Shown: positions 1 to 49,657 of the stretch, piece after piece | Numbering within the stretch: position 1 is the first letter of the stretch | Layout: each line of letters starts with the position of its first letter | Assembly (NCBI GenBank): GCA_002702965.1 | Contig: PADE01000179.1 | Location: forward strand, 1 to 49,657 | Reading direction: 5' to 3' | From: Planctomycetaceae bacterium | GTDB lineage: Bacteria; Planctomycetota; Planctomycetia; Pirellulales; Pirellulaceae | DNA: 49,657 bases | Made by a program: the position numbers and the translations under genes | Notes under the pieces: generated by a model | Databases searched by the model: none | What the model was told of the DNA's origin: nothing | What the model saw: the letters and a program-made list of their open reading frames with translations, nothing else

Positions 1-1787
1 CTCGGCTGGCGTTCGACTTTGATAGAGACCGGCTTGCCGACGTCGTAATCAGGCCGGTCGGTACTCACGACAATCGGCGCGCGCTTTTGTTCCAAGTCGC
101 GCCCGGTCAACCAGCGGACAGTTTGGCTCCAGAAGCGAGAGTACAACGAATCGCTTTGGCCCGCGATCCGCTTCACGCGCGTCCACCTCCATGTCGTGTC
201 GGCGTTAATGACCATCGTCTGTCCCGATCCGTAACGACCGGTCGCAATCACAACTGCGGGTTGATCGTCCATCCGTAAACCGGGGTGAACCGCCAGGATC
301 TCGGCGCCCGCTTTGGCCCGCTGAACGAGGCTCGATCCCAGCAGCGGCGGTGACGTGTGCCACATCGTCTTGTTCTGCACGTGGTCGCTGGCGATGCGAA
401 AGATCGGGTGCAACGCGCCGGCTTCGCTCAATTCCAGTACAAACGGATCTTCGGATTGGCGCACTCCGTCGCCGGCAAAAACGACTGGCAGACAATCGGA
501 CAGGGGCGTACTGATGAAGCCATCCGGACCGAATGAATGATATCCACCCAAGACCAACAGCGAGTGGCTACGATCCTTGTCGGCGCCCGCCTCCTCGTCG
601 CCGATCCCCTGTTCCACCCAACCGATCAGGGTCTGGTATTCGGCTGGGCTCAGATAATCGGCCTCCATGTCGCCGAGGATGACCAGATCGATGTTCTTGA
701 GGACCTCGGGAGTGATCGATACCCGTGGTCCAGTCACCGACGGCCGGTTGGGATTGGTCCGCCGCAGCGCGGTAACCAAGTGAATATCAGGATCGTCGTC
801 CAGGCGCTGGCGGAGAAACTTGTATTCATAGCGCAAGAAGCCTTCGATATAGAGCACGCCGATCGCGTTGGCGTCGACCCGGAGGGGAAAGTGCTTGGAG
901 TTGTTGGCCAGTCCTTTCTCTCCCGACGGGGTAGAAACCCACGCCGTGTAGACGAAATCTCCGGCTTCGTTTGGTTCTAGCTTAATCTGTACGCGTTGTT
1001 GCGTTTGGCCTGCGCCGAGTTCGACCGTAACCGGGTTGGCAGCTTGGTCGACACCACGACGCACCGACACGGTCGCGCTCACGGCGGGACCCGCAGATTT
1101 GCTAACCGTGACCTGCACGTCGGTCTGATTGTTGACCATCACCCGTTGGGGCGCCTGGACGTTGCTCAACTCCAGGTCGAGGCGGGCGGCGTCGGGATCG
1201 CTGCGGAACCCGACCCCGTAAATCGGTACGGAAGACTCTGCCAACTCGACCGTGTCTTCGCGCCCCGTGTTGTCGACGCCATCGCTCACCACGACGACAC
1301 CGACCAGTAGCTGAGATCGCAGTTGGCTGATTACGTTGGTGACAGCGCGCACCAAATCGGTACGTTCCGCACGGGGTTTTTCGGGTAGCGCGTCTCCAAC
1401 CGGTTCACCGGAAATGTCGAACACATCGACTTCCAGCCGCTCGCTGGACTTTCCGTTTTCCATTGTCTGGCGCAACGCGTCGATTCCCTTTTGCGCCTGG
1501 GAATAACGCCCTTCTAGCGACATCGACTCCGAATCGTCGAGGACGACTGCCAGGTGCCCCGGATCGACGAGGTTGTTTTCGGCGGTCCACGTCGGCTTGG
1601 CAAGCGCGACTAGCAGGGCCAACAGCCCCACCGCCCGCAATCCGAGTAACACCCAGGTGAACTTCCGCTGCGTTCGACGGAAGATCTCGCGGTAGGTCCA
1701 AATCATGAACGCCGCGCCAAAGGTCACCATCAGGATCCACAACCAGCCGTTGTGAATGCCCTCGAATTGTAGGGTGGCGAGGATCAT
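1..1787 (-). CDS. Membrane-anchored VWA-like + GATase1-like domain protein, 3' end cut by the window edge (paralog of 10187..12595)
   Basis: Absent from the ORF track because it has no stop in the window. My reverse-complement translation from the ATG at 1785-1787 stays open to base 3: MILATLQFEGIHNGWLWILMVTFGAAFMIWTY... It has two N-terminal TM helices and a MIDAS-like AVVLDDSESM. The blocks GVLYIEGFLRYEYKFLRQRL, TWRWTR and FWSQTVRWL parallel LRVLLIDGFPRWDFRFIKNAI, TWLWRQ and FWGQALRFV in the 802-aa protein. Confidence 0.75.
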   Translation of the reverse strand, partial: MILATLQFEGIHNGWLWILMVTFGAAFMIWTYREIFRRTQRKFTWVLLGLRAVGLLALLVALAKPTWTAENNLVDPGHLAVVLDDSESMSLEGRYSQAQKGIDALRQTMENGKSSERLEVDVFDISGEPVGDALPEKPRAERTDLVRAVTNVISQLRSQLLVGVVVVSDGVDNTGREDTVELAESSVPIYGVGFRSDPDAARLDLELSNVQAPQRVMVNNQTDVQVTVSKSAGPAVSATVSVRRGVDQAANPVTVELGAGQTQQRVQIKLEPNEAGDFVYTAWVSTPSGEKGLANNSKHFPLRVDANAIGVLYIEGFLRYEYKFLRQRLDDDPDIHLVTALRRTNPNRPSVTGPRVSITPEVLKNIDLVILGDMEADYLSPAEYQTLIGWVEQGIGDEEAGADKDRSHSLLVLGGYHSFGPDGFISTPLSDCLPVVFAGDGVRQSEDPFVLELSEAGALHPIFRIASDHVQNKTMWHTSPPLLGSSLVQRAKAGAEILAVHPGLRMDDQPAVVIATGRYGSGQTMVINADTTWRWTRVKRIAGQSDSLYSRFWSQTVRWLTGRDLEQKRAPIVVSTDRPDYDVGKPVSIKVERQP

Positions 1788-1870
1788 CGATTCTCTTGAC
1801 ATCAAAAAGGTATGGACAAGTTGTTTTGAAATCCGTGAGCGAGTTCGTTCTCCCGCGGGCGCGGTTGGTC

Positions 1871-4240
1871 TTAGGCAGAGGCCACCGGTTCCGGCGGTTC
1901 GACCGGCACGTCGGTCGGGCGTGATCCATTTCCCGAAGAGGGTGAACTACCTGTGGACGGTGGAGGAGTGGCAACCGGCGCGGAACTGGGTCGTGGCGTA
2001 GCCTGACGGATCTTGAAGTACCGCAACAGGCTGATGTGGTTGGCGAACCACGGCTCGAAGAGCGCGACGGCGAGCGCTAACATCAACGCCAGATCCCACA
2101 GCTGCAATCCGGTCCGCGCCGTCGCCGACTCCTCGACGATGCGGGTCGGGTCACTGACAAACGAAATCAGCGGCCGTCCGGGAAACAACTGTGTGCTCAG
2201 GCCTTCTTCGATTTGTGCGCGGCGCTCAGACGCATTGGTGGTGCCCGGTGATGCCAGCACGTCATCCAGCAGTTGCAAGTCGGATTCATACGCCTCGAGA
2301 TTGGCGACAAAGTCCTGGCCCTCGCCCTCCTGACCGGGCAGAAACACTGTGTAAACCCCAGGTTGCTCGGTTTCGACAAAGGTCTGCCGGGGCGGCGTGT
2401 CTGCGCTGATTCGCAAGTTGCCGGTGGTTCCGTCGGGTTTGCGAACCAGCCAGGGGGCCACCCCCGTGGTTGCCGCGACCGACACCGAGACATGGTCACC
2501 GGTCTGGTAAAAATTTTGTCGCGCCAGCGGCTCCTGGGCGAGGTATCCGACCAACCGGTAGAGCCAGGGTAAGAACGCTGGCCGCACAGGAAAATTGGTC
2601 CAATCGCGATCACAGGTGCTGGCAAAAACAACCACCTTACCTTGTCCGAAGGAGCGTTCCGAAAGCAGCGGGTGTCCGGTGCTGGTCCGCATCAGCACGT
2701 TGGAGTCGCCCGGCTCGAATTTCCAGAAAGCGCGCAGCGTCACACTGCCCAGGCTACCCCCGTCCTGTTCGTCGAAAGTTGCCAGCACCACATGATTGCT
2801 GTCGAACTCGCCCACCTCGGCGACGGAGGTCTCCGACGCGGGGTCCCCTTCGATTCCCGCCAGCGGTCCAGGCAGCAGGCCGCCGTGCAGACGATTGCCG
2901 CCGACCAGTGACTGGTTGTAGAACGCGGCGTTCGTCTTGTCCCCGAGAAAGAACAGCAGACTTCCTCCCTGGTCGGCGTACTGTTCGAGCTTCTCCAGGC
3001 TGGGGGGCGAAAGCGACTCGACGTTGGCCAGCAGAATCAACTTGTGCGTGCTCAAATCGGTATTCGCAAGATCGTTGGGTTGGGTGACCACGACGTTGAT
3101 CGGACTGCGTTCGGCAGAGCTGGCCGAGAGCGCGGCTTGGAGAAAGAACAGCTCATCGAGGCGGGCCACCGACGACGGAGCGCCGTTGACCGCTAGGACA
3201 CTCACCGCGTCGAGCACTTCGAAGGAGAAGTACCTGCGATCGTCCGCTTCGAGTGCGCTGTCGTTGATTTCGATGTACCCTCGATGCCACCCGCCCGAAT
3301 TAAACGTATGGTGGAATGTGGGTACCGCCCAACGACCTGCCTGGAGCGATGCGACTCGCTGCTGCGCTACTTTTTTCCCGTCGACAACCAAACTGACGTC
3401 GCAGGAAACGACCGCATCACTTTGATTCCGAATGTGTGGTTGAATCGCAAAGGGGATTCCGATCATGGGGCGCGTTGCACCGTACTGGACAGCGGTGACA
3501 GCCAAGTTGTGAGCCGCCTTGGGGCGCACGCTGACAAAAAAGAAATGGGTGTTCAACGTTGAGCTGGGTGGCGCAGCCTGCTCGTCGGGCAATTCCCAAC
3601 CGGTGTCCTGCAGGTCGCTGAAGACGTAGATCTCCTGACTTCCGTCGGCGGAACCCGACTGGACGAGTTGCTCAGCTTGTACCAGTGCGTTGGAGAGATC
3701 GGTGCCCAGTCTGGACTTTCGTACAGCAAACTGGTCAGGCAGGTTGTCGATCACCTGTCTGACGTCGCCGACTTGTGGAGTCGGTTCCCGAAATGGCACC
3801 TCGGGTCCGCTCTCACGGCGGCCCGCGAGGACCAGCGCGGCGCGGTCGCCTTTCTCTAACCCGTTGAGGATCTCTCGGGCCCCGTCGCAGGCCCGCTCAA
3901 GCAAGCTCTGGTCGTTTTCTCGATACCCCATGCTGGCCGAATTGTCGACAACCAGCACCACCGTTCGGCGATTCTGGGAGATCAGAAAGGACCCGGTCCC
4001 GGGACGCACAAAGGGTTGCGCCAACGCCATTGCGAAGAGCGCACAAAGCGCCATCCGAGCCGCCAGCAACAGCAGTTCCTTGAGGCGGCTCATGCGATAC
4101 GACTGCAGAAACTGGTCGGTCAGAAAACGCGTCGTCGAAAAACGGATCTTTTTTGTGCGGCGCGAACGGCTGAGGTGGATGATCAGCGGAATTGCCGCGG
4201 TGGCGATGCCGATCAGATAAAGTGGGTTGAGAAAATCCAT
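1871..4240 (-). CDS. BatA_N (aerotolerance-regulator N-terminal double-TM) + VWA domain protein with C-terminal TM anchor, copy B
   Basis: 789-aa ORF with ATG at 4238-4240. The N-terminus MDFLNPLYLIGIATAAIPLIIHLSRSRR..RFSTTRFL is the BatA_N signature. VWA MIDAS VVLVVDNSASM. C-terminal hydrophobic segment LWDLALMLALAVALF followed by a Pro/Ser-rich tail. Confidence 0.85.
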   Translation of the reverse strand: MDFLNPLYLIGIATAAIPLIIHLSRSRRTKKIRFSTTRFLTDQFLQSYRMSRLKELLLLAARMALCALFAMALAQPFVRPGTGSFLISQNRRTVVLVVDNSASMGYRENDQSLLERACDGAREILNGLEKGDRAALVLAGRRESGPEVPFREPTPQVGDVRQVIDNLPDQFAVRKSRLGTDLSNALVQAEQLVQSGSADGSQEIYVFSDLQDTGWELPDEQAAPPSSTLNTHFFFVSVRPKAAHNLAVTAVQYGATRPMIGIPFAIQPHIRNQSDAVVSCDVSLVVDGKKVAQQRVASLQAGRWAVPTFHHTFNSGGWHRGYIEINDSALEADDRRYFSFEVLDAVSVLAVNGAPSSVARLDELFFLQAALSASSAERSPINVVVTQPNDLANTDLSTHKLILLANVESLSPPSLEKLEQYADQGGSLLFFLGDKTNAAFYNQSLVGGNRLHGGLLPGPLAGIEGDPASETSVAEVGEFDSNHVVLATFDEQDGGSLGSVTLRAFWKFEPGDSNVLMRTSTGHPLLSERSFGQGKVVVFASTCDRDWTNFPVRPAFLPWLYRLVGYLAQEPLARQNFYQTGDHVSVSVAATTGVAPWLVRKPDGTTGNLRISADTPPRQTFVETEQPGVYTVFLPGQEGEGQDFVANLEAYESDLQLLDDVLASPGTTNASERRAQIEEGLSTQLFPGRPLISFVSDPTRIVEESATARTGLQLWDLALMLALAVALFEPWFANHISLLRYFKIRQATPRPSSAPVATPPPSTGSSPSSGNGSRPTDVPVEPPEPVASA

Positions 4241-4357
4241 GGCCGATCCGAGTGCTGTGTGGCGGTGTCGCCAGGGGTATGTTCAATTCTGAAAAATGCG
4301 GTCCGATTGCTCAGAGAATCACATGGGTGTGCGGTGGCACACTACTTTGTCACGCGG

Positions 4358-5263
4358 TCAGCGGCGAATGTTCTGTCTCTTTGCCAGGTAGGCCCCTAGA
4401 TAGGTGCCGATGTCGAGGTTGGTTTCGGCAATCTCGTAATCGATGTTGGCGGCCCGACAACCACCGCGAACGATCTGCAAAAACCGCTCTAGCTCTTCCA
4501 GATAACTGACTCGAAAGGCGCGGGGATCGGAGGTAATCTCGCGTCCCGTTTCCATGTCTTCGATACGGCTGACGTCGTCGAAGGGGAACGTCAATTCGGC
4601 CGGGTCGAGCGTCTGAAAAACAATGACGTCGTGTTTCTTGTGACGGAAGTGTTTGAGTGCCCCGACGAGTTCGTCGGGGTCGTCAAACAAATCGGAGATG
4701 ACGATGACCAGCGAACGGCGTTTGATCGATTCGGCCAATTCGTGCAGCGTGCTGGCGAGGCGGGTCTCACCACCGGGTGTGTGGGTCTCGAGCAATTCCA
4801 TCATCACCCGCAGTTGGCCCGGTCCCTGGCGGGGTGGGACCGTGCTGCGTACCTGATTGTCAAAAGTAATCAGCCCTACCGCGTCGTGCTGCAGCGCGGT
4901 CATATAGGCCAGGCTGGCCGCCAGATAAGAACCGTATTCGAGCTTGGTGAGCGAGCCATCCGAGCGATATCCCATCGAGGCGGATGTGTCCAGCAGCAGG
5001 TAACACCGCATGCTGGTTTCTTCTTCGTACTGTTTGACATACAGCTTGTCGCGTCGCCCGTAAACCCGCCAGTCGATATGTCGCGGGTCGACACCCGGTG
5101 TGTACTCGCGGTGCTCGGCAAATTCGACAGAGAACCCTTTGTGAGGGCTCTTGTGCATTCCGGAGAAAAACCCCTCGACTACCATCCGTGCAGCGAGCGA
5201 TAGGTTCTTGAGCTTTCCGAGCGCAAGCGGGTCGAGGTACTTGTAACGGGTTGCGGTTGCCAT
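4358..5263 (-). CDS. DUF58 (VWA-like) protein, copy B
   Basis: 301 aa with ATG at 5261-5263. Carries the DUF58 hallmark EFAEHREYTPGVDPRHIDWRVYGRRDKLYVKQYEEE and MIDAS-like LLLDTSASMGY. Sits directly downstream of a MoxR ATPase. Confidence 0.9.
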   Translation of the reverse strand: MATATRYKYLDPLALGKLKNLSLAARMVVEGFFSGMHKSPHKGFSVEFAEHREYTPGVDPRHIDWRVYGRRDKLYVKQYEEETSMRCYLLLDTSASMGYRSDGSLTKLEYGSYLAASLAYMTALQHDAVGLITFDNQVRSTVPPRQGPGQLRVMMELLETHTPGGETRLASTLHELAESIKRRSLVIVISDLFDDPDELVGALKHFRHKKHDVIVFQTLDPAELTFPFDDVSRIEDMETGREITSDPRAFRVSYLEELERFLQIVRGGCRAANIDYEIAETNLDIGTYLGAYLAKRQNIRR

Positions 5264-5358
5264 GGAATGTCACTGCCCAGTGAATGAGAAACACGAGGGA
5301 GAGCCGCTTCCAGCTGTCCTCCGAAACGGCGAGGGGCTGGCGCTGACGAACCGATTGC

Positions 5359-6414
5359 TCAGGCGTAACTCTCCTCAGTCGGCGGCTTAACATGGTCAAG
5401 CAGGTACTGCACAATTTGGTCGGGAGAGATCCCTTCGGCTTCGGCGTGAAAATTAGCGACGATCCGGTGGCGTAGCACCATCGGCGCCACCGCGCGGACA
5501 TGCTCGCTGGTCACACGGTAGTCCCCGTTGATTGCCGCCCGAGCCTTGGCGCCGATCACCAAGAATTGGACCGCCCGCGTTCCGGCACCCCAGTTGACGT
5601 TTTCTTTAACGTAACTGGACGCGTCTTCATCTTCGGGTCGCGTGGCACGAGCCAGATCGACCGCGTAATTCCCGACGTGGTCGCTGATTGGCAGACGCCG
5701 CACGATTTGTTGGAGTTCCATGATCTCGGTGCCGGTAAGGACCGAACTCAAATCGACGGTGACATCGGCCGTGGTGGCTTTGGCGATCTGCAACTCCTCT
5801 TCGGGCTTGGGATAGCTGATCCGAATGTCGAACATAAAACGGTCGAGCTGAGCTTCGGGAAGCGGATAGGTACCCTCTTGTTCAATTGGGTTTTGAGTCG
5901 CCAGCACGAAAAAGGGTTGCGGCAATGGATAAGTTTGTCCGCCCACAGTGACCTCGTTCTCCTGCATGGCTTGCAACAGCGCGGCCTGGGTCTTGGGTGG
6001 TGTACGGTTGATCTCGTCCGCCAACAAAATGTTGGCGAATACGGGACCTTTGACAAATCGAAACTCGCGTTTTCCTGTCGATTTGTCTTCTTCGATGATA
6101 TCGGTTCCCGTGATGTCCGAAGGCATCAGGTCCGGGGTGAACTGAATTCGGTTGAAGTCCAATTCGATGGCTTGCGCGATCGTGCTGACCATGAGCGTCT
6201 TGGCAAGTCCGGGAACGCCAATCATCAGGCAGTGTCCCCGCGAAAAGATCGCCGTCAGCAGGTCATCGACGACGTGCTCCTGCCCAATAATGACCTTGGC
6301 GATTTCGTTCTTGAGCTTGCTGCAACTGGCGCCCAGTTTCTGGATCGCGGCCGTGTCGTTTTCGTTGGTTTGCGCGGACTGCATGAGTGGATTGCCAGGG
6401 CTGTCAGTAGACAT
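5359..6414 (-). CDS. MoxR-family AAA+ ATPase, copy B
   Basis: Walker A GVPGLAKT, Walker [24 protein letters not shown], sensor region [24 protein letters not shown] prefer the internal ATG at 6412-6414 (MSTDSPGNP...), which is preceded by GAGGAG, over the track start at 6516. Confidence 0.9.
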   Translation of the reverse strand: MSTDSPGNPLMQSAQTNENDTAAIQKLGASCSKLKNEIAKVIIGQEHVVDDLLTAIFSRGHCLMIGVPGLAKTLMVSTIAQAIELDFNRIQFTPDLMPSDITGTDIIEEDKSTGKREFRFVKGPVFANILLADEINRTPPKTQAALLQAMQENEVTVGGQTYPLPQPFFVLATQNPIEQEGTYPLPEAQLDRFMFDIRISYPKPEEELQIAKATTADVTVDLSSVLTGTEIMELQQIVRRLPISDHVGNYAVDLARATRPEDEDASSYVKENVNWGAGTRAVQFLVIGAKARAAINGDYRVTSEHVRAVAPMVLRHRIVANFHAEAEGISPDQIVQYLLDHVKPPTEESYA

Positions 6415-6564
6415 ACAGAGACTCCTCAATGTTCGCTGAACACGCTTCCAAGCGGTGCGAGGTGTTTGGGGAGAACTCCCCCGGTTCCCGCTTGGGCGGG
6501 TGCTGGTTTGCCACACGCGCCATGATGGCCTTGAACCGTGTCAAGGCCGCCAGCCACCGTTGTT

Positions 6565-6592
6565 GAAAACGATGGCGCTGCCGACGGCGCCA
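6565..6592 (-). terminator. Candidate terminator-like hairpin after the DUF4159 gene
   Basis: On the minus strand, TGGCGC (6592-6587) pairs with GCGCCA (6578-6573) around an 8-nt loop, followed by TCGTTTTC. It starts 28 nt after the stop at 6620-6622. The stem is short and there are only four T, so support is weak. Confidence 0.35.
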
Positions 6593-6619
6593 GTCGAACA
6601 GCCCCCCGAGAAATAAGAA

Positions 6620-8155
6620 TCAGTGTTGCAGCGCGTAGGCCACAACATTCACGGACAATTGTCGGCATGATTCGGCATCAAAGCCGTTGCCAAATGGATC
6701 ACTGACCTGCTTCAGATGCGTCAACATATCATTCTTGGAGTAGACGACCACTAACCGGTCACCGACTGAAATTCCCTCCAGGTCGACCGACCGCGGTGCG
6801 CCACTGCGACGGTCGCGTACGGCTTCGATCTGGAAGAACGATCGATAGAGGTCATGGTCTTGCGGAATCGCGCCCAACTTCTGGTCGGGGAAGAGCTCGC
6901 CCAGCAGAGCGCGGATGTGCTGGTCAAATTCGCGGTACCCGGAACAGTTGTTGATGAACAGGAAACCACCCGCCGCGATGTGTCTCTGCAGTGCCTGTTT
7001 TTGATCTGCGTTAAAACGGGGATTTCGGAACCCGGTCATGAACAGGAACGGGTGATCGGCGATCTTGGGTGCGACTGCATCGACGTATTTCAATTGAAAA
7101 CCGACCGACAGACTGGAGTCCTGAGAGAGGTGGCGAAGCCACTGAAACGTGCTGTTGGGATCCGGATTCCAGTCGCCTTGATGTCGTAACTGCGCAAGTG
7201 AGAAGGCTTGACGCGCGCGATCCGTGGGCGCCGCAACCTGACGCGTGACCGCCTCCACCGCGCCGACTTCGCGCAGCGCTGCCACATAGCTGACGATATT
7301 GAGGCCAAAGCGGATTGCATCGCCGGGGATCAACGCCTTGTCACGGGGGGCGTCGGCGACGCGTTGTTTGGAGGAGGGTGCAATAAACTCATCCCACCCG
7401 CAACTCATGTCGTGGGGAGAGAGGATCACCGCGGTGCGGGTCCCAATGTTCATTCCAAGCAACTCAGGGGGGCCCTGTGTCTGGAAATCGATCCCCTGGT
7501 CGACATCGAAGTAGTGGATGTTCGTGTACGCTCGGTAGGCGCGGAAAATGGGGTGATCGACCTGCAGAAGGTCGAGTGCTCGGTCGGGGAACATCTTGCG
7601 GATTTCTGTACGAAAAGAACTGGTGAAAGCCGGACTCCCGAGGGTCGCATCGCCCAACAGGGTGCCCCCATCGAGCAGATATTGACGCAGCGTGTCGCGC
7701 TGTTCATCGCTCAGTGCAAAAGGCTGGTACCCGGTCAAGTAGAGCATTGGCAATTTCGACGTCTTACCCTGGCGATGGCCGGCGACGAGTTCTTGTAGGT
7801 CGAGGACTTTCCAGCCGTACCACAACCCCAACTCGTAACGGGCGTGACGCATCAAGTTATCCACATCACCCGGATTGGGCATGTAGTCCTGATCTTTGCC
7901 GTAGATCAGCTTGGCCATGAACAGTGGCGGCGCAGGCTCTGCTTTTGGTTCGCTGCGGCGCAGCGGTGTCACCGGCAGTGGCAGCGGTGGAAAGCCCTCG
8001 GCCGACGTTTGCCGTTGAGGATTTTTTCGCGGAGGTGGACCGATGGTACCGACGCGGCGCTGACCGTACAGGGTCGCCGGGGCAACGGTAAAGAACGTCA
8101 ACAGCAGGGTAGTTAAAAGGCGTGCGAAGGCGATTCGGCGTTTCGGGCGGGTCAT
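6620..8155 (-). CDS. Secreted/anchored protein with two tandem DUF4159 (GATase1-like) domains
   Basis: N-terminal signal/anchor RLLTTLLLTFFTVAPATLYG. Two DUF4159-like cores: LPMLYLTGYQPFALSDEQRDTLRQYLLDGGTLLGD and HPFLFMTGFRNPRFNADQKQALQRHIAAGGFLFINNCSG. The track start at 8158 is GTG. The adjacent ATG at 8153-8155 has better spacing from GGAGG. Confidence 0.75.
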   Translation of the reverse strand: MTRPKRRIAFARLLTTLLLTFFTVAPATLYGQRRVGTIGPPPRKNPQRQTSAEGFPPLPLPVTPLRRSEPKAEPAPPLFMAKLIYGKDQDYMPNPGDVDNLMRHARYELGLWYGWKVLDLQELVAGHRQGKTSKLPMLYLTGYQPFALSDEQRDTLRQYLLDGGTLLGDATLGSPAFTSSFRTEIRKMFPDRALDLLQVDHPIFRAYRAYTNIHYFDVDQGIDFQTQGPPELLGMNIGTRTAVILSPHDMSCGWDEFIAPSSKQRVADAPRDKALIPGDAIRFGLNIVSYVAALREVGAVEAVTRQVAAPTDRARQAFSLAQLRHQGDWNPDPNSTFQWLRHLSQDSSLSVGFQLKYVDAVAPKIADHPFLFMTGFRNPRFNADQKQALQRHIAAGGFLFINNCSGYREFDQHIRALLGELFPDQKLGAIPQDHDLYRSFFQIEAVRDRRSGAPRSVDLEGISVGDRLVVVYSKNDMLTHLKQVSDPFGNGFDAESCRQLSVNVVAYALQH

Positions 8156-8185
8156 CACGAGATCCTCCGTTGAACGAGATCTGTG

Positions 8186-9010
8186 TCAATTGTCGGTAGA
8201 GACGGACGATGTGCGCAGCGGGGCTGGCTGCGGGGCGCTACGAAAGTGAATGCCCGGTTTCTGAAGCGGTAGGCGAACGCGACCCAGATCACGCTGAGGC
8301 GCTTCCCGTGTGAGGCGGATGCCTCCCAGGGCGGCGTCGAAAGTGACCGATTTTGCTTGGTAAGCGGTGCGCTGCATACGCTGGCGGTAGAGCACGACGA
8401 ACAGCTCATCCTGGACTTTAACCCAGGTTTCTTCGGGCCGTTCAAAATGCCACAGTTCGGAGCGCCAGATGACTTCTCCCGGCTTCGAATCGAAAAAGGG
8501 CCGGGTTCGCAGTTTGTTGAGGAGGATTGCGGCGTGTTGGATATTTCCCGAGATATTCTTGATCTCGACCACATCTTCAAACTTGTTCATCCGTCGTACT
8601 TTGGTTTTGATCGTCTCCAGATCTTCCTCTGAAAGCGGCTGTTCTTCGACGTAATCCGATGGTGGGACATTTAGGTTGATCCCCTCAAGGAGGCGACCCG
8701 AGGCGAAGTCGATGCGACAGTCGTAGATGCCCTTCAGAGGCAATTGTCCAATCGAGAAAGCGCCGGTCTGCGGGTCGATGGTACCGGGAAACGTGTTTCC
8801 CGAAGCGCGGTGGAGGGCGACCACTTTACGCGCCAGATTGGCTTTACCAGCCTCTTTACCCGCCTCTTTGTCCGGACCGGCCGAGCGCAGTTGGCCGACA
8901 ATCGTGCCCCGGTTGCCCGGAGGAGCACTGTGGACGACCGCTCCCAGAGCCAGCAGGCAGCCCCCAGCCAACAGTGCCCGCCGCGCGGTGGATCGAAGTT
9001 GGAAGGGCAT
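8186..9010 (-). CDS. Hypothetical secreted protein (CarboxypepD_reg-like N-terminal beta domain, orphan C-terminal half)
   Basis: 274 aa with ATG at 9008-9010, only 4 nt after the upstream stop. Signal peptide ALLAGGCLLALGAVVHSA. GTIVGQL...GTIDPQTGAFSIGQLPLKGIYDCRIDF resembles a carboxypeptidase-regulatory-like fold. Contains the short tandem KEAGKEAGKA. Confidence 0.6.
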   Translation of the reverse strand: MPFQLRSTARRALLAGGCLLALGAVVHSAPPGNRGTIVGQLRSAGPDKEAGKEAGKANLARKVVALHRASGNTFPGTIDPQTGAFSIGQLPLKGIYDCRIDFASGRLLEGINLNVPPSDYVEEQPLSEEDLETIKTKVRRMNKFEDVVEIKNISGNIQHAAILLNKLRTRPFFDSKPGEVIWRSELWHFERPEETWVKVQDELFVVLYRQRMQRTAYQAKSVTFDAALGGIRLTREAPQRDLGRVRLPLQKPGIHFRSAPQPAPLRTSSVSTDN

Positions 9011-9014
9011 CCGA

Positions 9015-10187
9015 TTACCTTTGATAAGCCGGTAGAAAGTGCATGTAGATCTCCAACACGAGCGTGGCCATGCTGGTCCAGTAAACCTTGTTCGGACCGA
9101 CGACGTTGGCTCCTTCGGAGCCGCCCGGGCTGTCCCAACTGCCGTCGGCGTTCTGTTTTTCTAGCAGCAACTCTCGGATACGGGGATGCCAGTTGGCCCA
9201 GTGTTGACCGCCCGCCTGATAGGTGGCCTGAATAGCATAATAATGGAAGTAATACCAATAGCTGATGCCGCCGCCGGTACCCCACTCGACGGGTAGCGAG
9301 GACAAGTAGTCCAGACCCTTGGAAACCGTAGGATCGTCATAATAGCCTAAGAGCTGCAGCGATACGATCCCGGCGGCCGTCACCGGTGGTTTGCGGCTGG
9401 GGCCCTGGTAACCGTAGCCGCCTTTGGGATCTGCACAGGAACGGACATAGTTGACAGCTTTTTCGATCGTCTCCTCAGGGACGGGGATCTCGGCGTTGTT
9501 GGCGGCGCGCAACGCCATGATTTGCATCACCGTGACACTGAGATCTTGGTCACTCGGATTCGGCTGATAGCGCCAGCCTCCCTTGGGTGACTGGCAGCGG
9601 ATCATCAAATCGACAGCCTTGCGGAGCTTAGCCTCGAGTTCTGGGTCGGGGTCCATTCCGTACAATTCAGCCATTGCCAACGTGGCCAGACCCTGCTGGT
9701 ACATCGGCCCCGATCCGGCGTTGCGCTGGGGCACAAACACCCCCTGTTCGTTTTGGGTGCGGAGCACAAACCGCTTCCCTTTTTCCAGAACGTCGCGGTA
9801 GCGGCCGCGCCCCGGTACGTGCCCGCGCCCCATAAAAGCCAGCAGCGCCAACGCGTTGGGCGCGTTGTTGCCATCCCAGGCGCCGTCGGGGCGCTGCTGG
9901 GTGACCAGGTACTCCAACGACCGGTCGACCGCTCCGCGGACGCGCTCCACGACTCGAGCCTCGGTAAGGATCTCTGCGGAACTCGATTTTCCCGAAGCCG
10001 GTGTCTCGGCTTCCCCTTGAGCTTGCAGGGGCGGCTGCCGCAGTCCATGTCGTGGCAGCGCGATGCCACACACGATCGCCAGGAGCGTCAATCCCATCAG
10101 CCACGGTGTGCGTCGCGCTGCCCGCACGGAGCGCGGACCACCATGCGGTTGTCGGTCATTCGGTTGTCGGTGTTTGACAGAGTCCAT
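9015..10187 (-). CDS. Prenyltransferase/squalene-oxidase-repeat (terpenoid-cyclase alpha/alpha-barrel fold) protein, N-terminally anchored
   Basis: 390 aa with a TM anchor PWLMGLTLLAIVCGIAL. Repeats of the type QQRPDGAWDG, CQSPKGGWRY, ADPKGGYGY and KQNADGSWDS are typical of this fold. The ATG at 10185-10187 overlaps the upstream TAA (TAATG). Confidence 0.8.
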   Translation of the reverse strand: MDSVKHRQPNDRQPHGGPRSVRAARRTPWLMGLTLLAIVCGIALPRHGLRQPPLQAQGEAETPASGKSSSAEILTEARVVERVRGAVDRSLEYLVTQQRPDGAWDGNNAPNALALLAFMGRGHVPGRGRYRDVLEKGKRFVLRTQNEQGVFVPQRNAGSGPMYQQGLATLAMAELYGMDPDPELEAKLRKAVDLMIRCQSPKGGWRYQPNPSDQDLSVTVMQIMALRAANNAEIPVPEETIEKAVNYVRSCADPKGGYGYQGPSRKPPVTAAGIVSLQLLGYYDDPTVSKGLDYLSSLPVEWGTGGGISYWYYFHYYAIQATYQAGGQHWANWHPRIRELLLEKQNADGSWDSPGGSEGANVVGPNKVYWTSMATLVLEIYMHFLPAYQR

Positions 10188-12595
10188 TACGAAAGTCCCA
10201 TCAGGCGGCGGATGCCGACGTCGAGTGTGTATGTCAAAACCAGGATTAAGAGGATTAGCCAGTTGTCCCAGAGCGTCGCTTCACGGTGCAACTGGCGCTC
10301 CTCGGGGGCGCGTTTTTCGAGTTGTTCGGGGATCGTGTCGAGCTCGTCCAAGTCGACGATTTGTCCCCCCGTGGTACTCGCTAACAACTCCAGCTGCGGG
10401 CGGTTCACATTCGGATTGCGGTACTCCTCGGGCGCGATCAAGACTTGCAGCGAAGTCTCCACCGTCTCTGATCCATCGGGGGGCGAGAACACCAGGCGGT
10501 GTTTGCCAGCGTCGCGCGGCGTGAAGTTTCCCGTGTAGCGTCCCTCGCGGTTTGGATCGGACTCCAGCGTCAGCGTTTCGCGGGTCCCGGGGCTCAATAG
10601 GAGAACTTTCTGCTGGGCCCCTTTCAGCGGCGCACCGCTGGGGGAAAAGGCGAGCAATTCGAGCTGCGCTTCTTCTCCGGGCTGAGCCCGAACAGGGCGC
10701 ACTTTGAATTGTGTTTTTTGGCTTGCTTGGTCGTCCTGACGACTCACAAAACGGAGTGCTTGTCCCCAGAATTTGTAGAAGAAACGATCGCCGACGTTTT
10801 GTCGCCATAACCAGGTAGAATCGGTTCCAACAAACATCACCTTGCCGTCACCCGCGTAATGCCAGGCGATCAACGGCATTTCGCGGATTCCACCCTCTTC
10901 ACGGATCGGGTTGACTGCTAGTGCAGTGGCTGCCGGCTGGAGCCGGTCTACCGCGGCGCACCAGAAATAGTCAGGCATTTCACGCCAGACATTTTGGTTG
11001 CGCCCCGGATCGTCGTACAACCGCATCGTTTCGTGGATGATGCCGGCCGGCGTGACTTCCAGCCGAAAAGGATCATACACCGGGGCCTCGATGCCGCGAT
11101 TACCGGCGCTGAGGACCACAGGGAGAAGATGCTGTACGACGGGGCCGTAACGGTGCGGCATCGATTCGGTACCCGCAGAGACGATCAGACCGACCCCCTC
11201 CTCTTCCACTCCTTTGGCCAGGAGGTCGCAGAACTCGGGTGTCAGCATTGCCGGTGAAGCGTCACCGATCATGATCGTGTCGTACTCGGCCAGTTCCTCC
11301 AGCGTACGCGGCAACGCAGCCTGTTGGGCGGGTGTCGGCAATCGCCGCCATTCGGTTTCGACAACGACTTCTGGCTGTTCTCCTTTGCGACCAGCTAGGC
11401 CGTGATCCCGCCGAATCGCATTCTTGATAAAGCGAAAATCCCAGCGGGGAAAGCCGTCGATCAGCAGGACGCGCAATTTTTCTTCGCTGATTTGCACAAA
11501 CGCGGAGTCCGTGTTGTTGGCGTGTAGCGCTTCATCTTCTTCTTTCAGCGGAGGGACGTCGACCGTCAACAGGCGTTCTCCGGCTTGTTTGGCTTCGAAC
11601 GTCAGCTCGAGGTGCTGGTGCTCGCTGTCGCGAACCACCGCTTCCTTGCTGGCCAGGACCTCGTCGCCCTCCTTCAAATTGACCTTGACCGGACGGTTGT
11701 CGAATCCCTGAGACGCCAGCGTGACGTGGACGCTCACCATGTCCCCCACGGCTACCTGGCCGCTGGTGTACACGTCCACAATCGAGACGTCTTGCATCGG
11801 CTGACTGGAACCAAGAGGTGCCGCGAAAATGCGACTTTCTGCGGCGGCAGCGGCGCGGGCGGCCAACGAGGGCGACCGTCCACCCGTGTTCTGTCCATCA
11901 GAGAGCAGTAAGATGCCGGACACGTACTGACCGGCGGCGTCATCGAGCACGTGAAAGATCGCGTCCCCCAGATGCGACGCGTTGCCGATCCCGGTGACCC
12001 CTTCTTCGGCGGCCTGTTCGCTATCATCGGCCGTGATCGAGACCGGGGTTACCTGGCGAGAAAACCCGTAGTAACGGATCTCGAATTCGTCCCCCAGTGG
12101 CTCGATTAATTGCGGCTGCGCGCTCTTGATAACGGTCTGCGCCAACTCGGAGCGGGCGATCCGGTTGAGCGCCTTGCGGGTCTCGGGAGCGACTTTGCCA
12201 TCGGTCGTCGCGTAGCCGGCTGCCGTCGCCACCTTGACCAATTTCTCATTGGAGAGAAATGGACCGGCCGGCAGACGCATGCTCTGCGATTGATCCAGCA
12301 GCACCGCCAGGATCGGCTTGCGCTGTTCGCGGTGATCGAGCTTTAGGTAAGGGCCGGACAACACGCCTAGCAGCACCGCCAGAATCAAGATCCGGGTCAC
12401 ACTCAGCGCCACACGGTACTTTTTGGGGATCGTGGCGAGGTTTTCCCGCTGACGGCGGTAGATGAAGTAACCGGCCGGGATGAGCAGGATCAAGCTGACC
12501 CACAGCACCATCGGCCTCTGGAAGGCCAGTGAAACCTTGTCGAGGTTGTTGACCACCTCGTCCGTGACACCGATTGAGCGAAGAAAACTTTCCAT
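10187..12595 (-). CDS. Membrane-anchored VWA-like + GATase1-like domain protein (full-length paralog of 1..1787)
   Basis: 802 aa with ATG at 12593-12595. Two N-terminal TM helices, MIDAS AVLLDQSQSM, SGILLLSDGQNTGG, a GATase-like block LRVLLIDGFPRWDFRFIKNAI...YDTIMIGD, and a C-terminal TM WLILLILVLTYTLDVGI. Confidence 0.8.
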   Translation of the reverse strand: MESFLRSIGVTDEVVNNLDKVSLAFQRPMVLWVSLILLIPAGYFIYRRQRENLATIPKKYRVALSVTRILILAVLLGVLSGPYLKLDHREQRKPILAVLLDQSQSMRLPAGPFLSNEKLVKVATAAGYATTDGKVAPETRKALNRIARSELAQTVIKSAQPQLIEPLGDEFEIRYYGFSRQVTPVSITADDSEQAAEEGVTGIGNASHLGDAIFHVLDDAAGQYVSGILLLSDGQNTGGRSPSLAARAAAAAESRIFAAPLGSSQPMQDVSIVDVYTSGQVAVGDMVSVHVTLASQGFDNRPVKVNLKEGDEVLASKEAVVRDSEHQHLELTFEAKQAGERLLTVDVPPLKEEDEALHANNTDSAFVQISEEKLRVLLIDGFPRWDFRFIKNAIRRDHGLAGRKGEQPEVVVETEWRRLPTPAQQAALPRTLEELAEYDTIMIGDASPAMLTPEFCDLLAKGVEEEGVGLIVSAGTESMPHRYGPVVQHLLPVVLSAGNRGIEAPVYDPFRLEVTPAGIIHETMRLYDDPGRNQNVWREMPDYFWCAAVDRLQPAATALAVNPIREEGGIREMPLIAWHYAGDGKVMFVGTDSTWLWRQNVGDRFFYKFWGQALRFVSRQDDQASQKTQFKVRPVRAQPGEEAQLELLAFSPSGAPLKGAQQKVLLLSPGTRETLTLESDPNREGRYTGNFTPRDAGKHRLVFSPPDGSETVETSLQVLIAPEEYRNPNVNRPQLELLASTTGGQIVDLDELDTIPEQLEKRAPEERQLHREATLWDNWLILLILVLTYTLDVGIRRLMGLS

Positions 12596-12643
12596 CGACG
12601 TTCCGTTCTTGTACGGCCGATCTCGCGGCGGCGCGGGCGATGA

Positions 12644-15600
12644 CTACTTTTTAGGTGCTTGGACTTTGGAGAGTTTGCGGAAATACTCCCGGACAAATTC
12701 GCGGTAGCCCTCTGGACCACCCTTCTTGAGGCTCTGTAGCAAGTCCTCGCGCTGGCGTTTTTGCATCCCGATGATCACCGTCCGGGTTCTCACATCGAAA
12801 GCCCCCAGCTCCTCGACGATGGCGTCGACGACCGCCGTGGCGTTTGTCGATTCGCTGAGCTGATTTGTTGAAGGCGGCGGTGGCGGCGCTGGCTGGGGCT
12901 GCTGACCATCAGGGGGTGGCGTTTGCGATTGCCCAGATTGGCTGAGCATCTGCTGCAGGCGTTGGAGCATCGAGCGGGCCGACTGCATGTCCTGAGACTG
13001 CATCATCTGTTCGAGCTGGTTCATCTGGCTGGGCGTGAGAGGTTGGTTGGCCAGGTTCTCTAATTGCTCGAGCATCTGATCGAGCGTATCCTTGTCGGCG
13101 CCCAGTGCCCGTTGCGCCTGGTCGAGTTCCTCGACGCGGCCGAACTGACGAGAACGCATTTGCTGCCGTTCTTCCTCGCCTTCGCCATTCTTCTCCGCTT
13201 GCATCATCTGTTCTTTCAGGTCGCGAAGCTTTTCCGCAAACCGCGGATCCATCTTGGGAACCGGGCCCCCCAGCGCGGGAAGGAATAGCTCCGGCTCCTC
13301 TTCGAATTCCTCGGCGTCCTCCTCACCCTCCTGTTCGGGCTGGTCCTCGTTCTTTTCGCCGTCTTCCGGTTCCGCCGCCGTATCCAGTTCTTTGGGCGGT
13401 ACCAAGTATGAATCGCGCTCGGGGTCATAAGGGCGTCCCGGGAAACGGGGTGGTTGCCGCATCGAGCGCAGCTGCTCGAGTAGATCGCGGACGTCCGCCA
13501 ATTCGTCTTCCGATTCAGAGTCGAGCTGCTCCTGCTCCTCCTTGATGGCATCGAAGCCGCGCTCGGAGAGGTCCTTGGTGGCGTCTTCGAGCAGCTCCTC
13601 TTGGTTGCCTTGCAAGGCTTCCAGATCGGCGCGTTTGGCTTCCAGGAAGTCGCGCAACTCGGACAGATCCGAGGCGGTCAGCTGGGCATCCTGCTGCATC
13701 AGGTCACTGCGCAGATCGGAGAGTGCCGTGTCAACGTCCAGGCGGCTTTCCGCTTGCGCGTCGGCGAGCGATTCCAGTCGCTTCTGTAGGTCGTCCAGGT
13801 TTTTCTGTAACTGTTCACTTTGGCGCTCGATGTTCTCCAGTTGGGGATCCGTCTGTTGTGGCTGCGCGGCGGCCTGGGCCTGGTTGGCCAATTGTTGCAT
13901 TGGCTCAACCGCCAGGTTCTGAAAAGCCTCCTGCATGGCCGCCAGTTGACGGGTAATTTCCGGCGGCAGAAACGCCTGGGTATTGGCTTGTTCGGACAAC
14001 TGCTTAAGGTCGTTTGCGACCTGTTGCCCGAGCTCGACATTCTTCGTTTCATCCGCCGCCAACTGGGTGAGCTCGCCGCGTAACGCTTCGTGCTCCTTGG
14101 TGGCTTCCTCGTCCAACTCCAGCGGAGCTGGCTTGGCCTGTGGATCGGCCGGATCGACCTTTTCCTGCGCCTCGGCCGCGGCGGCTTCGAGTTTCTCGGT
14201 CAACGGTTGGTACTTCTCGACCAACTGGCTGCTCGTTTCGCGGATCTTCTCCTGCTCGGCGATCAGCTTGATGAGCTTCTCGCGAAACGTGTCGGTCTGC
14301 TGTTCGTACTGTTGGAACGTCTTGTCCGCGGCCTGGCTCTCGTCGGCTAGGCGAATGGTGAAATCGCGGGAGGTGGCACTCTGAGGTTTGCCGTCCCGAA
14401 CGACGACTCGATATTTGAGGCTTTGGCCGACCGCGAGTTCCTCTTCGGCCAAGTCCAGGGTAACCACCCGGGTGACCGACCGCGGGGGCTGGTCGAAGCG
14501 CTGGACGAGACGTCCTTGGAAGGGCTCCTCCTCCCCTTTTTGAACCGCCAATTCGATTTGGTCGATGCCGTAATCATCGCTGGCGCGAAGGTGAATGTTC
14601 ACTTTGACCGGGGCGCTGACGACGAGGTCCATCCCCGGCCGTTCGATATCGACCCACGGAGACTGGTCGATGATCGCCTCCAGCTTGCCCTCTTCCATCT
14701 GCTGGTTCTTGTCACCCGCCTGGTTGTACAGTTCAACGCGGTAGAAACCGTCTTTGAGCAAAGAAAACTCACCCGCCCAGCGACTGCGCTGTTCGGCAGA
14801 CGGCTCGCTCGGCAGCGGGTCACTGCCCGATCCCTGTGCGCTGGCACCGCTGGCACCGCGATCCGATCGGTCGCCCAGAGAGTCGGCGTCCGCGGCAAGC
14901 TGCTTGACGAGGAAGCGATCGGTCGGAGTCAGCACTCGCACCATGCGGGCGGTCGGCGGCAGGGTTCCGGTGGCGCCCCAGATACAATGGCCTCCGACCA
15001 GTCGAAAACGCATTCCCTGAAGACGTTTCCCGGTCAATCCGACCAGGTCGGTGGGAATCTCCAGTTGGACCACACGGCCCGCTTCGGGGAGCTTGCCGAA
15101 CGACCGCCGACTGGGAGACCCCAGGGTTCCCTCCGCGATTTTGTCAGCGCCCCAGAAGGCGCGATGTTCCCAGTTTTCACCGTCGTGCCACTCGAGCATG
15201 ATCTGTTCTGGGACCTGACCGGCGATCAGCCGTACGTTGACGAACAGGACTTCGTCGGGTTGGACGAGATACCCCACGGGGACGCCGGTGAACCCGTGTG
15301 CGTGGGGCCCCGCGGCCGGTGCGTCAAAATGACCCTTGTGACCCATCGCCTTGTCATCCCATTGCCAGGTTCCCTCGACGGTCGCGCCCTCCGGCAACGC
15401 ATCGGAGAACCAGATTCGCTCGGGTCGATCCGTGACCGCCACACGCGTCAGGCGTGGTTCGAGCAGGACGATTTCCCCCCCCGCCGTGTCCCCTTCGACA
15501 TCGACGATGATCTTGACCTTGCTCCCCTTGGGGCCGGTCACGTCCTTGGTTTGGGGGGCGCCCAGTCGGGGCTCTGTGATTTTCATGTACTCGGGATAAG

Positions 15601-16618
15601 AGAGTTCCGTCTGGAGGTTCACGATCCGCGGCCGTTCGAGCATCGTGACCTGATATTGGGGCGTCCAGGTTTGGCCACCGCGGACGCGGTAGCGAAAGTC
15701 GCGTTGCATACCGACCAGTGAGAAGCTGGTCTGATCGACGGTTGCCAGCTGATCTCCTTCGCCCGAGGTTTCGACCTTAATGAGCGCCGGAAAATCATGC
15801 ACAAGCTTCTTCGGAGCGCCGTCTTCGTCGGTGGTTTCGACCTCCAGCGTCAGCGCGTCCCTCTCCAGCAGTGCCGAGTCACTCCCCTTGGTTACGGTGA
15901 CAGTGAAGTGGACGTTTTCGCCACGCAGCTTCTGATCGTTCCCCGGCTCCTGCTTCTCACCAGTGACCACTTGGTAGCCGACACCGGAGTTGGGCGGAAT
16001 GTCACGGTAGAAATAGACGATGCGGGCTACGGCGGTCGAGAGGCGATCGGAAAACACGACGAACGCCAAGATCAATGCAACGCTGGCGACCGCAGCGAAA
16101 ATTGCGGATCTCCGCAGACTGAGCAGGTCGAGTACTTTGCGCGGACTAAAGTCAGCAATCCGCTTAAGCGCCTCGTCGACCAATCGGACGTGAAACGCCT
16201 GCGAGTGCAGACCCTTCCGACTGTCTCCATTACGGGACAGATCGATACAACTGACCAAGCGGTTGTGGATCCCGGGAATTTCGCGTTCGATGTGGCGGGC
16301 CACAATCACTTCAGTCAAGCGGCGAAACAAGGGGCGTATCACTCCCAGATAGCAGACCCAGACCGTCGGGATCACGACGCACAAAAAGCCCGTCAGACGC
16401 AACCACGAGGGGAGGGTGTAGACCACCAGGTCGGTGAGCGTGACCACAACCAACGTCGCCAGCAGCAACCCCACGGTGACGCCCACACCGGTTGCCAGCC
16501 AGGTTGTCTTGAGCAACACCCGGGTGTGTTGAATCAGCTGCGTAATCTTCGAGGTATCAGGCGGGCCCGAAGGGTCCGGTGATTGGTCCGAAGGTGTGTT
16601 TGCAGATAAGCCAGCCAT
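12644..16618 (-). CDS. Giant DUF4175-like membrane protein: N-terminal TM hairpin, beta-rich middle, about 560-aa acidic/Gln-rich coiled-coil tail
   Basis: 1324 aa with ATG at 16616-16618. TM pair LATGVGVTVGLLLATLVVVTL and LRLTGFLCVVIPTVWVCYLGV, followed by ARHIEREIPGIHNRLVSCIDL. The C-terminal 563 aa (12647..14335) are heptad-like and E/D/Q-rich with a PAPPPPPS stretch, ending GPEGYREFVREYFRKLSK. The DUF4175/TIGR02302 resemblance is recalled from memory, not searched. Confidence 0.75.
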   Translation of the reverse strand: MAGLSANTPSDQSPDPSGPPDTSKITQLIQHTRVLLKTTWLATGVGVTVGLLLATLVVVTLTDLVVYTLPSWLRLTGFLCVVIPTVWVCYLGVIRPLFRRLTEVIVARHIEREIPGIHNRLVSCIDLSRNGDSRKGLHSQAFHVRLVDEALKRIADFSPRKVLDLLSLRRSAIFAAVASVALILAFVVFSDRLSTAVARIVYFYRDIPPNSGVGYQVVTGEKQEPGNDQKLRGENVHFTVTVTKGSDSALLERDALTLEVETTDEDGAPKKLVHDFPALIKVETSGEGDQLATVDQTSFSLVGMQRDFRYRVRGGQTWTPQYQVTMLERPRIVNLQTELSYPEYMKITEPRLGAPQTKDVTGPKGSKVKIIVDVEGDTAGGEIVLLEPRLTRVAVTDRPERIWFSDALPEGATVEGTWQWDDKAMGHKGHFDAPAAGPHAHGFTGVPVGYLVQPDEVLFVNVRLIAGQVPEQIMLEWHDGENWEHRAFWGADKIAEGTLGSPSRRSFGKLPEAGRVVQLEIPTDLVGLTGKRLQGMRFRLVGGHCIWGATGTLPPTARMVRVLTPTDRFLVKQLAADADSLGDRSDRGASGASAQGSGSDPLPSEPSAEQRSRWAGEFSLLKDGFYRVELYNQAGDKNQQMEEGKLEAIIDQSPWVDIERPGMDLVVSAPVKVNIHLRASDDYGIDQIELAVQKGEEEPFQGRLVQRFDQPPRSVTRVVTLDLAEEELAVGQSLKYRVVVRDGKPQSATSRDFTIRLADESQAADKTFQQYEQQTDTFREKLIKLIAEQEKIRETSSQLVEKYQPLTEKLEAAAAEAQEKVDPADPQAKPAPLELDEEATKEHEALRGELTQLAADETKNVELGQQVANDLKQLSEQANTQAFLPPEITRQLAAMQEAFQNLAVEPMQQLANQAQAAAQPQQTDPQLENIERQSEQLQKNLDDLQKRLESLADAQAESRLDVDTALSDLRSDLMQQDAQLTASDLSELRDFLEAKRADLEALQGNQEELLEDATKDLSERGFDAIKEEQEQLDSESEDELADVRDLLEQLRSMRQPPRFPGRPYDPERDSYLVPPKELDTAAEPEDGEKNEDQPEQEGEEDAEEFEEEPELFLPALGGPVPKMDPRFAEKLRDLKEQMMQAEKNGEGEEERQQMRSRQFGRVEELDQAQRALGADKDTLDQMLEQLENLANQPLTPSQMNQLEQMMQSQDMQSARSMLQRLQQMLSQSGQSQTPPPDGQQPQPAPPPPPSTNQLSESTNATAVVDAIVEELGAFDVRTRTVIIGMQKRQREDLLQSLKKGGPEGYREFVREYFRKLSKVQAPKK

Positions 16619-16766
16619 GGTTCTGCTCTCTCCCAGGGTCTACCCTGTTTCGCCACGAGGACTTGGTGTTGGTCGCCCGCTCCCATGCGGTGGCCGGTGG
16701 CGCCCGTCAGAGACGTGTCACGCGCTGCGCGCCGACCAATCAAGCTTCCTTTATCTATGCAGTGCT

Positions 16767-16795
16767 ATTTGACAAGCGTACCCGGCGCGTGTCAA
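16767..16795 (-). promoter_or_regulatory. Candidate sigma70-type promoter for the DUF4175-like gene
   Basis: The minus strand reads TTGACA (16795-16790), 17 nt, then TCAAAT (16772-16767), about 140 nt upstream of the ATG at 16618 and inside the 282-nt spacer. The same region forms the inverted repeat TTGACA-N15-TGTCAA (16769..16795). Confidence 0.3.
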
Positions 16796-16900
16796 CAAAA
16801 TCTCGAGTTGACGGCCCCCGAACGGCCTCCAGATCCGCGTTTCCCCTTTTCCTGGCTTAACAAATCCACAGCTGGGGCAACGGTTCCGCTGGCCATTGAT

Positions 16901-19273
16901 CTATTCGCGTACCTCGGCGGCCACTTCCTCGACACCCGCCCCAGTCATCCGCCCGACCCATCGTCCGCTGGCTAGGTTTCGAATCCGCGCCGCCGTGGTG
17001 GGTGTTTCTTCGCTATCCACGTGCTGGCCCCCCAGCGTCGAGAGCAGGAATTCGACGCCAATGATTCCCAGCAGCAGCAGAATCAGCGGCCGCCAGACTT
17101 CTCGCTGGTTGCCGATACTACCGTAGTCCTGTTGGGCTTGGGCCGAGGCGTCGATCGAAGTGACGTTGGCAGACGGGAGTCGGTCTTGGATCTGATTGGT
17201 GTTCAGGGTGTCAAAATCGGACTCGTCGGCAGCCACGTTCACGGCGAACGAGACCGATCCCTGTTTGGGATTCTCGGTCCGACCCCCGGTCACCTCGACC
17301 GTGTAGTAGCCCGTGTTTGTGGTCTCGTGAAAAGCACCTTTGAGTTGTGAGTTGGAGCGCTGAAAACCGACGGGTGTGACACGTCCACGAATGTCGGTCA
17401 CCTTACCATTGGCGGGTGCCCAAGTTGGGGACACGGTAAATTCGGCGGTTCCGCCGGCCGAGACAACCGAGGGGCTCTCCAAGTCATCGGGGCGCCGGAC
17501 GTGGCTGATCATTCGCAGCACCAGCGGAACGAACTCGGGCGTCATCGGCAGATTGCTCCACCGCGTGTTCAGTGGGAAGGCGCTGACCAGCACGCGGCCG
17601 GTACCGAAGCGACTCTCCAATAGTGCCGGTGAACCGTCGGCAAATTCAACCGTCGGCCAGGCGTTGCCGTCCTCCTCCGCGAGCGTCAACGGGAAGCGGC
17701 GGTAGACGTTGACCTGGGTCAGATAGGGCTGATCGGCGTTGGCAAACACGGAGAATACCGGGTGCGCCAGATCGATGGCGCCCAGCCGCTGGAACGTCTC
17801 GGCTTTGTCGGGGTCTCCCACGGCGGCCCCCAATTGGGCGGACAAGAGCTTCGATTCGGGAAGGGTGGGGCCAACGAATAACTGCGTGTTGTAGGTCTCT
17901 GGATTGACCTTGTCGCCCGGAAAGACCAACAGTCCTCCCCCCTCGTCGACGAAAGTACTAAGCAGCGTGAACTGCGCCGCGTTGAGTGCACCGCAGTTTG
18001 CCAGGATGACGGCGGCGGTATCCCGCAACGTTTCGGCGTTCAGATTTGCCTCGGGCAAATCGACCACGTCCAGCGATTGCAACAGTTCCTGCTGTGCGCT
18101 GACAGCCACATCGGGTACGACCGCCGCTCCCGTCTCGTCCGCTTCGGGGGCGTCGCTCTGGACGACCGTCGAGAACATGGCCGTGCGCAGATACAGGCCT
18201 TCGTTCTCCAGAGGTTGTGCCGACGGGTTGCCATTGACCAATAGCACCTTGACCCTCGGGACGACTTCCATCGTGAACCGAAAACGATCGTCGTGGGTAA
18301 ACCGATCCGCGGAAATCTCAAATCGGCCACGCAACGGGCCCGGCTCGGTCGGTCGGTAGATAATCTCCGTCTCCTTGGTTTCACCCGGCTTCAGGCTCAG
18401 CGTTTTGCGCGCGATCTCCTTTTCATTCAGGAGGACCACCACCTCGACGTTTTCTGGTGCCGCGCCGTTCTCGGCGTTCGGTTTGGAATGATTGACGACG
18501 CGCGGTCGCAGGTGCACCGGCAGCCCAACCAGGACGCGCGGTTTTTCTGGTTTGGTGCCGATCACCGCGCGATTGGGAATCGTCTGATTGGAGCCGATAT
18601 TGACGACGACCACTTCGGTCTCGGCGGGTAGCAGGCTGTCCGCCGCGCCGTCTTTGAGCTCTTTCCAGTCGCTGCCTTGCAGATCGGTCAACAGAAAAAC
18701 GCGGGGGTTGTTCAACGATCGCGAGCCCTCGCCGAACACCTGGGTCAGCGCAGCGAACAGGTTTCCGCGCGAAGACCCCGATTCGAGTTGTTCGATTTCA
18801 GATTGGATGACCTTGGCGTCGGAGGTGAACCGGCTACAGATTTCCTCCGGCCGGGCCCCCACACGGATGATCGTGACCCGGTCGTCACTCGCCAGTTCCT
18901 CGACGATCTTGAGCGCCGCCTGTCGCGCCCGCGCCATCGACGTCACACCGTCGGTGACGGCGGACATGCTGGCCGAACCATCGACTAACAGAACGATGTC
19001 ACGTCCGCCGCCGCCCCCCAGCAGTGCGTCCCAGTGCCGTACCACGGGGCGCGCTACGCTGAAGATCAGAAACAGCAAGAAAGCCGTACGCAGCATCGCG
19101 ATCAGCGCTTCCAGGAATTTCATCCGCCGCCGTTGTTGGACGTAACTGTCAAACAGAAAACGGAAGGTACTTAGATCCACCGTTTTCACGCGGTGCAGCG
19201 TCAGCAGATGCAGGACGACCGGGATCAGCGCTAGTGGCAAAACCCACAGCAGCCCGGAGTTTAGAAAACTCAT
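16901..19273 (-). CDS. BatA_N + VWA domain protein with C-terminal TM anchor, copy A
   Basis: 790 aa with ATG at 19271-19273. N-terminus MSFLNSGLLWVLPLALIPVVLHLLTLHRVKTVDLSTFRFL, MIDAS IVLLVDGSASM, C-terminal TM PLILLLLGIIGVEFLL. Confidence 0.85.
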   Translation of the reverse strand: MSFLNSGLLWVLPLALIPVVLHLLTLHRVKTVDLSTFRFLFDSYVQQRRRMKFLEALIAMLRTAFLLFLIFSVARPVVRHWDALLGGGGGRDIVLLVDGSASMSAVTDGVTSMARARQAALKIVEELASDDRVTIIRVGARPEEICSRFTSDAKVIQSEIEQLESGSSRGNLFAALTQVFGEGSRSLNNPRVFLLTDLQGSDWKELKDGAADSLLPAETEVVVVNIGSNQTIPNRAVIGTKPEKPRVLVGLPVHLRPRVVNHSKPNAENGAAPENVEVVVLLNEKEIARKTLSLKPGETKETEIIYRPTEPGPLRGRFEISADRFTHDDRFRFTMEVVPRVKVLLVNGNPSAQPLENEGLYLRTAMFSTVVQSDAPEADETGAAVVPDVAVSAQQELLQSLDVVDLPEANLNAETLRDTAAVILANCGALNAAQFTLLSTFVDEGGGLLVFPGDKVNPETYNTQLFVGPTLPESKLLSAQLGAAVGDPDKAETFQRLGAIDLAHPVFSVFANADQPYLTQVNVYRRFPLTLAEEDGNAWPTVEFADGSPALLESRFGTGRVLVSAFPLNTRWSNLPMTPEFVPLVLRMISHVRRPDDLESPSVVSAGGTAEFTVSPTWAPANGKVTDIRGRVTPVGFQRSNSQLKGAFHETTNTGYYTVEVTGGRTENPKQGSVSFAVNVAADESDFDTLNTNQIQDRLPSANVTSIDASAQAQQDYGSIGNQREVWRPLILLLLGIIGVEFLLSTLGGQHVDSEETPTTAARIRNLASGRWVGRMTGAGVEEVAAEVRE

Positions 19274-19352
19274 AGGCCCGTTTCTCTTGTCAAAAAGTGA
19301 GGCTCCGCGGGTCGGCTGGCGGGAGGAACTCCCCGCAGGCCGTGACGCACCA

Positions 19353-20243
19353 TCATCCTATGCGCGAGCGTTTGTCGAGGTAGGCGGACAGGAACTTATC
19401 GTAAGGTTCGGTTGTGTTTACCAGGTTGTAGTCGACTTTGCGTTCCAGGCAGTCCCCGCGCACACGGTCTAGAAAATCACGAATCCGTGCCAGGTATCGC
19501 TTACGGAGGTTCTTGGGATTGGTGACGACACGTCCGGCCCCCTCCATGTCCTTGAATCGCGTCAGACGGTCGTAGGGAAAGGTCAACTCGGCGTCGTCCA
19601 TCACGTGGAACACCAGGACCTCGTGTTGGCTGTGACGGAAGCGCTGCAGCCCCTCAGCGATCTCCGCTTCGTTGTCGATCATGTCACTGATCAGGATGAT
19701 CAGCCCGCGCCGCTTGGTCCGCTCGGCCGCTTGCGCGAGGATCGCGCCGATGTTGGTCTCCCCACCCGGCTGCAGGCCTTCCAGCATCTCGAGCACGCGG
19801 CGAAACTGGGATGGGTGGGCACGGGGCGGAATGTAGCCGCGGATGTCCGAGTCGAACAACAGTGTGCCGACGGCGTCGTTCTGACGAATCAGCAGATAGC
19901 TCAACGACGCGGCCAGGAAGGCGCCGTAGTCGAGCTTGCTCATTTCACCGCTCTTGAAGCCCATCGAGTCCGAGCAGTCCAACAGAATGTAAGCTCGCAG
20001 ATTGGTTTCGTCCTCAAACAGCTTGACATAGTACTTGTCGCTGCGGGCCAACATCTTCCAGTCCAGGCCCCGCAAGTCGTCCCCCGGTGTGTAGGCGCGG
20101 TGATCCAGGTACTCCACCGAGAATCCATGGTAGGGGCTGCGGTGGCGTCCGGTCAGGAAACCGTCCACCACCTGCCGCGCAACCAATTCCATATTTCCCA
20201 GGCGCGCGAGTCCGACCGGGTCCAGAAAACGTGTAGAAGCCAT
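19353..20243 (-). CDS. DUF58 (VWA-like) protein, copy A
   Basis: 296 aa with ATG at 20241-20243. Motifs EYLDHRAYTPGDDLRGLDWKMLARSDKYYVKLFEDE and ILLDCSDSMGF. Confidence 0.9.
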   Translation of the reverse strand: MASTRFLDPVGLARLGNMELVARQVVDGFLTGRHRSPYHGFSVEYLDHRAYTPGDDLRGLDWKMLARSDKYYVKLFEDETNLRAYILLDCSDSMGFKSGEMSKLDYGAFLAASLSYLLIRQNDAVGTLLFDSDIRGYIPPRAHPSQFRRVLEMLEGLQPGGETNIGAILAQAAERTKRRGLIILISDMIDNEAEIAEGLQRFRHSQHEVLVFHVMDDAELTFPYDRLTRFKDMEGAGRVVTNPKNLRKRYLARIRDFLDRVRGDCLERKVDYNLVNTTEPYDKFLSAYLDKRSRIG

Positions 20244-20326
20244 GACAGTGCAATCGTGAAATGAAGAATCCGTTAGACTTCAAAGTCGCACCCCACCGCG
20301 GCCGGCGGCCCGGTGTACGGCCGGCC

Positions 20327-21361
20327 TTACTCTTCGCTGGTCACATCCAACAACCTCTCCACGATGTTGTCGGTGGAAACCCCATCGCTTTCCGCGGCGA
20401 AGCTGGTAACCAGGCGGTGGCGCAGTACCGGGTAACTAATGTAGCGGATGTCCTCGGTGGAGACGTTGACACGGCCGTCCAACAGCGCGTGCGCTTTGGC
20501 CCCCAGCAGAATGGCCTGACAGGCTCTCGGCCCGGCACCCCAGGTCAGATACTTCTTCACAAAGTCGGGGGCCTCTTCTGAATTGGGGCGCGTGGCACGT
20601 ACCAGCCGCACCGCAAACGCCGAAATCGAACGGCCGATCAACACTTTGCGAACGACTCTCTGCAGCAGCAGAATGTCGTCTCGGTCGAGGATCGATTTGA
20701 GTTCGGGGAGACCGTCGGCGGTCGTGATTTCCGCGATCTTGAGTTCCTCTTCAAAGTTCGGGTAGTCGACTTGAATCCGGAACATGAAACGATCGAGTTG
20801 CGCTTCCGGCAGCGGGTACGTTCCCTCCTGCTCGATCGGATTCTGTGTGCCCAATACCAGGAAAGGCTCGTCGAGTGGGTAATCCTTGCCCGCCGTGGTG
20901 ACTTTGTACTCCTGCATCGCTTGCAGCAGCGCAGCTTGTGTCTTCGGCGGTGTGCGGTTGATTTCATCGCCGAGCAGGATGTTGCCGAAAATCGGCCCCT
21001 TCACGAATCGCATCCGCCGCCGTCCCGTCCCCTCTTCCTCCTCGAGGATCTCGGTACCCGTAATGTCGGAGGGCATCAGGTCGGGGGTGAACTGCACCCG
21101 GCTAAATTCGAGCGACAGCAGATCCGCAATGCTGGAGATCATCAAGGTCTTGGCCAGACCGGGAACTCCTTCCAGCAGACAGTGGCCGCGACAAAAGAGG
21201 GACAGCAGAACCTGCTTCAAAACCTCATCCTGACCCACGATGACCTTGGACAATTCACCCGTCAGCTGACCGTAGACCTGAGACAGGTTTTCGGCCATCT
21301 TGAGGTCTTGATCATCCAACGTCTGCCCTTGCAATGCGCCTTGTGTAATGCTCGATGACAT
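20327..21361 (-). CDS. MoxR-family AAA+ ATPase, copy A
   Basis: Walker A GVPGLAKT, Walker [24 protein letters not shown], then [24 protein letters not shown] prefer the internal ATG at 21359-21361 (MSSSITQG...), which follows a purine-rich GGAAGGAATGGAAG, over the track start at 21463. Confidence 0.9.
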
Positions 21362-21431
21362 AACCGTCTTCCATTCCTTCCCATATTTTCCGGGCCAAAT
21401 CCATCGGACAATGTAGATTCGTGTTGCACGC

Positions 21432-21459
21432 AACTTAGCGGTATTTATTCGCGCGTCAA
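21432..21459 (-). promoter_or_regulatory. Candidate promoter of the MoxR array
   Basis: The minus strand reads TTGACG (21459-21454), 16 nt, then TAAGTT (21437-21432). A T7 tract (21481-21487) lies where an UP element would sit. The predicted leader to the ATG at 21361 is about 64 nt. The -10 match is weak. Confidence 0.25.
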
Positions 21460-21682
21460 ACAACTTCGAGCAATTCGATCAAAAAAACGGCGAAATCGGA
21501 CATGTCAAGATAGGTAGAATGTCCGCCGAAGCGGGGTGCGGATGTGCCGCCGCTTGAACGCCAGTGACTGGCAAACCGAGTCTCCGCGATCTACGATTGC
21601 GGGTCGACCGCTTGCAGCCGTCTCCTTGCTTTGTCGCGCCGTGCGTGTTGCCAACCGCGCAACGGACCCCCACAGGAACGTC

Positions 21683-22753
21683 ATGTCGCCCGCGTCAGAC
21701 CTGTTTCCAACCACGGTCATCGGTAGTATGCCGAGACCGCCGTTCGTCAAGGATTTGTTTGCCGCCGGGTCGCGCACGCATGCGACCGCTCCCGTCGAGT
21801 GGCAACAGCGAATGGACGATGCGGTGCGCTATTGCGTTCGGCTCCAGGAGCAGGCCGGCATCGATATCGTCTCCGATGGCGAGTGGCGGCGCGAGACCTA
21901 CGTCGACGTAATCGCTGAACTGCTCAGTGGTTTCGAGTGGATCGACCGTGAGGAGTTCGGTTATCACCAAGTCGTAACCCGTCCGGTGGAGAGCTGGCAT
22001 CCTGGGATTGTGGCTCGCGAGGCACAGTTTCTCAAAGCGACCGCCTGCGGCCAGGTGAAGACCTGCCTCCCATCTCCGTACCTGATCGGACAGAGGATGT
22101 GGGTTCCGGGAATTTCCGAGGCCGCCTACCCGCGCCGAGAACAATTCTGCGAGGCCTTGATCGAGCCGTTGCGGCGCGAGCTGTTGGCCTTGCGGGAGGC
22201 GGGTGTCGATGTGATCCAGCTGGATGAGCCCCACCTGTGCGTTCTCGTTGACCCGCAGGTCCGCGCCCGTTTTGCGGACCCTGAAGCCGAGATGGCGCGC
22301 GCCGTCGAGTGGATCAATGCGATTGTCGCAGGGGTTTCTGGAGTCCGTCTGGCGGTGCACCTCTGCCGTCGCAACTGGGGGCGCCGTGGTTGGGGAGCGG
22401 CCGGGGGGTACGAGGCGATTCTTCCTCACATTCAACAGCTCGAGGTTGACCAACTGATGCTGGAATTCAGTATCCCGGTCGCCGGTGACGTTGCCATTCT
22501 TCGTGAGTTACCCCCCTCGTGTCTGATTGGCCTGGGGTGTGTCGACGTGCGGTTTCCGGAGATCGAATCGTCCCAGCAGATTGTCGAGCGGGTGTACGGC
22601 GCGCTGGAGCATGTGGCGGCCAATCGGATTACGCTGAATCCCGATTGTGGCTTTTCACCTGGGAAGGACCACGACGTTCCCCTCGATGAAGCGTACGAGA
22701 AATTGAAGTGTCTGGGGTTGGCCGCCGAGCAACTGCGGCGCGAGGTTTCCTGA
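21683..22753 (+). CDS. Standalone core-MetE-like (cobalamin-independent methionine synthase C-terminal domain family) Zn-dependent alkyltransferase, paralog 1
   Basis: LFPTTVIGSMPRP N-terminal motif, [25 protein letters not shown] (H-x-C) and NPDCGF (final Zn Cys). ATG at 21683 follows AGGAA. The track start at 21536 is an upstream extension. Confidence 0.85.
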   Translation: MSPASDLFPTTVIGSMPRPPFVKDLFAAGSRTHATAPVEWQQRMDDAVRYCVRLQEQAGIDIVSDGEWRRETYVDVIAELLSGFEWIDREEFGYHQVVTRPVESWHPGIVAREAQFLKATACGQVKTCLPSPYLIGQRMWVPGISEAAYPRREQFCEALIEPLRRELLALREAGVDVIQLDEPHLCVLVDPQVRARFADPEAEMARAVEWINAIVAGVSGVRLAVHLCRRNWGRRGWGAAGGYEAILPHIQQLEVDQLMLEFSIPVAGDVAILRELPPSCLIGLGCVDVRFPEIESSQQIVERVYGALEHVAANRITLNPDCGFSPGKDHDVPLDEAYEKLKCLGLAAEQLRREVS

Positions 22754-22770
22754 TCGGGAGCGGCCGCACA

Positions 22771-23646
22771 ATGAGACGCGTGGTGGTTACCGGCGCCAAA
22801 GGGGGGACCGGCCCGTCGATCGTGAATGCCTTTCGAGACGCCGGTTGGGACGTGCTGGGTGTCGACCTGAAACCGTGTGCGCTCTGGGAGACCGGCTACC
22901 GGCAGGTCGATTTGCGCGACGGTGCGAGCGTCTACGAAATTTGCGCCGGTGCCCAGGCGATCGTCCATTTCGGAAGCCTGCCGACCGACTCCTGGACCAG
23001 TTGGCAGACCGCCTACGAAAACCTGGCGCTGGGTGGGTTTCACGTTTTGCAAGCGGCTTCCCGGTTGGGAATTGGTCGCATGGTGTTGGCCAGCAGTCCC
23101 GAGATCTACGGCGACTTGACGGGCGTCCCCTATTTACCGCTCGATGAACACAGCCCGCCGCGGCCCGCCAGCATTTACGGCGCGGCCAAACAGAATCTCG
23201 AAATGCTGGCTGCCCACTATACGCGCTGGTACGGGATCGCGATCGCGGCCCTCCGGCCGCAGCGTATCGTGTACGAACGATCGTACGAGTGGCGGTTTCG
23301 AAAATTTACCGTCGATCCGCTCGCCGCCGTCGACGCGCTTTGGTCGTACGTCGATGCGCGTGACGTTGCGTCCGCCTGTCTGGCCTGGATCGAATCCGAT
23401 CTGCCGGGCTGCGAAAGTTTCGGCGTGGCCGCCGACGATGTGTGCGTCGATCTGCCGACCGAGCGGCTGCTCGCCGAATACCTGCCGCAGGTCACCGAGC
23501 TGCGCAGTGCATTGTCCGGGCGCACCGGTCTGGTCGATTGCGGGAAACTCAAATCGCTGCTGGATTGGCGACCGAGACATCACTGGCAGCAGATGGCGCA
23601 AGAGAGCGAGCGGGCGGGATTCCCGCGCGAGGCGCCCGCCCGCTAG
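22771..23646 (+). CDS. NAD-dependent epimerase/dehydratase family protein
   Basis: Rossmann motif VVVTGAKGGTG and catalytic IYGAAKQNLE (YxxxK). ATG at 22771 follows GGGAG, 17 nt after the MetE-like stop. Confidence 0.85.
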   Translation: MRRVVVTGAKGGTGPSIVNAFRDAGWDVLGVDLKPCALWETGYRQVDLRDGASVYEICAGAQAIVHFGSLPTDSWTSWQTAYENLALGGFHVLQAASRLGIGRMVLASSPEIYGDLTGVPYLPLDEHSPPRPASIYGAAKQNLEMLAAHYTRWYGIAIAALRPQRIVYERSYEWRFRKFTVDPLAAVDALWSYVDARDVASACLAWIESDLPGCESFGVAADDVCVDLPTERLLAEYLPQVTELRSALSGRTGLVDCGKLKSLLDWRPRHHWQQMAQESERAGFPREAPAR

Positions 23647-23657
23647 CCGCCCCCTGC

Positions 23658-23682
23658 CCCCAACCGGCCGCTTGGTTCGGGG
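23658..23682 (+). terminator. Candidate hairpin after the epimerase gene
   Basis: CCCCAACC (23658-23665) pairs with GGTT-C-GGGG (23674-23682), with one bulge and an 8-nt loop, beginning 12 nt after the TAG at 23644-23646. There is no U-tract. Confidence 0.25.
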
Positions 23683-23908
23683 TCGAGCAGCGCTGTGTGA
23701 CCGAGCAGCATGCGTCGTAGCGCGCGGTCGTCACCCGATCGACAAGACGCGCCTGTTGTGCATGTTCCGATCGTCAGGATGCCTGCGATGCGCATATTTG
23801 GTACCTCGGCGGCGAACATACAGTGTCGCGTTTCGGTGGCCGAAGTAGAGACTAGTGTTCTTGAGGGTCGCTGCGCGCCCCGCCTCCACGAGCAACGGAG
23901 TCCCCGCG

Positions 23909-24325
23909 ATGAAGATTCTGCGTTCGCCGGTGATTGCCGGTCTGTTGGTGACAATCGGTGGCTGGGTAGCGACTGCCTCGGGGGCCGACTTGAGCGGCGC
24001 TTGGCGGGGCACTTGGGCCAATAGCAACAACCGCCACACCGGTCCGCTGCGGGGGACCTTTGTGCCGCTCAATGAGAACCAGTACCAGGCCGATTTCCGC
24101 GGTCGGTTTTTCGGTCTGCTGCCGTTTCGTTATTCGGTCGTGCTGGATGCCGAACCCCAGCCAGATGGCAGCATTCGTTTACAGGGTTCGGCTTTCGTGA
24201 GCCGCCGGTACGGGACGTTTCACTACGACGCCACGGTTCGCGAAGGTCACTTCGAGTCGACCTATACCTCGTGCAAGTTCCAAGGGACTTTCTCGATGGA
24301 CCGCTGCGGTGGCGCAGACCAGTAG
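23909..24325 (+). CDS. Small secreted hypothetical protein
   Basis: ATG at 23909 (MKILRSPVIAGLLVTIGGWVATASG) follows GGAG, and a signal peptide is present. The sequence is beta-rich with no recognisable domain. Confidence 0.55.
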   Translation: MKILRSPVIAGLLVTIGGWVATASGADLSGAWRGTWANSNNRHTGPLRGTFVPLNENQYQADFRGRFFGLLPFRYSVVLDAEPQPDGSIRLQGSAFVSRRYGTFHYDATVREGHFESTYTSCKFQGTFSMDRCGGADQ

Positions 24326-24471
24326 TGCCGTTGACCGCGGGCTGCGCCTCTGGGTTGGAACTCTCGCTCGGCGCAGAGCGCGTGTCATGGCATCGCGGTT
24401 CCGCCCGCGGACCGGTTGCTTTTGGGGCTGCGACCGCAGACGCCGCACGACCGGTTCCGTCTGCCGATCCG

Positions 24472-26628
24472 CTATCCGGTGCAGAGGATTTTCCAGCAGC
24501 GATGGATGCGGCGGTTGCGGTAGTCTTCGGGAACCGTCTGCCGACTGATTTCGACGACCTCGGCCGGTCCGATTCGCTCCGCGTCAAATTTGAAGCGGCG
24601 GAAATTTGTCGAGAAGAAAATCACGCCGCCCGGTCGCATCACGCGGAGTACCCCGTTGAGTAGTTCTGCGTAGTTTCGCTGCACCGACCAATCGGATTCG
24701 GTCCGCTTGCTGTTCGAGAAAGTGGGCGGATCGACCACTGCCAGGTCGAACGTCGGTTGCGACGGCAAACCCCGAACATAGCTCACCACGTCGGCGCGGA
24801 CCAGCGCGTGTTGTGGGGTACCGAATCCGTTGAGTTGCAGATTCCGGCGCGACCAATCGAGATAGGTTGGTGACAGGTCGACGGTCGTAGTTTGCGCCGC
24901 GCCGCCACTGGCCGCGTACACCGTGAAGGCGCCCGTGTAACCGAAGAGATTCAAGAACCGAGTTCCCGCCGCGGCGCGTTGGACCAGCGATCGGGTGATG
25001 CGGTGGTCGAGGAAAAGTCCCGTGTCGACATAGTCGGACAGATTGACCAGGAACTGCAGTCCCGCTTCGCGCACGGTGATTTCGTGGCGCCGGTGATCCA
25101 ACCGAGGGTGCTGTAACGCGCCGCGTTGAGGCCGCTTGTGTTTGAAAAAGACACACGGCCGCTCGATCCCTAATGTGGTGGCCGCGGTCCGTAGCATCAG
25201 GTCCAGCCAATCGGCGTGTTGGGCGCGATTTCGCTCGTGCGGCCGGTCGTATTCGACCACGTGCAAGTGGTCTTCGTAGCGATCGACGCTCAGCGGAATT
25301 TCTGGAATGTCGCGGTCGTAGATTCGGAAGCAGGAGATACCCCGTTTCCGCGGCCAGCGGCGCAGGTGGCGCGCTCGCTTTGCCAGGCGGCGTTGAAACA
25401 GCTCGGCCTGATGGTGTCCCTTGGCGGTCAAGCCACCAAACACGGACGCCGTGTCCTCGATCAGCCGGCCGGCAGTAGCGGATTGCGCCGTTGCGGGACG
25501 GGGCGGTCGAGGGCCGTGAAATTGATAGTAGGTACACTCGATACGACCGTTGTACAGCTTGCGTCGTCGCTCGGCTTGGCGCTCGACCAGTTGTTCGAAA
25601 TGTGGGTGCGCGGTGAGTACAAAGTGGGACCAGCTGGGAAGTCTGCGGAGGACTTCGGGAATCGAGCGATAGAGGCTCGCGAGGGGGCCGCTCTCCAGGC
25701 GTTGTCCGTAGGGTGGATTCGTTACCACGCATCCGTATGTTCGTTGACTTCGCAAATCCCCAAACGTTCGCTGTTGAAAATGCACCTGGCCGTCGACGCC
25801 GGCAGCGACGGCGTTTTCGCGGGCGGCTGCCACGGCCGGGCCGCTCGAATCGGTGCCCACCAGGCGTTCGGTTGGTGGCTGGCGCAACAGGTCGCGCGTT
25901 TCACGGCGGGCTTCGCTCCACGTGGCGATTGCGAGGTGCGGCCAGGCTTCGGCGGCAAACTGCCGTTCGAGTCCGGGGGCCATATTGCGCGCCATGCGGG
26001 CGGCTTCGATGACGATCGTACCGCCGCCGCAAAAGGGGTCCAACAGGGGGCGTTGGGGATTCCAGAAGCTCAATTCCAGTAGCGCCGCAGCGAGTGTTTC
26101 TTTGAGGGGCGCCGGCGCCGCCCGTCGCCGGTAGCCGCGCTTGTGCAAGCTGGGGCCCGTGGTATCCAGGGTCAGCGTCGCCACATTGTTCAGCAGCGCG
26201 ACCTGAATTTTGAACAGGGGTCCCTGCTCCTCCAGCAACTGGCAGCGGTGGCTCCGTTGGAGACTTTCCACGACCGCCTTTTTCACGGTTCGCTGGCAGG
26301 CGGGTACGCTCGACAACTGCGAGTTCAGCGAGCGGCCAACGACTGGAAAGGCGCCGTCTTGACCGATCCACTCGTGCCAGGCTACCGCGCGGGTGGTCTC
26401 GAACAGCGTATCGAAATCGGCCGCCTCAAAACGGGCCATCTCGACTAGCACGCGGTCCGCGCAGCGGAGCCATAGATTGGCGCGGCAGATCGCCAGCTGA
26501 TCTCCCTTAAAGCGAATCCAGCCCGGCCCGATGACCTGTCCCTCGTATCCCAACGCGGCCAGTTCCCGCTTGACGACGGCCTCCAGGCCGAACGCGGTGG
26601 TGGCGATGAGTGTCAGTGGTGTGGTCAT
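24472..26628 (-). CDS. rlmL: Bifunctional 23S rRNA methyltransferase RlmKL-like (THUMP + two class I SAM MTase domains)
   Basis: 718 aa from the ATG at 26626-26628 (MTTPLTLIATTAFGLEAVVKREL...). It has a THUMP-like N-terminus, the NPPY motif VVTNPPYGQRL and a second C-terminal MTase (FLNLFGYTGAFTV, VVDPPTFS). Its size matches E. coli RlmKL. The 866-aa track ORF is an upstream extension that overlaps the DUF1080 gene. Confidence 0.85.
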   Translation of the reverse strand: MTTPLTLIATTAFGLEAVVKRELAALGYEGQVIGPGWIRFKGDQLAICRANLWLRCADRVLVEMARFEAADFDTLFETTRAVAWHEWIGQDGAFPVVGRSLNSQLSSVPACQRTVKKAVVESLQRSHRCQLLEEQGPLFKIQVALLNNVATLTLDTTGPSLHKRGYRRRAAPAPLKETLAAALLELSFWNPQRPLLDPFCGGGTIVIEAARMARNMAPGLERQFAAEAWPHLAIATWSEARRETRDLLRQPPTERLVGTDSSGPAVAAARENAVAAGVDGQVHFQQRTFGDLRSQRTYGCVVTNPPYGQRLESGPLASLYRSIPEVLRRLPSWSHFVLTAHPHFEQLVERQAERRRKLYNGRIECTYYQFHGPRPPRPATAQSATAGRLIEDTASVFGGLTAKGHHQAELFQRRLAKRARHLRRWPRKRGISCFRIYDRDIPEIPLSVDRYEDHLHVVEYDRPHERNRAQHADWLDLMLRTAATTLGIERPCVFFKHKRPQRGALQHPRLDHRRHEITVREAGLQFLVNLSDYVDTGLFLDHRITRSLVQRAAAGTRFLNLFGYTGAFTVYAASGGAAQTTTVDLSPTYLDWSRRNLQLNGFGTPQHALVRADVVSYVRGLPSQPTFDLAVVDPPTFSNSKRTESDWSVQRNYAELLNGVLRVMRPGGVIFFSTNFRRFKFDAERIGPAEVVEISRQTVPEDYRNRRIHRCWKILCTG

Positions 26629-26714
26629 GGACAGGTGGCAGACTCGGATCGTGGGATCGACGACGGCTCGCGTTTTGGGGCGGCGCCGAACGGATTCCCA
26701 TGTCGCGCGAAGTT

Positions 26715-26737
26715 CCGTCGACCCCAGGGGTCGACGG
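26715..26737. repeat. Perfect 23-nt palindrome CCGTCGACCCC-A-GGGGTCGACGG (possible terminator or operator)
   Basis: Read directly from the sequence: 11-nt arms around one central base, containing two GTCGAC cores. It lies in the 191-nt spacer between the DUF1080 stop (26820) and the rlmKL start (26628). Confidence 0.6.
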
Positions 26738-26819
26738 GTGGGAGCCACAGGGGCGAGTCCCGTGGTGGGCAACCGGGCACGCCGCACGCGATGCGGGACA
26801 ACGCCGCTCGGGCAACCGC

Positions 26820-27605
26820 CTAGGGAGCCGCTTTTGTACGGCCGCGGCGTTCGGCGATGCGGCGCAGTTTTTCCTCTTCGGCTTTGCGGATCTCGGGTGA
26901 AATGGGGGCCGGTCGCACGGTTGTATGCGCGATTTTCTCGCCGGTGGGAATCGATCGCAGGCGAAGCGCGCGGTACCAGACCGGATCCCCGTGGTCCTGC
27001 AGAAACAGCTGCCGACCGCGCGCCGGCAGATCGCCACCTCGCCGTTTGAGCAGTGTGACATGCTCGGCCCAACGCTTGTCGGTGTAGTCAAAATCGATCA
27101 CTTTCTCACCGTTGAGCCAGTGCTGGATGATCGATCCCTGACAGACGATACGGGCGTCGTTCCACTTCCCCACCGGTCGTGTCACATCCCGTGACGGAGC
27201 CATGCAGAAATAGAGGGAAGCGGCGCTGGTGCGCGGGTTCTTGCCATCGACGTGGACGGCGTTGTCGAGGATCTGGTATTCGTATTGCCCGGGGCGGTAA
27301 TAGACGCCGCTGTTGCTGCCCCGAGCCACTTTCCACTGAAATCGCAATTCGAAATCATCGGGGACTTTGTCCGCTACGTAGGTCAATCCGCCGCCGCCGC
27401 GGGCTCGAAACAGCGACCGCTCGACAATCGTCCAATTGCCCTGTTGTTTCCAGCCCGAAAAAGAGCGGCCGTCGAACAGCAGGCGGAAGCCGGCACCCCG
27501 CTCGGTGGGCGTCAAGCGGGCCGCCGGTTGCCCGACCAGCGGTGTGCCCCATACCATCGCCAGGCACAAGCCCAGCGCACGTGGAACCGCGGTCGAGTGG
27601 GTCAT
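26820..27605 (-). CDS. DUF1080 (3-keto-disaccharide hydrolase-like, concanavalin fold) secreted protein
   Basis: Signal peptide, FRLLFDGRSFSGWKQ, SNSGVYYR and LQDHGDPVWYRALRLRSI are typical DUF1080 blocks. ATG at 27603-27605 follows GGAG. Confidence 0.85.
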   Translation of the reverse strand: MTHSTAVPRALGLCLAMVWGTPLVGQPAARLTPTERGAGFRLLFDGRSFSGWKQQGNWTIVERSLFRARGGGGLTYVADKVPDDFELRFQWKVARGSNSGVYYRPGQYEYQILDNAVHVDGKNPRTSAASLYFCMAPSRDVTRPVGKWNDARIVCQGSIIQHWLNGEKVIDFDYTDKRWAEHVTLLKRRGGDLPARGRQLFLQDHGDPVWYRALRLRSIPTGEKIAHTTVRPAPISPEIRKAEEEKLRRIAERRGRTKAAP

Positions 27606-27696
27606 CGGGTAGACTCCGAAAAGGGTGCGGAGGAAATGTCCATTCGCAGCGGGCGATATCGCGCCCCACCTATTGAAAGGTCGCGCCCAGGAGCTG

Positions 27697-29946
27697 TCAA
27701 GAATCGACCGCTCCGGGAGACTTGCGATCCCACCACATCAGCATCGCCGGCAGGAAGATCAGGTCTCCGATCAGCGCCGCGATGATTGTTGAACATGCCA
27801 TCGCGGCGAAGCTGCGCTGCATGGCCAGATCGCTCGTCAAGACCGTACTGAAACCGGCCACCAGAATCAGCGTGGTCAGGATCAGCGCGGTTCCGACATG
27901 TACGAAGGCGCGGCGAATCGCCTCCGCGGTGGTCTGTCCGGCTGCGCGTTCGAATCGGTAACGCGTCAGGAAGTGGATCGTGTCATCCACCGCGATTCCC
28001 AGGCAGACCACAAACGAGCAGACACTCGCCACGTTCAGCGGCCAACCGACCACGACCAACATGCCGCCGGTGACGGCCAGCGGAAACAGGTTGGGAACCA
28101 CGGTAATCAACCCGATCCGCAGCGATCGATAGACGATCGCCATCACGATCAGAATGATACCTGCGGCGGTACCTAGACTGAGTCCCAGGTCGACGACGAT
28201 CTGGTGCAGTGCCTCGACGCGGTTGACCGGTTCACCCTCTAACGAAAACTCAAATCCGGGATGTCGCTCGGCGAGTTGCTCCAGGTTTGTTTTCAGCCGA
28301 CGAAAAACGGTCTCGTAACGGGCGATTCCCAAATCACGCATACGGACGGTGACCCGCGCCTTTTTTTGAGCCGCATTGTAGTACGATGCGAGCACCCGAT
28401 CGGGCAGCAGGCTCAGCAGCGGCATCCGCTGATCGAGGGGTGTGTCAGCGGGAATCGCGTCGAGCAGATTGCGAATCGAGAGCGGGAACTGGAGCAGCGG
28501 ATTTTCTGCCACAATCAACGCTTCGACGTCGAGAACGGCCCGCATGATGGGGGGCGATTGGTCGGGTGTGGTGGATGTCCAACGGATCAACACATTCACC
28601 AATTCAATGCCTCCCAGTTCGCGGTCGCAATGGCTCAGCGCGGCGTAAGCCGGACTCCCGGTCGGCTGCGCGTCGCGCGTGCGATCGTCGGGACGGAGGG
28701 TGGTGCAGACGGCCGCCAGAAAGAGCGTTGTGATGACACCCAGTACGCTGATCCGCCGCGGTCGATGGAGCAGATAATCGACAAACCAAGACAGCTTTTC
28801 GAGTCCCCGATCGACCAGTTGTTGGCGGTGACCGAGGTGCACCGAGCGCCCCAGTCGAGTGGTGCTGGCGAGCGGGATCACGGTGATCACCGCCAGCAGC
28901 GTGAACAGGACACCGATCGCACACGAGCGGCCGAAGCCCTGAACAAATTCGTTGTTGGCAAGTAGCAGAGACGCAAATCCGATGGCCGTTGTCAAGGAAG
29001 TCAACACGCAGGCGATCCCCACCCGTTCGATCGCCGACCGGGCGGCCTGTAACGGAGTCGACCCCTCGTTGCGGAGGCGGCGGATGTGGACCATCAGGTG
29101 CAAACCGTCGGTCATGCCGATCATCGTGAGGAGCACCGGTAACACCACGCTGGTCAGTGGATTGGAGAGCTCCTGCATCCAGTTCAAGATGCCCCAGGTC
29201 CAGAACACGCCCAGCAGGGGGCCCGCCGAGACAATTAAGACCGTGGCGAGTTTGCGGAACAACAACAGGGAAATCACGAACACCAGCGAGTAGGCGATCA
29301 ACTGGAATTTTTTCCGATTGTGATGAAAGGCGTCGTCGTGGGCGAGAAACAGGGGTACCGGCCCGGTCAGGGAAACTCGGATGGTGGCGTGTGCGTTGCG
29401 GACCGCGCGGCGCGATTCTGCCAGCAGCCGGTCGGTACAGTCCCCGTCGTCGGTCACGGCTACCCAGTCAAACGTCACCGGCATCAGGAGCGTGCGCCCG
29501 TCGGCGGAGATAAGTTGCCCCCCGATCACCGGATGGTGTAGTACTTTTTCACGCGCCAGTCGGAACCGTTGGGGCGAGGCGTCGTCGGGCGGCAGCAGCG
29601 GATCCTCCAGACCGAACGCATTCAAGACGGGAATCCGATCGATCCAGTTGAGGCTCGCCACATAATCGAGCTGTTCGATGGCTCTCGCCATCGATCGCAG
29701 CGCAGTCACCGTTTCCCGGCGGAAGAGATCCTCGACTTCGATCACCAATAGCGCGTCGGGCTGCGGCAGATCAAAGGACGCTCCGCGGCTTCGTAACGCG
29801 ACGTCGTCGCGGAGGTTGCCCGGCGCCTGTGGCGGTGGATGATAGAGTAGCCCGTACGTCGCGACGCCGGTTAACGACAGCATCCCCAGCGCGACCAGGA
29901 AACGGCGGTGAACCAGGAAACACGCGAAACGACCCAATTCAATCAC
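27697..29946 (-). CDS. MMPL/RND-superfamily (HpnN-like) exporter
   Basis: 749 aa with two blocks of about six TM helices, each preceded by a large soluble loop. Sterol-sensing-like segments (LPVLLTMIGMTDGLHLMVHI, FVVCLGIAVDDTIHFLTRY). The start at 29946 is GTG and is uncertain. Confidence 0.8.
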   Translation of the reverse strand: MIELGRFACFLVHRRFLVALGMLSLTGVATYGLLYHPPPQAPGNLRDDVALRSRGASFDLPQPDALLVIEVEDLFRRETVTALRSMARAIEQLDYVASLNWIDRIPVLNAFGLEDPLLPPDDASPQRFRLAREKVLHHPVIGGQLISADGRTLLMPVTFDWVAVTDDGDCTDRLLAESRRAVRNAHATIRVSLTGPVPLFLAHDDAFHHNRKKFQLIAYSLVFVISLLLFRKLATVLIVSAGPLLGVFWTWGILNWMQELSNPLTSVVLPVLLTMIGMTDGLHLMVHIRRLRNEGSTPLQAARSAIERVGIACVLTSLTTAIGFASLLLANNEFVQGFGRSCAIGVLFTLLAVITVIPLASTTRLGRSVHLGHRQQLVDRGLEKLSWFVDYLLHRPRRISVLGVITTLFLAAVCTTLRPDDRTRDAQPTGSPAYAALSHCDRELGGIELVNVLIRWTSTTPDQSPPIMRAVLDVEALIVAENPLLQFPLSIRNLLDAIPADTPLDQRMPLLSLLPDRVLASYYNAAQKKARVTVRMRDLGIARYETVFRRLKTNLEQLAERHPGFEFSLEGEPVNRVEALHQIVVDLGLSLGTAAGIILIVMAIVYRSLRIGLITVVPNLFPLAVTGGMLVVVGWPLNVASVCSFVVCLGIAVDDTIHFLTRYRFERAAGQTTAEAIRRAFVHVGTALILTTLILVAGFSTVLTSDLAMQRSFAAMACSTIIAALIGDLIFLPAMLMWWDRKSPGAVDS

Positions 29947-30041
29947 CGCCAGTCAGTCGAGGAGGTTTGCGGAGCGGGGTGCTGTCCGGAGTCGGCAGGT
30001 CGGTTGAACGGGTCGGAGTCGAAGCCGAGATCCGGGCATCG

Positions 30042-32060
30042 TCAACGGACATCCGAGTCGCGGCGCCGAGCGGATGCGCCCGCTTCGATGAAGGCCTCCT
30101 CCTCGTCGATCGCCAGGTTGTCATCCCGATCGAGGCGGTCGAAAGCAAACCGCGCCAGCGTCTTAGGCAGTTCATCGCGTTCGATTCGGCGGTCGCCATT
30201 CTTGTCAAAACGCGCGACGAATTGTTGCGCCTTGCGGCGGGCACGAGCGTTCTCCTCCGCGGTTCGGCCGTCTTGCCGCGCGCCCGCGTGAACGTCCCGA
30301 TCGCGGGGTACAGCGACTTCAAAATAAGCCAACATCATCTCTTGCCAGGTCTGGTCTCCCCAGCGAACCGTCGCCGTTGGATCAGGATTGACTGGATTGT
30401 TCTCGGAATTGTCAAAGTGCGCAACGCATTCGATTTGCAGACCGGCGTCCAGAGGCAGCGGTTCCTCGAGCGCGTAGGCGTGTTGCCAATTGAAGTCGTA
30501 CTGGGGGACCTCCAGGAGTACCTGTCGTTGGTCGCTCTGCCGGGACGTGAAACGAAACGAGCGACCCCGCACATGCATGTGGGGGGCGATCGCCAACAAG
30601 CGGGCGCCGCTGGGAAACTTGTCGAACATCATCTCGACGCGGTGATTTTCGGCGTGGGGTGGAATCTCAAAGTCGCGGTTGACTCCGATCAACGTGAAGA
30701 CTTCTTCGGTGACCGAATCCGGGTCGGCAAACACGAGTCCGACGCGCGTCAGATCCTGTTGTGGTGATCCCGTCGGTGTGTAGTGAATTTGAAATACGAG
30801 CCGCGAACCGGCGGGCACACGTTTCGCTTGACCGGGCGGCAAACGGAACGTGCCCTGCCCGGGAACGTACGCCGTGAGCCAGCCAATTCCGGTGCGCCGA
30901 ACTCCCGACGGCGGTCGGAAGAAAACGATCACATGGTGCACGACGCTCCGGTTCCCGGGAATCACTTCGGCGGCGGAAATCCACTGGTCACGCTCGAATT
31001 TCGGATCGACGACGAAGTACTGATACTCGACCGTTCCCTGGCTCGGAACGGTGAACGGTGTGTCCCGCATCGCCAGGATCTGGTCGGGCTCAATCGACCG
31101 TTTCCAGCCGCGCCGAAACGTTTCCGGGGGAGGCAGATCATCCGGATTGCCTTGGGGGGCTCCGTCGCGGACCCACTGGAAAATCAGATCCCGTTCGCGG
31201 CGCGTCATGACCCGCGCGTTGCGGAAGCGACCGTACTCGGCGGAGGCGTGCCAAGGTGGCATTCGTCGATTGGCGACAACTTCTGCAATCGTGTCGGCCC
31301 AGCCCACGACCTCGTCGTATCGGGTCAGGCTGAAGGGGGCGATCTCCCCGTCACGGTGGCACTCCACACAGTGCTTTTGAAACAGGCGGGCAATCTGCTG
31401 CGAGTAGGTCACCGGCGCATTTTCGAGCGGTTCCTGGAGGCGCCCAATGTAACAGCCGACGGCAACCGTTTGTGGGCGCCGTACGGCTCGTTGGGCGAGC
31501 AGGTCGTCGAGCGCATCGCGAAGAAATTCTCGTTGCGGTTGGTCGCGGCTGACACCGACGGTGTACTGGTCGTCGACGCGACCTCGGTAGCAGATCCGCC
31601 GCTGCTGGTCGAGCGCGAACACTTCGGGGGTGCGGACCGCGGTCATGCGGTCGGCTAGCTGGTTGCCGACGTCCTTGAGCAGAGGAAACGGGATCCGGTG
31701 ACGCCGCCCATACGCGGCCAGTTCACGGAGCGTGTCCTGACAGTTCGAGTTGATGCCGAGAAAAGTGACTCCGCGCGGTTCGTAGCGGCGCGCCAGTTCG
31801 GCCAGTCGCGTGCCGTACAGTTTGGCCAGTGGACACTCGGTGCCGAGAAAGGCGATCACGACGATGTGCTGAGCCGGGACTGCCGACAAGCGGTAGGTTT
31901 TCCCGTCCACATCTGAAAGCGAAAAGTCGGCGACGACGGTCCCCAGTTGATTCACTTCCGCCGAGCGCGAGTCGTCGGGAGCCGCTAGCGCGAAGTCGTG
32001 AAAGCAGCTTCCCAACAGAATCAAGATCGTTGCCAGCGGTTTGTGAAGATCGACGAACAT
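30042..32060 (-). CDS. Secreted four-domain redox fusion: thioredoxin-like (AhpC/TSA-redoxin) + c-type cytochrome (PSCyt-like) + PHM/DBH-like copper monooxygenase + two EF-hands
   Basis: Signal peptide. FLGTECPLAK redoxin-like site. CVECH heme motif at 31356..31370 within FQKHCVECHRDGEIAPFSL...RRMPPWHA. His/Met pattern VVHHVIVF, FQIHY, APHMHVRG, WQEMM with PHM-like spacing. Canonical EF loops DKNGDRRIERDE (30171..30206) and DRDDNLAIDEEE (30096..30131). Confidence 0.8.
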   Translation of the reverse strand: MFVDLHKPLATILILLGSCFHDFALAAPDDSRSAEVNQLGTVVADFSLSDVDGKTYRLSAVPAQHIVVIAFLGTECPLAKLYGTRLAELARRYEPRGVTFLGINSNCQDTLRELAAYGRRHRIPFPLLKDVGNQLADRMTAVRTPEVFALDQQRRICYRGRVDDQYTVGVSRDQPQREFLRDALDDLLAQRAVRRPQTVAVGCYIGRLQEPLENAPVTYSQQIARLFQKHCVECHRDGEIAPFSLTRYDEVVGWADTIAEVVANRRMPPWHASAEYGRFRNARVMTRRERDLIFQWVRDGAPQGNPDDLPPPETFRRGWKRSIEPDQILAMRDTPFTVPSQGTVEYQYFVVDPKFERDQWISAAEVIPGNRSVVHHVIVFFRPPSGVRRTGIGWLTAYVPGQGTFRLPPGQAKRVPAGSRLVFQIHYTPTGSPQQDLTRVGLVFADPDSVTEEVFTLIGVNRDFEIPPHAENHRVEMMFDKFPSGARLLAIAPHMHVRGRSFRFTSRQSDQRQVLLEVPQYDFNWQHAYALEEPLPLDAGLQIECVAHFDNSENNPVNPDPTATVRWGDQTWQEMMLAYFEVAVPRDRDVHAGARQDGRTAEENARARRKAQQFVARFDKNGDRRIERDELPKTLARFAFDRLDRDDNLAIDEEEAFIEAGASARRRDSDVR

Positions 32061-32165
32061 CAGGCCTTTCCACGAATCAATCGAACGGTGCAGGCGCCAG
32101 GCGTTAAACCCTAGGGACTACCCCACTTGCGGGACTGGGGTTTCAACGGTTGCCCAGACGGTCCG

Positions 32166-33254
32166 CTACTGCCAGCGGAACCAACGCATTGCTAGTGCAA
32201 ATGTGACTACTGTCCACAGGGAAATCAAGCCGATCTCGGGAAGTAGTGCCAACAAAGACACACCATCCTGCATCACACTCCGCAAGCTGTGGATCAGTGG
32301 CGTCAACGGTAGCAGGTTGAGGACCGTCTGCAGAGATGCAGGAAAACGCTCGATCGAATAGAAGACGCCCGATCCAATCCACATCGGTAGCATCACCAGG
32401 TTCATCAACCCGGAGACCGTTTCGGTGGTTTCCGCTCGGCTGGCGACCAACAGTCCGATGCCGCCGAATTGACAGGCGCCCAGGATCACCAGTACCGCGG
32501 CCGCGACGAACGAACCGTGATTGACCACGCCGAACAGCCAGCGGGCGGCGAGGACGAGAATCAGCACCTCGGTGACCGTAAACAGCAGGCGGCTGATCAT
32601 CATCGAACCCAGGAAATGACTGCGTTTCATCGGGGTGGCCAGGTACCGCTTGAGGAGTTTACGAATCCGCAGATTGACAATCGCAAAACCGACCCCCCAC
32701 ATGCCACCTCCCATCAATCCCATTCCCAGCAAGCCGGGAACCAGGAAGTCGATGTAACGGCCACCCGGTTCGCGAACCGTGATGTCCTCGACCGTGGCCG
32801 GATCACGGCGTCCGGCGGCGGTCTGCAACAGGTTGTTGATCACATCCCGCGCCATCACGCTACCGGGGCGCTCGGGGTCGTAGGTGAACGTAAAGTTGCT
32901 CCCACTTTGGCTATCCGTCGACACGATCAACAGGGTCTTGCCTGTCCGCAAACGCTGTCGACAGATTTCCGGAGAGAGGATTTCCACGTCCCCGCCCGGA
33001 CCTACAAACCGCTCGTCCTGTTGGAGGACTTTCTGAATCGCCTCTGCCTGGCTGCCCGCGACGACCGTCACGGCGATCTTATCCACCGGGCGATTACGAA
33101 AAGCGGTTCCCAGCGCAACCATCATCAACAGTGGGAAACCGTACACCCAGAATACGGCCGCCGGTTGTCGCCAAAATTCGCGCATCCGGCTGAGCACGAG
33201 TTGGGTCAGCGGGTGGTTTGCGACGCGGGCGCCGCCCGTGGTCTGTCTATTCAT
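32166..33254 (-). CDS. ABC-2 type transporter permease
   Basis: 362 aa from the ATG at 33252-33254 (MNRQTTGG...HPLTQLVLSRMREFWRQPAAVFWVYGFPLLMMV) with six predicted TM segments. The ATG overlaps the ATPase TGA (ATGA). The 508-aa track ORF is an out-of-context extension. Confidence 0.8.
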   Translation of the reverse strand: MNRQTTGGARVANHPLTQLVLSRMREFWRQPAAVFWVYGFPLLMMVALGTAFRNRPVDKIAVTVVAGSQAEAIQKVLQQDERFVGPGGDVEILSPEICRQRLRTGKTLLIVSTDSQSGSNFTFTYDPERPGSVMARDVINNLLQTAAGRRDPATVEDITVREPGGRYIDFLVPGLLGMGLMGGGMWGVGFAIVNLRIRKLLKRYLATPMKRSHFLGSMMISRLLFTVTEVLILVLAARWLFGVVNHGSFVAAAVLVILGACQFGGIGLLVASRAETTETVSGLMNLVMLPMWIGSGVFYSIERFPASLQTVLNLLPLTPLIHSLRSVMQDGVSLLALLPEIGLISLWTVVTFALAMRWFRWQ

Positions 33255-34210
33255 GTGTTCGGGGGACTCTCCTCCAAGTGCCGACCGGTCAGTTGGACAA
33301 ACACGTCTTCCAGGCGAGCGTGCCGTGTCGTCAGGCTGGCCAGTTGCCCACCCCGTTGCTCGAGGTGTCCCAGAATTTGGGGAATTACCAGGTGGGGCTC
33401 GGTCACCGTGAGGCGATGACAACCGTCTTCGTACACCGAGCTTGTGACGTGGGCAAACTGCGCCCAGGCGTTTTCTGTCCGGTCCGCGCCGGCGGTTTGT
33501 GGCGCGAGGGTGAACTCGACCACGTGTTCGCCGCCCAGACGGGTGATCAACTCGCGGGGAGATCCAAGCGCGATGATCTCGCCTTGATCGATGATCGCCA
33601 CGCGGTCGCAGAGCTGTTCTGCTTCTTCCATGTAATGCGTCGTCAACAGGACGCTCCGGCCCTGGGCACCGTACTGCCGGATGATTTCCCAAAGCTGTCG
33701 TCGCGACTGTGGGTCGAGTCCCGTCGTCGGTTCGTCGAGGAATAACAACCGCGGATCTCCGACGATCGCCGCGGCAACTGCCAGACGCTGGCGTTGCCCC
33801 CCGGAGAGATCCTTCACCCAGGCGTGTAACTTGTCCTCCAGTCCGACACGTTGGACGGCGTCAGCGACCGCGATACCGCGGCGGTAGAAGCTGCGAAATA
33901 AGGTCAATGTCTCGAGCACGCTCAGTTTGTCTGAAAACCGTGTTTCCTGAAGTGAAATTCCGATCGCCTCGCGAATGGCATCGGGTGATTGTCGCCACTG
34001 CATGCCGAGTATTTCGACTTCTCCGGAGGTCGCTACCAAGAGACCTTCGAGGATTTCGATGGTGGTCGTCTTGCCCGCTCCGTTGGGTCCCAGCACACCG
34101 AAGCACTCGCCTGCAGCGACCGCCATGTCGATACCGCGCACGGCCTCGACGGGGGGGCGGCCGGCGTATGTTTTGACCAACTCTCGGCAGCGAATCGCGA
34201 TGGTCTCCAT
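33251..34210 (-). CDS. ABC transporter ATP-binding protein
   Basis: Walker A GPNGAGKTT, signature LSGGQRQRL, Walker B LLFLDEPTTGLD, H-loop LLTTHYMEEA. Confidence 0.9.
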   Translation of the reverse strand: METIAIRCRELVKTYAGRPPVEAVRGIDMAVAAGECFGVLGPNGAGKTTTIEILEGLLVATSGEVEILGMQWRQSPDAIREAIGISLQETRFSDKLSVLETLTLFRSFYRRGIAVADAVQRVGLEDKLHAWVKDLSGGQRQRLAVAAAIVGDPRLLFLDEPTTGLDPQSRRQLWEIIRQYGAQGRSVLLTTHYMEEAEQLCDRVAIIDQGEIIALGSPRELITRLGGEHVVEFTLAPQTAGADRTENAWAQFAHVTSSVYEDGCHRLTVTEPHLVIPQILGHLEQRGGQLASLTTRHARLEDVFVQLTGRHLEESPPNT

Positions 34211-34360
34211 GACCCCATGATCGAAAAGCGGAGGCGGTCTGCAAGGGGTCCAGGGATCACAACCCGGACTTCGGCCCCGTCGCCGGTGTTCCGCGTTTTC
34301 CGGTCGGGTTAGATTACCCGCATTGAGATGACGTTTTGTTTAGATCTGCGAGAAACGAAC

Positions 34361-35146
34361 ATGGAACTGGGGCTGGAGCAGAAGGTGGTGTTGGTGACCG
34401 GCGGTTCCAAAGGGATCGGCGAAGCGATTGTGCGGTCTTTCCTGAGCGAAGGGGCGTGGGTTGCAAATGTGAATCGTCCCGGCCCGGCCGGTGAGCAACT
34501 CGCCGCGGAGGCGGCCCGTGCCGGGCAGACGTACCGTTTCATCGAGGGTGATCTGACCGAATGGTCGACCTCGCAGCAGGCGATTCAGACCGTAGTCGAT
34601 GCGTGGGGACAGCTCGACGTGCTCGTCAACAACGCCGGGGTGAATGACGGCGTCGGGCTCGAGCAGGGGCCTGAGGCCATGTGGCAGTCGCTGCAGCGCA
34701 ACCTGGTCCACTACTACGCGCTGGCGCATTACGGTGGCGAGGAATTGAAGCGCAGCCGGGGGGCGATCGTCAACATCGGCTCGAAGGTAGCGGTGACTGG
34801 GCAGGGAGGGACTTCGGGCTACGCGGCGGCGAAGGGTGGCATCAATGCCCTGACCCGTGAATGGGCTGTCGATCTGGCTCCGGCGGGAGTGCGCGTCAAC
34901 GCGGTGATTCCCGCAGAAACCTGGACTCCGTTGTACGATAAATGGCTGCAAACCATGGAGGATCCGACCGCCGCTCGGGGAGCAATCGAACGGCTGATCC
35001 CCTTCGGTCAGCGATTTACCACGGCCGCGGAAATTGCGGACATGGTGGTTTTCCTGTCATCTTCGCGATCGTCGCATACGACGGGCCAAATCATCTTCGT
35101 CGACGGCGGTTATACGCACCTCGATCGCAAGTGCACGGCGCATTGA
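34361..35146 (+). CDS. Short-chain dehydrogenase/reductase (SDR)
   Basis: VVLVTGGSKGIGEAI (TGxxxGxG), NNAG, YAAAKGG (YxxxK). ATG at 34361. Confidence 0.85.
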   Translation: MELGLEQKVVLVTGGSKGIGEAIVRSFLSEGAWVANVNRPGPAGEQLAAEAARAGQTYRFIEGDLTEWSTSQQAIQTVVDAWGQLDVLVNNAGVNDGVGLEQGPEAMWQSLQRNLVHYYALAHYGGEELKRSRGAIVNIGSKVAVTGQGGTSGYAAAKGGINALTREWAVDLAPAGVRVNAVIPAETWTPLYDKWLQTMEDPTAARGAIERLIPFGQRFTTAAEIADMVVFLSSSRSSHTTGQIIFVDGGYTHLDRKCTAH

Positions 35147-35162
35147 ACGAGTACGCGGGCTT

Positions 35163-35171
35163 TGCGATAAT
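35163..35171 (+). promoter_or_regulatory. Candidate extended -10 promoter element (TGCGATAAT)
   Basis: A TGn + GATAAT element lies about 80 nt upstream of the ATG at 35252. There is no convincing -35. Confidence 0.25.
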
Positions 35172-35251
35172 CGGGTGGTTTGATGTGGTCGGGCGCGCCG
35201 CGCGGCGCATCTCAGGACCATGAGGATATGCTCTTGTGAGGTGTAAGCTCG

Positions 35252-35812
35252 ATGAGACTCAATAACGATCACGGTTGGCTGTTCGCTGGATGCCTACTGA
35301 TGCTCGCCGCGACCGCGGCCGGCGCTGAACGAGAGGACGCCCCAGCGGGGGCGGACAAGGACAAACAACGGGCCGCCCGATACAAGCAATTTACGGAGTT
35401 GCTACACGGTGTGAAACTGGTTGGGAACTTTACCGTCTTGGGTCGTGATCAGGGCCCGCTGGCCAAGGAAGAGTACACCATTCATAGCGTGAAGAAACTC
35501 GAACAAGGCGACTTGTGGCGGTTCAATACACGGATCAAGTACGGGTCTTTGGATCTGCCGATCGCGTTGAATCTGGATGTTCAATGGGCCGGCGACACGC
35601 CCGTCATCACGCTCACCAATGTCACGATTCCCCTCCTAGGCACATTCAGTTCTCGGGTCCTGATCTACAACCAGAAATACGCGGGTACCTGGACGCATGG
35701 AGAAGTGGGCGGACATCTGTTCGGACAGCTGGTGCGCGTTCCCCCGAAAGGAACTGACAAAAAGAAAGACGCCGAGAAAAAGAAAACCACTCCGAAACCC
35801 CAGGACTCGTAG
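35252..35812 (+). CDS. Secreted hypothetical protein with Lys-rich C-terminal tail
   Basis: Signal peptide WLFAGCLLMLAATAAGA, a beta-rich core, and the tail KGTDKKKDAEKKKTTPKPQDS. ATG at 35252 follows GAGG. Confidence 0.6.
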   Translation: MRLNNDHGWLFAGCLLMLAATAAGAEREDAPAGADKDKQRAARYKQFTELLHGVKLVGNFTVLGRDQGPLAKEEYTIHSVKKLEQGDLWRFNTRIKYGSLDLPIALNLDVQWAGDTPVITLTNVTIPLLGTFSSRVLIYNQKYAGTWTHGEVGGHLFGQLVRVPPKGTDKKKDAEKKKTTPKPQDS

Positions 35813-35833
35813 AGATTGCGCTCTGGGTAGTGC

Positions 35834-35853
35834 ACGACGGTTCGCTGCGTCGT
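35834..35853. terminator. Candidate shared hairpin between convergent genes
   Basis: ACGACG (35834-35839) pairs with CGTCGT (35848-35853) around an 8-nt loop. It fills the 41-nt gap between the stops at 35812 and 35854. There is no U-tract. Confidence 0.25.
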
Positions 35854-36570
35854 TCATCCCGCGGGCCGCAACGCCACCAGTCCGGCCAGCGCGACCGCGG
35901 CGGTTTCAACGCGCAGGATCCGGGGACCGAGATCGACAGCGGCCCAGCCGGTGGCTACTGCCTGGGCCGCTTCGCTGTCGGAGAATCCCCCCTCCGGCCC
36001 AACCAGCAGCCAGGTCGGTAGGCCGGTGGCTGCGTCAATCTGGCCGGCCGATCCGGAACCGTCCTGTCGATGCGCCATCCAGCGGTGTGCTGTGGTGGGT
36101 GCCGCGAGCAGAAACTCTGCGAGTGCGACCCGCGAGCCGATTTCCATCAGACGATTGCGACCACACTGTTTACAGGCCTCGATGACGGTTCTCCGCAGCC
36201 GCTCGCGCGACGTCTTGTTCGGTTGCGGCGCGCTGCGAGAGGTCTCGACAGGTACCAGCCGGGTGATTCCCAGCTCGGTCGCTTTTTCTACCAACCAGCG
36301 CCGCCGCTCCCCTTTGGGGAAGGCGACGCCGACGACGAGTTCGTGTGGCAACTCGCGGTCGACTTTCCGCTCCGCCAGAACGTGGCAATCGACCGTCTTG
36401 CGGTTGGCGCTTTCAATCCGGGCGGAAAACTCGCCGCCCACGCCATCGAACAGCACGATTTGATCTCCCACGGCGGCGCGCATTACATGGAGTAGGTGAT
36501 GGGCTTCCGCGCCGGCCAATTGTAGCGGTCCGGTTTTGAGCGGGGACGACGAAAAATAGCGAGGGCTCAT
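35854..36570 (-). CDS. rsmE: 16S rRNA (uracil1498-N3)-methyltransferase RsmE
   Basis: 238 aa. N-terminal PUA-like MSPRYFSS..LAGAEAHHLLHVMR and C-terminal SPOUT motif LLVGPEGGFSDSE. Confidence 0.85.
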   Translation of the reverse strand: MSPRYFSSSPLKTGPLQLAGAEAHHLLHVMRAAVGDQIVLFDGVGGEFSARIESANRKTVDCHVLAERKVDRELPHELVVGVAFPKGERRRWLVEKATELGITRLVPVETSRSAPQPNKTSRERLRRTVIEACKQCGRNRLMEIGSRVALAEFLLAAPTTAHRWMAHRQDGSGSAGQIDAATGLPTWLLVGPEGGFSDSEAAQAVATGWAAVDLGPRILRVETAAVALAGLVALRPAG

Positions 36571-36659
36571 ATGCGATTCTCGGGAGCGGCTGTAGAAATC
36601 ACGCGTACGCGACTACAATAACGGCTGTTGGATTTCGATGGGCTGGAGCACTTCTGTAG

Positions 36660-37871
36660 ATGAGAGATCGACCAACGACGCCGCGCTGCGGGACCTACTG
36701 TCTCATCGCGCTCTGTCTTGTCGCTACCCTACCCGGCGGACCGCTCAAGAGCGAGAACCGGCTGGGGTTACTTGACGCGCGCCCAGAGAAGACGCGATCG
36801 GTCGAGACCGTGGCTGGATTCATGGTGCCCTATAGCCAGCGGATTCCAGGCACCGAGGTCTCTTTTCGGATGGTCCCGATTCCCGGTGGCAAAATCAAGA
36901 TTGGCAGCCCCGCCACGGAGTCTGGGCGGAAGCCCGATGAAGGTCCACAATTCGAAGTAACCGTGGCACCTTTTTGGATGGCGCAGTGCGAGGTGAGCTG
37001 GGCAGAGTACAAGGAGTACATGAAACTCTACGGGATTTTCAAGGAATTCGATTCCCGTCAGCTGCGCACCGTGACGCCCGTCAATCGCGCCGATGCTGTC
37101 ACCGCTCCGACCGAGCTCTACGACCCCAGTTTTACCTTTGCCTACGGTGAGGATTTACGGCAGCCGGCGGTCACGATGACGCACTTTGCGGCCCGTCAAT
37201 ACACCAAATGGATGAGCGCGGTAACCTCGTACCAGTACCGTTTGCCCTGTAACGCAGAGTGGGAGTACGCCTGCCGGGCGGGGGCCGCAACGCCCTATCA
37301 TTTTGGCGCCGCAGAGGATCATCTCGGTGAATACGCCTGGTACTTCGACAACGCGGATGACCACCCGCAGCACGTGGGTTTGAAGAAACCCAATCGCTGG
37401 GGTTTACACGATATGCATGGGAATGTCTGGGAGTGGGTCATCGATGAGTTTCTGACGGACGGTTATCGGCGTTTTGGTGGCAAGTCGCTTACCGTTGCAG
37501 ATTCGATTGTCTGGCCGGCACGGGCCTACCCGCTGGTGGTTCGCGGCGGTTCGTGGGAAGAGGATCCGCCCGCTTGCCGATCGGCGTCGCGACTGGGCTC
37601 CCACGACGTCGACTGGAAGCAGGAGGATCCCAATCTTCCCCTCAGCCCCTGGTGGTTTACGAGCGACCCGTCACGAGGGGTGGGATTTCGGGTGGTGCGA
37701 TCACTCGCGGACTTGCCTCGCCCGACGATGGTCCGTTACTGGGATGCGCGCGTCCAAGATGTCAAGGACGACGTTCAGAACCGTCTGGACGAGGGCCGTG
37801 GCGCGCTGGGACTCGTCGATCCGGCGCTGCCCGCTGCGATTCGCAGTCTCACTCCGCCGGGCGGGAAGTAA
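36660..37871 (+). CDS. Formylglycine-generating-enzyme (FGE-sulfatase/SUMF1) domain protein
   Basis: N-terminal anchor, then EWEYACRAG, GLHDMHGNVWEWV and VVRGGSW blocks typical of the FGE-sulfatase fold. Confidence 0.85.
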   Translation: MRDRPTTPRCGTYCLIALCLVATLPGGPLKSENRLGLLDARPEKTRSVETVAGFMVPYSQRIPGTEVSFRMVPIPGGKIKIGSPATESGRKPDEGPQFEVTVAPFWMAQCEVSWAEYKEYMKLYGIFKEFDSRQLRTVTPVNRADAVTAPTELYDPSFTFAYGEDLRQPAVTMTHFAARQYTKWMSAVTSYQYRLPCNAEWEYACRAGAATPYHFGAAEDHLGEYAWYFDNADDHPQHVGLKKPNRWGLHDMHGNVWEWVIDEFLTDGYRRFGGKSLTVADSIVWPARAYPLVVRGGSWEEDPPACRSASRLGSHDVDWKQEDPNLPLSPWWFTSDPSRGVGFRVVRSLADLPRPTMVRYWDARVQDVKDDVQNRLDEGRGALGLVDPALPAAIRSLTPPGGK

Positions 37872-37877
37872 ACCACC

Positions 37878-38747
37878 CTAGCCGGCTTCTGGTTGTTCAC
37901 GGATCACGCGCCTCGTCGACTCCCAGGCAGCCGCCAAGTCGCCGGCGGTCAGCAAGACGCAACCGTGAACCGTTTTTGCTTCGCCCGGTTCGATTGTCCC
38001 CAAGTACGGGTTGGCGTGAACGCATGAAAACGTACGTTTGAGATTCGCTTGAAGATGGTGGGTCGGCTTCCAAGTGGTGGTCAGCACGGTCGACCGATCG
38101 CGACTGACGACCCCAATCACGCCGTCGTCGCTCGGTTGTTTCGTGAATCCCCACTTCTTCTGATGGCGCTCGGTCCGCTCGATCTGACGTTGTCCGCGTA
38201 CCAGACTCATGCGGAAGATATCCCGACCACCGTTTGTCGCTCGCCCGTGATACGGGAGGAAGTCTCCGTCGCTGCGGTAGAAGGTCCGCCGCCAGTCCGG
38301 ATCTTCGAAGCTGCCGCTGGCGCGCAGCAGCAGGCACACCGGGCAGACCACATGGGGCCATGTTCGGCGACTTTGATTACCGACCGTCAGCGCTGCCAGC
38401 CAACCGTTTGTGATTTGCCGGACGGAGACCCGCAGCGTCAGCTGGCCGTCGGGATTGAGATGTTGGTAGCCCCAGTGTGGCGGCTGTGGTTGTTCCCAGC
38501 GCACCGTTCCTTGAGCGCGCAAACTGACGTCGGTATTTCCCAGCAGCACCAGTTCGGGAAGCCACCACTGAGCGAGACCGCGGTCATCCGCGAAGTGGAG
38601 ATCGATGAGCGGTTGCCAGACGCGGGCCCGGCCGGGCGCGATCGGATCGGCGGCCAGCGCCCGCCGTCGGCTGCCGATCCAGCCGGCGCCGACCGCCAGC
38701 GTCGAGGCGTGCTGAACGAATCGACGACGTAGCAAGGGCTTGTTCAT
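37878..38747 (-). CDS. Hypothetical protein with twin-arginine (Tat) signal
   Basis: MNKPLLRRRFVQHASTLAVGAGWIGS matches the RRxFV + hydrophobic Tat pattern. I recognise no domain in the remaining 260 aa. Confidence 0.6.
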   Translation of the reverse strand: MNKPLLRRRFVQHASTLAVGAGWIGSRRRALAADPIAPGRARVWQPLIDLHFADDRGLAQWWLPELVLLGNTDVSLRAQGTVRWEQPQPPHWGYQHLNPDGQLTLRVSVRQITNGWLAALTVGNQSRRTWPHVVCPVCLLLRASGSFEDPDWRRTFYRSDGDFLPYHGRATNGGRDIFRMSLVRGQRQIERTERHQKKWGFTKQPSDDGVIGVVSRDRSTVLTTTWKPTHHLQANLKRTFSCVHANPYLGTIEPGEAKTVHGCVLLTAGDLAAAWESTRRVIREQPEAG

Positions 38748-38797
38748 GGCTCGTGGTTGCTCCCGGGGGATTGGCGAACACTGTGGTTGTAGTCTGG

Positions 38798-38830
38798 CCC
38801 GCTACCGGCGGGGAAGAGGGGCGCCGCCCC
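38798..38830 (-). terminator. Two adjacent GC hairpins after the WD40 gene
   Basis: GGGGCG-C-CGCCCC (38818..38830) and CCCGC-N5-GCGGG (38798..38812) lie 12-44 nt past the stop at 38842. On the minus strand the first hairpin is followed by TCTTCCCC. The U-tract is poor. Confidence 0.3.
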
Positions 38831-38841
38831 GTCCCGATCGA

Positions 38842-40737
38842 TCAGCGAGACCGGTCGGGGTGGGCCAGCCCAGCGGCGGGTTCTCCCAGCTCCTGCAACT
38901 GTGAGATACGCGCGAGCCACTCGTGCTGTTTGAGCCGTCGCGTCCTCCCCGAGCGGTCGTGTGTGAGGCCGGTGAGCGCTTCGATCGACAAACGCAACGA
39001 CTCTGCCGGGGAGTTAGACGCGGTGGGCAGCGGCCACCGCCACGCCTGTTCGTCGACACCGCCGCTGATCACTTCGCCATTTGAGGTGAACGCCACGCTG
39101 ACCAGCTGCGTCGGATGCTGCCAGGGAGCCGCCAACGGCCAGCCTGTTGCGACATCCCAGATTTGGACCGTGTGATCATCGCATCCGACGACCACGGTTT
39201 TGCCATCTGGGCTGATCGCGTGACAGATCAGATAACGGTCGGGCAGTTGTAGGGCGCTCACCAGTCGGCCACTGGAGACGTGGCGCACCAACAGCTGGTG
39301 CGCGCCGGTTTGCTCGAGGGTGATCTGTCCGTCTTGCGAGCCGGTCGCGCGGTACGCGTTGCCATCGGTTCCCAGTGGTGCGCCGAGCGGCCGGTCCGTT
39401 TCGGCCCGCCAGACGCGGGCTGTTCCATCCAAGCTTCCACTCACCGCGACGGCCGCGTTCCCACTGACAGCGATGGCCACGACGGCGTGGTCATGGGGTT
39501 TGGGAACGCCCACGGGCCGCCCGGTCGCGCCTTCCCAGAACCGACAGGTATCGTCTTCACTGGCGGTGACGACCAGGCGGGCGTCGTCACTGATCGCGAC
39601 GGCTAACACGGCGCCCGCATGGCGCAACGCTGGCCCACGTGACTCCGCCTGGGGGACGTTCCACAAGCGGGCCGAGTGATCCCGGCTTCCGGTGACCGCC
39701 GTTTGGCCGTCGCGCGAAAGCGCGACGGCGACCACGTCACCCGCATGGGCGAGGGGGGGCCCCAGGGGTTTTCCGGTCGCAACCGTCCATAAGCGAGCCG
39801 TGTCGTCCAGGCTGCCGGTCAGCGCGATCTGACCGCTCTCGCTGAGTGCCACAGCCACGACCTCGTCGGCGTGTTCCAGAGGGGGTCCCAGCGGCCGACC
39901 TGTGTTGGTGTCCCACAGCCGCGCGACGCGGTCGGCGCCAGCCGTGATCGCGATGGGTCCAGCGGCGCTGATTGCGACGTCCCGGATCTCAGCCGTGTGT
40001 TTCAGCGGGGCTCCCACGGCAACCTGATTGAGCGCGCCCCACAGTTGGGCGACGTTTCCGCTGACGGTTACAACACGACTCCCGTCGTCGCAGATCGCTA
40101 CGGCCTGAACGTCGCCATTGTGTTTGATCGGTTTGCCCCGTGGCGCGCCACGGGTGGTTTCCCAGATACGGGCAAGATTGTCGTCACCGGCGGTGATCGC
40201 AAATCGACCGTCGGCCGACAGCGCAACGCCGACCACATCGTCTTCGTGATACAGAATCTCACCGATCGGTTGTCCACGCTTCAGGTTCCAGCAGCGCGCA
40301 GTGCCGTCGTGACTGGCGGTGATCGCCAGCCTTCCGTCGCCGCTGACGGCGACGGCCACGACCGAATCATCGTGTGGCAGGGGTGCCCCCACGGAACGGC
40401 TCCAGCCGGCGATCAATCGGCGAATCGGCTCGGCCAGCGGATCGCGGTCGTCGATCGCTTCGTGTGCCTCGAGCAACTTCAAGAGGCCGTCGCTGCGGTG
40501 ATGTTGTCCAAAGAGTTGGACCGCCGCCTCGACGTGTGCGGTTGCCAGCTGATGGCGGGCTTGGCGAAGATCGCGTTCGCTGCGGCGCTGTCGGATGAGG
40601 GAGTAACCGGCGATCGCCAGCAGTGCCAACCCGACGACCCCGTATAACACGCCGCGGTGGCGAACGGTTTTCGGCCGGTCCGCGTCGATCGTGTCGGGGT
40701 CCGTGACAGTGGGTGCGGTCAAATCGGCCTCGATCAC
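38842..40737 (-). CDS. Membrane-anchored WD40-repeat protein (about 11 blades)
   Basis: TM segment VLYGVVGLALLAIAGYSLI. Eight regular 42-aa units (H-x-x-V-x-x-VA-S-DG-...-T-S-D-TAR-W), then about three degenerate ones. The start is uncertain. The track start is a TTG at 40860, upstream of the groEL terminator, which I reject. GTG at 40735-40737 is the first start after the terminator. A TTG at 40720-40722 preceded by GAGG is an alternative. Confidence 0.8.
   Translation of the reverse strand: MIEADLTAPTVTDPDTIDADRPKTVRHRGVLYGVVGLALLAIAGYSLIRQRRSERDLRQARHQLATAHVEAAVQLFGQHHRSDGLLKLLEAHEAIDDRDPLAEPIRRLIAGWSRSVGAPLPHDDSVVAVAVSGDGRLAITASHDGTARCWNLKRGQPIGEILYHEDDVVGVALSADGRFAITAGDDNLARIWETTRGAPRGKPIKHNGDVQAVAICDDGSRVVTVSGNVAQLWGALNQVAVGAPLKHTAEIRDVAISAAGPIAITAGADRVARLWDTNTGRPLGPPLEHADEVVAVALSESGQIALTGSLDDTARLWTVATGKPLGPPLAHAGDVVAVALSRDGQTAVTGSRDHSARLWNVPQAESRGPALRHAGAVLAVAISDDARLVVTASEDDTCRFWEGATGRPVGVPKPHDHAVVAIAVSGNAAVAVSGSLDGTARVWRAETDRPLGAPLGTDGNAYRATGSQDGQITLEQTGAHQLLVRHVSSGRLVSALQLPDRYLICHAISPDGKTVVVGCDDHTVQIWDVATGWPLAAPWQHPTQLVSVAFTSNGEVISGGVDEQAWRWPLPTASNSPAESLRLSIEALTGLTHDRSGRTRRLKQHEWLARISQLQELGEPAAGLAHPDRSR
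39376..40383 (-). repeat. Eight tandem 126-nt (42-codon) WD40 coding repeats
   Basis: The conserved His recurs at residues 163, 205, 247, 288, 330, 372, 414 and 456 of the track ORF. Degenerate blades continue to about 39028. Confidence 0.7.
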
Positions 40738-40753
40738 GTTGCCAGAAGGGCGC

Positions 40754-40793
40754 AAAAAAAGACCTGCCGACCAACATACGGGACCGGCAGGTC
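40754..40793 (-). terminator. Canonical Rho-independent terminator downstream of groEL
   Basis: The minus strand reads GACCTGCCG (40793-40785), a 15-nt loop, CGGCAGGTC (40769-40761), then TTTTTTT (40760-40754). This is a perfect 9-bp GC-rich stem plus T7, starting 64 nt after the groEL stop. Confidence 0.85.
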
Positions 40794-40856
40794 TGTGCAA
40801 ACGGGTGCGGGGTTGCGGCGGGCACGTGCGGTGTCGGTGCGCCCGCCGAACGACGC

Positions 40857-42491
<1,635 letters not shown>

Positions 42492-42591
42492 TTAGTTTGT
42501 TTCTCGAGCGATAGACGTCAGGGGAGTTTCCAGCGGTAGGCTCGAGTCTGCTATTCGCGGACTCCCCTGGTCCTCGCGTGATTCGCGTTGT

Positions 42592-42915
42592 CTAGTCGTC
42601 AATCACCGCCAGGATGTCGTCTTCACGCATCAGCAGCAATTCTTGGTCACCCACCTCAAACGTTTCACCCGCGTAACTGCTGAAAATCACGCGCTCGCCG
42701 ACCTTGACTTGCAGTTCGCTGCGAGATCCATCCTCGAGCAGCACACCATCCCCGACGCTGGTAATCACGCCGCGAGCCGGCTTGTCCTGTGCCGAATCGG
42801 GCAGGACAATTCCGCCGGCAGTTGTTTCTTCGGAAGACTCTCTTTGCACCACGACGCGATCCCCCAGCGGTTGCAGTTGGATGCCTGGATTTGTTTTTTT
42901 CTTTGCCGACGCCAT
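42592..42915 (-). CDS. groES: Co-chaperonin GroES (Cpn10)
   Basis: LQPLGDRVVVQRESSEETTAGGIVLPDSAQDKPARGVITSVGDG... ATG at 42913-42915 follows GGAGGTGGAAAGCAG. It has a 12-aa Lys-rich N-terminal extension relative to E. coli GroES. The track start at 43074 is an extension. Confidence 0.9.
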   Translation of the reverse strand: MASAKKKTNPGIQLQPLGDRVVVQRESSEETTAGGIVLPDSAQDKPARGVITSVGDGVLLEDGSRSELQVKVGERVIFSSYAGETFEVGDQELLLMREDDILAVIDD

Positions 42916-42997
42916 CTGCTTTCCACCTCCGGTCCAGTAAATAGGTAAAGCTGATTGTTGTGATGGAACCCGATCGAATAAGTTGAAATCTAGCCGC

Positions 42998-43024
42998 ACA
43001 CGGGGTCGCGCCCGGCGTGTCAAT
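42998..43024 (-). promoter_or_regulatory. Candidate heat-shock-type promoter / imperfect inverted repeat upstream of groES
   Basis: The minus strand reads ATTGACA (43024-43018), 12 nt, then CCCCGTGT (43005-42998). This resembles the E. coli sigma32 pattern CTTGAAA...CCCCATnT, with a slightly short spacer. The same bases form the imperfect inverted repeat ACACG-CC-GGG/CCC-CGTGT. It lies about 83 nt from the ATG. Confidence 0.25.
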
Positions 43025-43229
43025 TGTGCGCACTGTAGATGCGGGATTACCTTACTAGGCAATCCGCGCGCCAAACGCGACGAGAGAATTCTAAGTGATG
43101 GTTTAATTAGAACTTACGGGTGCCGAGAGAGTTGTCTCTGGAGCTTTGATCGACTAAGCTGGCATTAACTTGGTTGAACCGTGAAACGAGCCTGCCAATT
43201 TGACAGGTGAAGCGAAAGAGGAGTGGGAG

Positions 43230-44033
43230 ATGCCGATCCAGGTTGCATGTTCCTGCGGACAAAAGTTCTCGGCCAAGGACGAGTTGGCTGGCAAACGCGC
43301 AAAATGTCCTAAGTGCGGACAACCACTGGTGATCGGTGCCCTCGCCAAGGCGAAATCTGCCTCCTCCGATCCACTCGGCGGTTCCGGTGGTGTGAGCGGC
43401 TTGATGGATCAGGCCGGCTTTGAGAAGGCTGGTGGGACCGCCTGTCCCAAATGCAACGCGGGAATGCAGCGGGGCGCCGTCTTGTGTGTGGAGTGCGGCT
43501 ACCACCTCGAGACGGGTGAGGTACTCAAGACCAAGTTCCTCAAAGACGATGTGGAGGTCGACGATGGTTCGACCGTCGCGCTTCAGGGGATCAAGCTGAA
43601 GTCGAAGGGGAACGCCATCCTCGACCAGGCTCAGCGCGATTTCGTGCGCGAGAAGCTGTTGCAGGAGTCGGTCATGAAGACGGCACCGCTGTGGCTGATC
43701 GTCCTGGCGCTGGGAGTGTTTGTCGGATTTGTGGCGACCGTCATTGCCACCCCCGAAAAGCAGCGATCCGAGGCGGGCTTGATGTGGCAATACGGTGGGT
43801 TCGGGATGATTGGCCTCGCTTACCTGGGCCTGGTGTTTCAGGCATTTCGAGTTCGGCAAGCGGTTGGCTGGTTTACCGTTATTAGCGGCGGTCTGTATTT
43901 CTTGTTCGGCCGAAGGACCAAGGACCGGGCAACGTACGCGTATTACCTGGTCCTGCTGGCATTGTTTTCGATGGGCGCTGGCAAGTTGTTCGAATGGGTC
44001 AACGCGGATGTCGGGGGTGAGTTTGGTATTTGA
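43230..44033 (+). CDS. Double zinc-ribbon protein with C-terminal multi-TM domain
   Basis: ATG at 43230 follows GAGGAG. CSC-x17-CPKC and CPKC-x11-CVEC pairs, then about four hydrophobic helices (LWLIVLALGVFVGFVATVI, GGFGMIGLAYLGLVF, VGWFTVISGGLYFLF, YYLVLLALFSMGAG). Confidence 0.7.
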   Translation: MPIQVACSCGQKFSAKDELAGKRAKCPKCGQPLVIGALAKAKSASSDPLGGSGGVSGLMDQAGFEKAGGTACPKCNAGMQRGAVLCVECGYHLETGEVLKTKFLKDDVEVDDGSTVALQGIKLKSKGNAILDQAQRDFVREKLLQESVMKTAPLWLIVLALGVFVGFVATVIATPEKQRSEAGLMWQYGGFGMIGLAYLGLVFQAFRVRQAVGWFTVISGGLYFLFGRRTKDRATYAYYLVLLALFSMGAGKLFEWVNADVGGEFGI

Positions 44034-44176
44034 GTTTCGTCGAACCGTGGCAGCGAGGGTACGCTAAGAGCAGGGAGGATCCGGGTAGTGATCCAGGAAA
44101 TCTGGTCCGCTCGCGCCGGTGTTGGCTGCCGAACTGTCGTTTCGGACGGTTGCCAAAGGCGGTCAACCTCGCCGAC

Positions 44177-46153
44177 CTACTGCTTCGTCTCGGCGGCCGC
44201 CTCCAGCGCCGCGGGGATCCGATCGACGTCGTAGACACAACCGCCCCAGGTGCCTCCTCCCCACCGCTGCAGGGCGGCCCAGAGCCGTGTGTCGTCCGGC
44301 AATTCGGGATCGGGCCGAACGTCGGCGCGCAACGGACGTCCGGACAGCTCCTCGTCTGCCTGTTGGGGAGAGAATGACTGGGATGCGTTCCCGACCAGGT
44401 CGACCGATCCGGTGAGTGCGTTGCGATCGACCACGATCTGGATCTGGTCGCCGTCGCGCAGTTTTCCGACCGGCCCACCGGCCAACGCTTCGGGACCGAC
44501 GTGGCCGATACAGGCTCCCGTACTGACACCGGAGAAGCGGGCGTCCGTGAGGACGGCCACCTCGCGGCCCCAGGGAATAAACTTCAGTGCGGAGGTGATT
44601 TGATAGGTCTCCTCCATCCCCGAACCGAGTGGTCCGCGACCGATCAACACCAGAATGTCACCCGGCCCAATCGGGTCCGCCGTCTGTCCTTTGACCGCGG
44701 CGATCGCTGTTTTTTCGCTGGTGAACACGCGCGCCGGACCGGTGATTCGATAGACTCCGTCCTCGTCGACCACCGCCGGGTCGATCGCGGTTGCCTTGAT
44801 CACCGAGCCCTCGGGGCAGAGATTGCCGATCGGGAAACAAACGGTACTGGTCATGCCCCGCTGGTGGGCCAGATCGGGATGCAGGATGACTTCGTCCGGG
44901 TCGATGCCGTCCTGGTCGCGGAGCAGCTGCCGCACGCGTTTTCGCCGCTCGGACTGTTCCCACCAGTCGAGAGACTGGCCCAGGCTCACTCCGGCGACGG
45001 TCTGCGCGTCGAGGTCGAGCAACCCCAGTCGGGACAAATGCAGCATGACTTCCGGTACGCCACCGGCCAGGAAGACCCGTACGGTGGGGTGATTTGAGGG
45101 GCCGTTGGGCAGCACGTCGACGAACCGTGGGACGCTGCGGTTGACCGCATTCCAGTCGTCGACGGTGGGACGCCTCAGTCCGGCGGCGAAAGCGATCGCC
45201 GGCAGATGGAGCAGCAGATTGGTTGAACCTCCGAAGGCCGCGTGGACGACCATGGCGTTGCGGATGGAGGCGTCTGTCACAATCTGGCGGGTCGTCCGCG
45301 ATTGCTCTGCCAGTTTGCGCAACGCCGTCGCGCTGCGGACCGCGGTGTCGAGCCAGATCGGCTGCCCACTGGGAGCCAGCGCGGCGTGCGGTAGCGTCAA
45401 CCCGAGCGCTTCGCCGACGACTTGCGCAGTCGCCGCGGTCCCCAGGAACTGGCACCCTCCACCGGCAGTGGCGCAGGCGCGACACCCTGCCACGGCCGCC
45501 TCGTTCAGTGTGATTTCGCCGTGTGCGTAGCGGGCGCCGATACTCTGTACTTTGCCCGCATCCTCACCGTCGATCGGGGGTAGCGTGACCCCACCGGGGA
45601 CCAGCACGGTCGGCAAATCGGGCATACCGGCCAGGGCGATCATCATCGCCGGTAGCCCCTTGTCACAGGTTGCCACGCCGAGGACCCCCAGCCGCGTCGG
45701 CAGCGAACGAATAAGCCGGCGCAAGACGGTTGCCGCGTCGTTGCGGTATGGAAGGCTGTCGAACATTCCGGTCGTCCCCTGGCTGCGCCCGTCGCAGGGG
45801 TCGCTGCAGTAGGCGGCGAAGGGGAGACCACCTGCGGCCTTGATTTCTCGCGCGGCCGCTTCCACCAACAGGCCGACTTCCCAGTGCCCCGTATGATATC
45901 CCAACGCCACGGGTGTCCCGTCGGGCGCCCGCAGACCCCCCTGCGTCGACAGCAGGAGGTACTGCGGTCCCAGCATGTCCTCCGGCTTCCATCCCATTCC
46001 CGCGTTTTGCGTCATGCCGAACAGGTGGCCGCTGGGAGCGTGCCGGAGCGTCTCGTCGTCCAGCGGCAAAGCGCCGGCAGGTCCGGGTGCCTCGCTCTGA
46101 ATCGAAAAGATCGCGTCGTCCGAGGAATCGAGAAACGAGGGGAAATCGGACAT
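44177..46153 (-). CDS. yjhG: YjhG/YagF-type D-xylonate dehydratase (IlvD/Edd family)
   Basis: 658 aa from the ATG at 46151-46153 ([16 protein letters not shown]...). Family blocks: [82 protein letters not shown]. The size matches the roughly 655-aa enterobacterial enzymes. The 785-aa track ORF is an upstream extension into the divergent promoter region. Confidence 0.9.
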
Positions 46154-46255
46154 CGCGGTTGCCCTCAGTTGGTCGCCGGTCGGCAGTCGTTTGGCAGACC
46201 TACCACGGTGCTCGGGACCGGCTCGTAACCCGTACCACCGCGCAGGAAACGACCG

Positions 46256-46264
46256 TGTTATAAT
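46256..46264 (+). promoter_or_regulatory. Candidate extended -10 promoter (TGTTATAAT) for MetE-like paralog 2
   Basis: A perfect TATAAT (46259-46264) is preceded by TGT, about 47 nt upstream of the ATG at 46311. There is no good -35, which is consistent with an extended -10 type. Confidence 0.35.
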
Positions 46265-46310
46265 GCGGCCCTGCCCCCCGTCCAATGGGCGCCCCATATC
46301 GAGGCCGCGG

Positions 46311-47450
46311 ATGCATGTCAGCCGCCCGGCTCCTCTGCCGCTGATTCCGGCGCAGGTCATCGGTTCGCTGCCGCGCCCGGCGATGGTCCGCGACCTGCTG
46401 GCGCAGCGTGACGTTTTGCCCCGTGGCGAATGGCAGGCGCGGATGGATGACTGTGTCCGCTTTGCGATCCACTTGCAGCAGCAGGCGGGTCTCGACATTG
46501 TCAGCGATGGGGAGTGGCGACGTACCCAGTACATTCATGAATTTCTCTTGCGGGTCGGTGGCTTTGACCGCTGCCGACGCTATCAACACCAGGGAGAATC
46601 TCGGCTCGGCCTGGTGGTCGTGCGGCGCATGCGGACCACGGATCCCGTCTTGGTTCGCGATGCGCAGTTCCTAGTCGACAATGCGCAGGCGACCACCAAG
46701 GTCGCGATTCCCAGTCCATTTTTGATCGCGGTACGTTACTGGCACGAGGATTACAGCCGGGAGGCCTATCCCACCCCCGATCACTTTCTCGAGCATCTGG
46801 CCGAGATCCTGGCCCGCGAGGCACATGCCCTGGCGGCGGCCGGAGTGCAAATCGTGCAGATTGACGATCCGGCGCTGGCCTATTTTTGCGACCGGCGGCT
46901 GACGTCCGGGCACACGATTCACGACGAGCGGCTGCGACGCGACTGGGACATCGATCGCCAGTTCCCGGGTGCCGTCGAGGCGATCAACCGCGTGTCTGCC
47001 GAGTTGGCGGTCGAGGTGCATTTGCATTGCTGTCACAGTGTCTCCAAACGACACAGCGATGTGCAGGGTGCTTACCGGCCGATTTTGTCCCGATTGTCCG
47101 GTCTGCGCGTCGACCAGCTGAACCTTGAATTCGCCTACCCCGATACGGGCGATGTGAGCGACCTGGAATACGTTCCAGAGGCATTTCGGGTCGGGATGGG
47201 CGTGGTCGATGTCCGCCGAGAACGGCTGCCGTCGGTCGATCAAATCGTGGCGCTAGCGCAGCAGGGAATCGACCGACTGGGAGCTCAGCGGATTGCGCTG
47301 AATCCCGACTGCGGTTTTGCCCCCGATGCGGGGGAGCCACCGACGATCGATGAGGCCTACACAAAACTCTGCCGACTGGTGGAGGCGGCCCACCGGTTGC
47401 GATCCCGTTGCGACGCGCTTTCCTCTGGAGCTGGCCGATCGGACTCGTGA
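46311..47450 (+). CDS. Standalone core-MetE-like Zn-dependent alkyltransferase, paralog 2
   Basis: [36 protein letters not shown] (H-x-C) and NPDCGF. ATG at 46311 follows GAGG. Confidence 0.85.
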
Positions 47451-47463
47451 GCCGCCCGCGAAC

Positions 47464-47485
47464 GGGATGGTGCCGCCGGCATCCC
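47464..47485. terminator. Candidate bidirectional hairpin between convergent genes
   Basis: GGGATG (47464-47469) pairs with CATCCC (47480-47485) around a 10-nt loop, in the 56-nt gap between the stops at 47450 and 47507. Confidence 0.25.
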
Positions 47486-47506
47486 CGCGGCGGGAAGCGG
47501 GTATTT

Positions 47507-49657
47507 CTAGCGCGCGGGGGCCTCCTTCAACGACTCCAAGAAAGAGAGCAGGTCGGCCACCTGCTCCGCCGTCATATCGCGCAGCAGCAACTCGGGCATC
47601 AACGATTTTTGTTGCGGTGCCGTGAACTCGACGTTCCCGGCGGAAATCCGAATCTGTTTTCCCTGTGCATCTTTGAGTACGGTTTCTTTTTCATTTTTTT
47701 CAACCAGCAAGCCGGTGTGAATCTGACCTTCTTTGGTTTCGACCAGGTAGGTCACGAACTTAGGATCGATCGTTTTGGAGGGCTCCAGGATACTTTCCAA
47801 CAGCCGCGCTCGATCGTATTTCTTGCCGATCTGTGCCAAGTCGGGGCCCACCGCTTGGCCGATATTCCCGACCCGATGACAACTCTTGCATTGCACGCTG
47901 CGGGCAGACGTGAACAACTGGCGGCCCCGAGCGGGATCGCCCACTCGGCGCAGCAGGTCTTCGGCGTCGACGACCGTTCCGAGCCGCTTGAGCCGTTTCT
48001 CGGCGGGCATGAATCGCTCAAACAAGTCGCGCACTTCCAGGATCTCGACCGCCGCGGCCAGGTCGATCACACGTTGGCGGATCTCGGAGGCGAACGCGCC
48101 GTCGTCGATTGCGCGGACCAGCAGCAGCGCACCGGTCGTCTGCGAAAGTAACTCTTGAACCTGTTTCTCAAATCGTTCATCCTCCGGCTTCTGATTCCGC
48201 AATCCGTCTAGCAAGGCGCGCTCCGCTGCACGCTGTCGTTGCACGGACGGAAGGGGTGCAGCCGGCGGCGTCTGCAACTGCTGGATCCAGTCGTGTATCA
48301 ACTTGAGCCCGCGCCGGTCGACGACGTGCGAACCAAAGTAGGGCATACGGCCCCGACCTGTCTTGGCGAGGCGGTAGTACAGCACGCTGCGGACAGGGTC
48401 GCCCGGAGCGATCACCGAAGCGGCCAGAATGCCAAAGGCGCCTTGGGTGGGTCGAGCATCGAGGAGGTTTGTCTCCTCAAGCGAGAGCGAGTAACGCACG
48501 TCCAGCGCCGCGGTCCCACCGCCGCCGCGGCGGTGGCAGTGGGCGCAATTGACATGCAGATAAGCTCGGGCGCGCTCGGTGAGACTGGCTCGCGGGTCGT
48601 GAGGCGAGGGCATCGTCGCGGCGTCGGCGGCGGGTGGCTGTCGAAAAACACCGATATGCGTCAGGGCGCGAAGTTGATTGTCGAGTGTTCCCTGATAATC
48701 GTGATCCCGGTTGAGTTGATCGACCTGGAACCCGTAGATCGAACCGCCGCGGGTCGTGTGGCAGAGCAGACATTCGCTGCGGCTGGCAAAATGGTACGAC
48801 TGTTGGGTTGTCCCTCCCGGAGCGGCCGGGTCTTTCACGCCAAAGGTTTGATCCCGACCCACGTCTTCCGCCAGAATCGCGTCGTTCTGCTCGTCATTCC
48901 AGACGTAGGAGTAGGCTTGCCAGCTGTCCTGATGGCGATGCAGGATCTGGGTTTCCAACCGCCGGCGACTGTCGGGATTGCCGCGCTCTAACTCCAGAGA
49001 AATGGTCTTCAGTAACACCGCGTCGTTGGGGAACTTCCAATGCCCCTGGATATATCCGGCCTGCACATTGGATTTGTCGTACCGCTCCAGTTGCGAGTTG
49101 CCGGGGAGAGCCACATAGCGCTCGGCCGACGCGTGGTCGGTCCAGGGTTCCGCGTTCACACTGTAGGGGATCACCCCCGGCGCCACCTTGTGGTCGGGCG
49201 TTGACGCGAACAACCCGGTGGCGCTCAGCCGCCGGGGAAAGTCCTCGTTGACTTGACTTTGCGCATTGGCGACCAACCGGTGTAAGGTGCCGTCGTAGCC
49301 GACGACGTACAGTTCGTTTTGACGGTCGGCACCGAAACAGATGATCTGCAGGGCCGTGTCAACCAGTTCGGTGAGCGCCGTCACGCGCTGACCGTCGTAC
49401 GCCGCACCCCAGATTTTTCCCGTCACATAGTCCCCGTAGACATAGCTTCCGACAAGATCGTCGAGCCGTGTACCGCGGTAAACGAGTCCCCCCGTAATCG
49501 AGCGGGCCTCGATATGAGAATGCGCGACGGTGGGGGGGAGAATCGGTGTCGGACCTCGCTGCCGCTCACGGTGTACCGGTTGGGGTCCCTCGACCAGACT
49601 CCATCCGTAGTTGCCGCCCCGCTCGACGCGGTAGACCATCTCCCATAATTCCCAGCC
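47507..49657 (-). CDS. Sugar-dehydrogenase-like beta-propeller fused to three CxxCH heme motifs (C-terminal TIGR02603-like heme-binding domain), 5' end cut by the window edge
   Basis: The frame stays open to the window end upstream of the track start at 49639. GNYGW propeller motif. CLLCH (48758..48772), CAHCH (48533..48547) and CKSCH (47876..47890). The C-terminal tail ...KSLMPELLLRDMTAEQVADLLSFL is typical of the Planctomycete/Verrucomicrobia heme-binding domain. Confidence 0.8.
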   Translation of the reverse strand, partial: GWELWEMVYRVERGGNYGWSLVEGPQPVHRERQRGPTPILPPTVAHSHIEARSITGGLVYRGTRLDDLVGSYVYGDYVTGKIWGAAYDGQRVTALTELVDTALQIICFGADRQNELYVVGYDGTLHRLVANAQSQVNEDFPRRLSATGLFASTPDHKVAPGVIPYSVNAEPWTDHASAERYVALPGNSQLERYDKSNVQAGYIQGHWKFPNDAVLLKTISLELERGNPDSRRRLETQILHRHQDSWQAYSYVWNDEQNDAILAEDVGRDQTFGVKDPAAPGGTTQQSYHFASRSECLLCHTTRGGSIYGFQVDQLNRDHDYQGTLDNQLRALTHIGVFRQPPAADAATMPSPHDPRASLTERARAYLHVNCAHCHRRGGGGTAALDVRYSLSLEETNLLDARPTQGAFGILAASVIAPGDPVRSVLYYRLAKTGRGRMPYFGSHVVDRRGLKLIHDWIQQLQTPPAAPLPSVQRQRAAERALLDGLRNQKPEDERFEKQVQELLSQTTGALLLVRAIDDGAFASEIRQRVIDLAAAVEILEVRDLFERFMPAEKRLKRLGTVVDAEDLLRRVGDPARGRQLFTSARSVQCKSCHRVGNIGQAVGPDLAQIGKKYDRARLLESILEPSKTIDPKFVTYLVETKEGQIHTGLLVEKNEKETVLKDAQGKQIRISAGNVEFTAPQQKSLMPELLLRDMTAEQVADLLSFLESLKEAPAR

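Follow-up and report, generated by a model that had tools for sequence, protein, structure and literature searches.

Several described systems pair a MoxR ATPase with VWA proteins. In NorQ-NorD, the MoxR hexamer takes a finger-like VWA extension into its pore, and a linker is remodelled by ATPase activity (PMC13036017). Zhang and Aravind (2012) predicted that a three-gene operon encoding MoxR, a VWA protein and a YebA-like transglutaminase (TGL) serves degradation close to the membrane. Experiments placed the BatA-type protein BB0173 in the inner membrane, with its VWA domain on the periplasmic side (PMC5700661). In Rhizobium leguminosarum, membrane integrity and cell morphology require RL3499, a MoxR of the MRP subfamily, according to the summary of Vanderlinde 2011 given in PMC3893208. 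RL3499 also shows a growth defect in transposon-sequencing data. We take RL3499-RL3502, a 'broadly conserved operon', to be the studied single-module example of such a system, with the domain content of RL3501 and RL3502 presumed. A literature search found no description of the larger planctomycete array that we report here.

The window, that is, the whole stretch of DNA analysed, comprises 49,657 nt from a Planctomycetaceae bacterium (contig PADE01000179.1). Twelve co-directional minus-strand ORFs run from 21361 to its left edge, with intergenic gaps of 83, 79, 282, 48, -1, 4, 27, 205, 95, 117 and 83 nt; the negative value is a one-base overlap of the g5 stop and the g6 start (TAATG, 10185-10189, minus strand). 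This layout, with its two long spacers, had been described in a sequence-only reading and was found again in the ORF map. The twelve-gene extent given there holds within the window, but the array continues past the left window edge: in contigs 99.8% identical to the window, g12 is completed (751 aa) and followed by C13 (1100 aa) and a PKD protein (736 aa), for at least 14-15 genes in total. The genes form two paralogous five-gene modules, each with a MoxR, a DUF58 protein, a BatA-type VWA protein, a second BatA-type VWA/GATase1-like protein and a DUF4175-type membrane protein, and three extra periplasmic genes (g6, g7, g8) separate module A from module B. Identity between the modules is 56% for MoxR, 47% for DUF58, 27% for the BatA-type, 23-25% for the G-type and about 22-27% for the C-type proteins. 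From observed gene content, paralogy, motif invariance, predicted topology and conserved linkage, we judge it somewhat probable that the array is a duplicated, elaborated planctomycete form of a MoxR-DUF58-BatA-DUF4175/DUF4159 envelope system. The genes in the window are:

20327..21361, minus strand: g1 (M1), MoxR-class AAA+ ATPase, 344 aa, opens module A; AAA_3 201.9 bits plus AAA_lid_2
19353..20243, minus strand: g2 (D2), DUF58 protein, 296 aa; DUF58 163.7 bits plus VWA_2; MIDAS DCSDS at residue 89
16901..19273, minus strand: g3 (B3), BatA-type protein, 790 aa; BatA, TIGR02226 (two_anch) and VWA_2; MIDAS DGSAS at residue 98
12644..16618, minus strand: g4 (C4), three-TM protein, 1324 aa; divergent DUF4175-family homologue by profile-profile comparison
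10187..12595, minus strand: g5 (G5), second BatA-type paralogue, 802 aa; MIDAS DQSQS at residue 101; homology to the g12 and g11 families
9015..10187, minus strand: g6 (cyc6), signal-anchored, predicted periplasmic alpha/alpha-toroid, 390 aa; SQHop_cyclase_C 38.4 bits, SQHop_cyclase_N 37.7 bits
8186..9010, minus strand: g7 (orf7), predicted secreted protein, 274 aa, with an N-terminal hydrophobic signal
6620..8158, minus strand: g8, predicted periplasmic tandem-DUF4159 protein, 512 aa from GTG 8158 or 511 aa from ATG 8155
5359..6414, minus strand: g9 (M9), MoxR-class AAA+ ATPase, 351 aa, opens module B; AAA_3 216.5 bits
4358..5263, minus strand: g10 (D10), DUF58 protein, 301 aa; DUF58 168.4 bits; MIDAS DTSAS at residue 92
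1871..4240, minus strand: g11 (B11), BatA-type protein, 789 aa; BatA 55 bits, two_anch 64 bits, VWA_2; MIDAS DNSAS at residue 99
1..1787, minus strand: g12 (G12), N-terminal 595 of 751 aa of a BatA-type VWA/GATase1-like protein; GATase1_like 36.2 bits; MIDAS DDSES at residue 84

Profile HMM searches of Pfam and NCBIfam recovered AAA_3, DUF58, BatA_N, VWA, DUF4159, SQHop and GATase1_like among the proteins. The two proposed MoxR-class ATPases score 202 and 216 bits against an AAA_3/MoxR Pfam cut-off of 27 bits, and carry the Walker motifs previously read: GVPGLAKT as Walker A in both, with ILLGDEINR (g1) or ILLADEINR (g9) as Walker B. Both motifs of g9 are invariant in 47 sequences, and g9 matches PDB 2R44 with an E value of 1e-83. 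The two proposed DUF58 proteins match at 164 and 168 bits. A hydropathy script detected neither a TM segment nor a signal peptide in g2, a candidate cytoplasmic VWA adaptor; a PDB search with g10 returned no homologue of solved structure, and its MIDAS D/S/S residues are invariant in 42 sequences. All six DxSxS motifs named earlier, in g2, g3, g5, g10, g11 and g12, are intact.

The two double-anchored BatA_N plus VWA proteins were likewise recovered, with BatA_N/TIGR02226 and VWA_2 matches in g3 and g11. The VWA domain of g3 lies between an N-terminal pair of TM helices (8-26, 56-74) and a C-terminal one (730-748), and its TM1-TM2 loop has 7 K/R in 29 residues; g11 has helices at 3-21, 56-74 and 710-728, a weak GATase1-like region and a MIDAS motif invariant in 35 sequences. 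As for the proposed pair of VWA plus GATase1-like proteins, g12 qualifies by Pfam, while g5, with a weak Filamin match and no direct VWA or GATase1 match in Pfam, is linked by hhalign only (E 2e-83 to the g12 family and 4e-21 to the BatA-type g11 family). Its architecture comprises two N-terminal TM helices, a VWA-like domain with MIDAS (D/S/S invariant in 45 sequences), GATase1-like and Ig/filamin-like domains, and a C-terminal TM helix. Homology between the B and G proteins extends over about 500 columns, with hhalign E values of 4e-21 to 4e-29.

C4 had been called a single-copy, DUF4175-like coiled-coil protein. The kinship stands: although C4 has no Pfam DUF4175 match at E<=0.01 and falls in no NCBIfam family, hhalign aligned it to Gemmatimonadota DUF4175 proteins with a probability of 99.9 and an E value of 4e-37. 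It is not single copy, however, since its paralogue C13 lies outside the window and aligns to the same proteins at E 1e-63 across about 1000 columns. The TM helices of C4 span residues 41-59, 73-91 and 171-189. An AlphaFold2 (AF2) model of residues 190-620 is all-beta (pLDDT 90), and residues 761-1270 form an acidic coiled-coil/low-complexity region rich in E, Q, L and A with a net charge of -64. Two segments stand out:

16109..16345, minus strand: C4 TM2-TM3 loop, residues 92-170, predicted cytoplasmic by charge
14909..15463, minus strand: C4-specific insert, residues ~386-570, a single copy of a ~160-aa beta-sandwich repeat

The loop contains 16 K/R in 79 residues, against 0 in 13 in the TM1-TM2 loop, and its invariant residues include P96, R100, E111, H118, N119, R120 and D126. 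It aligns with the matching loop of C13 and of DUF4175 proteins, and we propose it as a candidate docking site for MoxR/DUF58. In the hhalign comparison with DUF4175 the insert shows up as a gap; its invariant residues include H430, H441, W483, E484, H485 and W489. Its repeat, which no Pfam or NCBIfam model matches, was found in 1861 representative proteins, in up to 9 copies per protein.

For TM helices and topology, a simple hydropathy script stood in for a trained predictor. The prediction is cytoplasmic for the two ATPases and the two DUF58 proteins, and membrane or periplasm for everything else. The membrane/periplasm placement made earlier fits hydropathy, the experimental topology of BB0173 and the positive-inside rule, because the TM1-TM2 loops are rich in K/R and the C4 TM2-TM3 loop is basic.

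Between the modules, g6 had been read as a terpenoid-cyclase-fold protein, and its SQHop_cyclase_C and SQHop_cyclase_N matches are above cut-off; squalene-hopene cyclase repeats in the PDB match at E 1e-11. NCBIfam cyclase models score far under their cut-offs, and the sequence reads SDQDLSV at the expected DxDD position. On these grounds g6 is terpenoid-cyclase-like in fold but probably not a cyclase. The secreted orphan, g7, does have a secretion signal and no match in Pfam, NCBIfam or PDB, but it is not an orphan of one lineage: it is kept in at least 47 loci, adjoins g8 in 53 of 56, and shares the conserved block GNIQHAA...RT.PF...PGE.IWR.ELWHFERPEETW in an alignment across 40 orthologues. 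It was absent from the Gemmatimonadota and Omnitrophota loci compared. In g8 the tandem DUF4159 assignment was borne out by two Pfam matches (200 bits). Identity among planctomycete classes is 56-91%; AF2 predicts two alpha/beta domains (pLDDT 83), and 4I66, whose function is unknown, is its top match in the PDB. Ahead of these domains lies a distinctive segment:

7925..8059, minus strand: g8 proline-rich segment, residues ~34-78, near-invariant and predicted disordered

Across 43 sequences its invariant residues include G37, T38, G40, P42, P43, R49, E54, P58, P62, R67, R68, S69, E70, K72, E74, P75 and P78, while pLDDT is below 50 across residues 25-72. The segment falls outside the aligned part of the Omnitrophota homologue. 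After module B, the array encodes a secreted PA14-PKD-TPR protein, with the TPR at its C-terminus.

Synteny was compared in about 60 loci with 10-kb flanks; taxon coverage was bounded by the exact peptide patterns of the scans and left out Brocadiia. The order B3-C4-G5-cyc6-orf7-g8-M9-D10-B11-G12-C13 is maintained in loci labelled Pirellulales, Gemmatales, Isosphaerales and Phycisphaerae. From C4 to C13, each pair of neighbours stays together in 88-98% of the loci that could be assessed, and B3-C4, at the outer end of the 10-kb flank, in 10 of 15. M1-D2 lies upstream of B3 in loci L068 and L069, where the g1 orthologues start the array after unrelated upstream genes, and the PA14-PKD-TPR gene follows module B in at least 18 loci. 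The proposed association of C4, the cyclase-like gene, orf7 and tandem DUF4159 with MoxR/DUF58/BatA thus recurs in nearly every related locus long enough to show it. This conserved synteny, not strand statistics, indicates that the array is more than chance. Three non-coding regions bear on its expression:

21362..21535, minus strand: region upstream of g1, 174 nt, AT-richer (47% GC)
16619-16900, minus strand: g3-g4 spacer, 282 nt, with TTGACA-like hexamers
6415-6619, minus strand: g8-g9 spacer, 205 nt, with a terminator-like hairpin (6573-6592) and a TTGACA-like hexamer

The first, shared by g1 and a divergent MetE-like gene (21536-22753, Meth_synt_2), is likely the array promoter region. In the g3-g4 spacer, a consensus promoter scan found no minus-strand promoter and Rfam no match; orthologous loci have gaps of between 58 nt (L069) and 344 nt (L068). 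Because the g8-g9 spacer has a hairpin and a -35-like hexamer, the two modules may be separately transcribed in this organism. It is not a conserved boundary, since the gap is much shorter in L068 (36 nt) and L069 (99 nt).

If the array works as one envelope system, each module would provide a cytoplasmic MoxR ATPase, a cytoplasmic DUF58 VWA adaptor, two homologous BatA-type proteins anchored at both ends with MIDAS-VWA and GATase1-like domains in the periplasm, and a DUF4175-type protein with three TM helices, whose cytoplasmic loop is conserved and whose periplasmic arm, over 1000 aa long, consists of beta-sandwiches and an acidic coiled coil. By analogy with NorQ-NorD and RavA-ViaA, the MoxR hexamer, coupled via the DUF58 VWA, would hold the membrane subunits by their cytoplasmic loops or tails. 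It could then spend ATP on assembling or remodelling a periplasmic VWA/MIDAS lattice; by tying the cytoplasmic membrane to components of the wall or outer envelope, this lattice would serve envelope integrity. From such comparisons we infer the physical complex, which the sequence-only reading took to be one scaffold with both ATPases in its service, and likewise the direction of force, the ligands and the physiological role. In Planctopirus limnophila, a module-like run that is the putative counterpart (Plim_1801-1807) is non-essential in rich medium and 1 of 8 AAA_3 paralogues is essential, observations that count against this account.

A possible but unlikely alternative is that two (or three) independent Bat-like systems sit side by side, their adjacency a legacy of tandem duplication, with module A plus g6-g8 and module B plus the PKD gene as separate machines for different clients. 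The hairpin and promoter-like hexamer in the g8-g9 spacer, the detachment of g8 from the cluster in L014, L016 and L017, and the single modules that are evidently self-sufficient in Gemmatimonadota and Omnitrophota all favour it and count against our preferred account. The alternative also draws on the many further planctomycete MoxR-DUF58-BatA modules, for example on plasmid pPL62-3, and on the eight AAA_3 paralogues of P. limnophila. However, g9 comes directly after g8 in 42 of 43 loci, in classes between which orthologues share only 50-60% identity; the intervening gap shrinks to 36 nt in L068; the total number of terminator-like hairpins equals chance expectation; and both modules remain adjacent in the rearranged arrays L085 and L092. 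L085 is without a MoxR ahead of D2, which suggests that a single ATPase may serve both halves.

It is rather improbable that the array is a cofactor- or metal-insertion chaperone like NorQD, CoxDEF or CbbQO, in which MoxR/DUF58 would mature a periplasmic or membrane enzyme and the other proteins be accessory. Every characterised MoxR-VWA pair serves defined enzyme clients (PMC13036017; PMC3893208), and the MIDAS sites here are intact and invariant. Yet no candidate client enzyme was seen in or beside the array in the window and related loci, whose flanking genes differ between genomes, and prediction places four of the six VWA domains in the periplasm, tethered to the membrane and beyond reach of a cytoplasmic ATPase. 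The invariant histidines of the C4 insert speak for this reading, but the repeat is mobile, and the proteins in which it occurs are Ig-rich or GH9 proteins and not of a metalloenzyme context.

A Bat-type role in aerotolerance or oxidative stress, as proposed for Bacteroides, Porphyromonas, Riemerella and Borrelia, seems equally doubtful. The MoxR, DUF58 and BatA_N plus VWA families are held in common, moxR and batA mutants of R. anatipestifer show stress phenotypes (PMC11834572), and bb0173 is regulated by oxygen. Against this, BatD has no Pfam match in the array, the BatB model of NCBIfam reaches 23 bits where its cut-off is 350, the closest kin carry DUF4175 and DUF4159, and a Leptospira study states, in the passage cited, that no specific function of Bat proteins has been demonstrated experimentally (PMC3557215). 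An anti-phage or conflict system of the MoxR-VWA ternary type is effectively refuted: both ATPases match bpMoxR weakly in Pfam (27.7 and 38 bits) and MoxR-VWA modules occur in conflict systems (eLife 2020), but PADLOC matched none of 10 proteins, AAA_3 scores far above bpMoxR, and the fixed order, high phylum-wide conservation and absence of mobile-element neighbours around the array are the opposite of defence islands.

Taken as an envelope system, the array is a conserved planctomycete locus for a poorly understood combination of ATPase and membrane proteins tied elsewhere to envelope integrity. Like the TGL operon, it pairs MoxR with a VWA protein, both presumed to work at the membrane on a partner with several TM helices; the TGL operon has a transglutaminase, whereas Pfam searches of the 12 proteins detected neither a transglutaminase nor a peptidase domain. 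As in NorQ-NorD, RavA-ViaA, CbbQ-CbbO and CoxD-CoxE, a MoxR ATPase gene lies beside a gene for a soluble VWA/MIDAS protein, and a VWA adaptor coupling the hexamer to its target is, by analogy, likely the working principle here. The array ATPases belong to the MRP (AAA_3) subfamily, whereas those of known chaperone pairs are CGN or RavA; the adaptor is DUF58 with no evident client enzyme, whereas chaperone pairs have known clients, and its presumed targets are membrane proteins of its own operon.

The Bat loci of Bacteroides fragilis (BatI), Leptospira and Borrelia (bb0170-bb0176) share with the array MoxR in first place, DUF58, BatA_N plus VWA/MIDAS, inner-membrane BatA_N proteins with a periplasmic VWA domain (predicted in the array) and a TPR-containing secreted partner, represented here by the C-terminal TPR of the PKD protein. 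In place of BatD and BatB the array has DUF4175-type, DUF4159, alpha/alpha-toroid and orf7 proteins, the SH3 domain is absent, and its BatA-type proteins, with GATase1-like and Ig domains, are about 790 aa long against about 330 aa for BB0173. The array had first been read as an expanded, duplicated relative of MoxR-DUF58-BatA operons; its paralogous halves uphold the duplication, but its nearest kin are the DUF4175/DUF4159 operons, not Bacteroides Bat. Single-module operons of the same six families occur in Gemmatimonadota (L130, L128) and Omnitrophota, and those of Gemmatimonadota carry GATase1_like, DUF4159, MoxR, DUF58, BatA_N plus VWA and DUF4175 co-directionally, as the array does. Their TPR/Peptidase_MA_2 gene is absent from the array, and the cyc6, orf7, PA14-PKD-TPR and F1 genes, not found in outgroup loci, are added. 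Compared with these single-module operons, the array doubles the M-D-B-C block, has four BatA-type proteins in place of two, and carries a tandem DUF4159 protein with an invariant proline-rich leader and a C4 with an extra repeat domain.

Twelve successive minus-strand open reading frames (g1 to g12) fill window positions 1-21361, with intergenic distances from g1 to g12 of 83, 79, 282, 48, -1, 4, 27, 205, 95, 117 and 83 nt; the sole overlap is TAATG at 10185-10189. The run, its gaps and its overlap are thus as the sequence-only reading had described them. Nearly every family named there was also recovered by HMM (two MoxR, two DUF58, two BatA_N plus VWA, DUF4159, SQHop_cyclase and GATase1_like), and all six DxSxS motifs lie where they had been placed, as do the Walker motifs. 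An all-against-all BLAST paired the two halves of the array: g1 matched g9 (56% identity), g2 matched g10 (47%), g3 matched g11 (27%) and g5 matched g12 (about 25%). The 1324-aa protein g4, previously taken for single-copy, has a paralogue just past g12, outside the window: contigs 99.8% identical to the window give g12 its full length of 751 aa and continue 3' with a 1100-aa g4 paralogue (C13; 22-27% identity) and then a 736-aa PKD protein. The array consists of module A (M1-D2-B3-C4-G5, that is g1 to g5), a central segment (cyc6-orf7-g8), module B (M9-D10-B11-G12-C13) and a PA14-PKD-TPR protein, often with a further protein of ~280 aa. In all it encodes two MoxR ATPases (M), two DUF58 VWA proteins (D), four BatA-type VWA proteins (B and G) and two C-type proteins.

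Upstream the array is flanked by a divergent MetE-like gene. The window from 21.5 to 49.6 kb holds unrelated housekeeping genes, including those for an RlmKL-type methyltransferase, an MMPL/RND-type membrane protein, an AhpC/TSA-domain protein, an ABC-2 permease, an FGE-sulfatase-family protein, a WD40 protein, GroEL, an IlvD/Edd-family dehydratase and a cytochrome c protein. In one 672-aa ORF there (30042-32060, minus strand) the AhpC/TSA (redoxin) domain covers only residues ~40-165, and the other ~500 aa have no match at E<=1e-5. The window was scanned for Rfam families and tRNA genes and has neither. Promoter and terminator scans by consensus gave counts at chance level and hence no sequence basis for drawing operon boundaries.

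We examined conservation by scanning one genome per species with an alignment of g8 homologues and mapping the array proteins onto the resulting 64 loci by tblastn. These scans depend on exact peptide patterns, the taxon labels of metagenome-assembled genomes (MAGs) are those of the submitters, and the sample is without Brocadiia. Essentially every sufficiently long locus had the order B3-C4-G5-cyc6-orf7-g8-M9-D10-B11-G12-C13, in MAGs labelled Pirellulales, Planctomycetaceae, Gemmataceae, Isosphaeraceae and Phycisphaerae.

Adjacency of neighbouring array genes in assessable loci
B3-C4: 10 of 15
C4-G5: 37 of 39
G5-cyc6: 44 of 46
cyc6-orf7: 46 of 50
orf7-g8: 53 of 56
g8-M9: 42 of 43
M9-D10: 39 of 41
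D10-B11: 36 of 38
B11-G12: 34 of 35
G12-C13: 27 of 29

The low count for B3-C4 most probably reflects the position of B3 at the 10-kb flank limit and not a real loss. C4, cyc6, orf7 and g8 are syntenic with MoxR, DUF58 and BatA in nearly all loci of sufficient length, in a fixed order across planctomycete classes, as the sequence-only reading required. M1-D2-B3 lies upstream on two long contigs, from a 9.3-Mb genome (L068) and an Isosphaeraceae genome (L069), and since the genes before M1 differ between the two, M1 is the conserved start. At the other end, a metagenome scan with a C13 alignment placed the PA14-PKD-TPR gene directly 3' of C13 in at least 18 loci, and the ~280-aa gene often comes next. 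Orthologues resemble each other more closely than paralogues do, with 71-74% identity among M1 orthologues and 56% between M1 and M9; together with the presence of both modules in loci labelled Phycisphaerae, this indicates that the duplication is older than the split of the sampled classes.

Several loci depart from this pattern. The g8 gene stands alone in L014, L016 and L017. L068 carries at 20799-21425 an extra gene for a 208-aa protein, with no Pfam match, between M9 and D10, and M9-D10 gaps of 0.6-1.4 kb occur in several other loci. In three MAGs labelled 'Lentisphaeria' (L007, L008 and L009) the genes from g8 to C13 are 57-78% identical to those of the window, as close as in MAGs labelled Pirellulaceae; these are likely cases of mislabelling or misbinning and not a true Lentisphaerae array. 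Two metagenome contigs carry permuted but contiguous arrays, with module B and the PKD gene before module A: L085 reads B11-G12-C13-F0-F1-D2-B3-C4 and has no MoxR before D2, and in L092 cyc6-orf7-g8-module B is separated by ~1.1 kb from M1-D2. Linkage is thus kept despite the changed order, and this bears on whether the two modules are independent systems that happen to be neighbours. A spacer with a hairpin at 6415-6619, the occurrence of single-module systems elsewhere and the many further paralogous modules speak for independence. Against it, g8 and M9 are almost always adjacent, with a gap of only 36-99 nt in other genomes, and the linkage outlasts rearrangement. We regard independence as unlikely, and the array as probably one functional system.

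By homology, g1 and g9 are MoxR AAA+ ATPases of the MRP (AAA_3) subfamily, with predicted hexameric ATPase activity. They score 201.9 and 216.5 bits against AAA_3 (Pfam cut-off 27) and 60 and 58 bits against AAA_lid_2, and their nearest structure is 2R44 (E 1e-83). Both carry Walker A (GVPGLAKT) and Walker B (ILLGDEINR or ILLADEINR) motifs that are invariant in 47 M9 orthologues. The gene directly 3' of MoxR encodes a DUF58 protein (PF01882; g2 163.7 bits, g10 168.4 bits, cut-off 23.4), for which we found no relative of solved structure; the MIDAS motifs of g2 and g10 are DCSDS and DTSAS, and the D/S/S residues are unchanged across 42 D10 sequences. MoxR and DUF58 proteins have neither a transmembrane (TM) segment nor a signal peptide, suggesting that they are cytoplasmic.

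The remaining VWA proteins appear to be membrane-anchored. BatA and two_anch (TIGR02226) models matched g3 with 40.6 and 50.1 bits and g11 with 55.2 and 63.8 bits; g12 scored 20.4 bits against BatA_N, under the cut-off of 23, and g5 had no direct BatA_N match. Profile alignments (hhalign) from TM2 onward through the VWA and GATase1-like regions joined the g5 and g12 families to the g11 family (E 4e-21 and 4e-29), and G5 and G12 to each other (E 2e-83). On these comparisons g3 and g11 are BatA-type double-anchored VWA proteins and g5 and g12 divergent members of the type. Of the two VWA plus GATase1-like proteins proposed earlier, g12 has the GATase1_like match (36 bits; g11 has 20 bits), while g5 has no meaningful direct match yet is homologous to g12. 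For the domains of g12, g11 and g8 as class I glutamine amidotransferases the evidence is at the level of fold, and Foldseek matches to GATase and ThuA-like proteins were weak. The MIDAS D/S/S positions are invariant in D10, B11, G5 and G12 (33-45 orthologues). For the distal MIDAS residues, Thr and Asp, visual inspection was used, and the Thr may be missing from B3.

TM helices, called with a simple hydropathy script, number two N-terminal and one C-terminal in B and G proteins, whose TM1-TM2 loops are rich in K/R (5-10 per 13-34 residues). C4 and C13 each have three N-terminal helices. The TM2-TM3 loop is basic in C4 (16 K/R in 79 residues, with none in its TM1-TM2 loop) and rich in both charges in C13 (12 K/R and 14 D/E in 73 residues). 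The positive-inside rule predicts a periplasmic location for the B and G VWA domains and for the arms of C4 and C13, each of which exceeds 1000 aa. The experimental topology of the BatA-type protein BB0173 agrees with the layout predicted for B and G (PMC5700661). The three central proteins begin with a signal or anchor sequence.

The sequence-only reading had called g4 DUF4175-like. Pfam gave no direct support: PF13779 did not match g4 at E<=0.01, the domain was found in none of 120 listed g4 homologues and in none of 16 C13 orthologues even at E<=5, and neither Pfam nor NCBIfam placed g4 or C13 in DUF4175. The relationship does hold through intermediates from Gemmatimonadota. In a Gemmatirosa locus, MoxR-DUF58-BatA is followed by a 1268-aa protein that scores 26.0 bits against PF13779 (cut-off 27.3) and nearly all of whose listed homologues carry PF13779 or the name 'DUF4175 family protein'. 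A set of 15 Gemmatimonadota proteins, most of them with that domain or name, aligned in hhalign with C4 (probability 99.9, E 4e-37, 532 columns) and with C13 (probability 100, E 1e-63, 1023 columns). The two groups share three N-terminal TM helices and a position after MoxR-DUF58-BatA. We therefore treat C4 and C13 as divergent homologues of the DUF4175 family beyond the reach of the Pfam model, and not as Pfam members. AdvA, an essential division protein of Acinetobacter baumannii, is reported to have an N-terminal DUF4175 hit and two TM helices (PMC7481262), which may hint at the role of the membrane module in such proteins.

C4 differs from C13 and the DUF4175 proteins by an insert of about 180 aa, which they lack:

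14909-15463, minus strand: C4-specific insert, g4 residues ~386-570, one copy of a widespread ~160-aa beta-sandwich repeat in which His and Trp residues are invariant

This repeat is absent from the Pfam and NCBIfam models and was found in 1861 representative proteins (299-4617 aa), in up to nine tandem copies each. Of ten carriers scanned, one also has Big_7/Big_13 Ig domains and another a GH9 cellulase. The repeat looks like an undescribed family of extracytoplasmic binding modules. AF2 models residues 190-620 of C4 as a string of beta-sandwiches (pLDDT 90); the C-terminal half is rich in E, Q, L and A, with a net charge of -64 across 510 residues. Foldseek with the periplasmic model returned generic beta-sandwich, CBM, adhesin and SGBP-like matches only (query-normalised TM-score <=0.24), from which we draw no function for the arm.

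Of the central proteins, cyc6 (g6) passes Pfam at the level of repeat and fold only, as squalene-cyclase repeats. We rejected it as a squalene-hopene or oxidosqualene cyclase: it falls below the NCBIfam equivalog cut-offs (TIGR01787, 43 bits against 322; TIGR01507, 35 against 431), its 390 aa have room for a single alpha/alpha toroid, and it reads SDQDLSV where DxDD is expected. The gene is tandemly duplicated in one marine lineage (L013, L024 and L057). The secreted protein orf7 (g7) had no Pfam or NCBIfam match and its PDB profile search was empty; it was ruled out as a lipoprotein, the cysteine not being conserved. DUF4159 (PF13709) matches g8 in two stretches (200 bits), and AF2 gives two GATase1-like alpha/beta domains (pLDDT 83). 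The best match to g8 is 4I66, annotated as of unknown function (sequence profile E 3e-19; Foldseek E 4e-12, target-normalised TM 0.79). A Tat signal was ruled out because the RR pair is not conserved. Ahead of these domains lies a proline-rich leader:

7925-8059, minus strand: proline-rich segment of g8, residues ~34-78, pattern …GPPPRKNPQRQTSAEG.PPLPLP.TPLRRSEPKAEPAPP…

This segment, disordered in the AF2 model, is near-invariant in 43 orthologues whose overall identity is 56-91%, and it appears to be specific to Planctomycetota.

Relatives outside the phylum have a single module. A co-directional operon in Gemmatimonadota reads GATase1_like (771 aa), a 336-aa protein, TPR/Peptidase_MA_2, DUF4159 (256 aa), MoxR, DUF58, BatA/VWA and DUF4175, and an Omnitrophota contig reads tandem-DUF4159-M-D-B-G-C. 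In both, HMMs of the planctomycete families recovered G, DUF4159, M, D and B, but not cyc6, orf7 or the ~280-aa protein. Since the same families make up single-module loci in both groups, the six-family module, by this comparison, predates Planctomycetota. On the same sequence evidence we count as planctomycete elaborations the second M-D-B-C block, cyc6, orf7, the PA14-PKD-TPR protein, the C4 insert and the proline-rich leader of g8. A scan of a plasmid collection returned one Corynebacterium DUF4159 match, the Gemmatirosa locus and one Planctomyces plasmid with a paralogous module. On the last (pPL62-3 of Planctomyces sp. SH-PL62, 81 kb), a further MoxR-DUF58-BatA-VWA module at 1-14852, its DUF58 gene apparently split into two ORFs, is followed by hypothetical and NPCBM/NEW2 proteins.

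MoxR ATPases act via VWA partners. For NorQ-NorD, a finger-like extension of the VWA domain enters the hexamer pore and ATPase activity remodels a linker (PMC13036017). In Rhizobium, RL3499, a MoxR of the MRP subfamily, is reported to be needed for membrane integrity and cell morphology (PMC3893208, citing Vanderlinde 2011). Its mutants are impaired on peptide-rich medium. In Planctopirus limnophila, TraDIS found one essential gene among eight AAA_3 paralogues and one among five DUF58 paralogues, counted by family whatever their orthology to array genes, and the run Plim_1801-1807 to be non-essential (PMC10632474). We take these data as a caveat only; the array is not discussed in the P. limnophila essential-gene paper.

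All functional statements made here rest on homology, topology prediction and gene linkage. We lean, by a little, towards the array being a MoxR-serviced envelope complex, which the sequence-only reading had proposed as a multi-subunit scaffold with two AAA+ motors. Each MoxR-DUF58 pair would engage the sole cytoplasmic parts of the membrane subunits, namely the conserved TM2-TM3 loop of the DUF4175-type protein, the BatA_N loops and the C-terminal tails of the B and G proteins, and ATP hydrolysis would drive assembly or switching of the periplasmic complex. There, the four membrane-tethered MIDAS sites would bind acidic ligands, candidates being the acidic coiled coil of C4 or C13 and the g8 peptide with RRSEPKAEP. 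The C4 beta-sandwich repeat, the alpha/alpha toroid and the PA14-PKD protein would touch wall or outer-envelope polymers, so that the whole would be an energy-serviced tether or scaffold linking the outer layers to the cytoplasmic membrane. These specific docking and ligand assignments are tentative at best, and we would not expect most of them to hold.

A bolder possibility, which we consider improbable, is that the double-module array and its planctomycete-only additions form a phylum-characteristic machine that reaches outward from the cytoplasmic membrane as far as the outer envelope and underlies a distinctive trait of Planctomycetota. This trait might be FtsZ-independent division or budding, or the way in which the enlarged or invaginated periplasm is organised. 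Driven by the two MoxR motors, the four periplasmic MIDAS sites would switch 'inside-out'. The additions are the tandem DUF4159 protein with its invariant disordered proline-rich peptide, orf7, the alpha/alpha-toroid protein, the C4 repeat insert and the PA14-PKD-TPR protein. The lead for this is a thin one, the DUF4175 hit at the N-terminus of AdvA (PMC7481262).

Three rival functions were considered. A chaperone for cofactor insertion is not a probable one, as the array has no client gene and most of its VWA domains are predicted to be periplasmic. Aerotolerance of the Bat type has an equally slim chance, since the array lacks the components that define it, BatB, BatD and SH3: the BatB model NF047506 (VWA_BatB_Lepto) reached 22.8 bits against a cut-off of 350, no array protein had a Pfam match to BatD or SH3, and TPR is limited to the C-terminus of the downstream PA14-PKD protein. 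A role in anti-phage defence can be dismissed almost entirely, the conservation pattern being that of a housekeeping system and PADLOC giving 0 matches for 10 proteins.

The array keeps at least 13 genes in fixed order across planctomycete classes; its periplasmic subunits share 50-60% identity from class to class, and it has two ATPases and six MIDAS sites that are invariant. Conservation this strict speaks for a core envelope function, in a phylum with unexplained envelope organisation and FtsZ-less division. The array also offers experimental handles: its subunits can be listed, the conserved cytoplasmic loop is a candidate docking site for the motor, and the invariant disordered peptide is a candidate ligand. 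The analysis further ties planctomycete proteins missed by Pfam to DUF4175 and adds a large family of beta-sandwich repeats outside the coverage of Pfam and NCBIfam. The full-text literature searched for the component families together with planctomycetes held no description of the array, and DUF4159 occurred there in a Pfam database paper only. The component families and the single-module operon are already known; the double-module, fixed-order array with its additions appears to be undescribed. The Bacteroides BatI aerotolerance operon differs from it in its set of BatB, BatD and BatC/BatE TPR(+SH3) proteins, which the planctomycete array does not match. To our knowledge, few bacterial gene clusters that lack an assigned biochemical function are as widespread as the MoxR-DUF58-BatA operons, and the planctomycete array is the most elaborate and most strictly conserved form of this system.
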